In this document: piece by piece, positions 1 to 64,000 of the stretch | Numbering within the stretch: the first letter of the stretch is position 1 | How the letters are laid out: every line of letters begins with the position of its first letter | Source: Nitrospinota bacterium | GTDB taxonomy: Bacteria > UBA8248 | Direction of reading: 5' to 3' | Assembly (NCBI GenBank): GCA_030754595.1 | Contig: JASLZZ010000109.1 | Location: 28,226 to 92,225, forward strand | DNA length: 64,000 nt | Position numbers and translations under genes: made by a program | The notes under the pieces: model-generated | Databases searched by the model: none | Told to the model about the DNA's origin: nothing | The model's input: only the letters and a program-made list of their open reading frames with translations

Positions 1-1387
1 GCCCGATGGAGATCGCGCCCACCCGCTGCACTTCCTTTCGTGCCTCGTCAACGCCTCGGCCTCCGGCATGGGTGCCGCCGGCGCGGTTCGCGCGCTCCAC
101 GAGCCGCTCTAAACCCTCGCGCCAGCCGCCCCCCTCGGGGTCCGGGCACTCCCGATCCTTCGCCTCGCAGGCCGCGCCCATCCCGCTCCGGAGCCCGAAC
201 ACATAGCTGTCCGCCAGCGCGGCGCCGCCCGTGCGGTTCGCCCCGTGAACACCGCCCGACGCCTCGCCGCCCGAGTACAAACCCTCCACCGTCGTTCGCC
301 CCCACTCATCGATCCTGATTCCGCCGAGGTAGGTGTGCGGCCCGCTCGCCACCTCGAACGGCTCCTTCGAGAGATCCACCCCGCAGTTTTTTAACACGCG
401 GACGATGTCCGCCGTCGCCCCGTCGTTCACCACGTCGAACACATGACAGGTATCGAGATAGACGCCGTGATTCTCCGTCCCCCGGCCCTCGTAGATTTCC
501 GTCCCCACCGCCCGGTTGACCATCGCCCGCGTCGAGCGCTCGCAGCGTTCGGGGTCGTAGCGCCGCATGAAGCGCTCCATGTCCTTGTTGTAAAGATAGG
601 CGCCCGCGTTGATGAACCCGCTCGAGTGCGGCGGATACCCCCTTATCCGCTCGGGCGCGGCGACCATCAGCTGATAGTCGATAAACTCCATGTCGATCAG
701 ATCGGCCCCCGCCCGCAGCGCTATCGCGTAGCCGTCGCCCGAGATGTAGGGGGGGGAGTCGTTGACCTCGTGAAGCTGGGGAGCGCCCCCCGTCGCGATG
801 ATCGTCGAGCGCGCGTGCACCACGACCGGCGCGCCGTCCCGGTAGGCGAACCCCCACGCGCCCACCACCCGGTCACCCTCCTTCATCAGATCGACGAACA
901 TCACATGCGCCGCCGACGCTATCTCCCACGCCTTCATCTTTTTATGAAGGGACTGCATCAGCGGCTTGCCCATCAGCTTTCCGCAGTGCAGCAGCCGGTC
1001 GTAGCGGTGCGAGGCGCTTGGCTTTTGGTGGTACAGCCCGTTCTCCATCCGGACAAGGCCCAGCCCCCAGGCGTCGAGCTCGTGCGTGCGCTCTATCGCC
1101 TCGTGGCTCATCAGGCGCATCAGGCGGCGGTTGCACAAATCGTAACTCGCCTGGACCGAATCCTCGAAAAGAAACTCGGGCTTGTCGGCGGGGTTCGAGT
1201 GGCCCATCGCGGCGCTGTAGCCCCCCCGCGCCATCGACGAGCTTCCCGAGGGGAAAGAAGCCTTCGTCATCAGAACCGGCGAAACCCCCGACCTCCGGCA
1301 GCCAACGGCCGCCATCATCCCCGCGACCCCGCCGCCGATGATGAGGACATCCGTCTCGGTCCGCCGCGCATCTTCGGGAAAACTCAT
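1..1387 (-). CDS. FAD-dependent oxidoreductase, SdhA/FrdA/NadB flavoprotein family (3' end runs off the window)
   Basis: Absent from the ORF track because it has no stop in the window. Manual translation from ATG 1387 gives DVLIIGGGVAG (FAD-binding), IIATGG, SGDGYAIALRAGADLIDMEF and VHGANRTGGAALADSYVFG. Confidence 0.85.
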   Translation of the reverse strand, partial: MSFPEDARRTETDVLIIGGGVAGMMAAVGCRRSGVSPVLMTKASFPSGSSSMARGGYSAAMGHSNPADKPEFLFEDSVQASYDLCNRRLMRLMSHEAIERTHELDAWGLGLVRMENGLYHQKPSASHRYDRLLHCGKLMGKPLMQSLHKKMKAWEIASAAHVMFVDLMKEGDRVVGAWGFAYRDGAPVVVHARSTIIATGGAPQLHEVNDSPPYISGDGYAIALRAGADLIDMEFIDYQLMVAAPERIRGYPPHSSGFINAGAYLYNKDMERFMRRYDPERCERSTRAMVNRAVGTEIYEGRGTENHGVYLDTCHVFDVVNDGATADIVRVLKNCGVDLSKEPFEVASGPHTYLGGIRIDEWGRTTVEGLYSGGEASGGVHGANRTGGAALADSYVFGLRSGMGAACEAKDRECPDPEGGGWREGLERLVERANRAGGTHAGGRGVDEARKEVQRVGAISIG

Positions 1388-1615
1388 CCGTAAAACTTCC
1401 AATGGAAAATGCCGAATCGTGCTGTTTAAGAGTTAGGGTCAAAAAAACAGTGTACTTCTCCTGCGCGCTTTGGGAAAGATGGGGTGGGATGTACTTTCCT
1501 ATGAGAAGCGCCCCGTCTCGACAAATCCCCCGATAATTAATAAATTGAAGTTGGATAAGAGATTATTTTTTCACGTGAAGATATATCGACGTCCCACCGC
1601 TTGAGGGGAGGGGAA

Positions 1616-2151
1616 GTGGCGCAACTGGTCCCGTGTGAAACCTGAGGAAATGAGGTGGCGAAATCGACGTGGACGTGCCCCCACTGCGGGGATCGGGGGC
1701 CGAAGATAAAGTCGGCGCTGGGGTGTGTCGCTATCGGCTGCCTGGCACCGGTCATTTTTATTTTGACGATTGTGATCATCGCGAGCTTTAGGGGTGGCGA
1801 TGAGCCGGTGGTGTCGATTCTGGAGTTCGCCGAAGGTTTTAGGAAAAAACACGAGGCGGACAGCGGGCCTTCGCCGCCGGGGCGGCGGGATGAATGGGTG
1901 CTCTGGTCGCATGTGAAGTTCGCGGGGACACCACCGGAGACGGGGGATGCTTGGCGTCCGATGGAATCGCGATTCAAAAAAAGAACCTCGGCGAAAAGGG
2001 CCGGGAGCCGGGCTATTCGGGGATTCTCAAATCCTACGCGGGTTCGGAACGGCGAGGGTATTCGATCATGACGCAACTCGGAGGAAAGGATGTGATCTGG
2101 CGGTTTCATTGCCTTCCCGGGGATACTGAGAAGCGGCGGGGGTCGAGATAG
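1616..2151 (+). pseudogene. Zinc-ribbon membrane protein with in-frame TGA at 1643-1645 and probable frameshift near the A-run at ~1976-1982
   Basis: GTG 1616 after GAGGGGAGGGG; reads MAQLVPCET*GNEVAKSTWTCPHCG, then a hydrophobic helix; a plausible C-terminus (WRFHCLPGDT) lies in another frame. Confidence 0.5.
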
Positions 2152-2381
2152 TGGCGAAGCGGGTTTGCCCGCCATGGGGGTATGGCTCACAAAGGTAGGC
2201 ATCGGTCCGATAGGAACGGGTGCTGTAGGCGAAAAGTTATGTAGAGCGCTTTGAGGGCCTCGTACACCACTTTAGAGCCTGGCTTTTTTCCTTGCGGGAA
2301 ACCCTGATGAGGACCACATTGTCCTCAAGTGAGGCTTGGCGCCTCCGGCCCGATCCCTCAGAGGATGACGAGGGCGAAGCG

Positions 2382-2609
2382 ATGAACCCCCTTGGAACCT
2401 GCCCAAATGAAGTAATTTCCGAAACAGGCGAGCCCAACTGCTTTGACCCGGTTCACGCGGAATGTACCCCGCGCCCCTCCTACACCGTCCGGGATTTCTG
2501 CCGCAATGATTACAGGAAGTGCCCCTACTATAACGTCGGCTGGAACCGGGTCCGGTTCGGCGGGGAGCGGATATTCTCGAAAGCCAGGGCAAAAATATTG
2601 GTGGTTTGA
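2382..2609 (+). CDS. Small Cys-rich hypothetical protein (CP..C..C..FC-x6-CPYY)
   Basis: ATG 2382 after GAGGG; followed by an intrinsic terminator. Confidence 0.55.
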   Translation: MNPLGTCPNEVISETGEPNCFDPVHAECTPRPSYTVRDFCRNDYRKCPYYNVGWNRVRFGGERIFSKARAKILVV

Positions 2610-2627
2610 CAGCCGCCCCAAACAATA

Positions 2628-2667
2628 CGCCCCTCCCGGTGAGAGACCGGGAGGGGCGATTTTTTTT
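2628..2667 (+). terminator. Rho-independent terminator between convergent genes
   Basis: CGCCCCTCCCGGT-GAGAG-ACCGGGAGGGGCG 13-bp perfect stem followed by T8. Confidence 0.85.
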
Positions 2668-2677
2668 ATTTAACTGC

Positions 2678-3235
2678 CTACTTCAACCCCGGCAGATCGA
2701 CCGGGCAAAATTCGTTGATTTCCGTCCGGAGGGCGCCGTTGAACTTGGCGTTGAAATTCTGATAGGCGGCGAAAACGCTGATCTCGACGATGGCGGGGGT
2801 GTTGTAGTGCGCCTTGAGGGCGTCGAACACCGCGTCCGGCACGTCCACCGGGGTTTTCGTCATGCCCTCGGTGTAGGCGAGGGCGGCGCGCTCGGCTTCC
2901 GTAAACTCGGGTCGCCCGGCGTAATCGAGTATCGCGGCGAGTTTATCCTCCGAATGCCCGGCGCGGAGACTCCGCGCCGAATGGAGGTCCACTCAATGGG
3001 GGCACTGGTTCAGGCGCGAAACCAGGAGGGTGATCAGCGGCTTCAGCGAGGCGGGCGCGAAATCGGTCTCCGCCTGCATCGCCTGCATCCCGGCGATGCC
3101 ATTGAGCAGGTCCGGGCAATGGCCGCGGACCCGGGTGGTGGTCATCGTCTTCCCGACGGCGGCTTTTTGGCCGTCGTAGATTTTTCGCACCTCGGGGGGC
3201 GCGTCGTCGTATTCGAGAAACGGAACGCGGGCCAA
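2678..3235 (-). CDS. AhpD/CMD-like putative selenoprotein (CPHU, 185 aa, Sec at codon 81, TGA 2993-2995)
   Basis: ORFs 2993-3235 and 2678-2992 are contiguous and in frame: LVSRLNQCPH-TGA-VDLH matches AhpD S-x2-N-x-CxxC-x3-H; RBS AAGGAG before TTG; downstream hairpin. Confidence 0.85.
2959..2979 (-). promoter_or_regulatory. Putative bacterial SECIS element
   Basis: 13 nt after UGA: CGGCGCGG-AGUCU-CCGCGCCG, plus a possible lower CCUCC/GGAGG stem. Confidence 0.7.
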
Positions 3236-3279
3236 GATAAAGTCTCCTTCGGCCCGCGCCCAGTCGAGGACCGGGCCGG

Positions 3280-4092
3280 TTATGCGGCCTCGGGCGCCCG
3301 GTTTGCGACAAAGGCCTCGATGGCCGATGTCGTCTCGTCGGAGGCCTCCAGGCTGATCAGGTGACCCACTCCGGGGACATCGATCTTGGCCGCGCCTTCG
3401 ATTTTGCCGGCCAGCTCGTCGGCGCAGGCGTGAAAACCCGCGTGATCGCGCTCCCCGACCAAAATCCGCGTCCGTGCCTTGATGGCGGGGGCCGCGTCGC
3501 CCAGGGAGGGGTCCCTCGGCGACTCGTTGTCGAGCCAGTGAGCGCCGGTGTAGGAGAGCATCATCTGATCGATTTTCGCGGCCACTTCCTCGTTTTCAAG
3601 CGCGGGCGCGAAAACCGGGAGCGAAAGCCACTTTTCCTTCGCCGCCCGGAGACCCTCGGCCCGGAGCGTCGCCATGACCTCGAGACCCTGGTCAACGAAT
3701 TCGGGCATGAGCCGGGCCTGATCGAAACTGGGACACATCGCGAAGACCGAGGCGGTCTTGTCCGGATGCGCGGCGGCGAAGCTCAGTGCGATCCCCGCTC
3801 CCCGGCTCAACCCGACGAAATGGGCCCTCGAAGCCTTCACGACCTCGAGCAGGTCATGGAGATCCTTGACCTCTTCTTCCCGGGCGTAGCCCGTGGCCGG
3901 TTTCTCGGACCGGCCGCAACCCCGAAGATCGTAGGTGACGATCCGGTTCGCGCTCCGGAGGGCTTGTTTTTGTTTGTCCCAAAACGAGCGGTTCAGGGTG
4001 TGGCCATGAATAAACACAATGGGAGTTTTGCTGGAGCCAAATTCGGTGTCGTCGAACGCGATTTGAATTCCGTTGCAAACAGCTTGCGCCAC
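3280..4092 (-). CDS. Alpha/beta hydrolase (enol-lactonase-like)
   Basis: FIHG, YDLRGCG, GLSRG nucleophile elbow, VGERD and C-terminal GH. Confidence 0.9.
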   Translation of the reverse strand: MAQAVCNGIQIAFDDTEFGSSKTPIVFIHGHTLNRSFWDKQKQALRSANRIVTYDLRGCGRSEKPATGYAREEEVKDLHDLLEVVKASRAHFVGLSRGAGIALSFAAAHPDKTASVFAMCPSFDQARLMPEFVDQGLEVMATLRAEGLRAAKEKWLSLPVFAPALENEEVAAKIDQMMLSYTGAHWLDNESPRDPSLGDAAPAIKARTRILVGERDHAGFHACADELAGKIEGAAKIDVPGVGHLISLEASDETTSAIEAFVANRAPEAA

Positions 4093-4279
4093 AGATAATC
4101 CTCCCGCGGGATATGAATCATCCGAGGTCTGCCGCCCGGCCCGGAGGGGCCGTCCCGCGACGGCGGGGGACCTGGGTTATCGAGACCGGCAAGGTATACA
4201 ACGAAGCGGCGGGTATGGCAAAGCGCGTCCGGCCGACCGGGCGAAACGGCGGCCGGGGCGGAAAAGAGGGCGCGGGCCC

Positions 4280-4471
4280 TTACTCCTCAAACGGAGCCGG
4301 CTCTTCTTCCTCGCCCGTTTCATCCACCAAATCCACCAGCCCGCACTCCCCGCAGGAGATCAGAATATTCTCCATCGGAATCCCCCGCGACTCCTCCTGG
4401 CGGATCCATTCCCTGAGCCGCTGCGTCAATGTCTCCTGCTCTTCCCGGGTCAATCGAGGTTCTTGCGGCAT
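4280..4471 (-). CDS. Small acidic protein with CxxC (CGEC)
   Basis: 63-aa ORF with GGGAG RBS directly downstream of the AhpD-like pair. Confidence 0.6.
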   Translation of the reverse strand: MPQEPRLTREEQETLTQRLREWIRQEESRGIPMENILISCGECGLVDLVDETGEEEEPAPFEE

Positions 4472-4504
4472 CGGACAATCTCCCTGATGAAGAGAAGAAT
4501 AAAA

Positions 4505-5104
4505 CTACCCGCTCACCTTGGAGCCATGGATTTTCCCGGACTCCTCCTGCGATACAGGATTCCCCTCGGGGTCGTGCATGGGGAACGCCTTCAGGGTCCG
4601 CATGAAAACCTGCATGCCGTAATGGAGGGCTATGAAGCCCCCGAGCTCCATGATCTGCGCCTCGCTGAAGTGTTTTTTGCCCTCATCGTAGAATTCCTTG
4701 TTCACCTTTCCCGGCTCCCGGTACATCGTATGCGCGTAGCGGAGCGCCCATTTCTCGGCAGGGGTGAAACCCGCGTCGTTCTCGAAATCGCCCGAGCCCG
4801 CCTCGATGCGCTCCTCCGTCAAACCTTCGCGCAAAGCCTTCCCGGAGCGCAGGTTGGCGAAGTAGGTGTCCTCTGCCTTACGGGCGAGTTGGACGCGGAT
4901 GATCTCCTTTAACTTGTGATCGACGCCCCCCTCGGCATGGGAGATGTGCATGGCATCGTGAAGCGCCTTAGCGTAGCCGGGCGCGCGGGCGAGTATCCAC
5001 ACGAATAGCGCGTCGGGCGCGCCCACCTCCTCGCAGCGGCCCAGTATTTTCCCGAAACCCTTTTCCTCGATCTGATCTTCGGGCAATGGCTCGATGACGG
5101 GCAT
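4505..5104 (-). CDS. AhpD/CMD-like protein lacking redox Cys/Sec (DTYF in place of CNYU)
   Basis: ATG 5104, 4 nt after the upstream stop; shares VDHKLKEIIRVQL with the upstream gene; AEKWALRYA and AQIMELG AhpD-like helices. Confidence 0.85.
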   Translation of the reverse strand: MPVIEPLPEDQIEEKGFGKILGRCEEVGAPDALFVWILARAPGYAKALHDAMHISHAEGGVDHKLKEIIRVQLARKAEDTYFANLRSGKALREGLTEERIEAGSGDFENDAGFTPAEKWALRYAHTMYREPGKVNKEFYDEGKKHFSEAQIMELGGFIALHYGMQVFMRTLKAFPMHDPEGNPVSQEESGKIHGSKVSG

Positions 5105-5108
5105 GGCC

Positions 5109-5762
5109 TCATTCCCCCTCATCGGCGGCGAGGGCCCGGGCGCGCCCAAGCGGCCCGCTGATGTGCGAGACCGGCCGTGAGCCGTAAATTTCCCGGGATT
5201 CCTCCTGGCTCACCAGGCGGCCGTCCGGCGAGAACATGGGATAGAAATCGAGCGTCCTGAAAAACGTGTGATACCCCACGTTGAAACCGATGAAGGCGCC
5301 GAGCTCGACGATCTCCGCGTCGGAATAATGTACGCGCAACCGCCCGTAGAAAGCCTCGTCGATTTTCTCCGGCTCGAACTGCATCAGCTCGCTGTACTCG
5401 AGAGCGATTTTCTCGGCGGCGCCAAACTTGTCGCTCTCCCGCCAGTTCTCGATCCCCTCGTCGATCAACTCCTCGGTGAGTCCGTCCCGCTTCGCCGAAG
5501 CGGATCGCACGTTGCCTCAGTAGTTGCAGTCGGCCGCCCGGGAGAGCTGGACCCGGATGATCTCCTTGAGCTTGTGATCGACGGCCCCGGTGTTGAAGAC
5601 CGCCCCCCAGGCGATATACATCGCCTTTGAAAGATCCTCGTTATGACCCTGCATGGCGTGAAAGGCCGGATCGGGAGCCCGGTGCTTGAGGCATTTGTTC
5701 ACGAACGGCCCGAGTTTTGTTTTCTTTAAATCCTCGATGTCGAGCATGCTGATATTTGGCAC
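5109..5762 (-). CDS. AhpD/CMD-like putative selenoprotein (CNYU, 217 aa, Sec at codon 82, TGA 5517-5519)
   Basis: GTG 5762 with AAGGAG RBS; QLSRAADCNY-TGA-GNVRSASAK continues in frame into ORF 5109-5510; colinear with the uninterrupted neighbouring paralogue. Confidence 0.85.
5485..5504 (-). promoter_or_regulatory. Putative bacterial SECIS element
   Basis: 12 nt after UGA: UCCGCUUC-GGC-GAAGCGGG. Confidence 0.65.
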
Positions 5763-6067
5763 CGTGGTCTCCTTTAAATCTGGTGCGGTTTATCGAACGA
5801 TGTGCGATTTCCCTCAATCCACCGGGTTTCATTCTTCAGGCTCCGCTCTTCGGTCAGAATGAGCGGCGGCGCTATCCCTGGCTTCCGCTCCCGAGCTTGC
5901 GGATGAGGGCGAGGAGCGTCTCCTTCTCCTCCGTGGTGAGATTCTCCATCATTTCGGCGTTGATCTCCAAAACGTCCGCGTAGCTGCTCACCAAACCCGC
6001 CTCGCATGCAAACCACCCCCCGGAGGGAGGGAGGTGCGATCAGCGGAAATCAGCGGGGCAGGGGGGA

Positions 6068-7438
6068 TTATCCCTCGGCCTGGAACTTTTTAAGCCCGGT
6101 GTCGATGGCGGAGACGATTGTCGCGCCCTGCTCTTCGGTCAATATGAGCGGCGGGGAAATGGTGAGCGTGTTCGAGGGCCCGTCGGCGATGCCGGCGTTC
6201 TTTCCGATGAGGACCCCCTCCTCCTTGACGTAGGACAGGACCTTCGCCGTCCCCTCGGTCGGAAGCGGGTCGCCGTTCTCCTCGATGAGTTCGACGCCCC
6301 AGATGAGCCCCACCCCCCGGACATCCCCCACACAGGGAATGTCTTTCAGATGGGCCAGCGCCTCGCCCAGGCCTTTTCCGACATCCCGCGCGTTTTGCGT
6401 CAGATTCTCCTCCAGCAGAATTTCGAGATTTTTGTTCGCAGCGGCGCACGATGCCGGGTGGCCTCCGTAGGTGTTGATTTGCTGGAAGCCCGCCTCGCCC
6501 TCGGCGTTGAGCACCTGGAACACTTCGTCCGTCACCGCCGTCGCGCCGATGGGCAGGTATCCGCTACTGAGCCCCTTGGCCATCGTCATCACGTCGGGCT
6601 TCACGCCGTAAAGGTCCGAGGCGAAGAGCTCGCCCGTGCGGCCAAAGCCGGTGATCACTTCGTCGATGATCATGAGCACCCCGTAGCGGGTGCAGACTTC
6701 CCGCATTTTCTTCAGATAGTCCGCCGGGGGGGGGATCACACCCCCGCCGCCGATAATCGGCTCGGCGATGAAGGCGGCGACGGTATCGGCGCCCTGGTAG
6801 CGGATCACGGCGTCGAGATCTTCGGCCAGCCGCTCGGCGAGGTCGAACTCGCTCGAACATCCGCTGCGGTAGAAATAGGGCGCCTGGAGGTGGACTACGC
6901 CCGGAAGGAGGGGCTCGAAGGGCGCGCGGCGGGCGGTCTGGCCGGTCAGGCTGGCGCCGCCGATGGTGCCGCCGTGATAGCCCTGATACCGGGCGATGAT
7001 CTTGTAGCGCCCGCCCTGTGTCCGGCCCCAGGCCCGGGCGATTTTGATGGCGGTGTCCACGGCCTCGGAGCCCGAGTTCACGAACCAGATGCGATCGAGG
7101 TCGCCGGGCAGAATGTCTCCGAGCTGGTCGGCGAGCCGAGCCGCCGGGAGGTTGATCTGGCTTAGCGGGTAGTAGGGAAGTTCGAGTAGCTGACGATAGA
7201 CCGCCTCGGCGACTTCCTTGCGCCCGTAGCCGATGTTGACGCACCAAAGGCCCGCCATCGCGTCGAGGTATTCCCGGCCCTCGCCGTCGGTGACGGTGCA
7301 GCCGTCGGCCTTGACGATGACGCCGAGCGGGTTCTCGTCGAGCGTGTTGTGATTGAGAAACGGGTGCCAGACGTGGTCCTTGTCGAGGTCGCGGATTTTC
7401 TGAATGTCCTCGCCCACTGCCGCGATTTCCGAATTCAT
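6068..7438 (-). CDS. Class III PLP aminotransferase (omega-amine/taurine/putrescine type)
   Basis: YLDAMAGLWCVNIGYG, NSGSEA, GYHG, FIAEPI, DEVITGFGRTG, TMAKGLSSGY. Confidence 0.95.
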   Translation of the reverse strand: MNSEIAAVGEDIQKIRDLDKDHVWHPFLNHNTLDENPLGVIVKADGCTVTDGEGREYLDAMAGLWCVNIGYGRKEVAEAVYRQLLELPYYPLSQINLPAARLADQLGDILPGDLDRIWFVNSGSEAVDTAIKIARAWGRTQGGRYKIIARYQGYHGGTIGGASLTGQTARRAPFEPLLPGVVHLQAPYFYRSGCSSEFDLAERLAEDLDAVIRYQGADTVAAFIAEPIIGGGGVIPPPADYLKKMREVCTRYGVLMIIDEVITGFGRTGELFASDLYGVKPDVMTMAKGLSSGYLPIGATAVTDEVFQVLNAEGEAGFQQINTYGGHPASCAAANKNLEILLEENLTQNARDVGKGLGEALAHLKDIPCVGDVRGVGLIWGVELIEENGDPLPTEGTAKVLSYVKEEGVLIGKNAGIADGPSNTLTISPPLILTEEQGATIVSAIDTGLKKFQAEG

Positions 7439-7487
7439 GGTTTTCTCTCCTTGAAGCACCGGGGCTGTTCCCTCGAAACCGCTTCGC

Positions 7488-8483
7488 TTACAAAATAGTA
7501 TATTTCAGCCTTTCCGCCTTAATCTCGTATCTCTGGCGACCGATCTTCGAAATCTCGCCCTCTATGATATCACCCGGCTTCAGGAATTTCCCCCACGAGG
7601 CGGCGTTGCCGGCGGGCGAGCCCGTCGCGATGATGTCTCCGGGGCGAAGCGTCGCGATGGTCGAGAGGTAGGCGACCTGCTCGTCCACCTTCCAGATCAT
7701 ATCACCCGTCGAGGCATTCTGGCGAAGCTCGCCGTTCACCCACAACCGGAGCCGGAGCTTGTGGGGGTCCGTTTTTTCATCGTTCAAAAGAATATAGGGC
7801 CCTGTCGGGGCGAAACCATCGGGCCCCTTCATCGCGTACCAGTCGATGAAGCGTTTATTGTCGCCCACACTCAGATTTCCGCGATCGCTCATATCGTTGA
7901 TGAGCGTGTATCCGCCGACGTGATCCATCGCCTTCCCGGCCGGGATGTTCCGCCCGCCGCGACCGATGACGATACCGAGCTCGAGCTCGTAGTCGAGTCT
8001 TTTCACCGAGCGGGAAACGACCACCGGATCGTAGGGGCCGTTGATGCAGGTGGCGGGCTTGATGAAACAATAAAGGGGGAGCTCCTCCTTGAAATCGTTG
8101 ATCTTCGTCCTGGCCATCTCGGCGGCATGGGCGACATAGTTCCGCGCCATGCAAAAAAGCGTCACCTCCGACACCGGCGGGAGAATCTCGACGCTCTCCG
8201 GGTCGTGAACAACGGGAAGGCCGTCGAAGGCGAGCGGTTGTTTTTTTCGCTTGAGCGCGCGGAGGGCCTTGATGGCGCTATCGGCGATCAGGCGGGTGGT
8301 CTCGGAATCCTCGAGGAGTTCCTCGCAGGTGGGCGCGACGATCTCCTCGGCGGCCTCGGTGGCCTCGGCCGGATCGGCGTCCCTGAGCGAGAGAGCGAAA
8401 GCAAGGGTCAGGTCGGCGATCCGTTCGCCGAACAGGATCCCGACGCGGGGGTCGCCCCCCAGGCTGAAAGTGCAAATGCGCAT
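7488..8483 (-). CDS. Fumarylacetoacetate hydrolase family protein
   Basis: RNYVAH, LDYELELG, INDMSDR, PGDIIATGSPAG. Confidence 0.9.
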   Translation of the reverse strand: MRICTFSLGGDPRVGILFGERIADLTLAFALSLRDADPAEATEAAEEIVAPTCEELLEDSETTRLIADSAIKALRALKRKKQPLAFDGLPVVHDPESVEILPPVSEVTLFCMARNYVAHAAEMARTKINDFKEELPLYCFIKPATCINGPYDPVVVSRSVKRLDYELELGIVIGRGGRNIPAGKAMDHVGGYTLINDMSDRGNLSVGDNKRFIDWYAMKGPDGFAPTGPYILLNDEKTDPHKLRLRLWVNGELRQNASTGDMIWKVDEQVAYLSTIATLRPGDIIATGSPAGNAASWGKFLKPGDIIEGEISKIGRQRYEIKAERLKYTIL

Positions 8484-8685
8484 GAACCGAATCTCCCAGG
8501 TAACTGTCCTATCGGAAACTTCCTTTGCCGGTGGAACGGGGCATCATACCACCACAGGCGCGGCCCTCGTCGTCGCCGGGCTGATCGTGCTCGCCCTCTC
8601 GAAATAACCCTCTCGAATTAACCCCCTTAAATGAAATCAGTCCCCATTTGGCATCATAAGATCCTAAATCAGGATTAGAAAAAAT

Positions 8686-9918
8686 CTAAATTACACCTTT
8701 CTTGTTCAGCCTATCGATCTCTTCCGACCCCAGCCCGAGCACGTTGCCGTAGATTTCATCGTTGTGCTCGCCGATGAGCGGGGCGGGATGCTCGTAGCCG
8801 CCGGGTGATTTTTCCAGCTTGAACGGGAAGCCCTGGGCATGAACACCCGGAACCGCGCCGAGGCGGGGATGCGGAAGCTCGCCGATCATCCCCCGCTCGC
8901 GGAGGTGGGGCCAGGCGAGAATGTCCCGAATGTTGCGGACCGGCCCGCAAATCACCCCGCCCTCCCGCAGACGGCGGACGGCCTCCCCGGTATCGCGCTC
9001 CTTTGTCCAGGCCACGATGATTTCATCGATCTCCTCGTTGTTCTCGAGGCGTCCGGTCATGTCGGCGTAGCGCTCATCGTCGATCAGATCATCGCGTCCG
9101 ATGGCCCTGAGAAGATCGCGCCAGTGGATGTCGGTGCCCGTACAGATGACGAGCCAACCGTCATTCGCCGGGTAGGAGTTGAACGGGGAGAGCCGCATGA
9201 TGCGGTTGCCCATCCGCTCGGGGAGGCCGAGTTCTTCGTAGCAGTCCATCGGCTCATCGAAAATCAGGGAGAACATACAGTCCGCCATCGAAATATCGAC
9301 GAACTGGCCCTCTCCCGTGCGCTCGCGGTGAAAGAGCGCCGTCATGATGCCGCCGAAGGCGAAAGTGCCACTTAGGCTGTCGGCCAGCGCCGAGCCCGCC
9401 TTGGTAGGCGGTCCGTCCGGAAATCCGGTCAGGTCCATCAGTCCGGACGCTGCCTGGATTACCGCATCGTAGCCCTTGAGGCCCGCGTCCGGTCCGGTGG
9501 CGCCGTATCCCGAGATAGTGCAGTAGATGAGCCTGGGCCGGCGCTCTTTCAGGGAGGGATAGTCGATGCCGAGGCGTTTCGTCACACCCGGCCCGAAGTT
9601 TTCGACGAGGATGTCGGACTCGTCCACAAGGCGGAGGAAAATCTCGCGCCCGCGCGGTTCCTTGATGTTCAGGGTGACGGACTTTTTGTTTCGTGCGCGC
9701 TTGAGGTAGGCGATACTGATGTCGTCTTCAGTCTGCTTTTGAAACGAGATTCCCTTGGAGCCGACGAAGGGCGGGCTGTCGGCGACCGGGTCCTTCGCTC
9801 CCGGATTGTTGATGCGGATCACCTCGGCCCCCAGGCCGGCGAGAAACAGCGTCGCCTGCGGGCCGGCGAGATATTGCGTCAGGTCGAGAACCCGGATGCC
9901 TTCAAGTGGTTTTGACAT
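8686..9918 (-). CDS. CaiB/BaiF family (class III) CoA-transferase
   Basis: PLEGIRVLDLTQYLAGP, RNKKSVTLN, ENFGPG, GYDAVIQA, APLIGEHN. Confidence 0.95.
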   Translation of the reverse strand: MSKPLEGIRVLDLTQYLAGPQATLFLAGLGAEVIRINNPGAKDPVADSPPFVGSKGISFQKQTEDDISIAYLKRARNKKSVTLNIKEPRGREIFLRLVDESDILVENFGPGVTKRLGIDYPSLKERRPRLIYCTISGYGATGPDAGLKGYDAVIQAASGLMDLTGFPDGPPTKAGSALADSLSGTFAFGGIMTALFHRERTGEGQFVDISMADCMFSLIFDEPMDCYEELGLPERMGNRIMRLSPFNSYPANDGWLVICTGTDIHWRDLLRAIGRDDLIDDERYADMTGRLENNEEIDEIIVAWTKERDTGEAVRRLREGGVICGPVRNIRDILAWPHLRERGMIGELPHPRLGAVPGVHAQGFPFKLEKSPGGYEHPAPLIGEHNDEIYGNVLGLGSEEIDRLNKKGVI

Positions 9919-9989
9919 GAGGCCATTCTACCGGCCGGCGGGATATTTTTCACCTGGCGGCGCCATCCAAACCTCGGCTCCACTACCGG

Positions 9990-10203
9990 CTCCGCTATCG
10001 CCCTTCGAACCATTCCCGCAGGGTCCGCCCATCGGCCAGCCTTTCCCGCCCGATTGGCGCTCCGGCCAGTTTTTCCATCTGAGACCGCCCATCGACCACC
10101 CTTTTCTTTTTCCGGCCCGGCGCTTTGGCCATTTTTTTCATTCAGGCCGGCGGTCCGGCCAATCTTTTCCGCCGGCTTGGGGCTTTGGCCAGTCTTTTCC
10201 GCA
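9990..10203 (-). repeat. Degenerate ~30-bp tandem repeat, about 7 units
   Basis: Minus-strand units GCGGAAAAGACTGGCCAAAGCCCCAAGCCG, GCGGAAAAGATTGGCCGGACCGCCGGCCTG, GATGGAAAAACTGGCCGGAGCGCCAATCGG, GCGGGAAAGGCTGGCCGATGGGCGGACCCT. Confidence 0.65.
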
Positions 10204-10648
10204 TGGCGGCGGCTCTTGCCAGGACGGAGGAGGCGTTCTTTCCGTTCGCTCCATGAACATAAGCCAATCGGCTCAGGGTTTTTGCGATATGGGAATGATC
10301 CGGCCCTAGATTTTTTTCATATATGGCCAACGCCGTCTTCAATACACGCTCCGCCTTATGGAATTTATTCTTGCGAAAATACACAGGGGCCATCTCAAAG
10401 AGCGCATGGCCGACTTCCGTATGCCCGGCTCCAAGGACTGTCGTGCGGATTTTCAGGCTCCGCTTATATAGCGCTTCGGCTTTATCGAACTTACGCTGAT
10501 GCCGCAAGGAAGTTACCCGGGCGCTGAGTTTTTTCGCCTCCGCGAGCGTTTCTCCGGCCTGGGCAGGTGCAACCGTCCCGGAGATAGAAAAACCCGAAAT
10601 AACGGCGGCAAGAACAAAAAGGGCGAAAATCTTCGATGCTGTCCGCAT
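10142..10648 (-). CDS. Exported tetratricopeptide-repeat protein (kinesin-light-chain-like TPR)
   Basis: Signal peptide; AEALYKRSLKIR..LGAGH and ALAIYEKNLGPDH repeats. Confidence 0.8.
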   Translation of the reverse strand: MRTASKIFALFVLAAVISGFSISGTVAPAQAGETLAEAKKLSARVTSLRHQRKFDKAEALYKRSLKIRTTVLGAGHTEVGHALFEMAPVYFRKNKFHKAERVLKTALAIYEKNLGPDHSHIAKTLSRLAYVHGANGKNASSVLARAAAMRKRLAKAPSRRKRLAGPPA

Positions 10649-10884
10649 AGTTACTCCTCTGTGAGCTCAAAATTGAATCGCAAACGCGCTTTCCCGGCCG
10701 CGCAACAAGTTACAGCCGGAAGAATGTGATTACCGACAAACGAAACGCCCCCACTGTGAACCGAATCGCAGTTCAAGATCAACAATAATTTAATCTACGG
10801 AATTACCGCAGGAATTATCATTCTCCGTTGCGTCTCTATAAATGAAAAATCCACCAAAAAATTTCATTTCCGGCGGTCCGGAAA

Positions 10885-11517
10885 CTACCCCTTCTTGGCC
10901 GCTTTATTTTTCTTGGAGCGCTTGGCCAGCCTGGTCCGCATCGCCCGGGCCTCCTTGAGGAGCGGGGCGGCCTCCTCCCACAAACCGATCAACTCATAGA
11001 CGCTGGCCTGGCGTTTCAGGGTGTCGGCGATGAAGGCATGGTCCAGGCCCAGATTCTTCTCGTAGATAGCGCGCGCCCGTTTAAGAAGCTTGGTCGCTTT
11101 GGCGAACTGCCCCAGGTTCCAGAAGGAGGGCGCCATTTTGTATAGTGTGTGGGCGACTTCGATATGGCCGGGGCCGGCTGTCCTCTCGAGGGTCGACAGC
11201 CTCTTCCAGAAAAGGGCGCCGGCCTTCTCGAATCGGCGCGTCGCCTGGTAGATGGTGGCCAGAGCGTCCTGGCTTTCGAGCACCTGAGCATGATCGGGCT
11301 TGAGGGATTTTTCGCGGTAGGCCAGGGCCTTCCTCGCCAGCGGGAGCGCTTTTGTGTACCTCCTCGAACGAATGAGTTCTTTCACCTGCTTATTGAGTTT
11401 GTTTGCCTTTGAGAGGGGGCCGTTGATGACAAGCTTCTCGCCCTCCCCGCAGGAGGAAAGAACCGGCAAGGCCGCGGACAATAAAAAAATCGCGAGTTTC
11501 CTTGATGTAAACCGCAT
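10885..11517 (-). CDS. TPR lipoprotein, paralogue of the neighbouring gene
   Basis: Lipobox-like LSSC; KLC-type TPRs (EKSLKPDH, EKNLGLDH). Confidence 0.8.
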   Translation of the reverse strand: MRFTSRKLAIFLLSAALPVLSSCGEGEKLVINGPLSKANKLNKQVKELIRSRRYTKALPLARKALAYREKSLKPDHAQVLESQDALATIYQATRRFEKAGALFWKRLSTLERTAGPGHIEVAHTLYKMAPSFWNLGQFAKATKLLKRARAIYEKNLGLDHAFIADTLKRQASVYELIGLWEEAAPLLKEARAMRTRLAKRSKKNKAAKKG

Positions 11518-11775
11518 CGCTCAAGCCCCTGAAATTGGCAGAAAGCTTCCGGTGTGGGCGGCAACCGATGCCCACCCCTCCCAAATTTATTCAAATCCAG
11601 GGGCGCATGCGTTATGGATTTGTAAGGGACTTGTAAAATATCAATTAAATTGAAGCCGGACGGGCCGTTGAGGCGAAATTTATCTTTTATAATCTTCAAG
11701 GATTTTAGAATTTTAAGTACGCCGAATAACGGGTGACGGCCTCTGACACGGCCCGGCTCGGAGCCCAACTCGGGG

Positions 11776-12327
11776 CTACGGTTTTCCCGTCAGGTTTCGC
11801 TTCACCTGGGGCGCAGCGGCGGCGGCGCGGACCGCGATCTCATCGTCCGAGATGGTGCTCAAAGGGTGCTCGATTACAACCGGATCGATGTCCTCCATCC
11901 CGAGCGCGGCGCGCTGGACATGGGCCTCGTGCAGAAAGGTCTCGGTGACGATCACCGCTGTAGGGACGCCGAGTTGTTCGAGGTATACGCCGTCGTGCAT
12001 ACAGCACGATGTGCACGAGCCTCAATCGCCGATGGCGGTGACGACGACATCGCTCTCGGCGGCGATTCGGCCGATTAACTCGGGCGCGGCGTTTTTCGAA
12101 AAACTCTCCTTTTTATAGAACGTCACCTCGCCCATCTCCTCCTCGGCCGCGAGAAGAGAGAGCGTCTTTTCTAGAAACCGCCTGCCGTTCCACTTTGTGT
12201 TGTCGAGGACGCCTACCCTGAGCCCTTCGAGAGAACCCGCCCTGGCAGCGATGGGACGCGCCTCGGCCTCGACCGCGCCGCGCGGGTCGTAGACTCTTTG
12301 TCCCGGGGTGTTCATCAAAGTGTTCAT
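11776..12327 (-). CDS. UGSC-family putative selenoprotein (183 aa, Sec at codon 102, TGA 12022-12024)
   Basis: AAGGAGG RBS; VVTAIGD-TGA-GSCTSCCMHDGVYLEQLGVP is in frame with ORF 11776-12000; U-G-S-C motif. Confidence 0.88.
11993..12009 (-). promoter_or_regulatory. Putative bacterial SECIS element
   Basis: 12 nt after UGA: UCGUGC-UGUAU-GCACGA. Confidence 0.6.
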
Positions 12328-12352
12328 CGGAATTCCTCCTTATTAACAACGC

Positions 12353-13453
12353 CTAAAGCATGCAGGTGCCGTCCACGCAGACCGGCCCCGAGGCCGGCTC
12401 GCTGTCGTCGATCGCCCGCAGCACCGGGTTCGTCATGTGCCCCCATCCGGGGATGAAAGCCGAGAACCGGCCCGCCTCCCCGCCCAGGACGAAAAGATGA
12501 ATATTCTCGGGACCCGGCACGATGGGAATCCGCGCCTCCGGCTCGCGCCCGTACCAGCGCGGCAGGTTGCGGTTGTAAATTTTTCCGTAGCGATGAGAGA
12601 AGCTGACGTCGGCGAAAGTGTTCTTGGTGTTCATCCACAGGAAACTCCGCACGTCGTGGCGCGTCCATCCCTTCGAGGCGATGGTGGCCGCGTGCTCGGG
12701 GCCGATCACCACGGCGCACGAGCCGCTGCTGACGGCGTTGTTGTGGGCGATGGTGCTCATCGCCGAGCAGACGCTCTCCAGTATCCCCTCGGGATCGTCC
12801 GAAATGTGGTTGGTGACGCTGTGAGGCGCCTCGGCGGCGATGGCGAACACCGTGCTGACCTCGGGGGCGAAGCCCTTTTCGACGTGGTAGGGCGCCCAGG
12901 GACTTATCTCCTCGTTCTCGGCGACGCAGTAGGTGTACTTCCCCGGATGGCCGAGCGTGCTTTTATCGAGTTCGCCGGGCCAGGCGCCGCCGGCGTTCAG
13001 GAGAACCAGCCGCACCGCCCGGCCAATCGTCGCGTTGGCCCGGTTTCCCGATCCGAAGGCGTTGCACCCGGCGTTCATCCCGATCTCGTTTCGAACCGGG
13101 CCGTTCATAATGATCAGCGGCGAGGCCATGTGGGTGGTCGCCTGTACGCCGTTCAGGTTGAAATGGGGATCGCACAACGCCCGTATCGCCGCGCGGACGA
13201 CAGGGGCGTACTCGGGCAGACAGCCCGCCATCACCGCGTTGACGGCCAGTGTCTCCCGCGTCAGGCTCCCCCACCGGGGCGGCACCCGGCACTCGAGCGT
13301 GTCCGCCCCCCCGCCCAGCGCCTCCAGCATCGCCGCCACTTTTTCGGGCGTCGGCGGCGCGACGGGCAGCCCGTCCGAAAATCCCCGTTCGTAGTAGTGC
13401 TCGATCAGATCTACATCGGGGCCGACGGTTTCGCCGGCAGCCGTTTCGGGCAT
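12353..13453 (-). CDS. Uncharacterised UGSC-associated protein with C-terminal CVDGTC
   Basis: 366-aa ORF with AAGGAG RBS; DGLPVAPPT, AVNAVMAGC, GNRANATIGRAVRL, GHPGKY, ENEE motifs. Confidence 0.8.
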   Translation of the reverse strand: MPETAAGETVGPDVDLIEHYYERGFSDGLPVAPPTPEKVAAMLEALGGGADTLECRVPPRWGSLTRETLAVNAVMAGCLPEYAPVVRAAIRALCDPHFNLNGVQATTHMASPLIIMNGPVRNEIGMNAGCNAFGSGNRANATIGRAVRLVLLNAGGAWPGELDKSTLGHPGKYTYCVAENEEISPWAPYHVEKGFAPEVSTVFAIAAEAPHSVTNHISDDPEGILESVCSAMSTIAHNNAVSSGSCAVVIGPEHAATIASKGWTRHDVRSFLWMNTKNTFADVSFSHRYGKIYNRNLPRWYGREPEARIPIVPGPENIHLFVLGGEAGRFSAFIPGWGHMTNPVLRAIDDSEPASGPVCVDGTCML

Positions 13454-13516
13454 GAGTCTCTCCTTAAATCAGTTTTCGAATTTTCAGACGTCCATAAAAA
13501 GATAACTCTCCGGCTT

Positions 13517-13966
13517 TCAGCCACCCTGGCGCCCCAGCTTTCGGCAGAGGCGGCGAAGCTCGTCCTGCTCGGCGGCTGTCAGCGCGGCCATTTCGTCGCG
13601 GATAGCGGCGACGCGCCGGGGAAGCAACTCCCGGATCGTATTCTTTCCCTTGGCGGTGAGGCGGACGGCCACCCGTCGGCGGTCGCCCGGGTCGCGCTCG
13701 CGCCGGACCATACCGCCGCGCTCGAGATTGTCCACCACCATGGTGACGTTCCCGCTCGTCCTGAATATCTTCTCGCCCAACTCGCGCTGTGAGAGCGGCC
13801 CCAGATGAAAAATCGCGTCGAGGACGCTGAATTGGCTCTGAGTGATCGCGAGGCCCGCGAACTGCCCGTTCAGCCGGCCCATCACCGACTCCCCGGCGCG
13901 GACGAGATTGATGATCGCGCTCAGCGCCCGCGCCTCGGACTTTGGACCACGGTAGCGGCTGCCCAT
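13517..13966 (-). CDS. MarR family transcriptional regulator
   Basis: SQFSVL, NVTMVVDNLE, DPGDRR..LTAKG winged-helix motifs; GAAGGAGG RBS. Confidence 0.95.
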   Translation of the reverse strand: MGSRYRGPKSEARALSAIINLVRAGESVMGRLNGQFAGLAITQSQFSVLDAIFHLGPLSQRELGEKIFRTSGNVTMVVDNLERGGMVRRERDPGDRRRVAVRLTAKGKNTIRELLPRRVAAIRDEMAALTAAEQDELRRLCRKLGRQGG

Positions 13967-14043
13967 CCGGCCTCCTTCAGGTTTTAACTCTAAATTATCA
14001 ACTTCTTTTCAGGACGAAACCCAAGCCTTGCTATCCATTTTAC

Positions 14044-14096
14044 CTTAACATCAAACTATTTAATGTTAAGTTAATAGAGAAAACACCGGGCGTCAA
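14044..14096 (-). promoter_or_regulatory. Sigma70-type promoter overlapping a palindromic operator upstream of marR
   Basis: TTGACG(14096-14091)-N17-TAACTT(14073-14068); inverted repeat CTTAACATCAAA-cta-TTTAATGTTAAG at 14044-14070 (11/12 match). Confidence 0.6.
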
Positions 14097-14191
14097 GGGG
14101 GATTTTCCGGAAATATCCGGGGCCTGTAATCGAATGCCTGGAAAAGGAGTCAGAGGGCCGTAAGAAGACGTCAGAGGGCTGGGAGTAGGTA

Positions 14192-15331
14192 TCAGGAAAC
14201 TGGAGGCTTCGGACCCGGGCCTTCCGCATCCGGGCCTTTCACCCCCTCATACGTGGCGCGGGCGAGGTCGGCGCCGGTCAGGTCGGCGCCGGTGAAGTCC
14301 GCGCCGTCGAGATGCGCCCCTTGAAGGTTGCACCGGGTGAGGCGGGCATTGACAAGGCTGGCGCCCTGGAGCTTTGCGGCGCGGAGCATCGCCCCCTCCA
14401 GGTTCGCTCCGTCGAGAATGGCGTTCCGGAGGTCGGCCCCGAGCAGCCACCCCCCGGCGAGGTTCGCGCCGCCGAGGTCCACCCCGGCCAGCTCGCCTCC
14501 CTGAAAGTCTGTTTTTTCAAGGTTCGCCCTCGAGAGATCCGCGCCGGGGAGCGCCGCCCTTCTTAAATAGGCTCCGGCGAGGTCCGCCCCTTCGAGGTCG
14601 TGGCCGCCGAGTTCTGCGCGGCGGCCACGCTTCGTCCCGCTCTCGATCCATTCATGGTGGGCTCGGACGATTTCCTCAAGTTCACCTGCGGAGAGCCTGG
14701 GGGGCCGGGCGGCGGGCGCCGCGACGGCGGCCTGCGCCGGGGTGAGGCGGGACCGATCGATGGTGGCCCCGGCGATCTCGGCCTCCTCTAAAGTGACGCC
14801 GGTCAGGCCGGCCCCGGTCAGATCGGCCCGCTGAAGCTTGGTTCCGCGCAGGTCCGCGCCCGTCAGGTCCGCGCCGATCAAACCGGCCCCCTGGAGATCG
14901 CTCAGGAAAAAACTCGCGCCCGGCGCGCTGACCGAGCGCAGGTTCGCCCCGCTCAGGTTCGACTGGAACAAATCGGCATCCCCGAGTTTCGCCCCTTCGA
15001 GATTCGCCCCGCTCAGGTTCGCCCACTGGACGTTGGCGTTCCGGAGGTCGGCGCCGGAGAGGTCGGCCCGCTCGAGCCGAGCCATGAAAAGGTTGGAGAA
15101 CCGAAGCGCCTCGCCCCTCAAATCCGCGCGCGCGCCGCTTGCCCCGCCCGAGTCGAGCCACCGGGCATGGGCCTCGATCCGCCTGGCGAGCTCACTCTCG
15201 GGAAGCGCGCCCACTCCCGCCGGGACCATGAGCAGTCCGGGCGGATGGGCCGCCTTGGAGGCGGGGCTCGCCTTATGAGCGAGACATCCACGAGATATTC
15301 TTGAAAACAGCCAGTTCAGGATTCGGCACAT
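14192..15331 (-). CDS. Pentapeptide-repeat protein with two duplicated modules
   Basis: A(D/N)LxG repeats, each module led by HxxWxxS-G-x-G-xRAxL; start placed at ATG 15331 (GGAGG upstream). Confidence 0.85.
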   Translation of the reverse strand: MCRILNWLFSRISRGCLAHKASPASKAAHPPGLLMVPAGVGALPESELARRIEAHARWLDSGGASGARADLRGEALRFSNLFMARLERADLSGADLRNANVQWANLSGANLEGAKLGDADLFQSNLSGANLRSVSAPGASFFLSDLQGAGLIGADLTGADLRGTKLQRADLTGAGLTGVTLEEAEIAGATIDRSRLTPAQAAVAAPAARPPRLSAGELEEIVRAHHEWIESGTKRGRRAELGGHDLEGADLAGAYLRRAALPGADLSRANLEKTDFQGGELAGVDLGGANLAGGWLLGADLRNAILDGANLEGAMLRAAKLQGASLVNARLTRCNLQGAHLDGADFTGADLTGADLARATYEGVKGPDAEGPGPKPPVS

Positions 15332-15392
15332 GTCGAGAGCGCCTCCCCTGGAAGGGTTAAAGACGGAGACCGGCGCCCGCCCGGCGGATATC

Positions 15393-16199
15393 CTATCCCG
15401 TCCGAGCGGCCTCTCGGAGAAAATCGAGGCAGAGGCGGGCAAAGACCTCGGGCGCCTCGATGAGGGCGACGTGGCCGGTGCCCTCGAGAACGACCTTTCG
15501 CGAGCCCTCGATTCGGGAATGAATCTCCTCGGCATGATGGGGCTCGACGATGAGGTCGTGGCTCGAAGCGGTCACCAGGGTGGGCACCCGGATCCGGTGC
15601 AGGCGATCGAGCGTGTCTCCGTGGAGGGTGGCTTCGAGCTGACCGATCCAGCCCTCCCGGGGGCCGGAGTTTTCGGCCAGCCACTTTGCCTTCGCTTTCA
15701 TCTCTCCTGCGTTCGCGTCGTAGTAGCTGTGCGAATAAAGGCCGAGCAGGCTAAACTCGGCGAGCGTTTCCATGTCGCCGTGCTCGGCGATGCGCTTCCG
15801 GGTCGCCTGAAAATCGCCGAGGCGGGCGCAGTTGCGCGCCCAAGTGTGATGAAGCCCGAGGCTGAGGACGCGCCCGGGGTGGCGGAGGCAGAGCTCCTGG
15901 GAAATGTGGCCGCCCATCGAAAAACCCATGACGTGGGCCGCTTCGGTACCCGCCGCGTCCAGGACGGCGGCCGCGTCGTCGGCCATGTCGGCGAGTCGGT
16001 AGCCGGGCGGGGGGACGCTGCTCGCGCCCACTCCCCGGTTGTCGAAAACGATGCAGCGAAATTCACTCTCGAAAAGAAGAAGCTGCCCGGACCAGAAGGT
16101 GTGGTCGTGTCCCGTTCCGCTGACCAGTAGAAGGGGGGGGCCATCTCCCGAGGTTTTATAGCGAAGTTCGACGCCGCCCAGCGCGGAGGCTACCGGCAT
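15393..16199 (-). CDS. Alpha/beta hydrolase
   Basis: FDNRGVG, GFSMGG, C-terminal GTGH. Confidence 0.9.
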   Translation of the reverse strand: MPVASALGGVELRYKTSGDGPPLLLVSGTGHDHTFWSGQLLLFESEFRCIVFDNRGVGASSVPPPGYRLADMADDAAAVLDAAGTEAAHVMGFSMGGHISQELCLRHPGRVLSLGLHHTWARNCARLGDFQATRKRIAEHGDMETLAEFSLLGLYSHSYYDANAGEMKAKAKWLAENSGPREGWIGQLEATLHGDTLDRLHRIRVPTLVTASSHDLIVEPHHAEEIHSRIEGSRKVVLEGTGHVALIEAPEVFARLCLDFLREAARTG

Positions 16200-16253
16200 G
16201 TCGATTATCCCCCCTGCCAGTAGACGATTGGATCGAAACCGGAAAAAGCGGCG

Positions 16254-16688
16254 CTACTTCTTGCGGTAGACAACTGCTGTTTTGGACTCTTTTTTGGCGG
16301 CGACTTCCTTACCCATGATGTGATTGAGCTTGGCTTCGAAATCGACCGGCGAGCAGGGCAGGACGACGAAATCGTCGACGCCCACCTGATGGGCCCGGAC
16401 GACATCCTCCTTGGTGGGCGTGGACATCAGGAGAAGAATTTTCATATGAGGGCCGAACTCTTTGCGGATTCCCTCGACCGAGTCGAACGCTTCGGGGAAA
16501 TTCCCGTCGATCAGGAAAATATCCCATTTTTTCGCGTGGGCGCGGATGTCGGCGATGGCTTCCTTAATCACGGTGTTCGTGCCGACCGTAGTGATGTCGC
16601 ATCCCCGGAGCATGTCGCGGATGATGCGGATCATGAACTCCTCTTTCGCCGCGAAAATAACTCTCGGGGTTTTATTGCCAATCGCCAT
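16254..16688 (-). CDS. Single-domain CheY-like receiver protein (atypical)
   Basis: DIFLIDGNFP and VRAHQVGVDDFVVLP pattern. Confidence 0.7.
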   Translation of the reverse strand: MAIGNKTPRVIFAAKEEFMIRIIRDMLRGCDITTVGTNTVIKEAIADIRAHAKKWDIFLIDGNFPEAFDSVEGIRKEFGPHMKILLLMSTPTKEDVVRAHQVGVDDFVVLPCSPVDFEAKLNHIMGKEVAAKKESKTAVVYRKK

Positions 16689-16840
16689 CGCGTCTCCCGA
16701 ATCGAAAATGCTCCCGAAAACTAATTTTATTGATAAACGCAGCCTCCGATCAACCCGCTCCGGCCAGGATGATGATAACCCCGCGGCTGATTACGGTTTC
16801 AGGCGAATCGGGGGGGCGCCGGACCATACCTTCCGCCCGG

Positions 16841-17878
16841 CTAGAGCCCCCGCAAGGCGGGCAGGATTTCCTCTCCGGCCAGTTGAAGCCGGTGCGGTTT
16901 TTTATCCACGTCGGGGATCGTCACGAGAATCCGCCTGACGCCCGCTTTTACGTATTCCTCAAGCCGCGCGGCGCATTCCTCGGGCGCTCCCGTGATCACC
17001 CCCGAGTCGGGAACGACGGCGAAATTTTTCCGCTCGGTCTCGGCGTCGGCCGGGTTCCGCTCGGGGATGAGCATCAGCATCACCGAGGGGCGGAAGAGGT
17101 CCGGGTCCAGGCCCGCCTCCCGGCGGATTTCGGCCAGCTCCGGTATCCGCCGGGCGAACCGCTCGGGGGGCCACCACCGGGAGTTGAATCCGTCGGCATG
17201 GCGCGCCGCCACCTCGAGGATCTTGTCGCCCTCCCCGCCGATCCAGACCGGCGGCGCGGGTTTCTGGAGCGGAGGGGGGTCGCAGTAGGCGTTTTCGATC
17301 CGGAAATATTCGCCCTGAAAGCTCGGAGCCGGATCGGTCCACATCCGGCGGATGAGCTGGACGGCCTCGGCGAGCTGGGCGATTCGCTCCGAGGGTTTCG
17401 GAAACGAATATCCGTAGGAGGCGTACTCGGGCGCGAGCCAGCCCGCTCCGATGCCGAACTCGAGGCGGCCGCCGCTGATGACATCGAGCGTCGCCGCCAT
17501 CCGCCCGAGAAGGGCGGGGGGTCGGTAGCCCACGGCGTTGACCAGATGCCCGAGGCGGATGGTTGTCGTGTCGCGCGAGAGCGCCGAGACCGCCACCCAG
17601 CTGCCGAGGAGAGGGATCGCCACCGGGCCGGAGTCGACGCCCGACTGGTCGGCGCCCGACTGGTCGGCGCCCGACTGATCTGCATCAGGGTCTCCCTTGC
17701 CCGAAATTTAGGCGTAGGCCTTCGGATTGACCGAGAAGAAGTGATCACACCGCCAGAGGGAGTGGAACCCCATCCGCTCGGCCTCGAGCGCCGCCTCGCG
17801 CATTTTCTCGTAGCTGCCGATGAAAAGCCCCCGGACGGTGAGGGAAAGTATCAGCCCCAGCTCGACCAGCGGCGCCAT
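16841..17878 (-). pseudogene. Luciferase-like monooxygenase (LLM, probably F420-dependent) with in-frame TAA at 17708-17710
   Basis: ATG 17878 with AAGGAG; GFHSLWRCDHFF then TAA, continuing in frame into ORF 16841-17623 (TLDVISGGRLEFGIGAGW, PPVWIGG). Confidence 0.8.
17636..17680 (-). repeat. 15-bp tandem repeat x3 in the LLM gene (DQSGA DQSGA DQSGV)
   Basis: gatcagtcgggcgcc gaccagtcgggcgcc gaccagtcgggcgtc. Confidence 0.85.
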
Positions 17879-17911
17879 GAAATGCTCCTTTCAAAAAAAA
17901 AACGCTAAATT

Positions 17912-18595
17912 CTAAAATGGGGGCGCATCGCCCGGCCCCCAAAAAAACGGATCGATCAAATACCCCTCCCGCTCAATTTGAACGGCGAGGGCGAGACCTT
18001 GGGCCGCCTTGAGGCGCTGGACGGTCCTGAGGTGAGTGAGCCCCTCCCAGTAGAGATGGCGGGCCATCCCGGCCAGGGAAAATGTAAACGCCGTCTCCTC
18101 CTCCGGGTCCTGCTCCAGGCCGTCCATGTGAAATGTCCCGGCATATGCCCAAAAGCGGCAGACCGGCAGATCGGACTCGCCCATCATCATATCGGGCCTG
18201 AACTTTCTTCCGAGGACGAGGCGATGCTGCTCCTCATCGCTTCTTCCCTCGATCGCGCGGGCGGCCAGGGCGAATGCCTCATCGAACTTCGGCACGAGAT
18301 CCTCGAGCCGCCAAAATTTCTCCTCATCGAGCCTCCGGTCGTAAATGCCGGCCTTTGAGAAATCCACCGGGTCGGCAGGAGGATCGGCGGGCCACAGGAT
18401 TTTCCCCCAGGCCTTCGACAGCCAGAAAAAATAGGCGAGCGCGACGTGGCTGATCTGGCGGCGAATGCTCCACAGGGACCACTCCTCGGAGGCGTCGTCC
18501 CAGTCCAGCTGCGCATCGGTGAGGCCTTCGATTTCCTTCAGGAACATTTCCCGGAGATTTTCGAAGTCCTGCCCCGTTTTGATCAATTTCGCCAT
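17912..18595 (-). CDS. DinB-like protein
   Basis: GLTDAQL..WSIRRQISHV and C-terminal RHLYWE..THLRTV. Confidence 0.65.
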   Translation of the reverse strand: MAKLIKTGQDFENLREMFLKEIEGLTDAQLDWDDASEEWSLWSIRRQISHVALAYFFWLSKAWGKILWPADPPADPVDFSKAGIYDRRLDEEKFWRLEDLVPKFDEAFALAARAIEGRSDEEQHRLVLGRKFRPDMMMGESDLPVCRFWAYAGTFHMDGLEQDPEEETAFTFSLAGMARHLYWEGLTHLRTVQRLKAAQGLALAVQIEREGYLIDPFFWGPGDAPPF

Positions 18596-18678
18596 TTAAA
18601 TCTCCATTCTCATTCTCAATTCCCGGAATTTTCACTCCCGGAGTTTCAACTCCCAAGCTATGGGCGGCGGACCGGGGG

Positions 18679-20217
18679 TCACGGTTTCCGCAGGTCCCGG
18701 CCCGTCATCTCGGGAGGCTGGCCGACGCCCATCAGGCCGAGCAGGGTCGGGGCCACATCGCAAAGCGCCCCGCCGCCCCGGAGCGGCCCACCATATCCCG
18801 GCGCGGCCACGACGCACGGGGTATCGTTCAGGGAGTGCGCGGTGTGGGGGCAGTCGTTTTCCTCATCCCACATCACCTCGCAGTTACCGTGGTCGGCCGT
18901 GACGACGGCGGCGCCCCCCGCCCGATCGAGCGCCTCGAGGATACGCCCCAGACATGCGTCCACCGTCTCCACCGCCCGGACGGCTGCCTCCTCCACCCCG
19001 GTGTGGCCCACCATGTCGGGGTTGGCGAAGTTGAGGATGATGGCGTCGCCGGCCCCCTCCGCTACCGCGGCGAGCGCCGCCCGGGTGACGCCCTCGGCGC
19101 TCATCTCGGGCTGAAGATCGTAGGTCGCCACCTTCGGGGAGGGCACAAGTTCGCGCCGCTCGCCGGGGGGCGGCTCCTCGACGCCGCCGTTGAAAAAATA
19201 GGTGACGTGGGGATATTTCTCCGTTTCGGCGATCCTCAGCGAGGTTTTACCCGCCGAGGCGAGGGCATGGCAAAAGAGCCCCGTCATCTCGGCAGGAGGA
19301 AAGGCCACCGGCAGGCCGAACGATTCGGCGTATTCGGTCATGCAGGCGTAGTGAATCCGGGGGGGGGAGCCTCTCTCGAAACCATCGAAGCGCTCCGCCG
19401 TCAACGCGAGGGTGATCTGGCGGGCGCGGTCGGACCTGAAATTAAAGCAAATAACAGCGTCGCCGTCCCGAATCGGGCCGACGGGCGCGCCGCCCTCCCG
19501 AATCACACGGGGCTCGACGAATTCGTCGGTGACATCGCCGGCGTACGAATCCCGGAGCGCAGAGGGAGCGTCCCAGCACGAGATCCCCTCGCCGGAAACC
19601 ATCGCGGCGTAGGCGCGTTTGGTCCTCTCCCAGCGCCGGTCGCGGTCCATGGCGTAATAGCGCCCAGAAACGGTGGCGACCCTCGCACCGGCGTCCCGTC
19701 CGAGATCGGCGGCGAATTTTTCGATGTATCCCAGACCCGCCCTCGGCGGGGTATCTCGTCCGTCCATATAGGCATGGGCGTAAATGCGGTCCATCCCCTC
19801 CCGGCGCGCCAGCCGGGCGACGGCGACGCCGTGGTCCTGGCGGCTGTGGACCCCGCCGTCCGATACGAGGCCGATGATGTGAAGGGCGCCGCCTTCGGCC
19901 CGGGCCGCGCGGACGGCGCCGAGCAGCGCGGCGGTTTCATAAAAAGACTCATCCTCGATCGACCGATCGATCCGGACGATATCCTGATTCACGATCCGGC
20001 CCGCGCCGAGGTTGAGGTGGCCCACCTCGGAGTTGCCCATCTGGCCATCGGGCAACCCCACCGCGCGCGCGCAGGTCCTAAGTCGGGTATGAGGCCTCTC
20101 CGCGAGGAGGGCGTCCATCGTGGGGGTGCGGGCGATGGCGACGGCGTTGTGGGCGGGCGAATCCCCGAGCCCCCAACCATCGAGCACTATCAACATTACG
20201 GGGCCAGGCAGGGTCAA
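18679..20217 (-). CDS. gpmI: 2,3-bisphosphoglycerate-independent phosphoglycerate mutase
   Basis: LDGWG, GQMGNSEVGH, DGRDTPP, AETEKYPHVT, NPDMVGHTG, TADHGN. Confidence 0.97.
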   Translation of the reverse strand: MTLPGPVMLIVLDGWGLGDSPAHNAVAIARTPTMDALLAERPHTRLRTCARAVGLPDGQMGNSEVGHLNLGAGRIVNQDIVRIDRSIEDESFYETAALLGAVRAARAEGGALHIIGLVSDGGVHSRQDHGVAVARLARREGMDRIYAHAYMDGRDTPPRAGLGYIEKFAADLGRDAGARVATVSGRYYAMDRDRRWERTKRAYAAMVSGEGISCWDAPSALRDSYAGDVTDEFVEPRVIREGGAPVGPIRDGDAVICFNFRSDRARQITLALTAERFDGFERGSPPRIHYACMTEYAESFGLPVAFPPAEMTGLFCHALASAGKTSLRIAETEKYPHVTYFFNGGVEEPPPGERRELVPSPKVATYDLQPEMSAEGVTRAALAAVAEGAGDAIILNFANPDMVGHTGVEEAAVRAVETVDACLGRILEALDRAGGAAVVTADHGNCEVMWDEENDCPHTAHSLNDTPCVVAAPGYGGPLRGGGALCDVAPTLLGLMGVGQPPEMTGRDLRKP

Positions 20218-20308
20218 TTTACCGAATCCATTCGCAATTAACCGGGGAAATTTTCGAGAGGATACGCCTGGCCTCGGGGCAGCGGGCGTTCCTTCTGAAA
20301 TTCAGGTG

Positions 20309-21193
20309 TTATTCGAAGTCCGGATCGCGCAAAAAACGAAATAGTTTTTTATCCCAGTGCCAGTGCTCCTCGAAGGAGACCTTCCGGTCCGACTGGCGAG
20401 TTGTCCGGTTTTTGTATCGGATTTCGTTTTCGAACTCACGCTCTCCCTTCAGAATGATCGTCGCGGGATTTCCGTCTCCGTTGAAGCTCAGACGCATCCT
20501 TGCTTTCAGTATTTCGTTCCGGGTGATGGTGCGGTCCTTGGCCTTATCCTTCACCGGCGGCCAAACGAACCGCCCCCGGAGGCGGCCGACCAAGACCAGA
20601 TCGAACTGCCGTTTCCCGTTGGGTTTGATAATTCGAACGGAATCGACGAACCGGCCCGCCCGGTCGTCCTTGGCATGGATGATAATCTCGCTGCCCCCGT
20701 CCGCCGTTAAATCCACGAGTTGGAAAGTGAGCGGTTTCTGGTAGCTGATTTCGCTGTAGGACGAAAGCGGGGTGCGCCCCCGCTTCTCGTCGTCCACGAG
20801 ACAGAAGGTGGCGAAATTCACCTTTCCCGAATCCGACTGAACGACGATCAGCGTCTCGACCTCCGGATCGCCATCCATGTTCACCGGTATAAAGTCCGCC
20901 GTGAACGCATATTTTTCAAGATGGCCCGAGGAGAGGTACCAGGGCCATTCCACCTCAGAGTAGGGACAGTTCTCAAACCCCTCGAGCTGGCGCGCCCGAT
21001 CGCTCGAGTACAGCTTTCGCACGATCAGCCAATCGGAGGAGCGCTCAAGTCTCTTGATATGTGCGACGAGGCGGCTCCGCCTGCGCTCGCCCGGGGATTG
21101 AAACCGGTCGGCCTGAGCCGCCCAGGTGGACGCCGCCAGGATCGCGGCCAGGAAGAGCGCCCTGAAGCAGGCAGACACAAAGCGCCGGGACAT
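20309..21193 (-). CDS. Exported hypothetical protein
   Basis: 294-aa ORF with signal peptide and Ca-loop-like NMDGD and DLTADG motifs. Confidence 0.7.
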   Translation of the reverse strand: MSRRFVSACFRALFLAAILAASTWAAQADRFQSPGERRRSRLVAHIKRLERSSDWLIVRKLYSSDRARQLEGFENCPYSEVEWPWYLSSGHLEKYAFTADFIPVNMDGDPEVETLIVVQSDSGKVNFATFCLVDDEKRGRTPLSSYSEISYQKPLTFQLVDLTADGGSEIIIHAKDDRAGRFVDSVRIIKPNGKRQFDLVLVGRLRGRFVWPPVKDKAKDRTITRNEILKARMRLSFNGDGNPATIILKGEREFENEIRYKNRTTRQSDRKVSFEEHWHWDKKLFRFLRDPDFE

Positions 21194-21519
21194 TCTCGGA
21201 ATCCTTCTCGATGAAACAGCCCTCGGGCGTGAAGCTGTTTCGGGCTCGCCCCTCGGCTCAATTTTCTGACGTACGCCTCAGGGCGTGATCAAGGCCTTCA
21301 ATGTACCCTTTTTTCGGGCACGTTCAAGCGCTTTCACCTCTTCGGCGAGGGGGTGGCGGGCGTCCGCCAGCGGAGCGATCCAGAGCCCTCCCCGCGCCAG
21401 GGTGTCCGGCGCGAGAGGACAAGGCCCCGGCTTATCGAACCAAAGGGCTGGCAACTTTCAACTTTAATTGAATAAACGGCCCGGGAGAGAAGGCGGCGGG
21501 ACCCGCGGGCGGCTGACAC

Positions 21520-21999
21520 CTATCCGCCGTTTTCGGCTTTTTCTTTTTCCTGGGCCAGAAAAAGGGGACAACGCCTGAAGGTGGCCAGGCAAAACTCACG
21601 CTGTCTCTGCGCCGGAACCAGGGAGAAGGGGAGGACAATCGTCCGGAGGAGTTTTTTTTCACGCGATTCCTCCCCGTAGCAGACATTGCTCACGGCGGGA
21701 TAGTCGATAACCTTGCTTCGGGTCTTTCGGCCGCCCAGGTAAGGACAATATTTGGTCTTGGCGCTCAGACTCGTCGGAGTGCTCAGGCTTTTACCACCGC
21801 CGGCGGTCCCCTGGAGAACCGACTTTCTGATCTTGGAAACCGGAGAGGCCTGGGCGGGAGACCCGATCGAGGAGGCAGCCGCGACAAACGAAACCCCGCC
21901 CATGTCGCCGTCCTGGTTTTTCGGGGCAGGAGCCGCCGGATTCCCTGATTTCCGCTTCCGGTCATCATTGTCTTTTACTAAATCGACCATCCGGACCAT
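21520..21999 (-). CDS. Hypothetical protein with C-terminal Cys4 domain
   Basis: GGAG RBS; YCPYL..NVC..EFC-x6-CPLF. Confidence 0.65.
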   Translation of the reverse strand: MVRMVDLVKDNDDRKRKSGNPAAPAPKNQDGDMGGVSFVAAASSIGSPAQASPVSKIRKSVLQGTAGGGKSLSTPTSLSAKTKYCPYLGGRKTRSKVIDYPAVSNVCYGEESREKKLLRTIVLPFSLVPAQRQREFCLATFRRCPLFLAQEKEKAENGG

Positions 22000-22156
22000 G
22001 GGTTCTCCACTTTACTTCATAAAACGACATTTTTCTATGAAATTCCGATAACCTCCTCTAGCCGAAGAATAATAAATATTCCTAAAATAATCAAGGTAAT
22101 TCACCTGAATATATATTTGAGAGGTACAAAGCGGAAATATAGAAGGGTGCCGGCCT

Positions 22157-23752
22157 TCAGGGCCGGAGGCTCTGCCCGCCCGGCACCTGGGCTTGAGAGA
22201 TTCCTCTCGCCTGGCGGGCCATCCGGGACTGAACCTGAAGGGCGGTGAGGCGAAGCACTTCGACGACAGCGCTTTTGGTTTTCTTGAGGGTGCGAAGCGC
22301 CACCTGCAGGGCATCATCGTCGTCCCCGAAGGTGGGGTCATCGAGCCTTTTGGGCAGTTTGCGGGGCTGTTTTTTAGGCTTCTGGATCTTGGCCCGATCC
22401 TTTTTCTCCGGGTTCGGGGGCGGCCCCGCCTCGATGTCGGGGCTGATCCCCTTTCCGTGAATCTCGACACCCAGCGGCGTGTAGTACTTGGCCGTTGTCA
22501 TGCGGATCCCGGATCCACCGCTGATGGGGATAATGGTCTGCACCGATCCCTTGCCGAAAGTTTTTCGGCCTATTAACAGGCCGCGATCCAGATCCTTGAC
22601 GGCGCCGGCCACGATCTCCGAGGCGCTCGCGCTTCCCCGGTTCACGAGAACCATTAGCGGTTTCCTGGACCAGACCCCGGTTCCGTGGGTGCGGAAATAC
22701 ATGGTCTGGCTCCGGTGGCGGCCCCGCGTGAAGACCACCATGCTCCTCTCCGGAAGGAAGCGCTCCGCCACACGGACCGACTGGCGAAGGAGGCCGCCCG
22801 GGTTGTTCCTCAGATCGAGAATCAGGCTCCGGGCCCCGGCGTTGCGGAGGCGCCGCATCGCCGATCCCATCTCGTCGGAGGTCCGCTCGTGAAACGCCGA
22901 TAGCCGGATGTAGCCGACATCGTCTTTCATCACGCGGGATTTCACGCTCCGAATCTGAATGATGGCCCGGACCACGACAAACTCTCTCGGGGCCGGCCAC
23001 CCCTTGCGCGAAATACCCAGCCGCACGGCCGTGCCCGGCGGGCCGCGCATTTTCATCACCGCCTCGGTGAGCGACCATTCTTCGGTGGACTCTCCGTTGA
23101 CCAGCGAAATAACGTCTTCGGGCTTGAGCCCCGCCTCGTAGGCCGGGGTTTCCTCAATCGGGGAGACGATGGTGATCTTTTTGTCGCGCGCGGTGATCGT
23201 AATCCCCAGCCCGCCGTAGCGCCCAGTGGTCTCCACCTGCATCTCGCGGAAAACCTCGGGCGGCAAAAACGCGCTGAACGGGTCCAGGGAATTGAGCATC
23301 GCCCCCAACGAGAGATACATCGCCTTGAGATCGGCGCCTTCTCCGCGGCCTGCCGCCGCTTTCGACATGGCGAAGCGGTAGGCCTCCTCCATGGCGGAAA
23401 GCACTTCGGGGCCCCGGCCGCCGAAGCGCACCGCCATCTCCTCGTCCCCGCTCCTCAGGGCAAACCGGCCAGCGTCCTTGCGGATGACTTCCAGGCGCTC
23501 TTTCCCGACGGCCCGCTGAAGGCCCTTGAGACCCGCGCCGAAGGCCTTGGCGAGGTTGGGGAGGGAGACGTAGTTTTCCTCGATCTGCGCGACCGTCTCG
23601 CGGAGGAGCCGGACGGCTCGGGTCTGCTCCTCCGTCAGGTCCGGCAGGCGGCTCGGAGTGCTGGCCGGGGCATAGGAGATCAGGATGAGCGCAAAAACGG
23701 CCGCGAAAAGTAGGCCCGCCGGCCAGCGCTGGCGCAAACGCTTCAAATCCAC
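22157..23752 (-). CDS. ctpA: S41 carboxy-terminal processing protease
   Basis: LDPFS, GGLGI PDZ, LDLRNNPGG, SASASEIVAGA, TFGKGSVQ. Confidence 0.93.
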   Translation of the reverse strand: MDLKRLRQRWPAGLLFAAVFALILISYAPASTPSRLPDLTEEQTRAVRLLRETVAQIEENYVSLPNLAKAFGAGLKGLQRAVGKERLEVIRKDAGRFALRSGDEEMAVRFGGRGPEVLSAMEEAYRFAMSKAAAGRGEGADLKAMYLSLGAMLNSLDPFSAFLPPEVFREMQVETTGRYGGLGITITARDKKITIVSPIEETPAYEAGLKPEDVISLVNGESTEEWSLTEAVMKMRGPPGTAVRLGISRKGWPAPREFVVVRAIIQIRSVKSRVMKDDVGYIRLSAFHERTSDEMGSAMRRLRNAGARSLILDLRNNPGGLLRQSVRVAERFLPERSMVVFTRGRHRSQTMYFRTHGTGVWSRKPLMVLVNRGSASASEIVAGAVKDLDRGLLIGRKTFGKGSVQTIIPISGGSGIRMTTAKYYTPLGVEIHGKGISPDIEAGPPPNPEKKDRAKIQKPKKQPRKLPKRLDDPTFGDDDDALQVALRTLKKTKSAVVEVLRLTALQVQSRMARQARGISQAQVPGGQSLRP

Positions 23753-23961
23753 CTGGTTTCCCCTCCGGTCAACAATTCGCGATTATCCGACACCCCGAAA
23801 ACCGCCGGGGCGCCCGGACCGCCAGAATCCAAAAAGGCCTTCAAAATCATATAGATTTGGAAGGATGACGATCATACGTAGGATCGGGCGGGGAAATCAA
23901 GGGAAAACCGAGCCGGGGGCCGCCCGCCATTCTAAAGCGGCGAATGGCCCCCGGTGGCGGG

Positions 23962-24408
23962 TTAATCGGGGTTTCGCATCACCAATACAGGGCAATGCGC
24001 GTGGCGGATCACGTTCTCGGCGACGCTGCCCATGAAGAAGCGTGTCAGACCGGTTCGCCCGTGCGTCGCCATGACGATCAGGTCGAAATCCCCCCTCTCG
24101 GCCGTCTCGTTGATGACCGTGGCGGGCTCGCCCCAGACAAGACACTTTCCGGCCTTCTCCGATACGCAGGCCTTCAGCATCATATCGTCGAGCAACCTTT
24201 CGGCGTCCATCTGGATATCGCCCTTGACCTTTTTCCAGTCGATATACACCTCGTAGGGAACCGATGACTGGGGCTCGACCATGATGTGCACCACGGTAAG
24301 CTTCGCGCCCCGAAGCCCGGCTATCTCCGCTGCGGAAATCAGCGCCTCCCGGCTGAACTCGGAAAAATCGACCGGCACCAGAATTTTTTTCGGCTCAAAC
24401 TTTCCCAT
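23962..24408 (-). CDS. Universal stress protein
   Basis: KILVPVDFS; DLIVMATHGRTG..MGSVAENVIR. Confidence 0.93.
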   Translation of the reverse strand: MGKFEPKKILVPVDFSEFSREALISAAEIAGLRGAKLTVVHIMVEPQSSVPYEVYIDWKKVKGDIQMDAERLLDDMMLKACVSEKAGKCLVWGEPATVINETAERGDFDLIVMATHGRTGLTRFFMGSVAENVIRHAHCPVLVMRNPD

Positions 24409-24428
24409 GGCTGCCTCCTTTCCTTCGC

Positions 24429-24890
24429 TCACGCGGCCGAAGCCGGCTGCCTCATTTCTCCGGCCCGCTTTCCGGCGGCCCGGAACAGGAGAACCGGAAC
24501 GCCGGCTCCCCGGAGAACTTTTTCGGCCACGCTCCCCATCATGAGGCGGGCGGGCCCCGTCCTCCCGTGGGTCGCCATCGCCAGAAGATCGAAGTCACCG
24601 CGCGTCAGGTGGCCCAGTATCTCCTCGGCCGGAAACCCGTACCGCACAGTGGTTAGCGCCTTGACCCCGTCCGCTTTGAGATCCTTCCTGACTTTCTCGA
24701 GGTAGCCTTAGGCCTCTTCGGTCACTTTGATCTGGGCCTCCGTCGGGTCCACGCCCGGAAACACCAGCGCGAAAACCACCCGGAGGAGGGTGACCTCTGA
24801 GTCGTGGAAAGCGGCGATTTTACGGACTTCCTCGAGCGTCTCTTCGGCGAGCTTCGACCCGTCCAGGGGAACCAGAATTTTTTCGAACAT
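24429..24890 (-). pseudogene. Universal stress protein with in-frame TAA at 24708-24710
   Basis: MFEKILVPLDGS...TEEA-TAA-GYLEKVRK continues in frame to MATHGRTG..GSVAEKV. Confidence 0.85.
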
Positions 24891-24921
24891 TTTCTCCTCC
24901 TTCGGCGATACGAATCGCCCG

Positions 24922-25380
24922 CTAGATAATCGCCTTGGCAAGCGATGCCTCGCTCAACGTGAGCATGGGCACCGGGGACACCGCCACGAGCTTCTCCACA
25001 ACACTGCCCATCAGGGTGTGGGAGATTCCCTGCCGCCCATGCGTCGCTATCACGACGAAATCGATATCGTGGAGACGAATCGCGTGGAGTATCTCCTCGT
25101 GGGGATCGCCGGCGACGATATGCTCCTCGTGCTCCAGCCCGGCGAGGCCGATTTCCAGGACGGCCTCCTCGACCATCGACTGCGCCTTGACGGAGGTTTC
25201 GGCCCGCATGGAATCCCAGTCCTTCCCTTCCCTGGCGTATACTTCCACCGTTTCAGGGGGAACGACGTGGAGGGTGATGAGTTTGGCCCCGAATATATTA
25301 GCCATCGTGGTGGCCCACCTGAGTTCCTCGAGGCTGCGCCCCGAAAAGTCGATGGGGGCGAGGATTTTTCTTATCTCCAT
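24922..25380 (-). CDS. Universal stress protein
   Basis: KILAPIDFS; ATHGRQG..MGSVVEK. Confidence 0.92.
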   Translation of the reverse strand: MEIRKILAPIDFSGRSLEELRWATTMANIFGAKLITLHVVPPETVEVYAREGKDWDSMRAETSVKAQSMVEEAVLEIGLAGLEHEEHIVAGDPHEEILHAIRLHDIDFVVIATHGRQGISHTLMGSVVEKLVAVSPVPMLTLSEASLAKAII

Positions 25381-25431
25381 CGCAATTCCTCCCGGAAACT
25401 GAATTAGGCCCACGTCTCTATCTTAATCAGA

Positions 25432-25448
25432 GGCAATTCATGTGCCAG
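25432..25448 (-). promoter_or_regulatory. Sigma54 (-24/-12) promoter for the USP operon
   Basis: CTGGCACATGAATTGCC matches TGGCAC-N5-TTGC, ~50 nt upstream of ATG 25380. Confidence 0.8.
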
Positions 25449-25630
25449 AGCACAGCCAGAGCACAGGGAAAACCTGACAAGCCTATACTGTTGATATTAT
25501 TTACCTTATCTGATAGCGGGCGGCAGCTCTGGGCCGGGGCGGGCGCCGTGTGCGGCAATTCGCCCCATAGACGCCCCGAATTGGGGCGGATGAGTGGCGC
25601 GCCGAAAAACCTCCCCGGAGGGGGGAAATC

Positions 25631-26305
25631 ATGTTCTCCATTGTGGTTCCGGTGCTGAACGAGGCCGAAAGGCTGGGGGTTTTCCTCGATTCGCTCGAAT
25701 CCCAGCCGGGCGAGCCCGAGGTGATTGTCTCGGACGGCGGAAGCCGGGACGGCACCGCCGAAATCGCCGGGCGAAGCGCCCGGCTCGTCTCCGCGCCGCC
25801 CGGCCGGGCCTCCCAGATGAACGCCGGCGCGGCGGCCGCGAAGGGGGAGATTATTCTTTTCCTCCACTGCGACACGCTCCTGCCGCCCGGCGCCCTCGCG
25901 CTCATCGAGGAGGCGATGCGGGACACCGCCGCTGTAGGAGGCGGCTTCACGCACCGCTTCGACAGAAGTGACAGGTTCAGCCGCTTCATCAGTCTGAGCG
26001 CCAACGTCAGGTCGCGCGTCTGGAAGCTGTTCTTCGGGGATCAGGCCATCTTCGTGCGGCGGGATGTGTTCGAGAATATGGGGGGATACCCCGCGCTTCC
26101 CCTGTTCGAGGATTGGGACTTCAGCGCCCGGCTGCGCGGGGCGGGAAACGTCGTCCTGATCGAGTCGCCCATCACCACCAGCGGCAGGCGCATCGAGGTC
26201 TGGGGAAAGTGGCGGTGTTTTTATCTCTGGTGGGGGCTCAGCATTCTCTACGCCCTGGGCGTCCCGCCCGAAAGGCTCGCGCGGTTTTACGGGAATGTAA
26301 GGTAG
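25631..26305 (+). CDS. GT2 glycosyltransferase, TIGR04283-like (rSAM/selenodomain-associated transferase 2)
   Basis: SIVVPVLNE, DGGSRD, GRASQMNAGA, LFLHCD, FGDQAIF, LFED, TSGRR. Confidence 0.85.
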   Translation: MFSIVVPVLNEAERLGVFLDSLESQPGEPEVIVSDGGSRDGTAEIAGRSARLVSAPPGRASQMNAGAAAAKGEIILFLHCDTLLPPGALALIEEAMRDTAAVGGGFTHRFDRSDRFSRFISLSANVRSRVWKLFFGDQAIFVRRDVFENMGGYPALPLFEDWDFSARLRGAGNVVLIESPITTSGRRIEVWGKWRCFYLWWGLSILYALGVPPERLARFYGNVR

Positions 26306-26347
26306 TGGTCTCCCATGAGGAGACCACTATCCGGGCCGAAAGGACTC

Positions 26348-28888
26348 CTACCTCCCCCGTTGCCTCGGCGGGTGGGGCGGGGGGTCGGGCGGCGTGGGCA
26401 GCCCTTTTTCGGAAGTTTTTTCCTCCTCCTCGTCTTCTTCGTCATCGTCTTTTTTCTTGCCGAGGCGACGCAGGTCCTCGTACATCCGCTCGAGCTTGGC
26501 GGCGACGAGGCCGTGGACCGAGCCCCCGGGAAACGCGCCGGTCACGGGGTCCCTCTCGCCGGCGTCCACCCCGGTGAGGACCGAGATGCCCTCGTCCACG
26601 GTGCGGATAGGATAGATGCCGAATTTCCCCTCCCGGACGGCCTCGATCACCTCATCGCGCAGCATGAGGTTTTTCACATTCTGATGCGGGATGAGGACGC
26701 CCTGCTCCCCGGTGAGGGCGCCCATCTCCCTGCACACCTCGAAGAAGCCCTCGATCTTCTCGTTCACCCCGCCGATCGGCTGTATCTCGCCGCGCTGGTT
26801 GACCGAACCGGTGACGGCGAGGCCCTGTTTGATGGGAAGCTCCGAGAGGCTGCTCAGGAGGGCGTAAAGCTCGGTCGATGAGGCGCTGTCGCCGTCCACC
26901 CCGCCGTAGTTTTGCTCGAAGGTGATGCTCGCCGAAAGCGCGAGGGGCCGGGCGCGCGCGTAGGTCGCCCCGAGATAGCCCTGGAGGATGAGCACCCCCT
27001 TGTCGTGGATGTTGCCCGAAAGCTTGCTCTCGCGCTCGATGTTGATCACCCCCCGATCGCCCATGAAGGTCTGGGCGGTGATGCGCGAGGGCTTGCCGAA
27101 GCTGAACCCGCCCAGGCTGAGTACGGCCAGCCCGTTGATCTGCCCAGCGACGGCCCCCTCGACATCGATCAAGACGTTTCCCTCGACGATCTGATCGCGC
27201 AGCCGCTCGTCGAGCAGATCGGCCCGAAACCGCTTTTCGTCCTCGGCCCGGGTGACGTGCTTTTCCTCGACTTCTCCGGCTCCCTCCTCTCTGGCCCAGT
27301 GATCGGCTTCGAGCAGGAGCTCTCTAAGCTCGCCAAACTGGGCCGAAAACCTCGCCTGGTCGGCGACAAGACGCGCGCTCGCCTCGAGCACCCGCGCCAC
27401 CGCACGCTCGCCGAAGGGGAGAAGGCCGTCCTCCAGCCGGTGAAAATCGGTGAAGGCCCTAAAATCGCGAATGCTCTCTGGGGTGCGCTTGATAACGGAG
27501 CTGAAGTCGGCCTTCACCTTGAAGAGCTTGCCGAAGTCCTCGTCGTGCCGGAGCAGGATGTAGTAGATCATCGGGCTGCCCATGAGAATCACCTTCACAT
27601 TCACCGGAACGGGCTCGGGCTTGATGGTGCCCTGGCTCCAGCCGAAGGTTTCGCCCAGATCCTCGATCCGCACGCAGCGGGTCCGGATGGCCCGCTTGAG
27701 GGCGGGCCAGACGCCAGGGTTTGTCAGGATATCGAGGGCGTTGAGGATCATAAAACCGCCGCTGGCCTGAATCATCGAGCCGGCGCGAACGAGGGTGAAG
27801 TCGGTGGTGTAGGTGCCGAAATGGGCCCGCCGCTCGATCCGCCCGAAGAGATTGTTGAAATTCGGATTCGACTCGTAGACGACCGGGGCGCACTTGAGGC
27901 CCGAGTTATCGACCACGACGCTCACTTCGTAGACGCGGAAAGGATTTTCATCCTTGGGCGGCCGCATCATCATCGCTGCGGCGGCGGCCTGAGGCTGCTC
28001 GTCGGGGTGCTGAAAGTCCGCGAGGTGGCCCAGGATGTGCTCCTCCACCATGTTGAGGTAGGAAAGCGTCTTTTCATTTTCTCCGTACTTTTCCCTCAGC
28101 TCGTCCACCGGCCCCCTCACGGCGAGGAGGGCGATCTCCTTGTCCAGTTCCCGCATCCGGCTTCGAACCTCTCTTTCGAGAGTGCGAGTCTCCTTGACGA
28201 AATCCGAGATCGGGCCGGCCAGGGAAATCCGGTTTTCTTCGTATTTTTTGCGCTCCGCCTCGGGGAGCTTTTCGAAGCCTTCGGGGGTCGCGGGCTCACC
28301 GTCGATCAGCGGGGTGACGTTCATCCCGGACTGTGTCATCTGGATGCCGAAGCCGGCCTTCCGGGCCGTCTCCTCGAGTGCGTCGAGTGTTTCTCTTTGG
28401 CGCCCGTGGATTTCCTCGACGATTTTCTTGCGCGCCTCCTCGTGAGCCTCGTCCTCGAAGGTTTTGGGGATGACCTCCCGAAGCTCGGCCAAGAGGGCGT
28501 CCATGTCGTCGCGGAACCCGCAGGCGGCCCCGGCCGGGAAGGTGAGCCAGAGGGGCCGGTCGGAGTCGGCGAAATTGTGAACGAAAGCGATGGAATCCGG
28601 CACGGGGTTTTCGCAGGCCAGCCGCTCGCAATAGGAACGGCACATGGTGTATTTGCCCGTGCCCGGAGGGCCTGAGACGTAGAGATTGAACTCGTTGGAG
28701 CTCATCCGGAGGCCGAAAGCCAGGGCGCGCTCTGCGCGCTCTTGGCCGATGAAGGTTTCCTCCGAGAGCTTCCCGCCATCGATGGGCAGGGCCCCCGCGG
28801 GCTCGAACACCCACCTGAGCGCCTCGGGGGGAAGCGGGCCGGGAATATCGGTCATCTTGGGTCCCCTATATTCAACCGGTGCATTCAA
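26348..28888 (-). CDS. Lon-like S16 ATP-dependent protease (LonB/LonC type)
   Basis: GPPGTGK, GQINGLAV, DGDSASS, IGGVNEKIEGFF. Confidence 0.92.
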   Translation of the reverse strand: MNAPVEYRGPKMTDIPGPLPPEALRWVFEPAGALPIDGGKLSEETFIGQERAERALAFGLRMSSNEFNLYVSGPPGTGKYTMCRSYCERLACENPVPDSIAFVHNFADSDRPLWLTFPAGAACGFRDDMDALLAELREVIPKTFEDEAHEEARKKIVEEIHGRQRETLDALEETARKAGFGIQMTQSGMNVTPLIDGEPATPEGFEKLPEAERKKYEENRISLAGPISDFVKETRTLEREVRSRMRELDKEIALLAVRGPVDELREKYGENEKTLSYLNMVEEHILGHLADFQHPDEQPQAAAAAMMMRPPKDENPFRVYEVSVVVDNSGLKCAPVVYESNPNFNNLFGRIERRAHFGTYTTDFTLVRAGSMIQASGGFMILNALDILTNPGVWPALKRAIRTRCVRIEDLGETFGWSQGTIKPEPVPVNVKVILMGSPMIYYILLRHDEDFGKLFKVKADFSSVIKRTPESIRDFRAFTDFHRLEDGLLPFGERAVARVLEASARLVADQARFSAQFGELRELLLEADHWAREEGAGEVEEKHVTRAEDEKRFRADLLDERLRDQIVEGNVLIDVEGAVAGQINGLAVLSLGGFSFGKPSRITAQTFMGDRGVINIERESKLSGNIHDKGVLILQGYLGATYARARPLALSASITFEQNYGGVDGDSASSTELYALLSSLSELPIKQGLAVTGSVNQRGEIQPIGGVNEKIEGFFEVCREMGALTGEQGVLIPHQNVKNLMLRDEVIEAVREGKFGIYPIRTVDEGISVLTGVDAGERDPVTGAFPGGSVHGLVAAKLERMYEDLRRLGKKKDDDEEDEEEEKTSEKGLPTPPDPPPHPPRQRGR

Positions 28889-28931
28889 CCGGGATTCTAG
28901 CGGCGCCTTTCATGCGGCGGCGGGGCCGGCC

Positions 28932-30320
28932 TCACTTCAAGGAGCTTTCCCGATCTTCCGAGGCCGGCTTGAGCCCGTATTTTATCAGTTTCCGGTAGAG
29001 GGTGCGGCGGTCGATTCCGAGAACCCCAGAGGCGCGAATCTGGTGGCCCCCGACGCGCCGGAGGACCGACTCGATGTACAGGCGCTCGTTCTCATCGAGA
29101 CTCATGTCGGAACCGATGCGGGGGGCGGACCCGCCGCCGCCGTTGACGGTGGGCGGAATGTCGTCCACGTCGATGACCTCGCTCTCCGAGAGCGCCACCG
29201 TCCGCTCGATCACGTTTTCGAGCTCGCGCACGTTTCCCGGCCAACGGTATTCCATGAGGCGCTCAAGCGCTTTCTTGGAGATTTTCTTCATCGGCACGCC
29301 GTTTTGGCCGCAAAATTTCTGGACGAAATGATCGGCCAGCAAAATCACGTCCTCGGAGCGCTCCCTGAGCTCGGGCAAGAGCATGGAGATCACGTTGAGC
29401 CGGTAGAAGAGATCCTCCCGGAAGGTCCCCTCCTTGACCATCTTCTCGAGGTTGCGGTTCGTCGCCGCGATGACGCGCACGTCGATAGAGATATTCTCTC
29501 TGCCCCCGATGCGGCGGATCTCGCGCTCCTGGATGGCGCGGAGCATTTTTACCTGAATCGACGTGGGCACCTCGCCCACCTCGTCGAGGAAGAGCGTGCC
29601 GCCGTCGGCCTCCTCGAACAGCCCTTTGTGGTTCGATACGGCGCCGGTGAACGAGCCCTTGGTGTGGCCGAAGAGCTCGCTCTCCACCAGGGTCTCGGGG
29701 ATGGCGCTGCAGTTCACGGCGACAAAGGGCATCTCGTTCCGTTTGCTGTGAAAGTGCAGCGCCTTGGCGACAAGCTCCTTGCCGGTGCCGCTCTTTCCCT
29801 CGATGAGGATCGTGCTCTGGGTCTTGGCGATGCGCTTCACCATGTCGAAAAACTGGGTGATCGCCTTGCTCTTGCCGATGATGTTGTCGAGCCCGTAGCG
29901 GGCGTGTACCTCCTCGCGCAGGGACTTGACCTCGCGGCGCAGGTGGTGCGTCTCGAGGGATTGGCGCACGGCGAGGAGCATCTCGTCGATCTTGAAGGGT
30001 TTGGTCAGGTAGTCGAATGCGCCCGCCTGAATGGCCTCGACCGCGGCGGTCACCGAGGCGTAGGCGGTCATCATGATCACGGCGGCGGCGCTGCCCTGCT
30101 CGCCCAGGGAGCGAAGAAGCGACATGCCGTCCATTCCGGGCATGCGCACGTCGGAGATGACGAGGTTGTAGTCCGTCTCCCCGAGGATGCGGAGCGCCTC
30201 GCCCGCGCTCGAGGCCGTTCGGACCTCGTAGCCCTCGCCGGTGAGGAGCTTGTCCAGGAGCTGTAGCATCCGCTCCTCGTCATCGACCACCAATATCCGC
30301 TCGCTCGGCATCCCGGCCAC
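28932..30320 (-). CDS. Sigma54-dependent response regulator (NtrC/AtoC family)
   Basis: Receiver [44 protein letters not shown]; Fis-type HTH. Confidence 0.95.
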
Positions 30321-30348
30321 AACCTCCCGCGGCCCGCGCCGCGCCGTA

Positions 30349-31179
30349 TCAGTACTTGGTATAGACGATTTCCAGCAATCTGTCGACCAGGGAAAGATCG
30401 CCCTCGACCCGAAGCTGGCCCTCCGCCTCGGCCTTTTCCCGCTTCAGGCGGCCATAGGGAAGAAGCAGGTGCGCCTCGCCGTCGGCCTCGATGGTGGCTT
30501 GATATTCACCCGAAATTTCCGGCGAGGCCGCCGCCTTCTCGCCATCGACCTCGAGGGTCCATTCCAGGTCCGGCCCGGCCGAGCGGAAATGGAAACGCCC
30601 CGTGAAGGGCTGCTTGTCCCGCAGGTTGAAGAGCCGCACGACGAAACCGGGCATAAAAACGATCATCCCCTCGACGCCCTGGGGCGTCACCCGCGAGGCG
30701 GGGTCCGGGCCGCGGCGGACGTCCCAGTCGTGGACGACGAGTTCGACGAGGCGCATGCCGATCCAGGCCCTGATGTCGTTCAGCCCTCGGGGATGGTAGC
30801 CGAGCTTGTCGAGGTCGCCGTCCGTGATTCGTTCGAGTTCTATTTGGAGCTTCGCCGCGGAGGAATCGAAGATGTCCATCATCTCCCCGCGCGGAAGGGC
30901 CATCAGCTCGTCGCCCTTCACCTTCCGGATGGCCCAGAACTCCTTGGCGTCCTTCCCGTAGGGCGGCTCGGAGGGGAGACCGTCGATGGCGCGGCGAATG
31001 CTGTTGCCGTAAAAATCCCCGCCGGTGGTGACGTGGCTGATGGTGTGCGCCGCCGTCCAGCCGGGGCAAAATGTTTCCCGATTCCATTCCTCCTCGCCGA
31101 ACCCTCTCCAGAGAGAGGAGAGACGCTCGGTCTCCGACTTCACGAGGGGAACGCGGGCGAGACTCTCATCGCGCCACAC
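30349..31179 (-). CDS. Maleylpyruvate isomerase (MDMPI)/DinB-superfamily protein
   Basis: TFCPGWTAAHTISHV; RLVELVVHDWDV; SCP2-like C-terminus. Confidence 0.85.
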   Translation of the reverse strand: MWRDESLARVPLVKSETERLSSLWRGFGEEEWNRETFCPGWTAAHTISHVTTGGDFYGNSIRRAIDGLPSEPPYGKDAKEFWAIRKVKGDELMALPRGEMMDIFDSSAAKLQIELERITDGDLDKLGYHPRGLNDIRAWIGMRLVELVVHDWDVRRGPDPASRVTPQGVEGMIVFMPGFVVRLFNLRDKQPFTGRFHFRSAGPDLEWTLEVDGEKAAASPEISGEYQATIEADGEAHLLLPYGRLKREKAEAEGQLRVEGDLSLVDRLLEIVYTKY

Positions 31180-31514
31180 ATGAAACTCCTTTTGATTACG
31201 GTGAAACCGCCTGTGGTGGAACCGCTCTGAAAGAGCCCGGATTACGGGGACCGGGGGCCGGGCCCGCCAATATTCAATACTCGGCGGGCCCGCCGATTTT
31301 CAGTGCCCGGCGGGCTCGCCGATTTTCAATGAAGTATATTCACGCCGGGACCGAGGTTGTCCACACCAAGAAGGGGCCAGGAAGCGAGGCCGATTGGATC
31401 AACCCCGGCGCATCTGATAGTTTCCCTGGTCAAGGCCGTATCCGCCGGGTTTTCATGAAGATACATGATCGCCGCCGGACCGCGGACGGACCCGATTCAG
31501 ATAGAGGAACCTCG

Positions 31515-32015
31515 GTGAACGCTCGCCGCCATTGGATGATTTTGCTCGCGCTCGCCGTCTCGACGGCGGCTTTCGCGGGTTGCGGAAAATCCGCCGCCAA
31601 GAGTATGGACGAAACCTTGAGCCTCCCCTTCCGGGGGGTGCGGGCCGGGGTCCGCGGGATCGGAAAAGGTGCCGGCGCCATCGGCGAGGCCGGCGGCGGT
31701 ATTTTCGGCCGCCTGCTCACCGACCGCAACCACACCGCCCTCGTGCGCGAGCACAAGGACACGCTCTCTCACCTGACGGCGGTCGAGAAACAGATCGAGC
31801 GCCGCCAGATCGGCCCCAATCGCCTGGAGAGAAGACTCCTCCGGGACGCTCACGACCGCCTCGCCGCCATCGGCCGCCAACTCGAGGCCAAGCGAATCCC
31901 CGCGGGCGTGGGGAAGCGGATGTACACCCAACTCGATGGGGTGCGGCAGTCGCTCAACCTGTTCCGGCAGCGCCACAACACGCCGCGCTACACCGGCTTC
32001 ATCGCGGTCCGCTAG
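31515..32015 (+). CDS. Putative lipoprotein
   Basis: GTG after AGAGGA; signal peptide ending FAGC. Confidence 0.65.
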   Translation: MNARRHWMILLALAVSTAAFAGCGKSAAKSMDETLSLPFRGVRAGVRGIGKGAGAIGEAGGGIFGRLLTDRNHTALVREHKDTLSHLTAVEKQIERRQIGPNRLERRLLRDAHDRLAAIGRQLEAKRIPAGVGKRMYTQLDGVRQSLNLFRQRHNTPRYTGFIAVR

Positions 32016-32047
32016 CCCCACCGAGCAGCGGAGGGCATCTCTCTCTC

Positions 32048-33403
32048 ATGATCCCCCTCATGGTAATGGCCGATTCCCGGGGCCAGCTCTTCGAGCACCC
32101 CGACCTCCAGATGGTCGGCGCCCTCGGCCCCGAAGCCGTCGCCCCCGACCCCGGGGAACTCTCTCCCCTGCCGGAGGGAAGCCGGTTTTTTACGATGCCG
32201 GGCCACCTGCCCGTCGGCGGGGACCCCGAGGCCGACGAGCTCGTCACCATCGATGAAGCCGATTGGGGAGATGGGCCCGAGACCCCCCAGGCGGCCTGCA
32301 CTTTTCCGGCCCCTGGGTGGATGCGCACCCTCGTGCCCTTCACCGAGCGGACCGGGGGGGCCGAGACGCTACCCCTCTGGGCCTACACGGCGATGGGCCT
32401 CGACCCTGAGTCCGGCGGGTTCGTCTGCGCGGCGGTCCAGGTGGACGACTGCCAGCGCTGGGCGCCCGAGGAGTATGACGACCGGAGCCTTCCCGGCCGA
32501 CTGGCCGAAATGAAAAGCAGATTTCCCAACAACAGACTGATCGCCCACCTCGAACGGTGCGCCTCGGAGTTTCACTGCTTCGCGGCCAAGAATTTTTTTG
32601 CCGGGCGCTGGGAGATGGGCCTGCCCATCGCGCCGCTGTGCAACGCCGATTGCCGCGGCTGCATCTCGCTTCAGACCGACGAGCTGTTCCCGGCGAGCCA
32701 CGAGCGGATCGAGTTCGTCCCCTCGCCCGATGAACTCGCCGAGATCGCCTGCGCCCACCTCGAGGGGGCGGAGAAGGCTGTGGCCAGCTTCGGGCAGGGC
32801 TGCGAGGGCGAGCCGCTCCTTCAGGCCGCCGTCATCGAGCGGGCCTGCCGCCTCATCCGCGAGAGGACCGATCGGGGCACCCTTCACCTCAACACCAACG
32901 GCAGCCGCCCGGAGTGGCTTCCCCGGCTCGCCGAAGCGGGGCTCGAGAGCGTCCGCATCAGCGCGAACAGCGTCATCCCCGGCAGATACCATGCCTACTA
33001 CCGGCCAGAAACCTACGGTTTCGGCGAGGTGGAGGACTCGGTCCGGGCGGCGGCCGGGGCCGGGCTCTACACCCAGCTCAACTATCTCGTCTTCCCCGGC
33101 GTCACCGACCGGGAGGCCGAGGTGGAGGCGCTGCTCGATTTTTGCGGCCGCACCGGGGTCCACGTTCTCCAGATGAAAAACCTGTGCATCGACCCGGAAC
33201 TCTACCTCGATACGCTGGACGAGGAGGAGGGCGAAACCGGCGGAGCCGTGGGGATGACCCGGCTGCTCGACATCATCGGCGAGGAGGCGCCGGAGGCGGC
33301 CCTTCGCTACTTCAACCGCCCGAGGGACGAATGGCACCTCAACCCGGGGGCCCCGCCTCTCGCCCCGCCGACCACCCCGCCGCCCGCTGGAGAAAAGGAA
33401 TGA
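32048..33403 (+). CDS. Radical SAM protein of unknown function
   Basis: CNADCRGC motif, SFGQGCEGEPLL, NTNGS. Confidence 0.9.
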   Translation: MIPLMVMADSRGQLFEHPDLQMVGALGPEAVAPDPGELSPLPEGSRFFTMPGHLPVGGDPEADELVTIDEADWGDGPETPQAACTFPAPGWMRTLVPFTERTGGAETLPLWAYTAMGLDPESGGFVCAAVQVDDCQRWAPEEYDDRSLPGRLAEMKSRFPNNRLIAHLERCASEFHCFAAKNFFAGRWEMGLPIAPLCNADCRGCISLQTDELFPASHERIEFVPSPDELAEIACAHLEGAEKAVASFGQGCEGEPLLQAAVIERACRLIRERTDRGTLHLNTNGSRPEWLPRLAEAGLESVRISANSVIPGRYHAYYRPETYGFGEVEDSVRAAAGAGLYTQLNYLVFPGVTDREAEVEALLDFCGRTGVHVLQMKNLCIDPELYLDTLDEEEGETGGAVGMTRLLDIIGEEAPEAALRYFNRPRDEWHLNPGAPPLAPPTTPPPAGEKE

Positions 33404-34806
33404 GCGGCGAGATGCTTCAGATCAGGGATATTTCCGAGATGCCGCTCGTCAGCCGCGATGCGCCCGCGCCTGTGCAAGGCGCCCCCGCCGCCGCCCTCGT
33501 TTCGCTGGGCTGCGCGAAAAACACCGTGGACAGCGAGATCATGCTCGCCGCCCTCGTCCGGGCGGGCTACCGGCTCGTTGCCGACGCCCGGGAGGCCCGG
33601 GTCGTCATCGTCAACACCTGCGGCTTCATCGAGGACGCCAAGCGCGAGTCGATCGACGCGATTCTCGATCTCGCCCGTCTCAAGGAAGAGGGCCCCCTCG
33701 AATCGCTCATCGTAGCTGGCTGCCTGGCCGAGCGCTACCGGGGGGAGTTGGCCCGGGACCTCCCCGAGGCGGATCTTTTTCTCGGCACGCGGGAGTACGA
33801 CCGCATCGCGGAACTCCTGGCCGAGGCGCCGGGGGGGGCGCCGCCCGCCCGCGAGGCGTTCTCGGACACCCTCATGGACTACAGCCGGCGACTTCCGAGG
33901 GTGCTCTCCGAGCCCGGCCCGAGCGCCTATCTCAAGGTCGCCGAGGGTTGCTCGAGGCCCTGCACCTTTTGCGTCATCCCCCGCTTCAGGGGGCGGTTCC
34001 GCTCGCGCCCGGCGGAGCATATTACAGAAGAGGCCGAGGCCCTCGCCGCCGCCGGGGTGAAGGAGATAAATCTCCTCGCCCAGGAGATCACGAGCTACGG
34101 CGCCGATCTCGGCGGGGGATTATCGCTGGCCGGCCTTCTCGAACAACTGAACGAAGTGGAAGGCCTGCGCTGGATCCGCATTCTCTACAACTACCCGCGC
34201 GGGGTGACGGACGATCTCCTCGCCGCTATCCGCGATCTGCCCAAGGTGGTGGAATACATCGACATGCCCCTTCAACACATCGCGACTTTTGTATTGACCG
34301 CGATGCGCCGAGGGATCGACGAGGCGGGGACCCGCGCGCTCATCGAGCGAATGCGCCGGTCGGTCCCCGGCTGCGCGCTCCGGACGACGATGCTCGTCGG
34401 GTTTCCGGGCGAGAGCGAGGAAGACTTCGACGCCTTGCTCGACTTCACCGCCGAGACGCGCTTCACCCGGCTCGGGGCGTTCGCCTTCTCGCCCGAGGAG
34501 GGCTCTATCGCGGCCCGGCTACCGGACCCCGTCCCCCGGGAGATCGCCCGCGAGCGTCTCGCCCGGCTGCTTGAGCTTCAGGAGGGGATTCAGACCGGGG
34601 CGAACGAGGCTCTGATCGGGGAGCGGGCCGAGGTTCTCGTCGAGGGCATGACCGCCGAGGGGCTCCTGAGAGGGCGCACCCGCCACCAGGCCCCCGAGGT
34701 GGACGGCGAGGTTTTCCTGCACGAAACCGAGGCCGCCCCCGGCGACATCATCGATTGTGAGATCATGGACACCGACGGGGTGGACCTGATCGCCCGGGGG
34801 GTTTAG
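33400..34806 (+). CDS. rimO: Ribosomal protein S12 methylthiotransferase
   Basis: SLGCAKNTVDSE, NTCGFI, AYLKVAEGCSRPCTFC, YIDMPLQH, APEVDG TRAM. Confidence 0.93.
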   Translation: MSGEMLQIRDISEMPLVSRDAPAPVQGAPAAALVSLGCAKNTVDSEIMLAALVRAGYRLVADAREARVVIVNTCGFIEDAKRESIDAILDLARLKEEGPLESLIVAGCLAERYRGELARDLPEADLFLGTREYDRIAELLAEAPGGAPPAREAFSDTLMDYSRRLPRVLSEPGPSAYLKVAEGCSRPCTFCVIPRFRGRFRSRPAEHITEEAEALAAAGVKEINLLAQEITSYGADLGGGLSLAGLLEQLNEVEGLRWIRILYNYPRGVTDDLLAAIRDLPKVVEYIDMPLQHIATFVLTAMRRGIDEAGTRALIERMRRSVPGCALRTTMLVGFPGESEEDFDALLDFTAETRFTRLGAFAFSPEEGSIAARLPDPVPREIARERLARLLELQEGIQTGANEALIGERAEVLVEGMTAEGLLRGRTRHQAPEVDGEVFLHETEAAPGDIIDCEIMDTDGVDLIARGV

Positions 34807-34902
34807 GCCAAGCCACCCTCCGCAACATTCCTCACCATTTACATTTAGTTATTAATTGCCATAAGGTATCCGAATCAAATTATTCAACCATCCGGAGACG
34901 TC

Positions 34903-36762
34903 ATGGCGCTCAGCGTCGCCCCGATCCAGGATATTGAAGACCTGCGCGCGGCCGTCAACGACGGCTCGCGCCATGTCCAAAAAACCTATTTCACCTTTCT
35001 GCTGGTCTCCATCTACATCGCCATCATCATCGTCTCGACCACCCACGAGCAGCTACTCCGCGGAAGAGATGTGACGCCTCCGTTTCTCAGCGTCGGAATG
35101 GCCATTGTCTGGTTTTATTTCATCTTTCCCTGTCTCTTTTTACCCCTCCATCTGAACCTGATTATTCAATACTATCTTCTCTCCCAGAAGATACATGAGA
35201 TGAACAAAATCGACCCGAACACGGACAAACCCGGCTCGGGATTGCTGTTCCATACCTCCCTTTTCACGCAATCCATGATAGGAACCTTCCGGGACGGCAC
35301 GCGGAAAGTCTTTTTCGAGCCCCTGGTCTACTACTCGTCCGCCGTTTTGCCGATCCTCTTGCTTTTCTTCGGTCTCATCAAATTTCTCCCCTACCACTCG
35401 GAACCAATTACCTGGTTGCATCGCGTTTCGATCTCCCTCGACCTCATCATGGTCTGGTTTTTCTGGGTGAAGATCATTCAGGAAGAAGGCCAGCTTAAAA
35501 TCTGGTGGGATGATTTCTGGGGAAGAATTTCTCCCGAAAAAAGCAAAATGGGCAGATCGAACCGCGCTGCGGCAGCCGTCAATTTCTTTCTCTCCCTTCT
35601 CTTGATTCTGTTTTCCGTTCTCGTGACGACCATCCCCGATGAATCTCAATCCATAGAACCGGTCAGTCAATATTTCGAGGATAACTGGTCATGGTTCACC
35701 CGCAATCTCGACCTCCACGAAAAGACCCTCGTCGAAAAAGAGCCGCCCCCGAAATCATCGCGGCGCTCATCCCAGAGTCCGGCGGAGACGAAGCGAAAGC
35801 CACTCAAAAAGCATGTAGCAACAAGGAACTGGTCACGGGGCTTAATCTTCAGCGCCGCGATTTACGCTACGCCGATTTTTATAGGGCAAAACTCCCCTTC
35901 GCCGATCTTCGGGGAGCCAACCTTCAACAAGCGAATTTGAGGGAGGCGCAACTGCAGGGTTCGAATTTGAGGCGGGCACGGATGCAGGGTGCGGATTTGA
36001 GGTCCGCACGGATGCAGGGCGTGAATTTTGGGGGGCGCGGATGCAGGGCGCGAACTTGTGGAGGGCAGAGATGCAGGGAGTGGATTTGATGTCCACGGAT
36101 ATGCAGGGCGCGGATTTGAGGCGGGCACGGATTTGAGTGGCACGCGGATGCAGGGCGCGGATTTTGGGAACGCGCGGATGCTGGGTGCGGATATCTCCAG
36201 TGCTCATTTCCAGTTAAGCGTTCTGGCTCGCCTGGATTTGGAGAACGGAGGCGATTGGAAGGTGCCCCGGAAAACCATCCAAGACACGGTTCCGAAGGGG
36301 AGGATACAGGATACCGCATTAAAGCGGTTAAAAGACGCCGAAGGCCGGGAGAAAAAAGTAAAAGAAAGGAAAGAACAAAAAGGTTTCTTTTCCCACCTTA
36401 AGACCGACGTAACCGGAGCTTATTGCGATAAGACATCTGAATTTTTGGGCTGCACAACCCCTCACAAAAAAATATTGTTTATCAGGGAGCGGGGAGAATG
36501 TTTGGCGGGCGAGCCCGCCTGCAGCGATAAGTATGCGGCCCGCGCCCTGATCTCTCGACATCTAGAGAACGACCCCACAAAGCCAGAAAATATCGTGGTA
36601 TTACTCACCGGCCATTCCTTGAGCAAGGCTCTGAAAAATTCTACGTGCCCGGAAGTGCTGTCCGCCTTCAATACCTGGCCGGACCTGAGAGCCAAAGTGG
36701 AGCGGTGGACGACGCCCGACGTGGCGCAACTGGCCAAGGAAGCCGAGAAGGGTTTGAAGTAA
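34903..36762 (+). pseudogene. Membrane-anchored pentapeptide-repeat protein broken by about three frameshifts
   Basis: TM-rich N-terminus; frame changes at a C-run (~35750), a G-run (~36030) and an apparent deletion (~36130); AxMQGADL repeats persist across frames. Confidence 0.75.
35921..36200 (+). repeat. 30-bp tandem repeats encoding pentapeptide pairs
   Basis: Recurring ATGCAGGGCGCGGATTTG core every 30 nt. Confidence 0.8.
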
Positions 36763-36847
36763 CCCCCGCCCCGAAGTAACCTTCCCCAACAGCCAATTTT
36801 CACGGGCATCGGCGTTAAAATTTTCCTTCGGTAGGAGTTCGCCCCTC

Positions 36848-37300
36848 ATGATCGGTTTGCTGATGAAGCGGCCGCCGCTGATCGCCCTGCTTTGTCTTCT
36901 AGGTGGGCTTTGGCTCGATTCCGTGCTCCCCTCCGGGCCGCCGGTGGGCGGGGGTTTCAGGGCGCTGGGGGCGCTGCCGGCCGGGATGGGCATCTGGATG
37001 ATGATCAAGGCGGTCCAGGCCTTCGAGCAGCGGGGCACCCCCCACAAGCCCGAGGAGACACCTACCACACTCGTCACCGATGGCCCCATGCGCCTCTCGC
37101 GCAACCCGATGTACCTGGGGATGGCGCTGCTCCTGGCGGGTATCGGCTGGCTGCTGGTCGCGACGCCGGTGATGCTCTCGGGACTCGTTTTCGCCCTGAT
37201 CGTTCAAAAATATTTCATCCTGCCCGAGGAGGAGGAACTCGAGGGCCTCTTCGGAGATGAATACAAGGCCTACCGGAGCCGCGTCAGGAGATGGCTCTAG
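36848..37300 (+). CDS. Isoprenylcysteine carboxyl methyltransferase/PEMT family membrane protein
   Basis: LVTDGP..SRNPMYLG; EEEEL..FGDEY..YRSRVRRWL. Confidence 0.9.
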   Translation: MIGLLMKRPPLIALLCLLGGLWLDSVLPSGPPVGGGFRALGALPAGMGIWMMIKAVQAFEQRGTPHKPEETPTTLVTDGPMRLSRNPMYLGMALLLAGIGWLLVATPVMLSGLVFALIVQKYFILPEEEELEGLFGDEYKAYRSRVRRWL

Positions 37301-37345
37301 GCCCCGGACACATTTTTTCGTCTTTAACAAAAAGGAGATCCGCGA

Positions 37346-37900
37346 ATGCCCCGCGTCCCCGAACTGCCCGACACACCCGATGACCCTCTCGCGAGGGAAC
37401 TCTTCGCGCACCAGATCGAAAACGACGGTTTCGTATTCAACCCTTCGAGGGTCCTCGGCCACCGGCCCAGCATCTTGCGCGGGATCGGCCAGCTCCAGCG
37501 GGGGGTGAACGAGTCGGGCCTGCTCGGCGGAGACCTCAAGGCCCTCGTCAACGTGCGCGTCGCCTCGATCAACGGGTGCCCGTTCTGAATGGACATCCAT
37601 TCGTCCCGTGGGATGAAAGAAGGCGTCACGCTCGATAAGATCGCGGCGCTCGACAGCTACGCCACCGACCCGCGCTTCACCGCCCGAGAGCGCGCCGCGA
37701 TCAATTTCGCCGAGCGGATGACGCGGACCGATCTCGACGTGACCGACGCGGCCTTTGCGGCGGCGCGGGAGGAGTTCAGCGTCGAGGAAATGGTAGAGCT
37801 GGCCGGGGTGATCGCGCTCGAGAATTTCCGCTCGAAGTTCAACAACGCCTTCCGCATCGAGGCCCAGGGTTTTTGCGCCATTCCGGAAAAGAAAGGATAG
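37346..37900 (+). CDS. AhpD/CMD-like putative selenoprotein (CPFU, 184 aa, Sec at codon 81, TGA 37586-37588)
   Basis: AAGGAG RBS; RVASINGCPF-TGA-MDIH contiguous in frame; homologous along its length to 2678-3235. Confidence 0.87.
37600..37617 (+). promoter_or_regulatory. Putative bacterial SECIS element
   Basis: 11 nt after UGA: UUCGUCC-CGUG-GGAUGAA. Confidence 0.6.
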
Positions 37901-37904
37901 AGTC

Positions 37905-38429
37905 ATGGACGCTGCCGCGATCATTCTCGAGCGCCTCGACGCCTACGCCATCCAGGTGGAGAGCGCCATCGGCGAGCTTACGGACGAGGACCTGAGCCAT
38001 CAGCCCGGACCGAACGACAACCCCGCCGGATGGCTCATGTGGCACATGACCCGCTTCGAGGACAGGAGCTTCGCCCATATCGCCGGCCGCCCCCAGGTCT
38101 GGACCGAGGGTGATTGGCACGGGCGCTTCGGCCTCCCCGAGGACCCCGTCGACACCGGCGCCGGCCACACCCTGGAGCGGGTCGCCGTCTTCCGCCCCCG
38201 AAGGGAGGACCTTCTGGGCTATTTCGCCGCCGTCCGCCCAAAGACCCGGGAGTGCCTCTCCGGCCTCACCCCCGAAAACCTGGACGAGGAGGTGGACGAT
38301 TTTCTCCGGGACGCCCGCATCCGGGTCGGCGCCATCCTCGGCCGCTTCTTCGGGGACCACTTCTCCCACGTCGGCCAGATCTGCTACATCCGCGGCCATT
38401 TAAAAGGCTGGGGGAAGTACGGGAGGTAG
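37905..38429 (+). CDS. DinB family protein
   Basis: NPAGWLMWHMTRFED; DHFSHVGQICYIRG. Confidence 0.88.
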   Translation: MDAAAIILERLDAYAIQVESAIGELTDEDLSHQPGPNDNPAGWLMWHMTRFEDRSFAHIAGRPQVWTEGDWHGRFGLPEDPVDTGAGHTLERVAVFRPRREDLLGYFAAVRPKTRECLSGLTPENLDEEVDDFLRDARIRVGAILGRFFGDHFSHVGQICYIRGHLKGWGKYGR

Positions 38430-38539
38430 GCCTCCCCTGCTTGCGCTCCGGGGACCACTGCCCCCACAATGCGCCGCTCGGGGACAGGGGAAGAGTCCGA
38501 AATACTTCCTCTTTCATCGATTCGATCGGGAAGACGCGG

Positions 38540-39811
38540 ATGAGCGGCGAGAAAACCGCCTCGAGGGGCATCTACTACGGCTGGTACATCCTGGCGGCGG
38601 TGTTCATCTTCCGGCTGTTCGGGGGCGCGCTCCGCCATTCCTTTGGCGTATTCTTCAAACCCATCCTCGAGGAGCTCGACGTGAGCCGGGCGGCGCTCTC
38701 GCTGCCGGTGGCCCTCTCGCTGATCCTCTTTGGGATCTCCCAGCCCGTCGGCGGGCTGTTGATCAACCGCTTCGGCTCGCGGACGATCATCACCACCGGC
38801 GTCTCCCTGACCGGGCTCGCCATCCTTGGGATGAGCCAGATCAGCTCGATCTGGGGCATCTACTTTTTCTACGGGCTGGTGCTGGGCCTCTCGGGCCTTG
38901 GAAACAGCGTCACCGCCGTCACCCCGATGCTCTCGCGGTGGTTCGAGGAGCGGCGGGGGCTCGCCTTCTCCATCGCGGCCAGCGGCTCGAGCCTCGGCCA
39001 GCTGCTGATCATCCCGGCCCTCGCGCTCATGCTGGCCGCCCTGGGTTGGCGCTCGACGTTCTTCTGGTCGGGCGCCGCCGTGCTCGCCGTCATCGTCCCG
39101 ATATGCTTTTTCACGATCAGGAACCGGCCCGAGGACGTCGGCCTCACCTCGGCGGACGCCCCGGCCGGCGGGAAAAAGAGCCCGACCCGCGTGGTGCCCT
39201 ACGACCTGCCCTGGGTGCAGTGCCTTCACAAAAAGCCCTTCGTCCTCCTGCTCTCGAGCTTTTTCACCTGCGGCTTCACGGTGACGGTCATCGCCGTCCA
39301 CTGGATCCCCTTCGCGAGCGACACGGGTTTCTCACCCGCCGTGGCGGCGACGGCCTTCGCCGTGGGCGGGGCGCTGAACACGATCGGGGTCCTGGTCACC
39401 GGGCCGCTCTCGGACAAATATGGGCGCAAGATACCGCTCAGCCTGGTCTACCTCGTCCGCTGTTCGGGCTTTCTGCTTTTTATTTTCTTCAAAAACGACC
39501 TGACGGTGTGGGCGACCCCGATGATCGTCGGGCTCTCGTGGATCGCGTCGGTGCCGCTCACCTCGGCGCTGACGGGGGATTTCTTCGGGCCCCGGAACGT
39601 GGGCGTGCTCTTCGGGCTGATCTCGGTGAGCCACCAGCTCGGCGCGGGCCTGAGCGCCTGGCTGAGCGGCTATATTTTCGACGTAACGGGAAGCTACGAC
39701 CTCGCCTTCGCGCTGGCCGCCTATCTGTGCGTCCAGGCTGCGGCGATCGTCTACCTCATCGACGAAAAGAAAACCCGCCAGAGCGGCGCCCCTCAGCCCC
39801 AGGCCGCCTGA
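38540..39811 (+). CDS. MFS transporter
   Basis: About 12 TM segments; INRFGSR, WFEERRGLA, LSDKYGRK. Confidence 0.92.
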   Translation: MSGEKTASRGIYYGWYILAAVFIFRLFGGALRHSFGVFFKPILEELDVSRAALSLPVALSLILFGISQPVGGLLINRFGSRTIITTGVSLTGLAILGMSQISSIWGIYFFYGLVLGLSGLGNSVTAVTPMLSRWFEERRGLAFSIAASGSSLGQLLIIPALALMLAALGWRSTFFWSGAAVLAVIVPICFFTIRNRPEDVGLTSADAPAGGKKSPTRVVPYDLPWVQCLHKKPFVLLLSSFFTCGFTVTVIAVHWIPFASDTGFSPAVAATAFAVGGALNTIGVLVTGPLSDKYGRKIPLSLVYLVRCSGFLLFIFFKNDLTVWATPMIVGLSWIASVPLTSALTGDFFGPRNVGVLFGLISVSHQLGAGLSAWLSGYIFDVTGSYDLAFALAAYLCVQAAAIVYLIDEKKTRQSGAPQPQAA

Positions 39812-39911
39812 TACCCCTTGCGGGCGCCTCGCCCGGCTCCCAAATCATAGGCATGGACCTCCCTGCGCCGATCTCCTCACACTGATTTCGTCGAAACTGG
39901 GGAGGTGCGTC

Positions 39912-40238
39912 ATGAAGGCAGGTATTTTTTTCACTGGCTCGGGGCCTATTCTGGCGCTGACGACCTACTACTCTCTCGACGATCCGGCGCTGGCCGGCAA
40001 GCTCGCCTCCAGGGGCATCGACCGCTATATCGCCTACGAGGTGCCCATCGCCTTGGTGCGAGAGCGCTACGGACCGAAGTTCGGGATGGGGGACCTGCAC
40101 CAGGAGGATGACCTGCGCGTACTCGACTACAACGGCCACCACGTCTTTCATGTCTTCGAGCTGGACGACCTCGGCGCCCCGGTCTTCCACCAGAAGAAAC
40201 AGAAGTCCGGCGGGCCGTTGGTGCTGAATGGGGCTTAG
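39912..40238 (+). CDS. Hypothetical protein
   Basis: GGAGGT RBS; 108-aa ORF with typical GC3-rich codons. Confidence 0.75.
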   Translation: MKAGIFFTGSGPILALTTYYSLDDPALAGKLASRGIDRYIAYEVPIALVRERYGPKFGMGDLHQEDDLRVLDYNGHHVFHVFELDDLGAPVFHQKKQKSGGPLVLNGA

Positions 40239-40279
40239 AGGCTAATCCACCGTATTCGTGGCGGCCAGGAGCTCTTCTC

Positions 40280-40582
40280 TCAGGCGGGAGAGGCGTCTCC
40301 CCCATGGACGTCCATCGATACGCCAATGGTCCACGAGGGCGGGCGGGTCGGGTTCTCGAAAGCCCAGGCCACCCGGCCCAGGAACTCTCCCAGGTGTAGA
40401 TTGGGAAGATGGATCGAGAACCTGCCCGCTTCATGGCCATGGGGCTCTTTGGGAACCACGACCCTGAATCCTCCGGCGCTAATGTCCTCGACCTCGAGCG
40501 GGACATCCGAAAAAGTCGACATGAGCGCCGAGGCGGACAGGTTGTAGCGGGCGTGCTCTCGCTTGTCGCTGAACTTGCTCAC
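40280..40582 (-). CDS. PilZ-domain protein (C-terminus possibly frameshifted)
   Basis: REHAR (RxxxR) and DISAGG (D/NxSxxG) c-di-GMP motifs; GGAGG RBS. Confidence 0.75.
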   Translation of the reverse strand: MSKFSDKREHARYNLSASALMSTFSDVPLEVEDISAGGFRVVVPKEPHGHEAGRFSIHLPNLHLGEFLGRVAWAFENPTRPPSWTIGVSMDVHGGDASPA

Positions 40583-40762
40583 GCTGGACCCTCCCTTTTC
40601 ATCCCCGCGCGCCGGCGCAAGGACAATCAGATCCTGGTTCCCGGGCGGACAGTGGAAACAATCGAGAAAAAATATTATTAATATCGCTATTCCCGCACAG
40701 AAGGGCCCACCGTGTCAATTCGGAACCGGGGTCAAGCTGCTAATACAAGGAAAACAAGGGGT

Positions 40763-43375
40763 TTATGGCGAGGGGTTGCTCTCCGTGCGGAGCCGGGAGG
40801 CTGTGGGTTTTTCGCCCGAAAGGTACTGGAGGCCGATCATGGCCGACATGATGATGGTCCCAACAACCTTCATCCAGGTCACGTAGAAGAACAAAAGCGC
40901 TCCCGCCAGGGCGAGGATAATTCTCTCCCATATCAGTAAATTACGCCGCATATACCCCTCGAGCGCCGCCGAGGTGCAGAAAAAGCCCATGAAACCCGAC
41001 ACCCAAATGACGCCAATCGAGATCCAGGACGCATCCTTGTCGATCAGGATCGGCGTGTACGCCATCAGGAAGGGTACGATGTAGAGCGCCTTCGCCAGCT
41101 TGAGCGAGGAGAAGCCCGTGCGCATTGGATCGGCCCCGGCGATGCCCGCCGCGATGAAGGCGCCCAGCGCGAAGGGCGGGGTCAGCGAGGCGTCCTGGCT
41201 CAGCCAGAGAATCATGAGGTGGGCGCTGAGAAGGGGAACCCCGAGTTCGACCAGCGCGGGCACCGCGAGAATCGAAAGCAGTACGTAACTCGCCGTGATC
41301 GTCATCCCCATTCCCATGATGTAGCTCGCCATGGCGCACAGCAGGATGGCCACCGGCAGCGCGGTCCCGGTGATTCCGAGGGCGTTATCCAGGAAGTTCG
41401 CGTAGCCCAGGATAATCGCCGAGAACTTGATCCCCAGGCCGGGCATCGAGACCCCGGCGAGCACGATTCCCATCACCCCGGCCGTCACCCCGATGATGAG
41501 GGAGTTGATCGCCCCCTGCTCGAGCCCGTCGATAACCCTCGGCGAGGCGAGCACTATCATCGCGGTGACCGCCCAAAAAATCGACTCGAAGAAACCGAAG
41601 CCCATCGCCGGCAGGACGGCGAGCACCCCCGCCCCGGCGAGGATCGGCCAGTTCTCCACCAAAAAACCGCCCGGCGGCTCGGCCTTCGCCGCTGTGAGAA
41701 ATGCGGTCGCCCCGTCATCGGCCTCACCGGAGCTTTTTCCCGAGTCCGCAAGCTCCTTGCGGTGCCGGGCGGCACGGAACTCGAGCCTGTCCGAGCGCGT
41801 GCTCCAGTTGGGAATTCCCAAAAGGCTCGCGATGATCGGCGGAAAAGCGATCAGGCGCGTGTCGTGGCGGAAGAAACCCAGCACCATCGCCAGGATAATC
41901 GCCCAAAGCGCCGCGTCGAACGGGGAGCGCCCGATGATCAGCCGGAGGATGAGGAGCGCCACCGGGAGCAGCAGATAGCCGTCTTTTTTCAAAAGAGGCA
42001 TGAGCTCGGGGAGCTCTTCCTTGGGCAGCCCGTGGATTCCGTCCATGCCCGAGCGGAAATGAACCGACATATAGACCGCGAAGTAGTACATCAGAGCGGG
42101 GACAAGGGATATCAGCGCGATCCAGCCGTAGTCGATCTCGGTGAACGCGGCCACGAGGAAAGCCGCGGAACCCATCACCGGGGGGAGGAGATGGCCGCCG
42201 ATCGAGGAGACCGCCTCGACCGCCGCCGCGTAGTGGGCCTTGTAGCCCGCGCGCTTCATCAGCGAGATCGTGAAAGTCCCGGTGATGACGATGTTGGCCG
42301 CGCCGCTACCCACCACCGAGCCAACCAGGCCGCTCGAGACGACCGACGCCTTCGCCGCCCCGCCCCGGAGCCGGCCCACGAGGGCGTAGGAGAGGTCCAC
42401 GAAAACGTCGCCCACCTTGGTTTTTTCCAGGAACACCCCGAACAGGATGAACAGGAACACGTAGCTGGCGTATACGTTCGCGATGACGCCGAAAACGCCG
42501 GCTGTTCCGTAAATAAAACCGACGACCTCGTTATAGGAAAATCCCTTGTGGAGGAGGCGGCCAGGGAAGTAGTTACCGAACATCGCGTAAAGGAAGAAAA
42601 ACACCCCCAGCAGGGGCAGCACCCAGCCCAGAATCCTCCGGCACATCTCGATCGAAACAATGATGGCAATCGTCCCCATGAATACGTCCGGCCAGAGAAC
42701 GGTGCCCTCCCGGTCCCCCCGGTCGGCGAAATTCATGATGTATTCCACCGTGAAGACCACCACGCACGCGCACAGGATGAGGTCCACCCATGAAGGCCGC
42801 TTCACCGGGGCGCCGGCCCGCGCCGGGTAGAAAATAAAGGTCAGGAGAGCGGTGAAAACCACGTAGAGCGGCAGGTAAAAATGGAACGCATAGATCGACA
42901 GGCCGGGAAAATGAACAGTCTCCCAGATCGCCGACAGCGTTTTTTCCTGCCCGGCCGAAAGGAACGGGGACAATATGTAGACGATGACCTCGCCGAAACC
43001 CAACCCGAAATCCACGGGGGCCCTGTTCGCCGCGCCGTAGAGAAAGTAGAAGGCGAACACGAGGCAGGAGAGCAGCGCCGTAACCCTCGGAAGCAGGCAA
43101 AGACTCGATACGAAGAGCCAGATCAGAGCGGCGAGCCAGACCTCGAGAACCGGAAAAACGACCTTCTGCCACTCCCAGGCGATTTCATAGGGCAGATAGA
43201 GGTTGTAGGTCCTGCCCGACATCGCGAATTGATAGAAAAAAAACAGGGCGGTCAGAAAGAACCAGACCGGTAGGTTTTCCCGCTGGAAACCGGAGGACAG
43301 ATCGCGGCGGCGAATCGCTTCGGGCGCGAAAATGAACCGTATCCAGGCCCAGGCCACACTGAAAAACTTGTGCAT
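40763..43375 (-). CDS. TRAP transporter fused 4TM/12TM permease
   Basis: GRLRGGAAKASV, GSGAANIVITGTFTI, PPVMGSAAF, LTPP. Confidence 0.92.
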   Translation of the reverse strand: MHKFFSVAWAWIRFIFAPEAIRRRDLSSGFQRENLPVWFFLTALFFFYQFAMSGRTYNLYLPYEIAWEWQKVVFPVLEVWLAALIWLFVSSLCLLPRVTALLSCLVFAFYFLYGAANRAPVDFGLGFGEVIVYILSPFLSAGQEKTLSAIWETVHFPGLSIYAFHFYLPLYVVFTALLTFIFYPARAGAPVKRPSWVDLILCACVVVFTVEYIMNFADRGDREGTVLWPDVFMGTIAIIVSIEMCRRILGWVLPLLGVFFFLYAMFGNYFPGRLLHKGFSYNEVVGFIYGTAGVFGVIANVYASYVFLFILFGVFLEKTKVGDVFVDLSYALVGRLRGGAAKASVVSSGLVGSVVGSGAANIVITGTFTISLMKRAGYKAHYAAAVEAVSSIGGHLLPPVMGSAAFLVAAFTEIDYGWIALISLVPALMYYFAVYMSVHFRSGMDGIHGLPKEELPELMPLLKKDGYLLLPVALLILRLIIGRSPFDAALWAIILAMVLGFFRHDTRLIAFPPIIASLLGIPNWSTRSDRLEFRAARHRKELADSGKSSGEADDGATAFLTAAKAEPPGGFLVENWPILAGAGVLAVLPAMGFGFFESIFWAVTAMIVLASPRVIDGLEQGAINSLIIGVTAGVMGIVLAGVSMPGLGIKFSAIILGYANFLDNALGITGTALPVAILLCAMASYIMGMGMTITASYVLLSILAVPALVELGVPLLSAHLMILWLSQDASLTPPFALGAFIAAGIAGADPMRTGFSSLKLAKALYIVPFLMAYTPILIDKDASWISIGVIWVSGFMGFFCTSAALEGYMRRNLLIWERIILALAGALLFFYVTWMKVVGTIIMSAMIGLQYLSGEKPTASRLRTESNPSP

Positions 43376-43417
43376 CACCGCCCTTTCAGGCCGGAAGCCG
43401 AACCGCCTCTGAGAACA

Positions 43418-43453
43418 GGCCCCCCGGAGCGGTGGCATACCCTCCGGGGGGCC
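43418..43453. other. Intercistronic GC-rich hairpin between the TAXI and permease genes
   Basis: GGCCCCCCGGAG...CTCCGGGGGGCC inverted repeat. Confidence 0.55.
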
Positions 43454-43505
43454 GGGTCGATGTCATGAGAATCTAATCGGCGAATATTCCCGATCGGGAA
43501 AACGC

Positions 43506-44504
43506 CTAGTTCGTTTTATAGCCCTTCGCCTTCCAGTAGCGGGCGGCTCCGGGGTGGAGAGCCATGTTGAAGTTGCCCATCTGCTTGATGAACTCGCCCG
43601 ATTTCGAGGCGAAGTCGAGCCCAATCTTCCAGCCCTTGAAGACATTGATCAGGAAGTCCCGGTTCGCCTTGTCGTAGACACGGCTGGTCACCTCGTAGAT
43701 GACATCGTTCGGGACCTTCTCGTTCGCCACGGCGAAGATGGTGTAGGCGACGGTCTTGAACTTCTTGCCCTTCATCCCCTGATAGGCGCTCGCGTCCTTG
43801 TTCGCCTTGTAGTAGCCCGAGCTCATGGCGACGAACTTATCGCGAACCTTGTCGGGAACGCTGAGAATGCGGAGGGGGCCGCTACGCGAGGCGCGAAGAA
43901 TCGAGGGCGAAGGAACCGGGTTGGGGATGCCGAAGGCGTCGATCTTCCCGTCGATCATGTTGGTGGCGGCGGCCGCCCAGCCCATGTAGTCCTTGCGGAT
44001 TTTATCGGTGATCCCGATGTTGTCGGTGATGAACTTGAGCATGAAGAGCGTGGAGGAGCCGCGAGGGCCCATGTTCACCCGCTTTCCGGCGAGGTCGTAA
44101 TAACTCTTGATGCCGGACTTGTGGAAGGTCGTCACCTGGAACCAGGAGGTCGAGACCGGGCCGATGCCCCGGATGGTTTTCATCGCCTTGCCCTTGTGGA
44201 AGGGCTTGTGCTTACGCTGAATGAAGTCGACGAAGATCCCGTTCGTCATGCCGATCTCGGAGCGGCCTTTGGCGACGAGGCGGGTGTTGGCGACGAATCC
44301 CTTGGACTCGCGGTTGGTGACGTTGACGGTTTTGCTCGTCTTGTTCACCGCCTCGGCGAGACCGGCCGCCATCCGGAAGGCGCCCGCGCCCTTGCTGGCG
44401 CCGACGATGGTGATGTTGGTGGCGGCATACGCCTGGGCCGCGAAGAGCCCGCCCGCGGCGAGCGCCGAGGCCGCAATCACGAAAAATCTATTGCGAATGT
44501 TCAT
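43506..44504 (-). CDS. TAXI family TRAP solute-binding protein
   Basis: Signal peptide; SKGFVAN, DLAGKRVNMGPRGS, LHPGAARYWK. Confidence 0.92.
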   Translation of the reverse strand: MNIRNRFFVIAASALAAGGLFAAQAYAATNITIVGASKGAGAFRMAAGLAEAVNKTSKTVNVTNRESKGFVANTRLVAKGRSEIGMTNGIFVDFIQRKHKPFHKGKAMKTIRGIGPVSTSWFQVTTFHKSGIKSYYDLAGKRVNMGPRGSSTLFMLKFITDNIGITDKIRKDYMGWAAAATNMIDGKIDAFGIPNPVPSPSILRASRSGPLRILSVPDKVRDKFVAMSSGYYKANKDASAYQGMKGKKFKTVAYTIFAVANEKVPNDVIYEVTSRVYDKANRDFLINVFKGWKIGLDFASKSGEFIKQMGNFNMALHPGAARYWKAKGYKTN

Positions 44505-44884
44505 CTACTCCCCTCCTTCATTTGGAATTACAAACAATTGGAAATACAAACCACGCAAATCGGATAGGGGGGATTCTATACAATCGGAGGGGATTGGGGA
44601 AACCGGGTTTTTAAGAATAATCGGCCATTCTCCCGCCGGGGCCCGGGGCGGAAAGGGGAATTTTGGCCCCTCTGGCGGGCCAGGCGGCGCCTTCTGTTTC
44701 CCCTCTCTCCAGCCTTCCATGCCCCCTCTCCGGCCCTCCTCATCCTCCCTCTCCGGCCCGCCGGTTCCACCTCTCAAGCCCTGGTGGAGATCCCGCCGGG
44801 TTGGGCGGAGATCGTTGCCAGGTCAGGCGCGAAATTCCGCGCATTTCCCGGAAATTCCGAGGAGTATTCCGGGGATATACCGGG

Positions 44885-45262
44885 TTAGCCCCGCCGACGC
44901 TCGGCGAGACTGCCGGCGGCGAGGATGGCGAGGGTGTTCGCCAGATAGGAGCCCCAGACGGGCCAGCCGGAAAGGGCGGCCCAGGGGCCGGTGCCCTCGG
45001 GCGGATAGGTTAAGTCGGCCCAAAGGTGAAGGGCCACGAGAGCGCCGGCGAGGTTTCCCGCCTCGGCGACGCGATTTCCCTCGCGGTCCCAGGTGTAGAA
45101 AGCGCCGACGAGGGCGGCGGCGGCGAGCGAGGGGAGAAAGAGGATTCTCTCGGGCCGTGCGACGCTGTAGATGTGAGCCAGGATGGCGGAGGCGAGACTG
45201 GTCAGAATCATGTGGAAGGCGAGACAGACGAAGAGCCGCGCCCATTTTCGGGAGTCCTTCAT
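44885..45262 (-). CDS. Hypothetical membrane protein
   Basis: 125-aa ORF with ~4 hydrophobic segments. Confidence 0.55.
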   Translation of the reverse strand: MKDSRKWARLFVCLAFHMILTSLASAILAHIYSVARPERILFLPSLAAAALVGAFYTWDREGNRVAEAGNLAGALVALHLWADLTYPPEGTGPWAALSGWPVWGSYLANTLAILAAGSLAERRRG

Positions 45263-45349
45263 GTCCCGGCGCGTTCCCGTATATGCTGGCGATGCCGTAT
45301 AAGCTGGAGGGGTTGGTTCGCCGCGATATTATCCAGAGGAGATACTCCC

Positions 45350-45796
45350 ATGCCCCCTGTCATCCGTCTTTTTGTGAAAACGAGTCTTTTTTGTTTCATC
45401 ATCACCTTCGCCTCGGGCGCTCTGTTCATGCTGGCCAACGCTATCTGGCTCATGCGGATGCCTCGGGATCTGCTGCTGCTCCACGCCCATGTCGGTTTCG
45501 TCGGCTGGCTCGGTCTCATGGTGATGGGCGTCGCGCTGTGGATGTTTCCCCTGATGAAGGGAGAACACCCGGAAACAAAGGGGCGATATCACCTGCCCAG
45601 CGTTTACGGAATCTACTATCTCACGGTGGGCGGTCTGGCGCTTCGGGTGGCGGGCGAGCCCTGGCTCTGGAGGACCGCACACCCGGCCGCCCGGTTTTTG
45701 CTCATTTTATCGGCGCTGGCCCAGATTGGCGGAATCGTTCTTTTCGTTATCGTCATCTGGCGGCGTGTGCGCGAGGTGACGCCGGGCGTCCTCTAG
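45350..45796 (+). CDS. Small membrane protein resembling part of heme-copper oxidase subunit I
   Basis: AGGAG RBS; 4 TM segments; LHAHVGFVGW. Confidence 0.65.
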   Translation: MPPVIRLFVKTSLFCFIITFASGALFMLANAIWLMRMPRDLLLLHAHVGFVGWLGLMVMGVALWMFPLMKGEHPETKGRYHLPSVYGIYYLTVGGLALRVAGEPWLWRTAHPAARFLLILSALAQIGGIVLFVIVIWRRVREVTPGVL

Positions 45797-45914
45797 CGGA
45801 GGAGGCCTGTACCGGACAAAGTAAACCTTGAGACGGTAGACCCGCAAAAAAACAAGCCGGGCAGGGTCTTTGCCGCGGACCCTATCCGGCTTGTATTGCT
45901 CGTTTCCGGAGGCG

Positions 45915-46367
45915 CTAAGAGTAGTCGCCCGGCCGGGCGCTGAATGGCGGATCGGCGCCGGCGTTCCAAATCGTCCAGCGCCTGGGGTGAACGATGAACC
46001 GCACCCGGTCCACCTGGGCGACGGGGCCGGCCATGAACTTGGGCGCGATTTCGGGGCCCAGATAGCGCTCGGCGCACCGCCCGATGAGGTCGTGGTCCGT
46101 TCCGACGCCCTCGATGAGTTCGACATCGCCCTCGCAAACCACGGCGGCGTAGGGGGGATCGTCCTTATCCACGACAATGGATATTTTAGGATTTCGCTTG
46201 ACGATGCGGGTGTGGACGCCGATTGTCTTGGTGCTGATGAGGAACTTTCCATCCTCCCAAATGTACCAAATAGGCCGGATGATCTGACCGCCGTCCTTCC
46301 TGGTCACCGAAAAGCGGCACATCCTTTTTTCCGCCAGGAACGAATCGATGAACGCCTTGTCTCCCAT
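45915..46367 (-). CDS. Pyridoxamine 5'-phosphate oxidase-like (split-barrel, possibly F420-binding) protein
   Basis: GGAGG RBS; TRKDG..RPIWY, RNPKISIVVD, EG. Confidence 0.8.
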   Translation of the reverse strand: MGDKAFIDSFLAEKRMCRFSVTRKDGGQIIRPIWYIWEDGKFLISTKTIGVHTRIVKRNPKISIVVDKDDPPYAAVVCEGDVELIEGVGTDHDLIGRCAERYLGPEIAPKFMAGPVAQVDRVRFIVHPRRWTIWNAGADPPFSARPGDYS

Positions 46368-46516
46368 TTCGCATTCCTCCATATCTGGGAAGTTGTGACG
46401 GCCCCCAGGGATGACCAAGACCCGATAAAACGCAATCGGATTTGGTAATACCCCGTCAAACGGGAAAATTTCTCAGGTTCCGAAGGTCTTCAGACTACTC
46501 CCCATGCAAGCGGGAA

Positions 46517-47389
46517 TCAACGTCCGATGACGATTAAAATCATTCCTCCGACGGTGAACGCCACGCCAAAAACCATCGCGGGGCGAACACGCTCAATCCC
46601 CCGCAGGAGGATAGCCGTAAACAAAAGAGAGAAAATCGGCGATGACGTGATGATGGGCGTAATGACGCTGACGTCTCCGGTTTTGACCGCCATGTTCATG
46701 AATACCTGGTTTGCCGCATTCAAAATTCCCACAATGGCGATGACGGCAACCGCTGAACGCCCTCCCCACCTGAACAAATGAGGCGGCACTATCAACTTGA
46801 GGCTATAGAGAACAGGCGCCCCAATCAAATTAGCCCACGCAACCGTGAGCATGGGATTGGGAAAAGCGACAATCCCTTTTTTCCGGATAAACATGCTCAC
46901 CCCGAGAGAAAAGGCGCTCGCGAATCCCCAGAGCATTCCCTTTTGAAACCATCCCTCCTCGGAGGGTTCGTAGCTTACGAGAATGACCCCCGAGATCACC
47001 AAAGCGGTTCCGGTGAAGACCGCCGGTCCCGGCCGCTCTGCGAGAAACAAAATTGCCAGCAGAATGGAGAGCAATGGGGCGGTGGTCGACAAGGTGGTCA
47101 GCCTGGGCGGGCCGATAGTAAAGAGGGCCTTATAGTAAACGAAGCGGCCGAAGCTGTAGGCCGTGATTCCGAGAAGGGCGAACCAGACCATTCCCTCCAG
47201 GCTCGCCTGTCCTTCTTCGTAGAAGAAAAAACCCAGCACACTGAGAACAACGACGTTGACGATGTTCGTCAGAAGGGCGGCCGCGAGAACTCCCATTTTC
47301 TGAAGGGGGCGAATAGAGGCCACTCCCTGAAAAGCCAGTACAATCGCGGCGATCAGGGCCCATGTAATCCCTGCCGTGTTGTCGATCAA
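46517..47389 (-). CDS. EamA/DMT family transporter
   Basis: 10-TM pattern with duplicated P-LxxLLAxLFLxE motifs. Confidence 0.88.
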   Translation of the reverse strand: MIDNTAGITWALIAAIVLAFQGVASIRPLQKMGVLAAALLTNIVNVVVLSVLGFFFYEEGQASLEGMVWFALLGITAYSFGRFVYYKALFTIGPPRLTTLSTTAPLLSILLAILFLAERPGPAVFTGTALVISGVILVSYEPSEEGWFQKGMLWGFASAFSLGVSMFIRKKGIVAFPNPMLTVAWANLIGAPVLYSLKLIVPPHLFRWGGRSAVAVIAIVGILNAANQVFMNMAVKTGDVSVITPIITSSPIFSLLFTAILLRGIERVRPAMVFGVAFTVGGMILIVIGR

Positions 47390-47404
47390 TTCGAGCCTTT
47401 CAAA

Positions 47405-48283
47405 TCAGCCATGCCGGCCGACGCCAATAGCGGCCATTCCGATCATCGTCATTAGAATACCCGCTACCACGCGGCGGTTCAGTCGCTCAAGGTCGCGAAG
47501 GAATATCGCCGACAGCACCATCACGAACACAGGCGTTGAGCTCATGATCGGAATAGCCAGAGACAACTGCCCCTTGAGTGAGAAACTCATAATAACCTGT
47601 TGCGCGCTGTTCAGCACGATGCCCAAGAAAATAACGGGAGCGAGGGCCCACCCCGCACCCTCCCAGGAAAAAATGTTGGGGAGTATTTTGCGAAAAACTT
47701 CAGCCATCGGCACGGCTATCAAGGCCCCCCAAGCGGTCAGAAATACGGGGGCCGGCATAATGTGCATGCCCCGGTTACGCATATAGCCACCCGCCGTGAA
47801 CACCAGCATGCAGGTCAGTGACCACCCGATTCCGGCATGAAACCATCTTCCCTCGGAGGGAGAGTAAATTGCCGTTATGACACCAATAATCACCAGCGCC
47901 GTTCCGAAAAAAACAAGAGCGCCCGGCTCCTCTCCCAATACCAGAATCGCAACCACCAAAGCGGGGAGCGGGGCCAGACTGGTGATCGTGACGTGGCGCG
48001 AGGGGCCCATCGCCCGCATCCCCGTAAAAAAAATCCACCGGTTGATGCAATAATTGGAAATTCCCAACACCCCGAACCAGGCAAGCGCCTCCCACCGGAA
48101 AATGGTGATATCGAAAATCCAAAACCCAATAAACCCCAGAATAAGCGCATTTCCCAGGTTTGCGGCCTGAGCGAGGGCAAAGGAGCCCATCTTCGGCAGC
48201 GCACGGGCAAACGCAATACTCGAGGCCGCCGCCAAAATAGCCGAAGTAAGAGCCAAGAGAATGGTTTCGCTCTCGGGAGTCAA
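47405..48283 (-). CDS. EamA/DMT family transporter
   Basis: 10-TM pattern; tandem paralogue of the neighbouring gene. Confidence 0.85.
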   Translation of the reverse strand: MTPESETILLALTSAILAAASSIAFARALPKMGSFALAQAANLGNALILGFIGFWIFDITIFRWEALAWFGVLGISNYCINRWIFFTGMRAMGPSRHVTITSLAPLPALVVAILVLGEEPGALVFFGTALVIIGVITAIYSPSEGRWFHAGIGWSLTCMLVFTAGGYMRNRGMHIMPAPVFLTAWGALIAVPMAEVFRKILPNIFSWEGAGWALAPVIFLGIVLNSAQQVIMSFSLKGQLSLAIPIMSSTPVFVMVLSAIFLRDLERLNRRVVAGILMTMIGMAAIGVGRHG

Positions 48284-48874
48284 GAAACTTCCCTTTCGAA
48301 TATTTTTTAAAACGAGATGAGCGCCTTCCGGGAAGCGGCATCATATGGCCCCCTGACGGGAAGAACCACCCGCACAAGAAATCCGGCCAAGTCTTGTTGG
48401 TGTGGAGCGAAATGGGTTTGATGTGGAGCAAAACGGGCAAGTCATTCGCACAACCCAGGGCATCACCCGGAGATCAAAGTTCTCAATTTTAAACCTTCGA
48501 AATTTTTGGGATTACAGGACCGAGGAAAAATAAAAGTTTTCTCATTGCAAGAAGGGGCTAAGTGTTAGAATATAAAGGAGATGGGTGCCCCATTTAGCAT
48601 TAAATTGTGGAAAGTTCCATAATCATATAAAATTTAGCTACTTATATTAATGATTTCTGGGCTGGCATGGGGTTTGGGCCGGCGTTTCTGGCCTCGCAGG
48701 CCATGGATTCCGGGGATATTCATTGGGGAGAAAATCGGAATCGATTATTTTTTAATTAATTTGCCTGCGTTCATGATTTTGCTTTATATCGCGAAATAGA
48801 CTGAACAGGGACTTAAAATGGAACCCAGAACGTCGAAATACGCGGAGAACGATGCCGCTTAATTCAGTTTCGAA

Positions 48875-50374
48875 ATGGAAGGTCCCAAAATGTCACTGAT
48901 CAACCAACGAATTCACCCTTGGCTCCGAAAAGCGGGAATTCCTGTGTTTTTTGCGTTTCTCTTGGCCATCGCGGTGGTAGTCGGGACGCTAGCCCGCACC
49001 GCTCCCGCGGCAGGAGTAAACACGCTCCCGTCCCTGGCTAATTTGGCCGAGCGCCTGAAACCATCTGTCGTAAACATTAGTTCCGAGACCATCATTCAAT
49101 CCCGGGGAGGAATTCCCGGCCTTCCGGGTGACCCGTGGAGCGAGCTGTTTCGTCGTTTTTTCGAAGGGCAGCAGCCTCCCGGATTCCCGGGGCCGAAAGA
49201 ACTTCCGCGCCAAAGACAAAAAAGATCAAATCTTGGCTCCGGTCTCATCGTCGACTCCAAGGAAGGGCTGGTTCTCACAAACAACCACGTAATCGAAAAA
49301 GCCTCGGAAATCACCGTGGTGACGCAGGATCAAAAACGGCGAAAGGCCACAGTCGTCGGTCGGGATCCGAGAACGGACATCGCTCTTTTGCGAATCGAGA
49401 TAAAGGCCGGCGAAAAGCTTCCCGCCGTCAAACTCGGCGACAGTGACAAATTGCGCGTAGGAGACTGGGTGATGGCGATTGGAAATCCTTTTGGCCTCGC
49501 GCACACCGTTACCGCGGGAATCGTCAGCGCCAAGGGAAGAGTAATCGGCGCCGGCCCATACGATAACTTCATCCAGACCGACGCTTCGATTAACCCCGGA
49601 AATAGCGGCGGGCCGCTTTTCAATCTGTCCGGGGAGGTTGTCGGAATCAACACCGCGATTTTCAGCCGCGGCGGAGGAAACATCGGCATTGGTTTCGCCA
49701 TCCCGATCAATCAAGCAAAAACCCTTATGCCCCAACTCCGCAAGGGTACAATTGTCCGGGGATTTTTAGGCGTTTCGATTCAGCCCGTGGACGAAACCCT
49801 CGCCAAGGCCTTGAAGCTCGATAAGGCCCAGGGCGCTCTTGTATCGAGTCTCCTAAAAGACGGTCCGGCAGCCAAGGCCGGAGTCAAGCGCGGCGATGTC
49901 ATCCTCTCGCTCAACGGAGTCAATGTGAAAGATCCCCGCACTCTGTCCCGTATGGCCGCCGGGCTTTCTCCCGGGGACAAAGGGAAACTCGGAATCTCAC
50001 GCAAGGGGAAATCCTTAACCATCTCCCTCACCATCGGGAAAATGCCCGGCCAGACCCGGGTAGCCAGCGCCACCGGCAAAGCGGAGTTGGGAGATAAACT
50101 CGGCCTCGAGGGCCAAAATCTCACCCCCGATATCGCCAAGCAAATCGGAGCGGAATCCAAAGCCGGCGTTGTCATCGTCAGGGTGATGCCTCAAAGCCCG
50201 GCGGCAAACGCCGGTCTCAGACGAGGCGATGTAATTATCGAGGCCAATCAAAAAACAGTAATAACCGTTGACGACCTTTCGGCTGCGATCAGGCGGAATA
50301 AAAAGGAAGACAACTTGTTTTTGATCGAACGCCGCGGGGCTACCCGCTTCGTTGTAATTGAAGGAACCGGGTAG
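48875..50374 (+). CDS. DegP/DegQ (HtrA) serine protease with two PDZ domains
   Basis: LGSG, TNNHV, DIAL, IQTDASINPGNSGGPL. Confidence 0.95.
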   Translation: MEGPKMSLINQRIHPWLRKAGIPVFFAFLLAIAVVVGTLARTAPAAGVNTLPSLANLAERLKPSVVNISSETIIQSRGGIPGLPGDPWSELFRRFFEGQQPPGFPGPKELPRQRQKRSNLGSGLIVDSKEGLVLTNNHVIEKASEITVVTQDQKRRKATVVGRDPRTDIALLRIEIKAGEKLPAVKLGDSDKLRVGDWVMAIGNPFGLAHTVTAGIVSAKGRVIGAGPYDNFIQTDASINPGNSGGPLFNLSGEVVGINTAIFSRGGGNIGIGFAIPINQAKTLMPQLRKGTIVRGFLGVSIQPVDETLAKALKLDKAQGALVSSLLKDGPAAKAGVKRGDVILSLNGVNVKDPRTLSRMAAGLSPGDKGKLGISRKGKSLTISLTIGKMPGQTRVASATGKAELGDKLGLEGQNLTPDIAKQIGAESKAGVVIVRVMPQSPAANAGLRRGDVIIEANQKTVITVDDLSAAIRRNKKEDNLFLIERRGATRFVVIEGTG

Positions 50375-50385
50375 GAGTGGGAAAA

Positions 50386-51312
50386 ATGGCGAAAGGAATA
50401 GGTACAAGCGATAGCCTCATCGAAGCGGCCTCTGTAATATGCGGCCAGCTTGGCGCTCGTGCGGTGTTCGTTCACGCCGACGCCATGAAGGATCTAAATG
50501 CGCTCTCACAGCTACCCCCCGATGTGGAGCGTTTCGTCACCACCTGCTCACCCGAGCTCTTTGAGGAACTGGAGGAATCCGACTGCCGAGTTTTCCAGCT
50601 TCCCCCGGTCTCCCTAAACCGGATTGACGCCATAAAAATGGGAGTCGTCATCGCCCTGAGCGAGGGAGCCATTACCAAGGAAGACACCATCGTTTGCCTC
50701 TCCGGTCTCTCGGAAAATGAGCAAATAGACACACTTATCGTGTTTCGGCTGGATCAAGAAAAAGAAATGATGCTAACCTCCGAGACGCAAAACGAACTAA
50801 ACGGGGTGGACCCGAAGGTATTTGAAACCATCCTCTCCCTTTCGCTTGAATTGGCGGCCGAGGGGCGCGAGGGAAAGCCCAGGGGGGGTCTCTTTGTCCT
50901 CGGAGATCACGATAGCGTCCTTCAATACTCCCGGCAGATGGTGATCAATCCGTTTCATGGCTACCCGGAAGAGCAGAGAAACATCATGGACCCAACCCTC
51001 CGGGAAACCGTAAAAGAGTTCAGCGCGATTGACGGCGCCTTCATCATTCGCGGAGATGGGATAATAGAAGCTGCGGGCCGCCACCTCAGCGCCGCCGGGG
51101 ACATCGATCTGCCGCCCGGCCTCGGAACTCGGCATATGGCGGCGGCCGGCATTTCGGAAGTGAGTACTGCGACCTCGTTCGTTATTAGCGAATCCACGGG
51201 AACCGTAAGCGTTTTCAAGGATGGAAAAATATTCTTGCAAATCGGGAAATCCCGGTCCATAAAAGGAAAAAAAGTTAAAAGTAAATCATCCATTAAAGGG
51301 AAACCGAGATGA
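50386..51312 (+). CDS. Diadenylate cyclase (DisA_N/DAC domain, DacZ-like architecture)
   Basis: EGREGKP, IDGAFII (DGA motif), GLGTRHMAA, SESTG; extra N-terminal domain. Confidence 0.85.
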   Translation: MAKGIGTSDSLIEAASVICGQLGARAVFVHADAMKDLNALSQLPPDVERFVTTCSPELFEELEESDCRVFQLPPVSLNRIDAIKMGVVIALSEGAITKEDTIVCLSGLSENEQIDTLIVFRLDQEKEMMLTSETQNELNGVDPKVFETILSLSLELAAEGREGKPRGGLFVLGDHDSVLQYSRQMVINPFHGYPEEQRNIMDPTLRETVKEFSAIDGAFIIRGDGIIEAAGRHLSAAGDIDLPPGLGTRHMAAAGISEVSTATSFVISESTGTVSVFKDGKIFLQIGKSRSIKGKKVKSKSSIKGKPR

Positions 51313-51446
51313 TCGCTGCCAAATTATTCAAAAGGGTAAATGTTTACGGTGTCCTTTTCGTCTTGTTCGCAGGCGGCATTGCCGCCCTTCTGGGATTTGC
51401 ATCAATTCTGTTGATGCTCGACATGGTCGGGATTTCGATATTCTAG
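51309..51446 (+). CDS. 45-aa small membrane protein
   Basis: ATGA overlap with the cyclase stop; MIAAKLFKRVNVYGVLFVLFAGGIAALLGFASILLMLDMVGISIF. Confidence 0.55.
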   Translation: MIAAKLFKRVNVYGVLFVLFAGGIAALLGFASILLMLDMVGISIF

Positions 51447-51467
51447 CCCCGACGGGATTTCGCCCGT

Positions 51468-52220
51468 ATGGCTCTCGATACTTTCGATCGGTATAAAAAC
51501 AACCCTTATCTATCCCCTATTTCGACCGGCACGCTCGAAAAAATCGGGGGCCTTTGCGGCCTCTCGGATTCATCCGCCGTTGTTGACGTGACCTGCGGGA
51601 AAGGCGGCGCCGCCTTGACCCTCGCGGAAAAATTCCGGTGCATCGTGACAGGCGTCGAGGCGCGGGCCAATTTCGCCGAAGAGGCGCGCCGGAGGGCCGT
51701 ATTCAGGGATCTCGATCATTTTGTGAATATTGTTGACGCCGGACCGGACCATCTTCCTTTCGACGATTATTATTTCGATCTGGCCTTGAGGGTGGGCCAA
51801 ACCGTTCCCCCCGCCTCCAGGGAAACCGTCGCGGAATTGAGTCGGATTGTCCGGCCGGGAGGATGGATAGCGCTATCTGAAGCCGTATGGAAATCCGGCC
51901 CGCAGGCTGCCCCCGGGCCGGCTGCCGACGAATGGCCCCGCGAATTCGCATCGAACCGCATAGCCGGCATGGAAGAACGAATCACTGAATTTCGAGAGGC
52001 CGGTTACGCTGTCGATCTCGCCGAACTTGAGTCAGATACGTCATGGGAGCACTATTATGCCCCTCAGGCCAAGGCCATATTAGACAATAGACGGGAATAT
52101 AACGGATCTTCCGAAGCGCAATCGACGCTGGACCTATGGCAAAAGGAACTCCATTTCTATCATACTGGAGGCGGAAAGGATTCGCTGGGTTACGCCTGTT
52201 TTTTGCTGCGTTGCCCTTAG
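51468..52220 (+). CDS. Class I SAM-dependent methyltransferase
   Basis: VVDVTCGKG, LPFDD.YFD, RIVRPGG. Confidence 0.85.
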   Translation: MALDTFDRYKNNPYLSPISTGTLEKIGGLCGLSDSSAVVDVTCGKGGAALTLAEKFRCIVTGVEARANFAEEARRRAVFRDLDHFVNIVDAGPDHLPFDDYYFDLALRVGQTVPPASRETVAELSRIVRPGGWIALSEAVWKSGPQAAPGPAADEWPREFASNRIAGMEERITEFREAGYAVDLAELESDTSWEHYYAPQAKAILDNRREYNGSSEAQSTLDLWQKELHFYHTGGGKDSLGYACFLLRCP

Positions 52221-52313
52221 TCTCAAGAGGGGATTCGGATAAACGAGAATTCAGGGTATTTCGCCAGCCGTCATCCCTTAATGAAACCATTGTCTCTTTA
52301 AGAGGGGCAGGCG

Positions 52314-53426
52314 ATGAATACTGAGGCCAAAGGAAAAAAAGTGCGTACGCTGGGAGTTTTGACTGGGGGAGGCGATTGCCCCGGACTGAATGCCGTGATT
52401 CGAGCAATCGTTCTCACCGCGGAGCGGGAGGGCGTTCGCGTCCAAGGCATTCGAAACGCGTTCAGCGGGCTGATTCACAAACAATTCACCGAACTCGACT
52501 CCTCGAAAGTAGACCACCTTTTGCAGTACGGCGGAACGATGCTGGGAAGTTCAAACCGGGACAACCCGTTTCAGTCCATGATGACGATTGACGGCGAACG
52601 CCGGGCGGTGGACGTTTCAGAGACCGTTATCAAAAACTTCCATGAAGCCGGCCTTGACGGCTTGATCGCCATCGGCGGCGACGGCACATTAATAATCACC
52701 CACAAACTCACGCAGATGGGCCTACCGGCGGTATGCGTGCCCAAAACGATAGACAACGATCTCATGGCAACCGATGTTACTTTCGGATTCGACACGGCGG
52801 TGGGTATCGCCACCGAGGCGATTGATCGAATCCGGACCACGGCGGAGAGCCACGGCCGCTTGATGGTTGTCGAGGTCATGGGCCGGAATGCGGGTTGGAT
52901 TGCCCTTTTTTCGGGACTGGCGGGAGGAGCCGACGTCATCCTAATTCCGGAGATTCCGTTTTCTCTCGAAGCCATTGTCAATGAAATAAGGTCCGACCGG
53001 TCCACCGGGAAAAACTTTAGCATTATCGTCGTGGCCGAAGGCGCCCTGCAGAAAGACGGCGAAGTCGTCGTCAAAAGAACGGTGGACGATCCAACGGAGC
53101 CTCGGCGATTAGGCGGAATCGGAAACGTCTTGGGCCAACTCCTCGAAGAAGAAACGGGGCTCGAAGCCAGGGCGACCGTGCTCGGGCATATCCAACGGGG
53201 CGGAACCCCATCGACCTACGACAGAAATCTCTCGACGCGCTTCGGTGTGCATGCCACCCGAAGCGCCATCGATGGGAATTTCGGCCATCTGGTTGCCCTT
53301 CAAAAAGGACTCATCGAATTGGTGCCCCTGGCGGAGGCCGCCCAAGGCCAACGCCTGGTTTCGCTCGACAGCGATTTTATCCGGGTCGCGCGGGCCGTGG
53401 GCATTTCATTCGGCGATGAAGCGTAA
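52314..53426 (+). CDS. pfkA: 6-phosphofructokinase (PfkA family)
   Basis: LTGGGDCPGLNAVIR, IGGDGT, PKTIDND, EVMGR, LGHIQRGG. Confidence 0.93.
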   Translation: MNTEAKGKKVRTLGVLTGGGDCPGLNAVIRAIVLTAEREGVRVQGIRNAFSGLIHKQFTELDSSKVDHLLQYGGTMLGSSNRDNPFQSMMTIDGERRAVDVSETVIKNFHEAGLDGLIAIGGDGTLIITHKLTQMGLPAVCVPKTIDNDLMATDVTFGFDTAVGIATEAIDRIRTTAESHGRLMVVEVMGRNAGWIALFSGLAGGADVILIPEIPFSLEAIVNEIRSDRSTGKNFSIIVVAEGALQKDGEVVVKRTVDDPTEPRRLGGIGNVLGQLLEEETGLEARATVLGHIQRGGTPSTYDRNLSTRFGVHATRSAIDGNFGHLVALQKGLIELVPLAEAAQGQRLVSLDSDFIRVARAVGISFGDEA

Positions 53427-53459
53427 TTCAACTGCTCGGATGCACTGCACGGAGAATCC

Positions 53460-54935
53460 ATGAACGAAATTCTTACCCTGACCGCCCGCGAGTTGTCCGA
53501 AAAACTTCAGGCGCGGGAAGTTTCATCCGAAGAGGCGACAAGAACCTATCTAGAAAGAATCGATGAAACCGACGAGCGGGTTCACGCCTACCTGAAGGTC
53601 CTGGGCGACGAGGCGCTAGAAACCGCCAGAGAAGCCGACAAGCACCTGGGAAACGGGGGCGGAACCTCGCCATTGCTCGGCCTTCCCGTTGCCGTGAAAG
53701 ACCTTCTTTGCATGAAAGGCACGCCCACGACTTGCGGATCGAAATTCCTCGAAAACTTCATCGCACCCTATGACGCTACGGCGGTTCGCCTTCTAAAAGA
53801 AGCGGGCGCCGTTATCGTCGGCAAGCTCAACATGGACGAATTCGCCATGGGGTCATCCACCGAACACAGCGCCTTCGGTGCGACGCGCAATCCCTGGAAC
53901 ATCGAGACCATCCCCGGAGGCAGCAGCGGCGGCTCCGCGGCGGCGGTCGCGGCGCGGACATGCGCCATTTCACTGGGGTCCGACACGGGAGGCTCGATCC
54001 GCCAGCCCGCCGCGTGCTGCGGCGTTGTGGGGATGAAACCCACCTATGGGCGCGTATCCCGGTACGGGCTGATTGCCTTCGCAAGCTCCCTGGACCAAAT
54101 CGGCCCCTTCACTCACACGATCTACGATTGCGCCATGATGCTGAATGCCATCTGCGGCCACGACCCGCTGGACTCCACATCGTCCGGCGAAGCCGTTCCC
54201 GACTACACCGAAGGCCTGGGCGCCGGTGCAAAAGGGCTTCGCATCGGCATTCCAAAAGAATATTTCATCGAAGGGATGGACCCTGAGGTCGAGGCGGCGG
54301 TTCAGGGCGCGATTGAAGTCATGGAAGACATGGGGGCGGAGATTCAGGAAATCTCGCTGCCATACACGAAGTACGCTTTACCGTGTTACTACATCATTGC
54401 CCCGGCCGAGGCGGGCAGCAATCTTGCCCGCTACGACGGGGTTCGCTTCGGGCTCCGCGTCCAGGAGGATTCGTCAGAGTACGGCCCCCTCCACGGGATG
54501 TACGCCGGCAGCCGGGAGAGCGGATTCGGCGAGGAGGTCAAGCGGCGGATCATGCTCGGAACCTATGCGCTTTCGTCCGGTTATTACGACGCCTACTACA
54601 CCAAGGCGCAGCGGGTGCGCACCCTGATCTGCCGGGAGTTCCGGGAGGCGTTCAAGTCTCTAGACGTCATCATGTCGGCAACGACACCCACCCCCGCTTT
54701 TCGCTTCGGGGAGCGGATGGACGATCCCATCAGCATGTATCTTTCCGATATCCTGACAATTCCGTGCAACATGGCCGGCCTCCCGGGAATCAGCCAGCCC
54801 TGCGGACTCACCTCGTCCGGACTTCCCATCGGGCTCCAGTTCGTCGGCAGGGCATTCGGAGAGCAGGACGTCCTGCGCGCCGCGGCGGCCTTCGAGGGAG
54901 CCACCAGCCATCATCTCGCTCTCCCGCCTCTTTAA
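53460..54935 (+). CDS. gatA: Asp/Glu-tRNA amidotransferase subunit A
   Basis: [46 protein letters not shown]. Confidence 0.96.
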
Positions 54936-54950
54936 AGAAAGGGAGAAGTC

Positions 54951-55988
54951 TTGAGCGATGTCCGCGAAATCACCGAGCTATTAGGCGACGGAATCGCGGA
55001 GGAATTGAGGAAAAGTTTGCATTCCGTTGCGGAAGCGCTTCCGGAAAGCTACCGGTTCGATACGGTGGACCTCTCCCATGAAAACCGCAAAAAAGGCGCC
55101 CGCCAGCTCTACGACCAGGCGATGGAATCCATGAAACGCACCGGAATCGGGATAAAATACCCCACCGCCACCGTCGAGGAGAGTCCAAACGCCGTTTTGC
55201 GGAAACTCCTGAAATTTTCCGTGATTCACAGGCCCGTCACCACTATTCCGGGAATCAAAACGAATTTCACCGGGAAAATCGATCTGGATATCGTCCGCGT
55301 CGCGACTGGCGGAACCTACGGCGACCCGGGGCAAATGATCGGCGAATACGCCGCGGCGGATCTCCGCGTGGTCGATCGGAGGACCTGTGAGCAAGCCGCC
55401 CACTACGCTTTTTCCATCGCGCTACAGAACCGCAAGTCGCTTACATCGTCGAGCAAGTACACCATCCAGCGGGTGACGGACGGCCTCTTCGAGGACATCG
55501 TTGACGATGTGGCCGAGGAATTTCAATTCTTGGGCCAGATCGAACACCGCCGCGAGCTTTTCGATGCCCTGTTGGCGAAGTTGGCGATGGACCCGGAACA
55601 ATTTCAGGTCGTTCTCGTCCTCAACGAATACGGGTATTTTCTATCCGACCTGGCAAGCGGCCTCGTAGGGAGTCTCGGCCTGGGCGCTTCGGTGTCTCTC
55701 TCCTTCAACGAAAAGGGGCGGGCGGAGGTCGCCATGTTCGATGCCAGTCACGGCACTGCCCCCGATATCGCAGGTGAGGACAAGGCCAACCTTACGGCCA
55801 TCCTTTTGGCTTTCTCCATGCTTTTAAAACATATCGGAAACAACCGCTCCGCGGACGCGCTTCGGGGCGCTCTGTTCGAGTGCATCGGCGAGGGAGAGAC
55901 GACCGGCGACCTGGGAGGCTCCCACGGGACGGTATCGTTCACCCAAATTCTCCTCGAACGGGTCGGCTCCGTCTGGCCGGGTAACTGA
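54951..55988 (+). CDS. Isocitrate/isopropylmalate dehydrogenase family protein
   Basis: GDGI, SPNAVLR, FLSDL, HGTAPDIAG, TGDLGG. Confidence 0.85.
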   Translation: MSDVREITELLGDGIAEELRKSLHSVAEALPESYRFDTVDLSHENRKKGARQLYDQAMESMKRTGIGIKYPTATVEESPNAVLRKLLKFSVIHRPVTTIPGIKTNFTGKIDLDIVRVATGGTYGDPGQMIGEYAAADLRVVDRRTCEQAAHYAFSIALQNRKSLTSSSKYTIQRVTDGLFEDIVDDVAEEFQFLGQIEHRRELFDALLAKLAMDPEQFQVVLVLNEYGYFLSDLASGLVGSLGLGASVSLSFNEKGRAEVAMFDASHGTAPDIAGEDKANLTAILLAFSMLLKHIGNNRSADALRGALFECIGEGETTGDLGGSHGTVSFTQILLERVGSVWPGN

Positions 55989-56137
55989 AAGTGCCCGCGG
56001 CTTCAAGCCCCAAGCTTCGAGCCTCACCCGGGGCTTCAAGTCTCATCCAAGTAACGGGATTGTTTTCTTGGTGGGGGCGGGCGAAAATCACCGAATCGCG
56101 GCGTTTCATTTTTTTCATCAAGAGGATTTAAAATTCG

Positions 56138-57586
56138 ATGGATTTCGAAACGATCATCGGGCTCGAGGTTCACGCCCAGCTGAAAACAAAGACTAAAATT
56201 TTCTGCGGCTCGAGCGCCGCCTTCGGCGGAGACCCGAACGCGCATACCTGCACGGTGGATCTCGGTCTTCCCGGCGTTCTCCCCGTTTTGAACCGGGAGG
56301 TGGTTGAATTCGCCATCCGGCTCGGGGTCGCCATCGGCGCCAGGATCGCGCCCATGTGCCGATTCGCGCGGAAACACTACTTTTACCCGGACCTGCCCAA
56401 GGGCTACCAGATCAGCCAGTACGAAGAACCCCTGTGCGAGGGCGGGGAGGTCAGGATTTATCCCAAAAACGGGGAAATGCGCCGGGTCCGGATCACGCGG
56501 ATACATATGGAAGAGGACGCCGGCAAGCTCATTCACGGCGAGGAGATGGACGACGCCGCCCACTCCTACGTCGATCTGAACCGCGCGGGCGTCCCGCTCC
56601 TCGAGATCGTCGGCGAGCCCGACCTCCGGAGCCCCGAGGAGGCGGAAACCTACCTCAAGAAAATTCACGCCCTCGTCTGTTATCTGGATATCTGCGACGG
56701 CAACATGCAGGAGGGGAGCCTGCGCTGCGACGCCAATATCTCGATTCGCCCCCGCGGCTCCGAGAAGTTGGGCGAGAAGGTCGAAATCAAAAACATGAAC
56801 TCTTTCCGCAACCTTAGGCGCGCGCTTGAATACGAAGAAGAGCGCCAGCGGATCGCCTACGATGAGCGGGAGCCCATCGTTCAGGAGACCCGGCTTTTCG
56901 ACGACTCGACCGGCACAACGCGCCAGATGCGCACCAAGGAATACGCGCACGATTACCGCTACTTTCCGGACCCGGACCTCGTTTCCCTCAAGGTCGATAA
57001 GGAGTGGATCGACGAAGTGCGCGCGGCGCTCCCCGAGCTCCCGGACGATAAACGCGACCGCTTTCAAAGTGAATACGAACTCCCTCTGTACGATTCCGAA
57101 GTCCTCTCGGCCGAGCGCGCGCTCGCCGATTTTTTCGAGAGCGCCGTGAACGAAGCGGGGACCGGGTCGGCCAAGCAGGTGAGCAACTGGGTGATGGGCG
57201 ATATTTTAAGAGTCTTGAACGAGCGAAAGCTCGAAATCGATCAAAGCCCCGTATCTCCCGGACAACTCGCCCGGATGGTCGATTTGATCGAGAGCGATGT
57301 AATCAGCGGCAAGATCGCCAAACAGGTGTTCGACCTCATGGCCGAGACCGGAAAGGACCCCGAGACCATCGTCGAGGAAGAGGGCCTGCGCCAGATTACG
57401 GACACCGGGGCCATCGAGGCGTCGGTGGACGAGGTGATCGCCGCCAATCCCGGCGAGGTCGAGGGCTACAGGGGCGGAAAAACCAAATTGATGGGCTTTT
57501 TCGTGGGCCAGGTCATGAAAGCGACGCAGGGGAAAGCCAACCCCCAGGCCGTTCAAAAAATGCTGCGGGAAAAACTGGACGCCTGA
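56138..57586 (+). CDS. gatB: Asp/Glu-tRNA amidotransferase subunit B
   Basis: [47 protein letters not shown]. Confidence 0.97.
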
Positions 57587-57759
57587 ATAATTGAGGGCGA
57601 GGGAGCGTCGCGGGCGATTGGCTAAAACCCGGATTTCCCATTAAGACCTTCGGTTTTCCCGCCCCTCAGGATGATTACGACACATAATTCAATCGGTTAA
57701 ACCTTCCTCTCGTCCGCTGGTGGAGCGCGCCCGGTGGGTGAAGCCCAAAAGAGACACCT

Positions 57760-58188
57760 TCAGCTCGATTCGACCGGCGCCGGGAAATACAGGCATATCC
57801 CTCTGTTATGCCATATCAGTCCTGGATGTAAGCGTCTTTGTACTGGAGAAGATTCCCGGCCGGGGCTAAAAATCTGGAGGTCCTGGGAGCCCTCCTCCAG
57901 GGACTGGAGCGCGTGCTCGACATTGTATCTAAAAAGAATCACGTCACCTTCGCCGACCTCCCGCTCTTCATCGCCTTCCACCCGAAACCTGAAACGGCCC
58001 CGCCGGATGTAGGACACCTGTTCCTCCGGATGGCGGTGCGCCGAAACCTCCGCCCCCTTGCTGAAAGTCCACAGCGCAAGCATCTGGTTCTCGCCCACCA
58101 CCATCTGAAGCTCGTTATGGCTCTCGGGAGGGATGTTGGGATGGCTGATGCGGGCCTTCGGTATGGTATTCCGGTTCTGAAATATCAT
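57760..58188 (-). CDS. Cupin-domain protein (3' end uncertain, possible frameshift near 57855)
   Basis: HRHPEEQ and GDVIL..VEH cupin motifs; GGAGGA upstream of ATG 58188. Confidence 0.75.
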   Translation of the reverse strand: MIFQNRNTIPKARISHPNIPPESHNELQMVVGENQMLALWTFSKGAEVSAHRHPEEQVSYIRRGRFRFRVEGDEEREVGEGDVILFRYNVEHALQSLEEGSQDLQIFSPGRESSPVQRRLHPGLIWHNRGICLYFPAPVESS

Positions 58189-58348
58189 CGCTCTTTCCTC
58201 CATACACTGCTCATCACCGGAATTAAGCGGCAGGCAACCAGCGAAAATAACAAAACGGGGGGCCCCGAAGAGGCCCCTCGCGTAGCCAACCTCGAATTTT
58301 GAGGCCCGCTTCCCCCGGCGAGGTCCCCATCTGGGCGGAGGCTTTCTG

Positions 58349-58669
58349 TCAGGAGGAAGCTTCCCGGACAAAATCCACCGCCTCGAGACGATAAGCGCTG
58401 GGCGGCCCTTCCATCAGATCCCCGAGCAGCGCGCGGAAATCCTTGTAGTTGGGCATCTCGCGGTGGGCGTCGAGCGCGGCCTGATCCGTCCAGCACTCGA
58501 TGAAGTGAAAACTTCCGCTGCCGTCGATGGGGGTGAAAAGGTTGTAGAAGACGCAGCCCGCCTCGGCGCGCGAGGGGGCGCACATCCCCCGGAGGAGCGC
58601 CTAGGCATCAGATTCTTTTCCGGCTCGGGGCTTGAGGGTGGCGAAGATGAATACGCGGTCGTCGGCCAT
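58349..58669 (-). pseudogene. ABM/putative quinol monooxygenase with in-frame TAG at 58601-58603
   Basis: ATG 58669 (GGAG RBS): MADDRVFIFATLKPRAGKESDA-TAG-ALLRGMCAPSRAEAGC..FIECW..ALDAH. Confidence 0.8.
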
Positions 58670-59003
58670 GATGGATCTCCCATGAATATTTTTTGAGGAC
58701 GATTGCCGCCCGCGTGATTATTCGCCGAGCGCCTCGTTTGCCGTATGGCTCTAATCGGAATTATGCGGCAGCGCTCTCCCCCTTTCAAATTCCGACCTTA
58801 TTTTCCCCTGTCGGCGGCGATTGCCTCTTCTATTTTGGCGAACAACTTCTTTTTGAAGAGCTTTACACTCTTCGACGACTTATTGGAGGCGCTTAGGCCA
58901 ATTGTATTTTTCGATATACACAAAGCTGGGCAATTTCCAGACCTCCTTGCCCCCGAAAGGACCTCCAACAGACTTCGGCTAAATCGATTGACCGGCCAAA
59001 TGA

Positions 59004-60191
59004 TCAACCCGCCCGCCAGGGCCGCGTCGTAGTCCGGGTGAGGAGCTCGCTGCCCACACTTTCCACGAGAACCACCTGCTCGATGTTCGTGCCGCCCACC
59101 CCGGGCAGGACGAACTGCGGCTCTACGCAGATCACCATGTTTTCTTCGAGGGCCATATCGTTGTCCGGCCGGATGATAGGCGCCTCAACGGTTTCGAGGC
59201 CGATCCCGTGCCCCGCCATCGGGTAGAGATGCTGCCCGGCGCCGCCGGCGTTTTCATCGAGAAACCGGCTCGCCGCCCGGTGGATATCCGCCGCCGCAGC
59301 CCCGGCGCGAACCGCGCCCACCGCCGCCTCGGATGTGGCGATCGTCAGCTCGAGCATTTCCTCCACATCCGGGGCAAGCGCCTTACCGGGCACCACCGCC
59401 GTCCGGTTTACGTCAAACCCATAACCCTCGATCGCCCCCACATAGTCGAAACGAATGAGATCCCCCGCCTCGAGTTTCCTTTGGGTGGCCTGAGGCCAGC
59501 GCAACCCCCAGCTTGCCCAAGGGCCGCTATGAACGCGGACATATCGCACAAAATCAGCGCCCGCGCGCATCCCGGCGGAATGCCCCTCGGCACACAAATC
59601 GCTTTCGCGCACACCCGGCCGGATAGCCTCAAATATGGCGGAATACCCCGCTTCGACGACTTCCGCCGCACGTTTTAAATATTCCACTTCCGCCTAGCTT
59701 TTATTGGCGCGCATCTGTTCGACCAATGAATTGGCATTTTCAAATGATACATCGGGAAGCGCTGTAGTCAGATCGATATACATCGTTGCGGGCATGATAT
59801 CCTCACCCGCAATTCCGGCCCGGACGCCTTTTCCCGCTAGCTTTTTTAACTGCCTCACCACGCCGGCGGAAATGTTGGCCTCCACCCGGACGTTTTCGAT
59901 ATGCACCATCTCGCTTCGATAATTCCGGTGATCCACAAACAATACCGGGGATTCTTCCAGCGGGAGAATCAAAAGGCCGTGCCCCATTCCGCGGACGGTT
60001 TCGCTGAACGCACCCGGCGGAAACGGCGGAAAATGATTTGTGAGGTAAGTCAGACTGCCCATCCGGTCATAGAATGATCGCCCGATGACGATGAGAATCT
60101 CGATGCCACGGATACGCATCGATTCCCGGGCCCGGGAAATTCGGTTTTCAATCTCTTCCTTTGAAATTCCTGTTCCGTTTTCGATGACCAC
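59004..60191 (-). pseudogene. M24 Xaa-Pro peptidase family protein with in-frame TAG at 59694-59696
   Basis: Creatinase-N domain ...RANKS-TAG-AEVEYLKRA continues in frame to FD..GYGFDVNRT, GHGIGL, VEP, IEQ. Confidence 0.82.
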
Positions 60192-60569
60192 TTATTTGAA
60201 CCTCAGCATTAATTCGGATACGAAGTTCTCCAACTACTCGGGTGCTCTCAGAAGGAGCGGTACAACTATCGGGGGCGGGTCAGGGGCAATTTTTGGAATT
60301 GGGTCAAGCTCGTTGCCCTCACCTTTAGGAGACACCCCAATGCCAGCAAGCTGATCGCGAATACACTTGACATATGCCGCAGGACCTCAAAATTTCACGA
60401 GTGCACATGCCAGCATTATTGAAGAAAAGATCTCGTAGCCCAACCTGGACAAATCAGGAATGGTCTGGGAATGAACCGGCGTCCAGAATGAAAAGAAAAA
60501 GAAGAACAAGAATAACTTACGAATATTAGGGAGGATTATCAGGGTCCGAATATTTGTGACGGGCATCAC
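60192..60569 (-). pseudogene. Exported hypothetical protein with in-frame TGA (60387-60389) and TAG (60234-60236)
   Basis: Signal peptide then LACALVKF*GPAAYVKCIRDQL...APE*LENF...FK; final TAA abuts the GTG of the M24 gene. Confidence 0.45.
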
Positions 60570-60842
60570 ATGCCTTCCCTAAGAAGCCCAAGTAATTTGT
60601 CTGACAAAATCTTCTCTTCAAGACTTTCCTCTACGGTGTTTTCATTTTGTAGCTTGTTATCTTCGACCTATTAAGCCGGCATTTCCCACACGGTTCCTTG
60701 AGAGGCCTCTTTTAAGCTTCACGAAACGGGTGTTCTCCACCATCGGGCGTGAGTAAGGATTAACCGGTTGAATTATAAGCAGCAGCCGGTCTAGATTGTG
60801 GGAAAATCATGGACCAATTTGAAAAAATCCGGGGCGAAATAA

Positions 60843-61355
60843 TCACCCCAGCGATCGAAGGTGCACCCAGCGGCTTTGTTTCGTCTCGAAACCCCACTCC
60901 ATTTGCCCCTCGGCGATTCCGGGCGTGGGCGAATCAATCTGGCTCCGGCATGGCTCCACATGGACCCGGTAGTAAACGACATAGTGGGGATCGTACCGGG
61001 GAGACAGGCGTTTTTCCCGGAGCGCGAGCACGCACAGCCGCCGGACCTCGCCGATCTCCCCGGTCGTCAAGGCCGCGGTGGCCCGATCCGACCGGAACCA
61101 CTTCCTCAGATCGCTCCCGAACTTTTTTTTCACTTCATTGGCGTGGTCCGGAAGATAGAAGGCGTCGAGCATTGCCGTCCAATCCCGCCACTTTGTCCCG
61201 ATTTCAAATTGATGGAGCATATTCAGCAAGCCACCGCGGCCCGGCACCTGAGGCCCGATCAGCAATGACTCCGTGCACCCGGACAGGGAAAGGGCGGCCG
61301 CCAGCACCATGCAACCGATATATACGGTGCGCGGTTTATAGGTTGGCTTTTTCAC
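60843..61355 (-). CDS. Putative lipoprotein
   Basis: GTGA overlap with the cytochrome stop; LSLSGC lipobox. Confidence 0.65.
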   Translation of the reverse strand: MKKPTYKPRTVYIGCMVLAAALSLSGCTESLLIGPQVPGRGGLLNMLHQFEIGTKWRDWTAMLDAFYLPDHANEVKKKFGSDLRKWFRSDRATAALTTGEIGEVRRLCVLALREKRLSPRYDPHYVVYYRVHVEPCRSQIDSPTPGIAEGQMEWGFETKQSRWVHLRSLG

Positions 61356-61831
61356 TTTCGTTTCTTTTTCTTCCTGAAGGGTTTGTGACAAGCCCTGCAG
61401 GTTTTCGCAAGAGAAGTGAAGGAAGGCATCAAAGATTCACCATCGCCGGCACCGGCCACTTTCGCCAGAGAGCGGGCGGCGGCCGATGTTTTTCCGGTTA
61501 ATTTATTGTAGCGGTCAAATTCCTTCCAGACCTCGGGTTCAATCCGGGACTTTGGGCCAAAGGCGCTTCCCTCGGGGCTTAGCTCGAGAATCCGGTCGAC
61601 GAGTTTCGCAACATCCAGTGCCGCCCCGGCCAAATCCTTCATTTGACTTTTTTTAGCATACACCCTGATCAACCGCATGGTCTTGCTGATCTTTTTCATG
61701 AGGGCTGTGCGCTTTTTTTGAATTTCCTCGGGGGACCCCGCCCCCGGGCTCACAGCCGGGAAGGCGCCCCAAGAAACAGCAACAACCAAAGCAACGGCGA
61801 AAAGTCGCCGGCGGTAATTTCCGGTCCGCAT
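61352..61831 (-). CDS. Cytochrome c' (class II)
   Basis: Signal peptide; KRTALMK; PEVW; C-terminal CRACH. Confidence 0.88.
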   Translation of the reverse strand: MRTGNYRRRLFAVALVVAVSWGAFPAVSPGAGSPEEIQKKRTALMKKISKTMRLIRVYAKKSQMKDLAGAALDVAKLVDRILELSPEGSAFGPKSRIEPEVWKEFDRYNKLTGKTSAAARSLAKVAGAGDGESLMPSFTSLAKTCRACHKPFRKKKKRK

Positions 61832-62033
61832 GGAGTCTCCAGTCAAGCCGGGCAATCAATCCGGTCAATTCGGGCAATCAAGTCTGGCAGTTCGGACAGA
61901 ACTGGCAATTCACGCAAAAAAAGAGGACACCGCTCCCGGCTCCCCTTCGTCTATCGTAGAAATCTATTAAGGCATCTGTCAATTCAGGCTGGCGTTTTTC
62001 GAATATGCCGCTTAGCGAGGGCGAATAATCCGC

Positions 62034-62552
62034 CTAGCGGGGGTCGATGAATTCGGTACGGACCCAACCCAACCCATGAAAAGTCACGACCTTGACCCAC
62101 CGGATAGGCGCGCGCAGATGATTTTCAAGGCCATCGGCGGCCCAGGCGGCATGCCGGGACGGCTCGGGTTCGAATTCAAGCACCCTTCCTACTGTTCCCG
62201 AAAGAACTTTTTTAACCCGCATCGCCCGCTCCTGCATCCCTCCCGGCTTGTTCCAAAGCCAGACAAACTCCTCGCGGGGGACGGCCAGCAAATGCCTCGG
62301 CACCGCCTTGAGGACCACCTGCATATTCGGATTCCCGGAGCTTTTATTCTCGGTGCTGCCCCGCTTTAATTTAACTTGTGTGGCGCTCTCGTTAGTCGCA
62401 CAAGAAACCAGGGAAAGCGGAAAAATCAGCGCAACCGACCAGCGAATCAACCCCGGCAACCTCTTCGGCGTATTCTCCGGCGTCCGCGGCCCGCGTAGGG
62501 GGGCCCTGAATTTTTTGAAAATATTTCGTTGAGCGGTGAGACCCATGGGCAT
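62034..62552 (-). CDS. Hypothetical, possible lipoprotein
   Basis: AGAGGAG RBS; hydrophobic stretch ending LVSC. Confidence 0.6.
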   Translation of the reverse strand: MPMGLTAQRNIFKKFRAPLRGPRTPENTPKRLPGLIRWSVALIFPLSLVSCATNESATQVKLKRGSTENKSSGNPNMQVVLKAVPRHLLAVPREEFVWLWNKPGGMQERAMRVKKVLSGTVGRVLEFEPEPSRHAAWAADGLENHLRAPIRWVKVVTFHGLGWVRTEFIDPR

Positions 62553-62805
62553 ATCTCCTCTTCGGCCCTCCGAATCGCGGGGGCGGAAATAAACAATGCG
62601 CCGCTGTTTAATGAGGCAAAGCTCATACCGCGGGAGGATAATTGCGAGAAAAGCTTAAAAAATCATAAAACATTGATAATGCTTGTGTTATTTAGATGCT
62701 TCTCCGGATGATAGAAATTCTCGCCCTGCCGGAGTCTCCAACCTCCGGACGAGGGGAAAATAATTCCGGAAAAGGCGTCATTCGGCGCCTCCCTGGCTAA
62801 AAGCG

Positions 62806-63687
62806 TCATTCAGCAACTCTCTGGTGGATAAATCCCAAAAATACGCGGCCCAACGGGGTCATGGTTCTTGCCTTGTGGACCACCGAGAAAAACTCTCTTG
62901 AACAAGCGAAACCCTCGATTTCCACGGAGCGAAGGGCACCGGTCTCAAAATCCTCCTCCACGGCAAGCCGGGAGATAATGGATACGCCCACCCCTCCTTT
63001 CAGCGCATTTCGAACGGCTTGAGAATTTCCCAGGACAGTGGCCACCTGGCCGGCTTCCAGGTGAAAACCAAGTTCGCGAAGGCGCTCCTCGGCGATCAGC
63101 CGGGTACCCGAGCCCTCCTCTCGCACAATCATCTTTACCCCGTGAAGCTCTTGCGCCCTGATTTTTTTTCGCCTGGAGAGTGGATGACTTTCGGGGACCG
63201 ACAGAACAAGATCATCCTGGGCAAATAAATCATAGATTAGCTGTCCCTCAGCGAGCTTCGCGCCGGTCACACCGAGATCGACGGAACCCTCCAGAACCCC
63301 TTCGTTAACCTTTCGGGAATCCAGAATATTAATCGTTACCGAAGTATCGGGATGAATTACCTTGAATTTTCCTAAAAGACGAGGAAGAAGATATCCCCCC
63401 GGAATAGTGCTGGCCCCGATTTCCAGTTGTCCGGATATAATTCCAAGGTAGTCTTCTATCGCAGCTTTCGCGCTCTCGCGCGTTGCGATCATTTTTTTTG
63501 CGTGTCGATGAAGGATTTCACCCGCCTTGGTGGGTTGAACCTTTCGGCCCATGCGGTCAAGTAGCCGCGTACCCATCTCGGCCTCCAGCGTTTTGATATG
63601 TTCACTTGCCGTCGGCTGGGACAGGCCCAGGGATTTGGCCGCACGAGAGAAGCTTTCAGTTTCAATCACTTGGCAAAAAATTTCCAT
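62806..63687 (-). CDS. LysR-family regulator, CysL-like/selenium-metabolism-associated type; N-terminus short
   Basis: SFSRAA..LSQPTASEHIKTLE; IGASTIPGGYLLP; REEGSGTR. Confidence 0.88.
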   Translation of the reverse strand: MEIFCQVIETESFSRAAKSLGLSQPTASEHIKTLEAEMGTRLLDRMGRKVQPTKAGEILHRHAKKMIATRESAKAAIEDYLGIISGQLEIGASTIPGGYLLPRLLGKFKVIHPDTSVTINILDSRKVNEGVLEGSVDLGVTGAKLAEGQLIYDLFAQDDLVLSVPESHPLSRRKKIRAQELHGVKMIVREEGSGTRLIAEERLRELGFHLEAGQVATVLGNSQAVRNALKGGVGVSIISRLAVEEDFETGALRSVEIEGFACSREFFSVVHKARTMTPLGRVFLGFIHQRVAE

Positions 63688-63697
63688 CTACAGGAAA

Positions 63698-63868
63698 TTG
63701 TACGAGACGGCCGTTTTTGTGCGAATCCCGCAAAAGCTCAAGGATACGCTGGAAACCCTCGCCAAGAGCGGCGGCTGCTACGAGGCCGACGTTCACCGGG
63801 AGGCGCTCAAGGAAGGGCTCCAAAACATCGCCAGAAGGTCCGCCCGGGCGGCGAAAGTGGGGAAGTAG
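63698..63868 (+). CDS. Putative ribbon-helix-helix DNA-binding protein
   Basis: AGGA then TTG 63698; AVFVRIPQKLKDTLETLAK..EADVHREAL strand-helix-helix pattern. Confidence 0.55.
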   Translation: MYETAVFVRIPQKLKDTLETLAKSGGCYEADVHREALKEGLQNIARRSARAAKVGK

Positions 63869-63884
63869 AAGCACCGGAATGGGG

Positions 63885-63985
63885 AATTTCTGGACACGCT
63901 CGGGGTAATTTATGGACGCAGTAAAAAAGGAGTTTCTGGATGCGGTAAAAAGGGGGAGTTTTTAGACACTGCAGGGAAGGGGAGA
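63885..63985 (+). repeat. Four degenerate 22-26-bp direct repeats
   Basis: TTTnT(G/A)GA(C/T) cores at 63887, 63909, 63933 and 63959. Confidence 0.5.
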
Positions 63986-64000
63986 AGGGAAGCGCCGTGT

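Follow-up and report, generated by a model that had tools for sequence, protein, structure and literature searches.

In-frame UGA codons and SECIS-type hairpins in three AhpD-like genes and a UGSC-family gene of a selenoprotein-rich Nitrospinota genome

Bacterial SECIS elements, as their consensus is described (PMC13188914), lie within the open reading frame just 3′ of the UGA codon. They have an upper stem of 4 to 16 bp, a loop of 3 to 9 nt with a G in loop positions 1-2, usually followed by G or U, a distance of 16 to 37 nt between UGA and loop, and a free energy of −7.5 kcal/mol or lower. AhpD-like selenoproteins with a CxxU motif and a G in the SECIS loop were described from marine metagenomes (Sargasso Sea, PMC1088965; GOS, PMC2398784), and the GOS table gives 299 selenoprotein sequences for ‘AhpD-like 1’ (PMC2398784). 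The same paper reports UGSC as a major family (255 forms with Sec, 21 homologues with Cys), proposes a Trx-like fold for it and has a domain called ‘Unknown_1’ fused to UGSC (PMC2398784). In BSepDB, three Nitrospinota-labelled MAGs (GTDB UBA8248) rank in the top ten of bacteria by selenoprotein richness, and FO_M_Nitrospinota_01 is given with 54 selenoprotein genes (PMC13326102, Table 2).

We analyzed a window of 64 kb, that is, the whole stretch of DNA under study, from a Nitrospinota genome (GTDB UBA8248) available as a fragmented MAG of 138 contigs with an estimated contamination of 6.4%. An initial annotation had pointed to in-frame TGA codons at positions 2993, 5517, 12022 and 37586. All four were confirmed; in the minus-strand genes, the figure is the lowest coordinate of the codon. 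Their role is supported by continuous reading frames, a conserved TGA, constraint on the hairpins at the RNA level and the presence of a Sec machinery, and on this sequence evidence we consider it almost certain that the four TGAs are Sec codons in working genes, followed by ordinary bacterial SECIS elements within the coding sequence. Earlier work has described both protein families, this type of hairpin and the selenium-rich lineage; the finding is real but ordinary. It confirms the published picture, in which the AhpD-like and UGSC families are major ones among marine selenoproteins, the bacterial SECIS consensus holds, and Nitrospinota-labelled MAGs (GTDB UBA8248) are among the richest carriers of selenoproteins. 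A standard gene caller would split or truncate these four genes and about 35 others, and their correct reading recovers a large redox proteome.

Placement and conservation of the four UGA codons

Three of the genes code for AhpD/CMD-like proteins. AhpD1 (2678..3235, minus strand; PF02627, 45.8 bits for a cut-off of 23) starts with TTG, stops with TAG and has the motif C-P-H-U-x-x-x-H, in which Sec is residue 81 (codon 2993..2995, minus strand). AhpD2 (5109..5762, minus strand; PF02627, 36.2 bits, cut-off 23) starts with GTG and has the motif C-N-Y-U, with Sec as residue 82 (5517..5519, minus strand); the gene itself ends with an ordinary TGA stop. AhpD3 (37346..37900, plus strand; PF02627, 48.8 bits, cut-off 23) runs from an ATG start to a TAG stop, with the motif C-P-F-U-x-x-x-H and Sec as residue 81 (37586..37588, plus strand). 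The fourth gene belongs to the UGSC family (11776..12327, minus strand; PF24696, 197.8 bits, cut-off 25; NF041046, 158, cut-off 125), and its motif, D-U-G-S-C-x-x-C-x-x-H-D, starts its U-G-S-C with Sec, residue 102 (12022..12024, minus strand). An AGGAG Shine-Dalgarno sequence is found upstream of all four gene starts, including that of AhpD1, and each TGA lies inside one continuous family match of a single-domain gene, PF02627 in the case of AhpD3. At the AhpD3 locus, a spurious antisense ORF of 341 aa scores above both halves of the gene.

The initial annotation had placed the four codons at redox-Cys positions and had considered the three AhpD codons homologous. Both proposals were borne out. 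The codons are part of CxxU motifs in the three AhpD/CMD-like genes and of the UGSC motif in the other, and the Sec codons of the three AhpD-like genes share a single alignment column, that of the second C in C-x-x-C. That column is common to 12 AhpD-like paralogues with an in-frame TGA, and the solved CMD-fold proteins 2ijc, 2gmy and 7xw1 have the Cys of INGCxxC in the Sec column of AhpD3.

Dozens of independent genomes have TGA at the corresponding codon, at protein identities down to 31%. It is retained in 14/14 orthologues of AhpD1 examined and in 19/19 among the matches listed, in the best 38 matches of AhpD2 in relatives and in 80/80 of its named homologues, and in 33 of 38 matches of AhpD3 among relatives. 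UGSC has a match in 36/36 family genomes, with TGA in all matches listed in relatives, and an alignment of 20 sequences shows no change in its motif U-G-S-C-x-x-C-x-x-H-D. Among named homologues, those nearest to AhpD2 come from MAGs that carry the label Nitrospinota or Nitrospinaceae (97%, 94%, 86% and lower), and a contig of isolate FO_M_Nitrospinota_01 matches it at 90% over residues 1-173.

AhpD of Mycobacterium tuberculosis is a CxxC alkylhydroperoxidase of the same fold family. AhpD1 and AhpD3 have the C-x-x-C-x-x-x-H motif, its second Cys being replaced by Sec, although the sequence match is weak (TIGR00777, 16.1 bits for AhpD3). The best-matching families carry the NCBIfam label ‘(seleno)protein’. 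AhpD1, AhpD2 and AhpD3 scored 98.9, 62.6 and 144.2 with NF053654 (YciW-related (seleno)protein; cut-off 310) and 40.4, 34.2 and 43.6 with TIGR01926 (peroxidase-related enzyme; cut-off 81.8), and they are relatives of these two families rather than members. They have in common with the marine AhpD-like proteins the CMD/AhpD fold, a CxxU motif with Sec as its second redox residue, and a G in the SECIS loop. AhpD2 differs from the latter in lacking the His four residues past Sec (C-N-Y-U-G-N-V-R) and in being paired with a tandem paralogue (4505..5104, minus strand; motif D-T-Y-F) devoid of Cys or Sec in its motif. In most relatives, a TGA-less copy adjoins the Sec copy of AhpD2.

The UGSC protein scores above the cut-offs of both PF24696 and NF041046 and shows no difference from the family at the protein level. 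A sequence search returned no solved homologue. Its AlphaFold model (pLDDT 88.8) gave generic flavodoxin-/Rossmann-like alpha/beta matches in Foldseek (TM ≤0.5), whereas a Trx-like fold had been suggested in the GOS paper. When its profile was compared with that of the PrdB-like selenoproteins encoded in the genome, Sec aligned on Sec, but with a probability of 7%, which makes it no more than a lead.

Structure and constraint of the hairpins

The hairpins lie at 2957..2981 in AhpD1 (minus strand; stem of 11 bp, loop GUC, spacer of 11 nt), 5486..5504 in AhpD2 (minus strand; 8 bp, GGC, 12 nt), 11993..12009 in the UGSC gene (minus strand; 6 bp, UGUAU, 12 nt) and 37600..37617 in AhpD3 (plus strand; 7 bp including one G-U, CGUG, 11 nt). 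The AhpD1 loop reads AGUCU once its closing A-U pair is opened. Of the common geometry first described, the spacers of 11 to 13 nt and the loop G stood, but the stem length of 6 to 8 bp did not, since the first stem has 11 bp. The four elements share a structure and almost no sequence, and an Rfam scan of the 64-kb window yielded nothing at or above the gathering score.

We searched the genome for such hairpins by a pattern scan, using an in-house rule of at least 6 contiguous bp, a loop of 3 to 6 nt starting 20 to 27 nt from the U of UGA, and a G within loop positions 1-2. This rule, devised and tuned once the four hairpins were known, is satisfied at 4/4 study sites. Genome-wide, it applies to 3547 of 96760 TGA trinucleotides (3.67%) and to 3.3 to 3.8% of five control trinucleotides. 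Genes were called with an in-house codon-score method, and the true stops of stringently called genes conformed to the rule at 24/397 TGA, 16/467 TAG and 8/275 TAA codons. Hairpins are thus not equally common after ordinary TGA stops, the comparison that the initial annotation had proposed (4/4 versus 24/397; Fisher p = 1.9e-5). Among read-through-like stops, a hairpin was present at 27/176 TGA, 7/225 TAG and 3/114 TAA codons. A relaxed, fold-based rule was discarded as unspecific (TGA 50/176, TAG 32/225, TAA 12/114).

Covariation was seen in AhpD3, where 94.4% of the cells are paired in 18 distinct orthologues, against 36 to 61% with the partner strand slid. Both sides have changed in 4 of the 7 pairs, and the covariation score was reached by 0 of 500 shuffles. 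The AhpD2 hairpin is almost invariant in 80/80 homologues, from MAGs labelled Nitrospinota, Acidimicrobiia, Rhodospirillales, SAR324 and others; in 23 distinct orthologues, 100% of its cells are paired, and one pair has changed in a compensatory way (U-A in 13, C-G in 10). In the UGSC gene, synonymous variation is absent from codons +5 to +9 among 29 distinct orthologues, while +4 and +10 vary freely, and the frozen synonymous sites coincide exactly with stem and loop. Because one pair covaries in AhpD2 and none in UGSC, the support for these two hairpins is invariance, not covariation. The AhpD1 core, GGCGCGGA-GUC-UCCGCGCC, differs by no more than one base among the seven orthologues nearest in sequence (63-99% identity) and is degraded in two orthologues at 55-57% identity. 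Distant orthologues have another sequence there, with a hairpin at equal distance and G as the second loop base.

Compared with the general bacterial model (bSECISearch type), the loops of 3, 3, 5 and 4 nt, the stems of 11, 8, 6 and 7 bp, the UGA-to-loop distances of 22, 20, 18 and 18 nt (AhpD1, AhpD2, UGSC and AhpD3) and the loop G followed by U or G are all within the consensus. No difference is categorical, and one of the four hairpins, that of AhpD3, misses the energy threshold when taken in isolation. The isolated hairpins of AhpD1, AhpD2 and UGSC have energies of −18.6, −10.1 and −8.4 kcal/mol. That of AhpD3, isolated and contiguous, is weak, lying above −7.5 kcal/mol, and about −10 kcal/mol is attained only in wider folds of 41 to 45 nt. 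The 45-nt folds have energies of −23.4, −16.1, −17.1 and −10.3 kcal/mol for AhpD1, AhpD2, UGSC and AhpD3. The idea that these sites define a lineage-specific SECIS model was not upheld: their geometry is within the general bacterial consensus as described (PMC13188914), the AhpD2 hairpin recurs in 80/80 homologues, whose MAGs carry the labels of many phyla, and 13 of the 39 Sec sites of the genome miss the strict rule.

Selenocysteine machinery and alternative readings

The genes proposed for verification (selABCD) are all present. A tRNA-Sec gene (selC) with anticodon UCA was found by ARAGORN on contig C102, c[3896,3992] (Rfam RF01852, 73.6 bits; gathering score 47), together with selA (551.8 bits, cut-off 267.9), selB (364.5 bits, cut-off 242.25) and selD (345 bits, cut-off 125), the last with one in-frame TGA of its own. 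By the roles that SelA, SelB and SelD have in the textbook bacterial Sec pathway, SelD would produce selenophosphate, SelA would convert Ser-tRNA-Sec to Sec-tRNA-Sec, and SelB would bind Sec-tRNA-Sec jointly with the hairpin starting 11-12 nt past the UGA, thereby delivering the tRNA to a ribosome with UGA in its A site. Sec would then replace the second Cys of the CxxC redox motif in AhpD1-3 and stand as the first residue of the defining motif in the UGSC protein, and the products would probably be selenol/thiol oxidoreductases.

An in-house scan counted 39 genes with an in-frame TGA inside a family match, which is a lower bound, and the description of the organism as selenoprotein-rich is therefore supported. 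This lower bound compares with the 54 genes listed for FO_M_Nitrospinota_01 in BSepDB. Of 149 read-through-like TGAs without a strict hairpin, 20 were scanned against the family library, 2 were followed up from their peptide context and the rest were judged by it. The general consensus is met by 27 of the Sec sites, 25 of them with GG or GU, and the UGA-to-loop spacing is narrow, 16 to 25 nt in 26 of the 27. Several candidates were rejected as selenoproteins: L021, whose family match stops short of spanning the TGA; L031, L035 and L046, which are adjacent in-frame genes; the aminotransferase L032, whose TGA is not kept in 4/4 orthologues; and the Prx-like C43:13067, whose frame closes 17 codons past the TGA. 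The aldo/keto reductase L036 is a further in-frame-TGA candidate, and a CoA-transferase-like candidate with a conserved Sec/Cys pair is possibly a useful lead.

The TGAs might instead be nonsense mutations or sequencing errors, in pseudogenes or assembly artefacts. The genome is, after all, a MAG in many fragments, at least one of its in-frame TGAs is not conserved (in an aminotransferase gene on contig C25), and one Usp gene has an in-frame TAA. Yet such damage would have to recur at the same codon in dozens of independent genomes, at a common motif position in three paralogues and each time ahead of a constrained hairpin, and we regard this explanation as exceedingly improbable. Just as improbable is a genetic code that assigns TGA to one of the usual amino acids (Trp or Gly, NCBI tables 4 or 25), which would make these ordinary sense codons. 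The open frames agree with this and nothing else does: TGA terminates 397 of 1139 stringently called genes, AhpD2 among them, in-frame TGAs are few and found at Cys positions of redox motifs, and the genome has a tRNA-Sec, selA, selB and selD.

It is also conceivable, but improbable, that these are selenoprotein genes in which at least one hairpin is not the element recognized by SelB; codon conservation could have produced it incidentally, or it could belong to a structure that is larger or of another kind. The weakness of the isolated AhpD3 hairpin would fit, as would the longer folds of AhpD1 and AhpD3, which allow other pairings, among them a small hairpin directly 3′ of the UGA, the one-third of Sec sites in the genome (13/39) devoid of a contiguous hairpin of this geometry, and the slight or absent covariation in AhpD2 and UGSC. 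However, the compensatory changes and consistent pairing of AhpD3, the confinement of the synonymous freeze to stem and loop in UGSC, and the distance and second-base loop G kept by distant AhpD1 orthologues despite their different sequence all argue for the hairpins as SECIS elements of these Sec codons.

Genomic context of the UGSC and AhpD-like genes

Directly upstream of the UGSC gene lies a gene for a 366-aa protein of no known family (12353..13453, minus strand), and the two likely form one operon. They adjoin in 29/30 loci. The 366-aa protein gave no Pfam match even at E = 10 and no NCBIfam match, its Atlas matches are ‘hypothetical protein’ clusters only, and its AlphaFold model is poor (pLDDT 50.2). 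A MarR-family regulator gene (13517..13966, minus strand; PF01047, 59.4 bits) heads the string; it was found in 6/30 UGSC loci, the flanks of the remaining loci being too short to tell. A family III CoA-transferase gene (8686..9918, minus strand) directly follows UGSC in 22/30 loci and is separated from it here by two TPR genes (10142-10648 and 10885-11517). In a more speculative view, the string would comprise MarR, the 366-aa protein, UGSC(Sec), the family III CoA-transferase, a FAH-family hydrolase, a class III aminotransferase, AhpD2(Sec), its Cys-less paralogue, an alpha/beta hydrolase and AhpD1(Sec).

The selenoprotein genes might then not be scattered antioxidant genes but part of one conserved string, possibly controlled by MarR, in which UGSC works with the 366-aa protein and a specific small molecule serves as substrate for the AhpD-like proteins, in selenium-dependent catabolism or detoxification. 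We put this forward as a tentative and rather doubtful reading; if true, it would provide the first functional context for the long-unexplained UGSC family. The conserved pairing of UGSC with the 366-aa protein is in itself a new and possibly useful lead. Among the Atlas clusters matched by the 366-aa protein, one of 417 aa (score 0.89) has 16% of its members annotated with the UGSC Pfam, which is a lead at most.

Four split genes and their in-frame UGA codons

The window covers bases 28226-92225 of contig C109, in a genome of 3.55 Mb (138 contigs, GC 60.1%, estimated completeness 96.9% and contamination 6.4%). Four pairs of half-genes became four full-length proteins once TGA was read as selenocysteine (Sec). 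Three are AhpD/CMD-like genes: AhpD1 (2678-3235, minus strand; Sec codon 2993-2995, motif CPHU), AhpD2 (5109-5762, minus strand; 5517-5519, CNYU) and AhpD3 (37346-37900, plus strand; 37586-37588, CPFU). The fourth is a UGSC-family gene (11776-12327, minus strand; 12022-12024, DUGSC). AGGAG Shine-Dalgarno sequences were found upstream of all four starts, and a single unbroken Pfam domain spans each TGA, namely CMD (PF02627, cut-off 23) with 45.8, 36.2 and 48.8 bits for AhpD1, AhpD2 and AhpD3, and UGSC (PF24696, cut-off 25) with 197.8 bits. The best NCBIfam matches of the four proteins were models named '(seleno)protein'; the UGSC protein scored above the cut-off (158 vs 125), and AhpD1-3 fell below the cut-offs of the specific models.

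The Sec codons of AhpD1-3 share one alignment column with those of nine more TGA-bearing AhpD-like paralogues of the same genome, and in the solved CMD-fold structures 2ijc, 2gmy and 7xw1 the AhpD3 column holds the second Cys of INGCxxC. One erroneous alignment row was left out of this count of paralogues. The initial annotation was therefore correct in placing the UGAs at redox-Cys positions and at a homologous AhpD codon. The reactive Cys of mycobacterial AhpD is the second one. An antisense 341-aa open reading frame without family match (36899-37924, minus strand) overlies AhpD3. It scored above both AhpD3 halves in the codon-score caller and can therefore mislead automated annotation of a GC-rich genome such as this one.

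Hairpins, conservation and the SECIS model

Contiguous hairpins were present 3' of each UGA, with stems of 11, 8, 6 and 7 bp, loops GUC, GGC, UGUAU and CGUG, and spacers of 11, 12, 12 and 11 nt for AhpD1, AhpD2, UGSC and AhpD3, respectively. Such hairpins might be equally common after ordinary UGA stops. We defined a strict hairpin by a stem of at least 6 bp, a 3-6 nt loop whose first base lies 20-27 nt from the U of UGA, and a G at loop position 1 or 2, a rule drawn up after the four hairpins had been seen. Of the 96,760 TGA trinucleotides in the genome, 3.67% satisfied it; for five control trinucleotides the share was 3.3-3.8%. At true stops, taken from a gene caller whose codon scores were trained on the same genome, it was found in 24/397 TGA, 16/467 TAG and 8/275 TAA, compared with all four Sec sites (4/4 vs 24/397, p = 1.9e-5 for this post hoc rule). 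Where both flanks of a stop were coding-like in one frame, the counts were 27/176 for TGA, 7/225 for TAG and 3/114 for TAA. The comparison with ordinary UGA stops thus did not refute the initial annotation.

Each protein was searched against 61 genomes, the window's own and 60 relatives. For AhpD3, TGA was present in 33/38 matches, down to 31% identity. Over 18 distinct orthologous sequences, 94.4% of the cells of its 7-bp stem were paired and 4/7 pairs had changed on both sides; the covariation score was reached by 0/500 shuffles, and pairing fell to 36-61% when one strand was slid. UGSC had a match in 36/36 same-family genomes, with TGA in every match among those listed. The five codons of its stem and loop (+5 to +9) displayed zero synonymous variation in 29 distinct orthologues, in which flanking codons +4 and +10 used four and two codons, respectively. 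TGA was found in all of the best 38 AhpD2 matches, with the stem paired in 100% of cells and one compensatory pair (U-A in 13, C-G in 10) that couples a synonymous Ser change with an Arg/Gln change. Among the AhpD1 matches listed, 19/19 had TGA, and in distant orthologues another sequence, UCGGCC-AGGU-GGCUGA, folds into a hairpin at the same place.

The geometry had been proposed to provide a lineage-specific SECIS model. As summarized in a 2026 review (PMC13188914), the general bacterial SECIS has a loop of 3-9 nt, a stem of 4-16 bp and a spacing of 16-37 nt; loop position 1 or 2 is a G, usually with G/U next, and the energy is at most -7.5 kcal/mol. The four hairpins fit that summary, except that the isolated AhpD3 hairpin misses the energy threshold. 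A contiguous-hairpin version of the summarized model recovered 27 of the 39 Sec sites of the genome (see below), against 45/397 true TGA stops, 60/467 TAG, 23/275 TAA and 251/2992 random TGAs; the model is thus enriched at Sec sites, but its sensitivity is incomplete and it is not specific to this genome. Moreover, the AhpD2 hairpin was nearly identical in 80/80 homologues (L140-L219), all with TGA and with proteins 66-97% identical, whose MAG labels span many phyla (Nitrospinota, Acidimicrobiia, Rhodospirillales, Alphaproteobacteria, SAR324, Tectomicrobia and others). Horizontal transfer on a broad scale could explain this distribution, as could noise in binning and labelling. With a geometry matching the summarized general consensus and a hairpin shared by so many labelled phyla, the lineage-specific model did not hold.

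Sec machinery and selenoproteome

The genome encodes a tRNA-Sec with anticodon UCA (contig C102; Rfam RF01852, 73.6 bits, gathering score 47), selA (551.8 bits) and selB (364.5 bits, whole model covered) together on contig C113, and selD (345 bits, contig C16), which carries one in-frame TGA of its own. Thus, the machinery that the initial annotation proposed to look for is present.

Hairpin and coding score yielded 27 candidates, 26 with a family or domain match across the TGA, and 13 further genes without strict hairpin also had such a match, totalling at least 39 Sec genes (26 + 13), a lower bound, with most read-through-like TGAs lacking a strict hairpin judged from peptide context only. 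They comprise 13 AhpD-like, 3 UGSC and 5 GrdB- or PrdB-like genes, 2 each of deiodinase-like, OsmC-like, ResA-like and Prx/SelL-like genes, and 1 each for SelD, DsbA-like, Grx-like, C-GCAxxG-C-C, rhodanese, ArsM-like methyltransferase, CUAEP radical-SAM, Ogt, DUF3179 and a CoA-transferase-like protein. Together with the machinery, this number bears out a selenoprotein-rich organism. The nearest named AhpD2 homologues belong to MAGs labelled Nitrospinota or Nitrospinaceae; Table 2 of BSepDB (PMC13326102) lists three such MAGs, GTDB UBA8248, with 54, 50 and 48 selenoprotein genes. Studies of Sargasso Sea and GOS data (PMC1088965, PMC2398784) place both the AhpD-like (CxxU) and the UGSC-containing proteins among the selenoprotein families of highest abundance, and UGSC, Ogt, DUF3179 and other families of this genome are tabulated in the 2026 review (PMC13188914). 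Overall, the initial observation stands, as do real selenoproteins, for which we infer Sec insertion, in a selenium-rich organism; the lineage-specific SECIS does not. These findings represent no departure from described biology.

Outside the window, a CoA-transferase gene (L026; contig C122, 11719-12627; Pfam CoA_trans, 70.2 bits) has an in-frame TGA within the domain, followed by a strict SECIS-like hairpin and retained in 19 orthologues (60-100% identity). Its paralogues have no TGA, and the neighbouring one has Cys there (EHAUAS vs EHACYS). As this family is not named in the review text consulted (PMC13188914) and L026 had no hit among the '(seleno)protein' models of NCBIfam, it may represent a selenoprotein family not yet listed. 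In an O6-alkylguanine-DNA methyltransferase gene (Ogt, L023; contig C116, 3435-4244; 102.3 bits), TGA replaces the cysteine codon of the active-site P-C-H-R, with a strict hairpin next; Ogt is among the known selenoproteins tabulated in that review (PMC13188914). A class III aminotransferase gene with in-frame TGA (L032; contig C25, 1724-3211) was rejected: TGA was kept in 0/4 orthologues, no match was found in four same-genus genomes, and the contig measures 5.8 kb. The probable explanation is a pseudogene, an error or a contig from a contaminant.

Gene neighbourhood of UGSC and AhpD2

The four Sec genes of the window span 35.2 kb, a stretch in which 0.39 would be expected (Poisson p = 7e-4, post hoc). 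Two more lie upstream of it on C109, a PrdB-like gene (L020, 5206-6228) and a Prx-like gene (about 8859-9353; AhpC/TSA, motif G-H-W-U-P-Y-C), making six within about 60 kb. Relatives keep the gene order, judged by match coordinates of the four proteins. On the minus strand of the window, the order is MarR (13517-13966), a 366-aa protein without family assignment (12353-13453), UGSC, two TPR proteins, a family III CoA-transferase (8686-9918), an FAH-family hydrolase (7488-8483), a class III aminotransferase (6068-7459), AhpD2, its Cys-less paralogue, a 63-aa ORF, an alpha/beta hydrolase (3280-4092) and AhpD1. A rather unlikely reading, drawn from gene order including the conserved neighbours of UGSC described next, is that the Sec genes would form one conserved, possibly MarR-controlled string serving a selenium-dependent pathway.

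The 366-aa gene is directly upstream of UGSC in 29/30 loci (L080-L109), one at 42% identity, and the CoA-transferase is downstream in 22/30. In one Atlas cluster of 417-aa proteins, 16% of the members carry the UGSC Pfam, and a UGSC/'Unknown_1' fusion is mentioned in a passage of the GOS paper (PMC2398784). The adjacency, the cluster and the fusion suggest that the 366-aa protein and UGSC may be a functional pair. The structure model of the 366-aa protein was poor (pLDDT 50.2).

Four nucleotides after AhpD2 lies the paralogue, 41% identical, with D-T-Y-F replacing C-x-x-U (tandem at 4505-5762, minus strand). The recurrence of this tandem of Sec and redox-dead copies in most relatives suggests that the two proteins might form a hetero-oligomer.

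Elsewhere in the window, a universal stress protein (Usp) gene (24429-24941, minus strand), flanked by two intact Usp genes, carries an in-frame TAA (24708-24710) that divides it into two fragments, one corresponding to the N-terminal and the other to the C-terminal half of Pfam Usp. The divided gene is either a pseudogene or the product of a sequencing error.

Follow-up and report, generated by a model that had tools for sequence, protein, structure and literature searches.

The window analysed here is a 64,000-nucleotide stretch of a contig from a Nitrospinota bacterium. It carries two adjacent genes, designated A and B, followed by a small open reading frame (ORF). The features of the locus are as follows.

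5109..5762, minus strand: gene A, a CMD/AhpD-like selenoprotein of 217 amino acids with a GTG start and a TGA stop at 5111..5109
5517..5519, minus strand: in-frame TGA read as selenocysteine (Sec), residue 82 of A, with an open, conserved reading frame on either side
5487..5503, minus strand: SECIS-like hairpin CCGCUUC-GGC-GAAGCGG, as folded, beginning 13 nt past the UGA
4505..5104, minus strand: gene B, a 199-amino-acid paralogue of A with its ATG at 5104, 4 nt past the A stop
4280..4471, minus strand: ORF of 63 amino acids with a single CGEC motif, after B

Gene A and the decoding of its UGA

Gene A reads VDHKLKEIIRVQLSRAADCNY-U-GNVRS around Sec82, and its motif is E67-x11-C79-N-Y-U82-G-N-V-R86-S87. 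Across 66 distinct sequences, columns 18-32 of the SECIS hairpin are CG in 33 and UA in 33, and the pair is broken in none. Four further pairs are invariant or nearly so although they lie on synonymous sites, and the codons beneath the stem are invariant. A tRNA-Sec was found in the genome, together with selB (364.5 bits; cut-off, 242) and selA (551.8 bits; cut-off, 268). Because a compensated SECIS pair coexists with tRNA-Sec, selA, and selB, the UGA is, on this sequence evidence, internal to gene A and decoded as Sec, as the original prediction had it. A genuine stop or a pseudogene was ruled out by the SECIS covariation, the Sec-decoding genes, and the conserved downstream frame. Decoding of TGA as Trp was ruled out by A's own stop, which is TGA. 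The best 120 database relatives of A are mostly gene calls that begin just past the UGA; seven show W there, which looks like a gene-caller artefact since A terminates with TGA.

With an in-frame UGA in a CxxU motif, a SECIS hairpin, and a Sec-decoding genome, A falls among the AhpD-like selenoproteins. Its orthologues carry TGA at residue 82 in all 79 evaluable loci among the best 80 of 235 relatives. Cys forms number one (C-V-F-C) among the best 120 database relatives and none among the 79 loci. A scored 36.2 bits against the Pfam CMD model (PF02627), above the cut-off of 23. It lay under the cut-offs of TIGR00778, the AhpD core domain (18.9; cut-off, 27.8), and of TIGR01926 (34.2; cut-off, 81.8), which B did not match. 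The best NCBIfam match for A, B, and their relatives was NF053654, 'YciW-related (seleno)protein', at 62.6 for A and 38.8 for B against a cut-off of 310. An adjacent pair of CMD-domain genes, only one of which has the redox motif, is the subject of TIGR04029 and TIGR04030; A scored 16.7 against TIGR04030, far under its cut-off of 233. No curated family model naming the A-B pair was found among the NCBIfam and Pfam matches.

Gene B and the AhpD-like fold

Gene B reads VDHKLKEIIRVQLARKAEDTY-F-ANLRS, with the motif D79-T-Y-F82-A-N-L-R-S. It scored 19.8 bits against Pfam CMD, under the cut-off of 23, yet it is a clear paralogue of A, with 41% identity at E = 6e-42, far above chance. The C-x-x-C/U redox pair of AhpD is present in A (C79-N-Y-U82) and absent from B, in which D79 and F82 replace Cys and Sec while E67, R70, R75, Y81, R86, and S87 are retained. 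The predicted coordinates of both genes, the 4-nt gap, and the change from CxxU to DxxF can all be read directly in the DNA. D79 is retained in 79 of 80 B proteins, the exception reading A-P-Y-F; Y81 and F82 are retained in all 80. CxxC occurs in none, in keeping with the expectation that B orthologues have D-x-Y-F in its place. E67, R70, R75, R86, and S87 are invariant in the A alignment and likewise in the B alignment. The retention of D79, Y81, F82, and these five residues indicates that B is under selection.

The Glu that defines the proton relay is known from Mycobacterium tuberculosis AhpD. In the A and B alignments, a Glu (E67) stands 12 residues ahead of the first Cys position, as in AhpD-like proteins. 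The relay His is replaced. In 2gmy and 2ijc, the His is matched by R86 of A and the two Cys by its C79 and U82, and D79, F82, and R86 of B sit on the Cys, Cys, and His of PA0269. Arg86 occupies this position in all 79 A and all 80 B proteins read. The predicted Arg in place of the AhpD His was thus found in both subunits, and it is not unique to them: more distant Cys-type relatives also have it, e.g. C-E-Y-C-G-N-Q-R-S. A shared unusual tail had also been noted. The tails PMFSPDGRLVSQEES and PMHDPEGNPVSQEES are present in A and B of the window. The tail was found in 79 of 79 A proteins, but not in every B: of 76 B proteins, 43 have it, 32 lack it, and 1 has masked bases there that prevent a reading.

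The AhpD-like structures used for comparison were M. tuberculosis AhpD (1knc, 1gu9), PA0269 (2ijc, 2o4d, 7xw1), Atu0492 (2gmy), and a Deinococcus radiodurans protein (6k40). The solved proteins match A in the position of C-x-x-C and in the Glu located 12 residues ahead of its first Cys. The model of a homologue of A was all-helical with a mediocre pLDDT of 73. The B model (pLDDT 89.1) has a predicted CMD/AhpD-type fold, with a Foldseek probability of 1.00 to Bmp8, PA0269, 2prr, 2oyo, and 6k40 (TM 0.61-0.80 for 2o4d, 2prr, and 6k40), and a weak match to M. tuberculosis AhpD (TM about 0.5, E 0.17-0.29). A search of the ESM Atlas with B returned unnamed CMD clusters only. The best match of the B model was Bmp8 (6ohi, 6ohj; E 3.7e-06, TM 0.69/0.73), which has the same fold form of about 190 residues and is also a sequence match for A and B at 19-20% identity. 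Bmp8 is a CMD-fold thiol-dependent reductive dehalogenase (debrominase), so the CMD fold can perform thiol chemistry that does not involve peroxides. It differs from A-B in being a Cys enzyme with one kind of chain, and the surroundings of A-B lack halogenase and bmp-type genes.

Pairing of A and B across genomes

A B profile was scanned against 185,579 species genomes, giving 235 relatives, of which the best 80 were read; related genomes among them are not independent. An A gene with C-x-x-TGA-G-N-V-R-S and Sec at residue 82 lies directly upstream of B in 79 of the 80 loci. The remaining B begins 100 nt from a contig end, so an upstream A is not evaluable there. Measured from the A stop to the B start, 15 of 76 loci overlap (distance below 0 nt), 44 have a gap of 0-20 nt, 8 one of 21-50 nt, and 9 one of more than 50 nt. 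In the window's phylum, 43 of 51 genomes had matches and 40 an adjacent pair. Of the 301 genomes in the order sampled around a betaproteobacterial carrier, 7 matched, each with a TGA-bearing pair. Two of the 51 phylum genomes (G007 and G009) have A-like Sec proteins without B, so the CMD fold can work without B.

Fused forms exist. A SAR324 locus has a single 426-amino-acid frame in the order A-linker-B, and 16 database fusions of 276-371 amino acids consist of the post-Sec part of A, a linker, and the whole of B. A search for full-length fused forms with Cys (at least 350 amino acids) gave two proteins, both truncated at the Sec site, which is weak evidence of their absence. In a tree of 63 rows, A formed one clade (SH-aLRT 97) and B another (100), and a grouping of A with B excluded two solo forms (95). 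The stem and tips of B are longer, and the A and B subclades are broadly congruent. A single old duplication would fit, because A and B each form one clade. Comparison of these genomes supports the view that A and B behave as an obligate pair across several bacterial phyla. The original prediction that the gene order is conserved, with the two genes not occurring independently, therefore held (79 of 79 evaluable loci, 40 of 43 positive phylum genomes, and 7 of 7 in the sampled order, besides the fusions).

Conservation did not extend to the CGEC ORF. By tblastn, it was found in 2 of the 80 A-B loci and in 7 of the 51 phylum genomes; it lies on contigs other than those of A-B in two genomes (G012 and G013) and occurs in one (G042) without an A-B match. 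It had no Pfam or NCBIfam match. The protein looks real, with 55-59% identity across genera. A role as a third subunit, and with it the predicted A-B-small gene order, was ruled out by the two loci of 80, the separate contigs, and the occurrence without A-B. Judged by its distribution, the CGEC protein is a lineage-specific neighbour, not a subunit.

RNA libraries of two studies yielded short contigs that match segments of both genes at 99% or more, the UGA of A among them; this is weak evidence, as DNA carry-over is possible. No contig covered the 63-amino-acid ORF, the junction between A and B, or the outermost parts of the stretch, and for those regions the contigs are uninformative. A promoter scan gave nothing over shuffled expectation.

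The proposed two-subunit enzyme

A complex of B with a homologue of A was modelled. Chain 1 was a database protein 70% identical to the window's A that carries W in place of Sec; its alignment had 5 rows. The ipSAE was 0.87 (runs, 0.88, 0.86, and 0.87), against 0.00 for the best of three controls; the mark it passed separates solved complexes, 116 of 157 of which attain it, from mismatched pairs (2 of 215). The runs share at least 95% of contacts, with a partner pLDDT of at least 84. An A-B interface is thus predicted, as had been anticipated. Any two CMD paralogues would be expected to make this kind of contact, helix on helix about a pseudo-two-fold axis, and the pass may merely reflect the family's usual dimer: since homo-oligomers of the CMD family are solved, it may stem from likeness.

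We consider it probable that A joins B in a single enzyme of CMD/AhpD fold, each supplying one half of a pseudo-symmetric pair of subunits, and that both descend from one old duplication. The ancestor would have been a Sec-containing homodimer that duplicated once to give A and B. A would hold the sole redox centre, Cys79-x-x-Sec82, giving one active site per dimer. The selenolate of Sec82 would attack an oxidised or electrophilic substrate, Cys79 would resolve the adduct to a selenenyl-sulfide, and an external thiol system would regenerate A. Glu67 and Arg86 would occupy the places of the Glu...His proton relay of AhpD. B, with its redox residues lost and the rest of its pocket under strong selection, is probably an obligatory dimer partner, and it may offer a non-catalytic binding site for an anionic ligand. 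That A and B bind physically in the cell and that each dimer has a single active site is inferred, as are the substrate and the catalytic cycle. Of the originally predicted assembly, the Sec subunit with a second subunit gained from the obligate pairing, the fusions, and the passing complex model; the CGEC protein as third component fell away.

It is rather unlikely that A, alone or with B, is a plain AhpD that recycles an AhpC-type peroxiredoxin through a lipoyl or thioredoxin donor, with the Arg-for-His exchange neutral. AhpD-like proteins have the same fold and the same E-x11-C-x-x-C/U geometry, and the window's genome has at least seven further Sec AhpD-like genes. However, every A and B protein read has Arg for the relay His, A falls short of the TIGR00778 cut-off, and Sec in 79 of 79 loci is unusual where Cys forms normally dominate (299 Sec versus 902 Cys for AhpD-like 1, in the part of PMC2398784 that gives these counts). 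No peroxiredoxin lies next to A-B within the window, and no peroxiredoxin, thioredoxin, or other redox partner was found among 28 annotated conserved neighbour clusters, so nothing there points to a substrate. A-B further differs from AhpD in that no AhpC gene is nearby and a heteromer is proposed instead of a homo-oligomer.

That A and B are separate homo-oligomers sharing an operon, A as an ordinary AhpD-type selenol/thiol reductase and B as a non-redox CMD protein of the same pathway, seems to us unlikely. CMD-family proteins usually form homo-oligomers, and the entries of PDB relatives contain many copies of one chain; the interface predicted for A-B is generic to the family, solo A-like Sec proteins occur, and B keeps a conserved pocket of its own. 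Against this stand the fusions in SAR324 and in the 16 database proteins, the co-occurrence in 79 of 79 loci with stop and start mostly overlapping or at most 20 nt apart, and the broadly congruent A and B subclades.

A catabolic role for the pair is very unlikely. In it, the pair, a CoA-transferase, an FAH-family hydrolase, a class-III aminotransferase, and a PcaD-like alpha/beta hydrolase would process a small molecule that is carboxylated or bound to CoA, echoing PcaC/PcaD, the pairing of a CMD decarboxylase with an enol-lactonase. Neighbours were counted by tblastn with the window genes and by Pfam on cluster members; greedy longest-ORF clusters were discarded as noisy in GC-rich DNA, the largest being an antisense artefact over A. 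Across the 80 loci, the aminotransferase lies upstream in 30, CoA-transferase III was found in 33, and FAH in 23; 27 loci have the alpha/beta hydrolase at E <= 8e-18 (a 28th match, at 3e-04 and upstream of A, was left out). The best NCBIfam matches of the hydrolase are PcaD and PcaDC, under cut-off; it also follows one of the two solo A-like genes (L092). R70, R75, and R86, invariant in both subunits, would suit such a substrate. However, such genes flank A-B only in the Nitrospinota-like group and in some Rhodospirillales; the surroundings differ in SAR324, Acidimicrobiia, Betaproteobacteria, and the remaining Alphaproteobacteria. The strictly kept Cys-x-x-Sec also argues for redox chemistry.

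We therefore return to the two-subunit enzyme and its known relatives. AhpD-like CxxU selenoproteins of marine metagenomes (COG2128/TIGR01926) are already known from the work of Zhang and Gladyshev and a review, as far as the parts of these sources drawn on here go (PMC1088965; PMC2398784; PMC13188914). Like A, they have the CMD/AhpD fold, C-x-x-U, and a bacterial SECIS just downstream, and they come from marine bacteria; in the same parts of the three papers they are treated as single genes, with no redox-dead partner mentioned. A differs in lying below the TIGR01926 cut-off and in having Arg for the relay His; this sets it apart by descriptions, and A may lie within 'AhpD-like 1'. Sestrins and bacterial 'alkyl hydroperoxidase' proteins are fused AhpD-like dimers with one cysteine-less half, according to the portion of PMC11429811 used here. 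The A-B fusions (the SAR324 frame, L052, and the 16 database proteins) likewise have two AhpD-like halves, one of them redox-dead, the comparison being one of layout only. A-B is unlike these pseudo-dimers in that its halves are mostly separate genes, as in the window, its active half uses Sec, and its dead half has a D-x-Y-F...R-S motif. The acidic DDYDY hinge that takes the place of a helix in the second domain of Sestrins was not seen in B by eye. The original prediction called the arrangement undescribed. A literature search found no paper on the A-B pair, and to that extent the description holds; its elements, CxxU AhpD-like selenoproteins and fused dimers with a cysteine-less half, are known, on the same partial basis (PMC1088965; PMC2398784; PMC11429811).

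A more specific version of the two-subunit reading, which we put forward tentatively and think rather improbable, is an obligate heterodimeric selenoenzyme with a single Cys/Sec centre and a conserved pseudo-site, which truly needs Se, as the near-absence of Cys forms suggests, and acts on a non-peroxiredoxin substrate, reducing or dehalogenating a small anionic organic molecule, or a S, Se, or As compound. A small anionic or halogenated substrate is proposed because of the three invariant Arg, the closest fold being that of a thiol-dependent debrominase, and the marine hosts. To our knowledge, no AhpD-like CxxU protein has a known substrate.

One widespread branch of AhpD-like selenoproteins would thus consist of a Sec half and a conserved pseudo-enzyme half, as two chains or as one fused chain. 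Such a two-chain make-up would alter how these proteins should be expressed, assayed, and annotated; gene callers now mostly break A at its UGA and mark B as 'hypothetical', and neither is named in any curated model. Sec is so strictly retained from phylum to phylum that the pair offers a clean case for what Se does beyond S, and A-B may be a bacterial, still-unfused parallel to the proposed route of Sestrin evolution. In ocean metagenomes, AhpD-like CxxU proteins rank with the most frequent selenoproteins, in the part of that survey consulted (PMC2398784). If the Se-requiring heterodimer were true, one of the ocean's commoner selenoprotein types would be a new enzyme class.

Gene A and its selenocysteine codon

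Genes A and B lie within a minus-strand gene run in which a consensus scan found no terminator-like site before 2658..2628. That site, past the last gene of the run, is the sole strong terminator-like site on the minus strand.

Genes of the run
7459..6068, minus strand: class-III aminotransferase, first gene of the run
5988..5872, minus strand: short ORF (...LTTEEKETLLALIRKLGSGSQG) between the aminotransferase and gene A
5762..5109, minus strand: gene A, Pfam CMD match, in-frame TGA
5104..4505, minus strand: gene B, paralogue of A
4471..4280, minus strand: 63-aa CGEC ORF, downstream of B
4092..3280, minus strand: alpha/beta hydrolase, downstream of A-B and upstream of the classical Sec-AhpD gene
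3235..2678, minus strand: second AhpD-like gene, besides the A/B pair; last gene of the run

The TGA of gene A is located at 5519..5517, and reading through it gives a 217-aa protein (...LKEIIRVQLSRAADCNYUGNVRS...). Gene B (...LKEIIRVQLARKAEDTYFANLRS...) starts 4 nt past the stop codon of A, and the two proteins are 41% identical (E 6e-42). They align without offset; hence, their residue numbers coincide (C79/D79, U82/F82, and R86/R86). The Cys, Cys, and His of solved CxxC-x3-H proteins align with C79/U82/R86 in A and D79/F82/R86 in B. The original prediction had described A as an AhpD-like selenoprotein, B as its redox-dead paralogue, and both as carrying Arg at the place of the AhpD His. This description was confirmed in every detail, because the reading frames, the paralogy, and the motif alignment to solved proteins all agree. 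The Pfam CMD model (threshold 23) matched A above threshold (36.2) and B just below it (19.8). NF053654 was the best NCBIfam model for both proteins, which scored far under its cut-off.

The UGA of gene A is a selenocysteine codon. A hairpin, CCGCUUC-GGC-GAAGCGG, is located at 5503..5487, 13 nt past the UGA. It was aligned over 66 distinct sequences, comprising the window and 65 loci from several phyla. The pair formed by columns 18-32 is C-G in 33 sequences, U-A in 33, and broken in none. Four further pairs are invariant or nearly so, despite synonymous codon positions; a possible seventh pair, 19-31, was omitted by the program and is G-G in 3 of the 66 rows (seven loci). The genome encodes tRNA-Sec (anticodon TCA), selB (364.5 bits, cut-off 242), and selA (551.8, cut-off 268). 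Hairpin covariation and this machinery thus back the claim that the UGA is internal and read as Sec. The genome also holds at least seven AhpD-like genes besides A with an in-frame TGA, and at least eight AhpD-like frames with one TGA overall. The best 120 database relatives of A are mostly gene calls of 119-151 aa starting just past the TGA. Seven of them have Trp at the Sec position and one, P0207, has Cys (C-V-F-C).

Pairing of A and B across genomes

A total of 1226 database relatives of B were found at E <= 0.001. Among the best 120, D-x-Y-[FY]...R-S occurs in all 105 caught by an initial pattern and in the others inspected; a few have C or S replacing Y or F, and none of those inspected has CxxC. 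A profile built from 29 B sequences was scanned over 185,579 species, one genome each, and gave 235 relatives. Judged from record titles, the best 80 of these 235 loci span Nitrospinota, Tectomicrobia, Rhodospirillales, other Alphaproteobacteria (Defluviicoccus), Betaproteobacteria/Burkholderiales, Acidimicrobiia, and SAR324. B is immediately preceded by an A gene with C-x-x-TGA-G-N-V-R-S in 79 of the 80; in the exception, L080, a contig end is located 100 nt ahead of B. All 79 A genes place Sec at residue 82, and Cys was found at this position in none. In B, Y81-F82 is kept in 80/80 loci, D79 in 79/80 (Ala in L067), and R86-S87 in 79/80 (R-L in L090). The distance from the A stop to the B start was determined for 76 loci. 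It is at most 20 nt in 59 of them, with negative values in 15 and values of 0-20 nt in 44; another 8 loci have 21-50 nt, and the remaining 9 have more than 50 nt. Some Betaproteobacteria have a spacer of 60-470 nt; in L059 (5530-5964) it is filled by a short repeated sequence (...CVYLRLSA... repeated in translation).

Within the window's phylum, 43 of 51 genomes contained a match. In 40 of these, it was an adjacent pair with one TGA in A and none in B; one of the other three was cut by a contig end, and two (G007 and G009) carried an A-like gene only. Among 301 genomes sampled from the order of one betaproteobacterial carrier, seven matched, all with a TGA-containing pair. The module is thus patchy outside the window's phylum and moves as a unit. 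A and B behave as an obligate pair. The A-B gene order and the opposition of D-x-Y-F to CxxU are conserved, with A upstream in 79/80 B loci and B never CxxC; A-like genes without B occur in G007 and G009.

The stretch was also found in seawater and marine metagenomes from several studies. Contigs of 151-201 nt from three RNA libraries (two studies, match >=99%) cover 4508-4661 and 4680-4825 of B and 5192-5432 and 5455-5602 of A, the last of which spans the UGA; 5461-5656 is covered by a fourth library that is probably DNA. Since the RNA-library contigs are compatible with DNA carry-over, they give a weak hint that A and B are transcribed.

Gene B, fusions, and the predicted complex

The confident model of B (pLDDT 89.1) is a form of the CMD/AhpD fold of about 190 residues. 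Its best Foldseek matches were the debrominase Bmp8 (E 3.7e-06, TM 0.69/0.73), PA0269, 2prr, 2oyo, and Deinococcus radiodurans AhpD 6k40 (TM 0.75/0.80); Mycobacterium tuberculosis AhpD matched weakly. G59, L65, K66, E67, R70, L73, R75, Y81, R86, S87, and E117 are invariant in both A and B, and H63 is invariant in A and almost invariant in B. Only the two redox residues have therefore been lost from B, which keeps the other pocket residues, and its Asp79 and Phe82 are conserved too. Such conservation fits a pseudo-enzyme subunit with a retained structural or ligand-binding role and does not fit a decaying copy.

Fusions of A and B were found in 16 proteins (14 among the best 120 B relatives and two further A relatives). 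They are 276-371 aa long, and in each the part of A that follows Sec is joined through a low-complexity linker to an entire B. The DNA of L052 (SAR324) contains one 426-aa frame running from the Met of A through the TGA and linker to B. A 181-aa database protein, P0167, is A-like over its first ~65 residues and B-like (D-S-Y-F) from LKEIIR on; it resembles either the outcome of a deletion by recombination of the two paralogues or a chimera from assembly.

A maximum-likelihood tree of 63 rows was constructed from 30 A, 30 B, two solo forms, and, as the outgroup, the classical AhpD-like gene of the window; the A/B rows came from 28 of the 79 loci, picked for diversity, the window, and both L052 halves. 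A and B each form one clade (SH-aLRT 97 and 100, respectively), within which identical lineage groups recur, and the tree is consistent with a single duplication. B has a stem and tips that are longer by a factor of about two to three. The solo forms fall outside A+B (SH-aLRT 95), and the root is uncertain because the outgroup branch is very long. These forms, in G007 and G009, are Sec proteins of the 189-aa type with C-S-Y-U-[KS]-N-V-R-S and no B alongside.

Solo A-like selenoproteins (~189 aa), two genomes of the window's phylum
L091 2013-2582, plus strand
L092 from 2000, plus strand

Branching outside A+B, they may resemble a homodimeric ancestor. In G009 (L092), the same kind of alpha/beta hydrolase follows the solo gene.

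An exhaustive profile search gave 1442 relatives at E <= 0.001, and the best 150 include Cys-type proteins with C-E-Y-C-G-N-Q-R-S, C-G-Y-C-S-T-V-R-S, and similar motifs. A sizeable Cys-type branch of 200-320 aa (P0290, P0311, P0314, P0323, P0331, and others) has C-E-[YF]-C-G-N-Q-R-S, with Arg-Ser at the place of the AhpD His. As solo Sec and Cys-type relatives share Arg-Ser, this signature marks a wider CMD-family branch and is not confined to A and B; no NCBIfam model above cut-off was found for the branch. His is present near the motif in every other Sec AhpD-like gene of this genome. The third AhpD-like gene, 2678-3235 (minus strand), has the classical Sec motif C-P-H-U-V-D-L-H, and its UGA is immediately followed by a strong hairpin (-31 kcal/mol, z -3.17). 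Another, at about 37379-37819 (plus strand; G000:C109:65604-66044 in the window's own genome), has C-P-F-U-M-D-I-H. A UGSC-family selenoprotein with an in-frame TGA is located at 11776-12327 (minus strand; PF24696 197.8 bits; NF041046 158, cut-off 125).

The A-B complex was modelled with P0126 (an A homologue, 70% identical, with W at the Sec position; 5-row alignment) and the window's B (29-row alignment). The model scored 0.87 (runs 0.88, 0.86, and 0.87), and the best of three controls scored 0.00; of the solved complexes, 116 of 157 attain this mark, as do 2 of 215 mismatched pairs. The runs share at least 95% of contacts, with partner pLDDT of at least 84. The predicted interface is a pseudo-two-fold contact in which the long C-terminal helices of the two chains pair with each other (about 143-167 with 147-172), as do the segments that immediately precede positions 79. 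As the family has solved homo-oligomers, a passing score may come from likeness; the model supports A-B binding without proving it and does not separate it from A-A or B-B.

Neighbouring genes and known systems

The CGEC mini-protein, originally proposed as the third component, was ruled out as a module subunit. The 63-aa ORF has relatives in just 2/80 loci and is present in 7/51 genomes of the window's phylum; it lies on a different contig from A-B in G012 and G013, and occurs in G042 with no A-B match. The ORF probably encodes a genuine small protein that is no more than a local neighbour. The short ORF at 5872-5988 (minus strand), conserved in just 3/80 loci, could be either a remnant or a lineage-specific small gene.

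The wider neighbourhood of A-B is lineage-bound. CoA-transferase III was found near A-B in 33/80 loci, class-III aminotransferase in 30, alpha/beta hydrolase in 27 (E <= 8e-18; a 28th match, at 3e-04 and upstream of A, was left out), and FAH-family hydrolase in 23. All of these lie in the Nitrospinota-like group, apart from the CoA-transferase, which some Rhodospirillales and two Betaproteobacteria carry as well. The best NCBIfam matches of the hydrolase at 3280-4092 (minus strand) were PcaD/PcaDC enol-lactonases, all under cut-off; the arrangement of hydrolase and CMD proteins recalls PcaD/PcaC. No peroxiredoxin or thioredoxin gene was found among the conserved neighbours.

AhpD-like CxxU selenoproteins have been described from Sargasso Sea and GOS data and appear in recent reviews (PMC1088965, PMC2398784, PMC13188914), whose accessible tables and passages contain no mention of a paired redox-dead paralogue. 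A review on how Sestrins evolved describes fused AhpD-like dimers of bacteria, one of whose domains no longer has its cysteines (PMC11429811), an architectural idea identical to that of A-B. No published description of the pair was found in the literature searched, where most subscription journals were missing. A-B joins two known kinds, the AhpD-like selenoprotein and the AhpD-like pseudo-dimer, and is not a new category.

The finding holds, and its support exceeds that of most guesses drawn from operons. Of the heteromeric selenoenzyme first envisaged, the A-B part stands on the pairing in 79/80 loci, the fusions, and the passing complex model; the mini-protein falls away. A and B very probably constitute one heteromeric selenoenzyme, fused in some cases, that has a single Cys/Sec centre. 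Its strict use of Sec, its Arg in place of His, and the absence of any link to a peroxiredoxin allow for a chemistry other than peroxiredoxin recycling.
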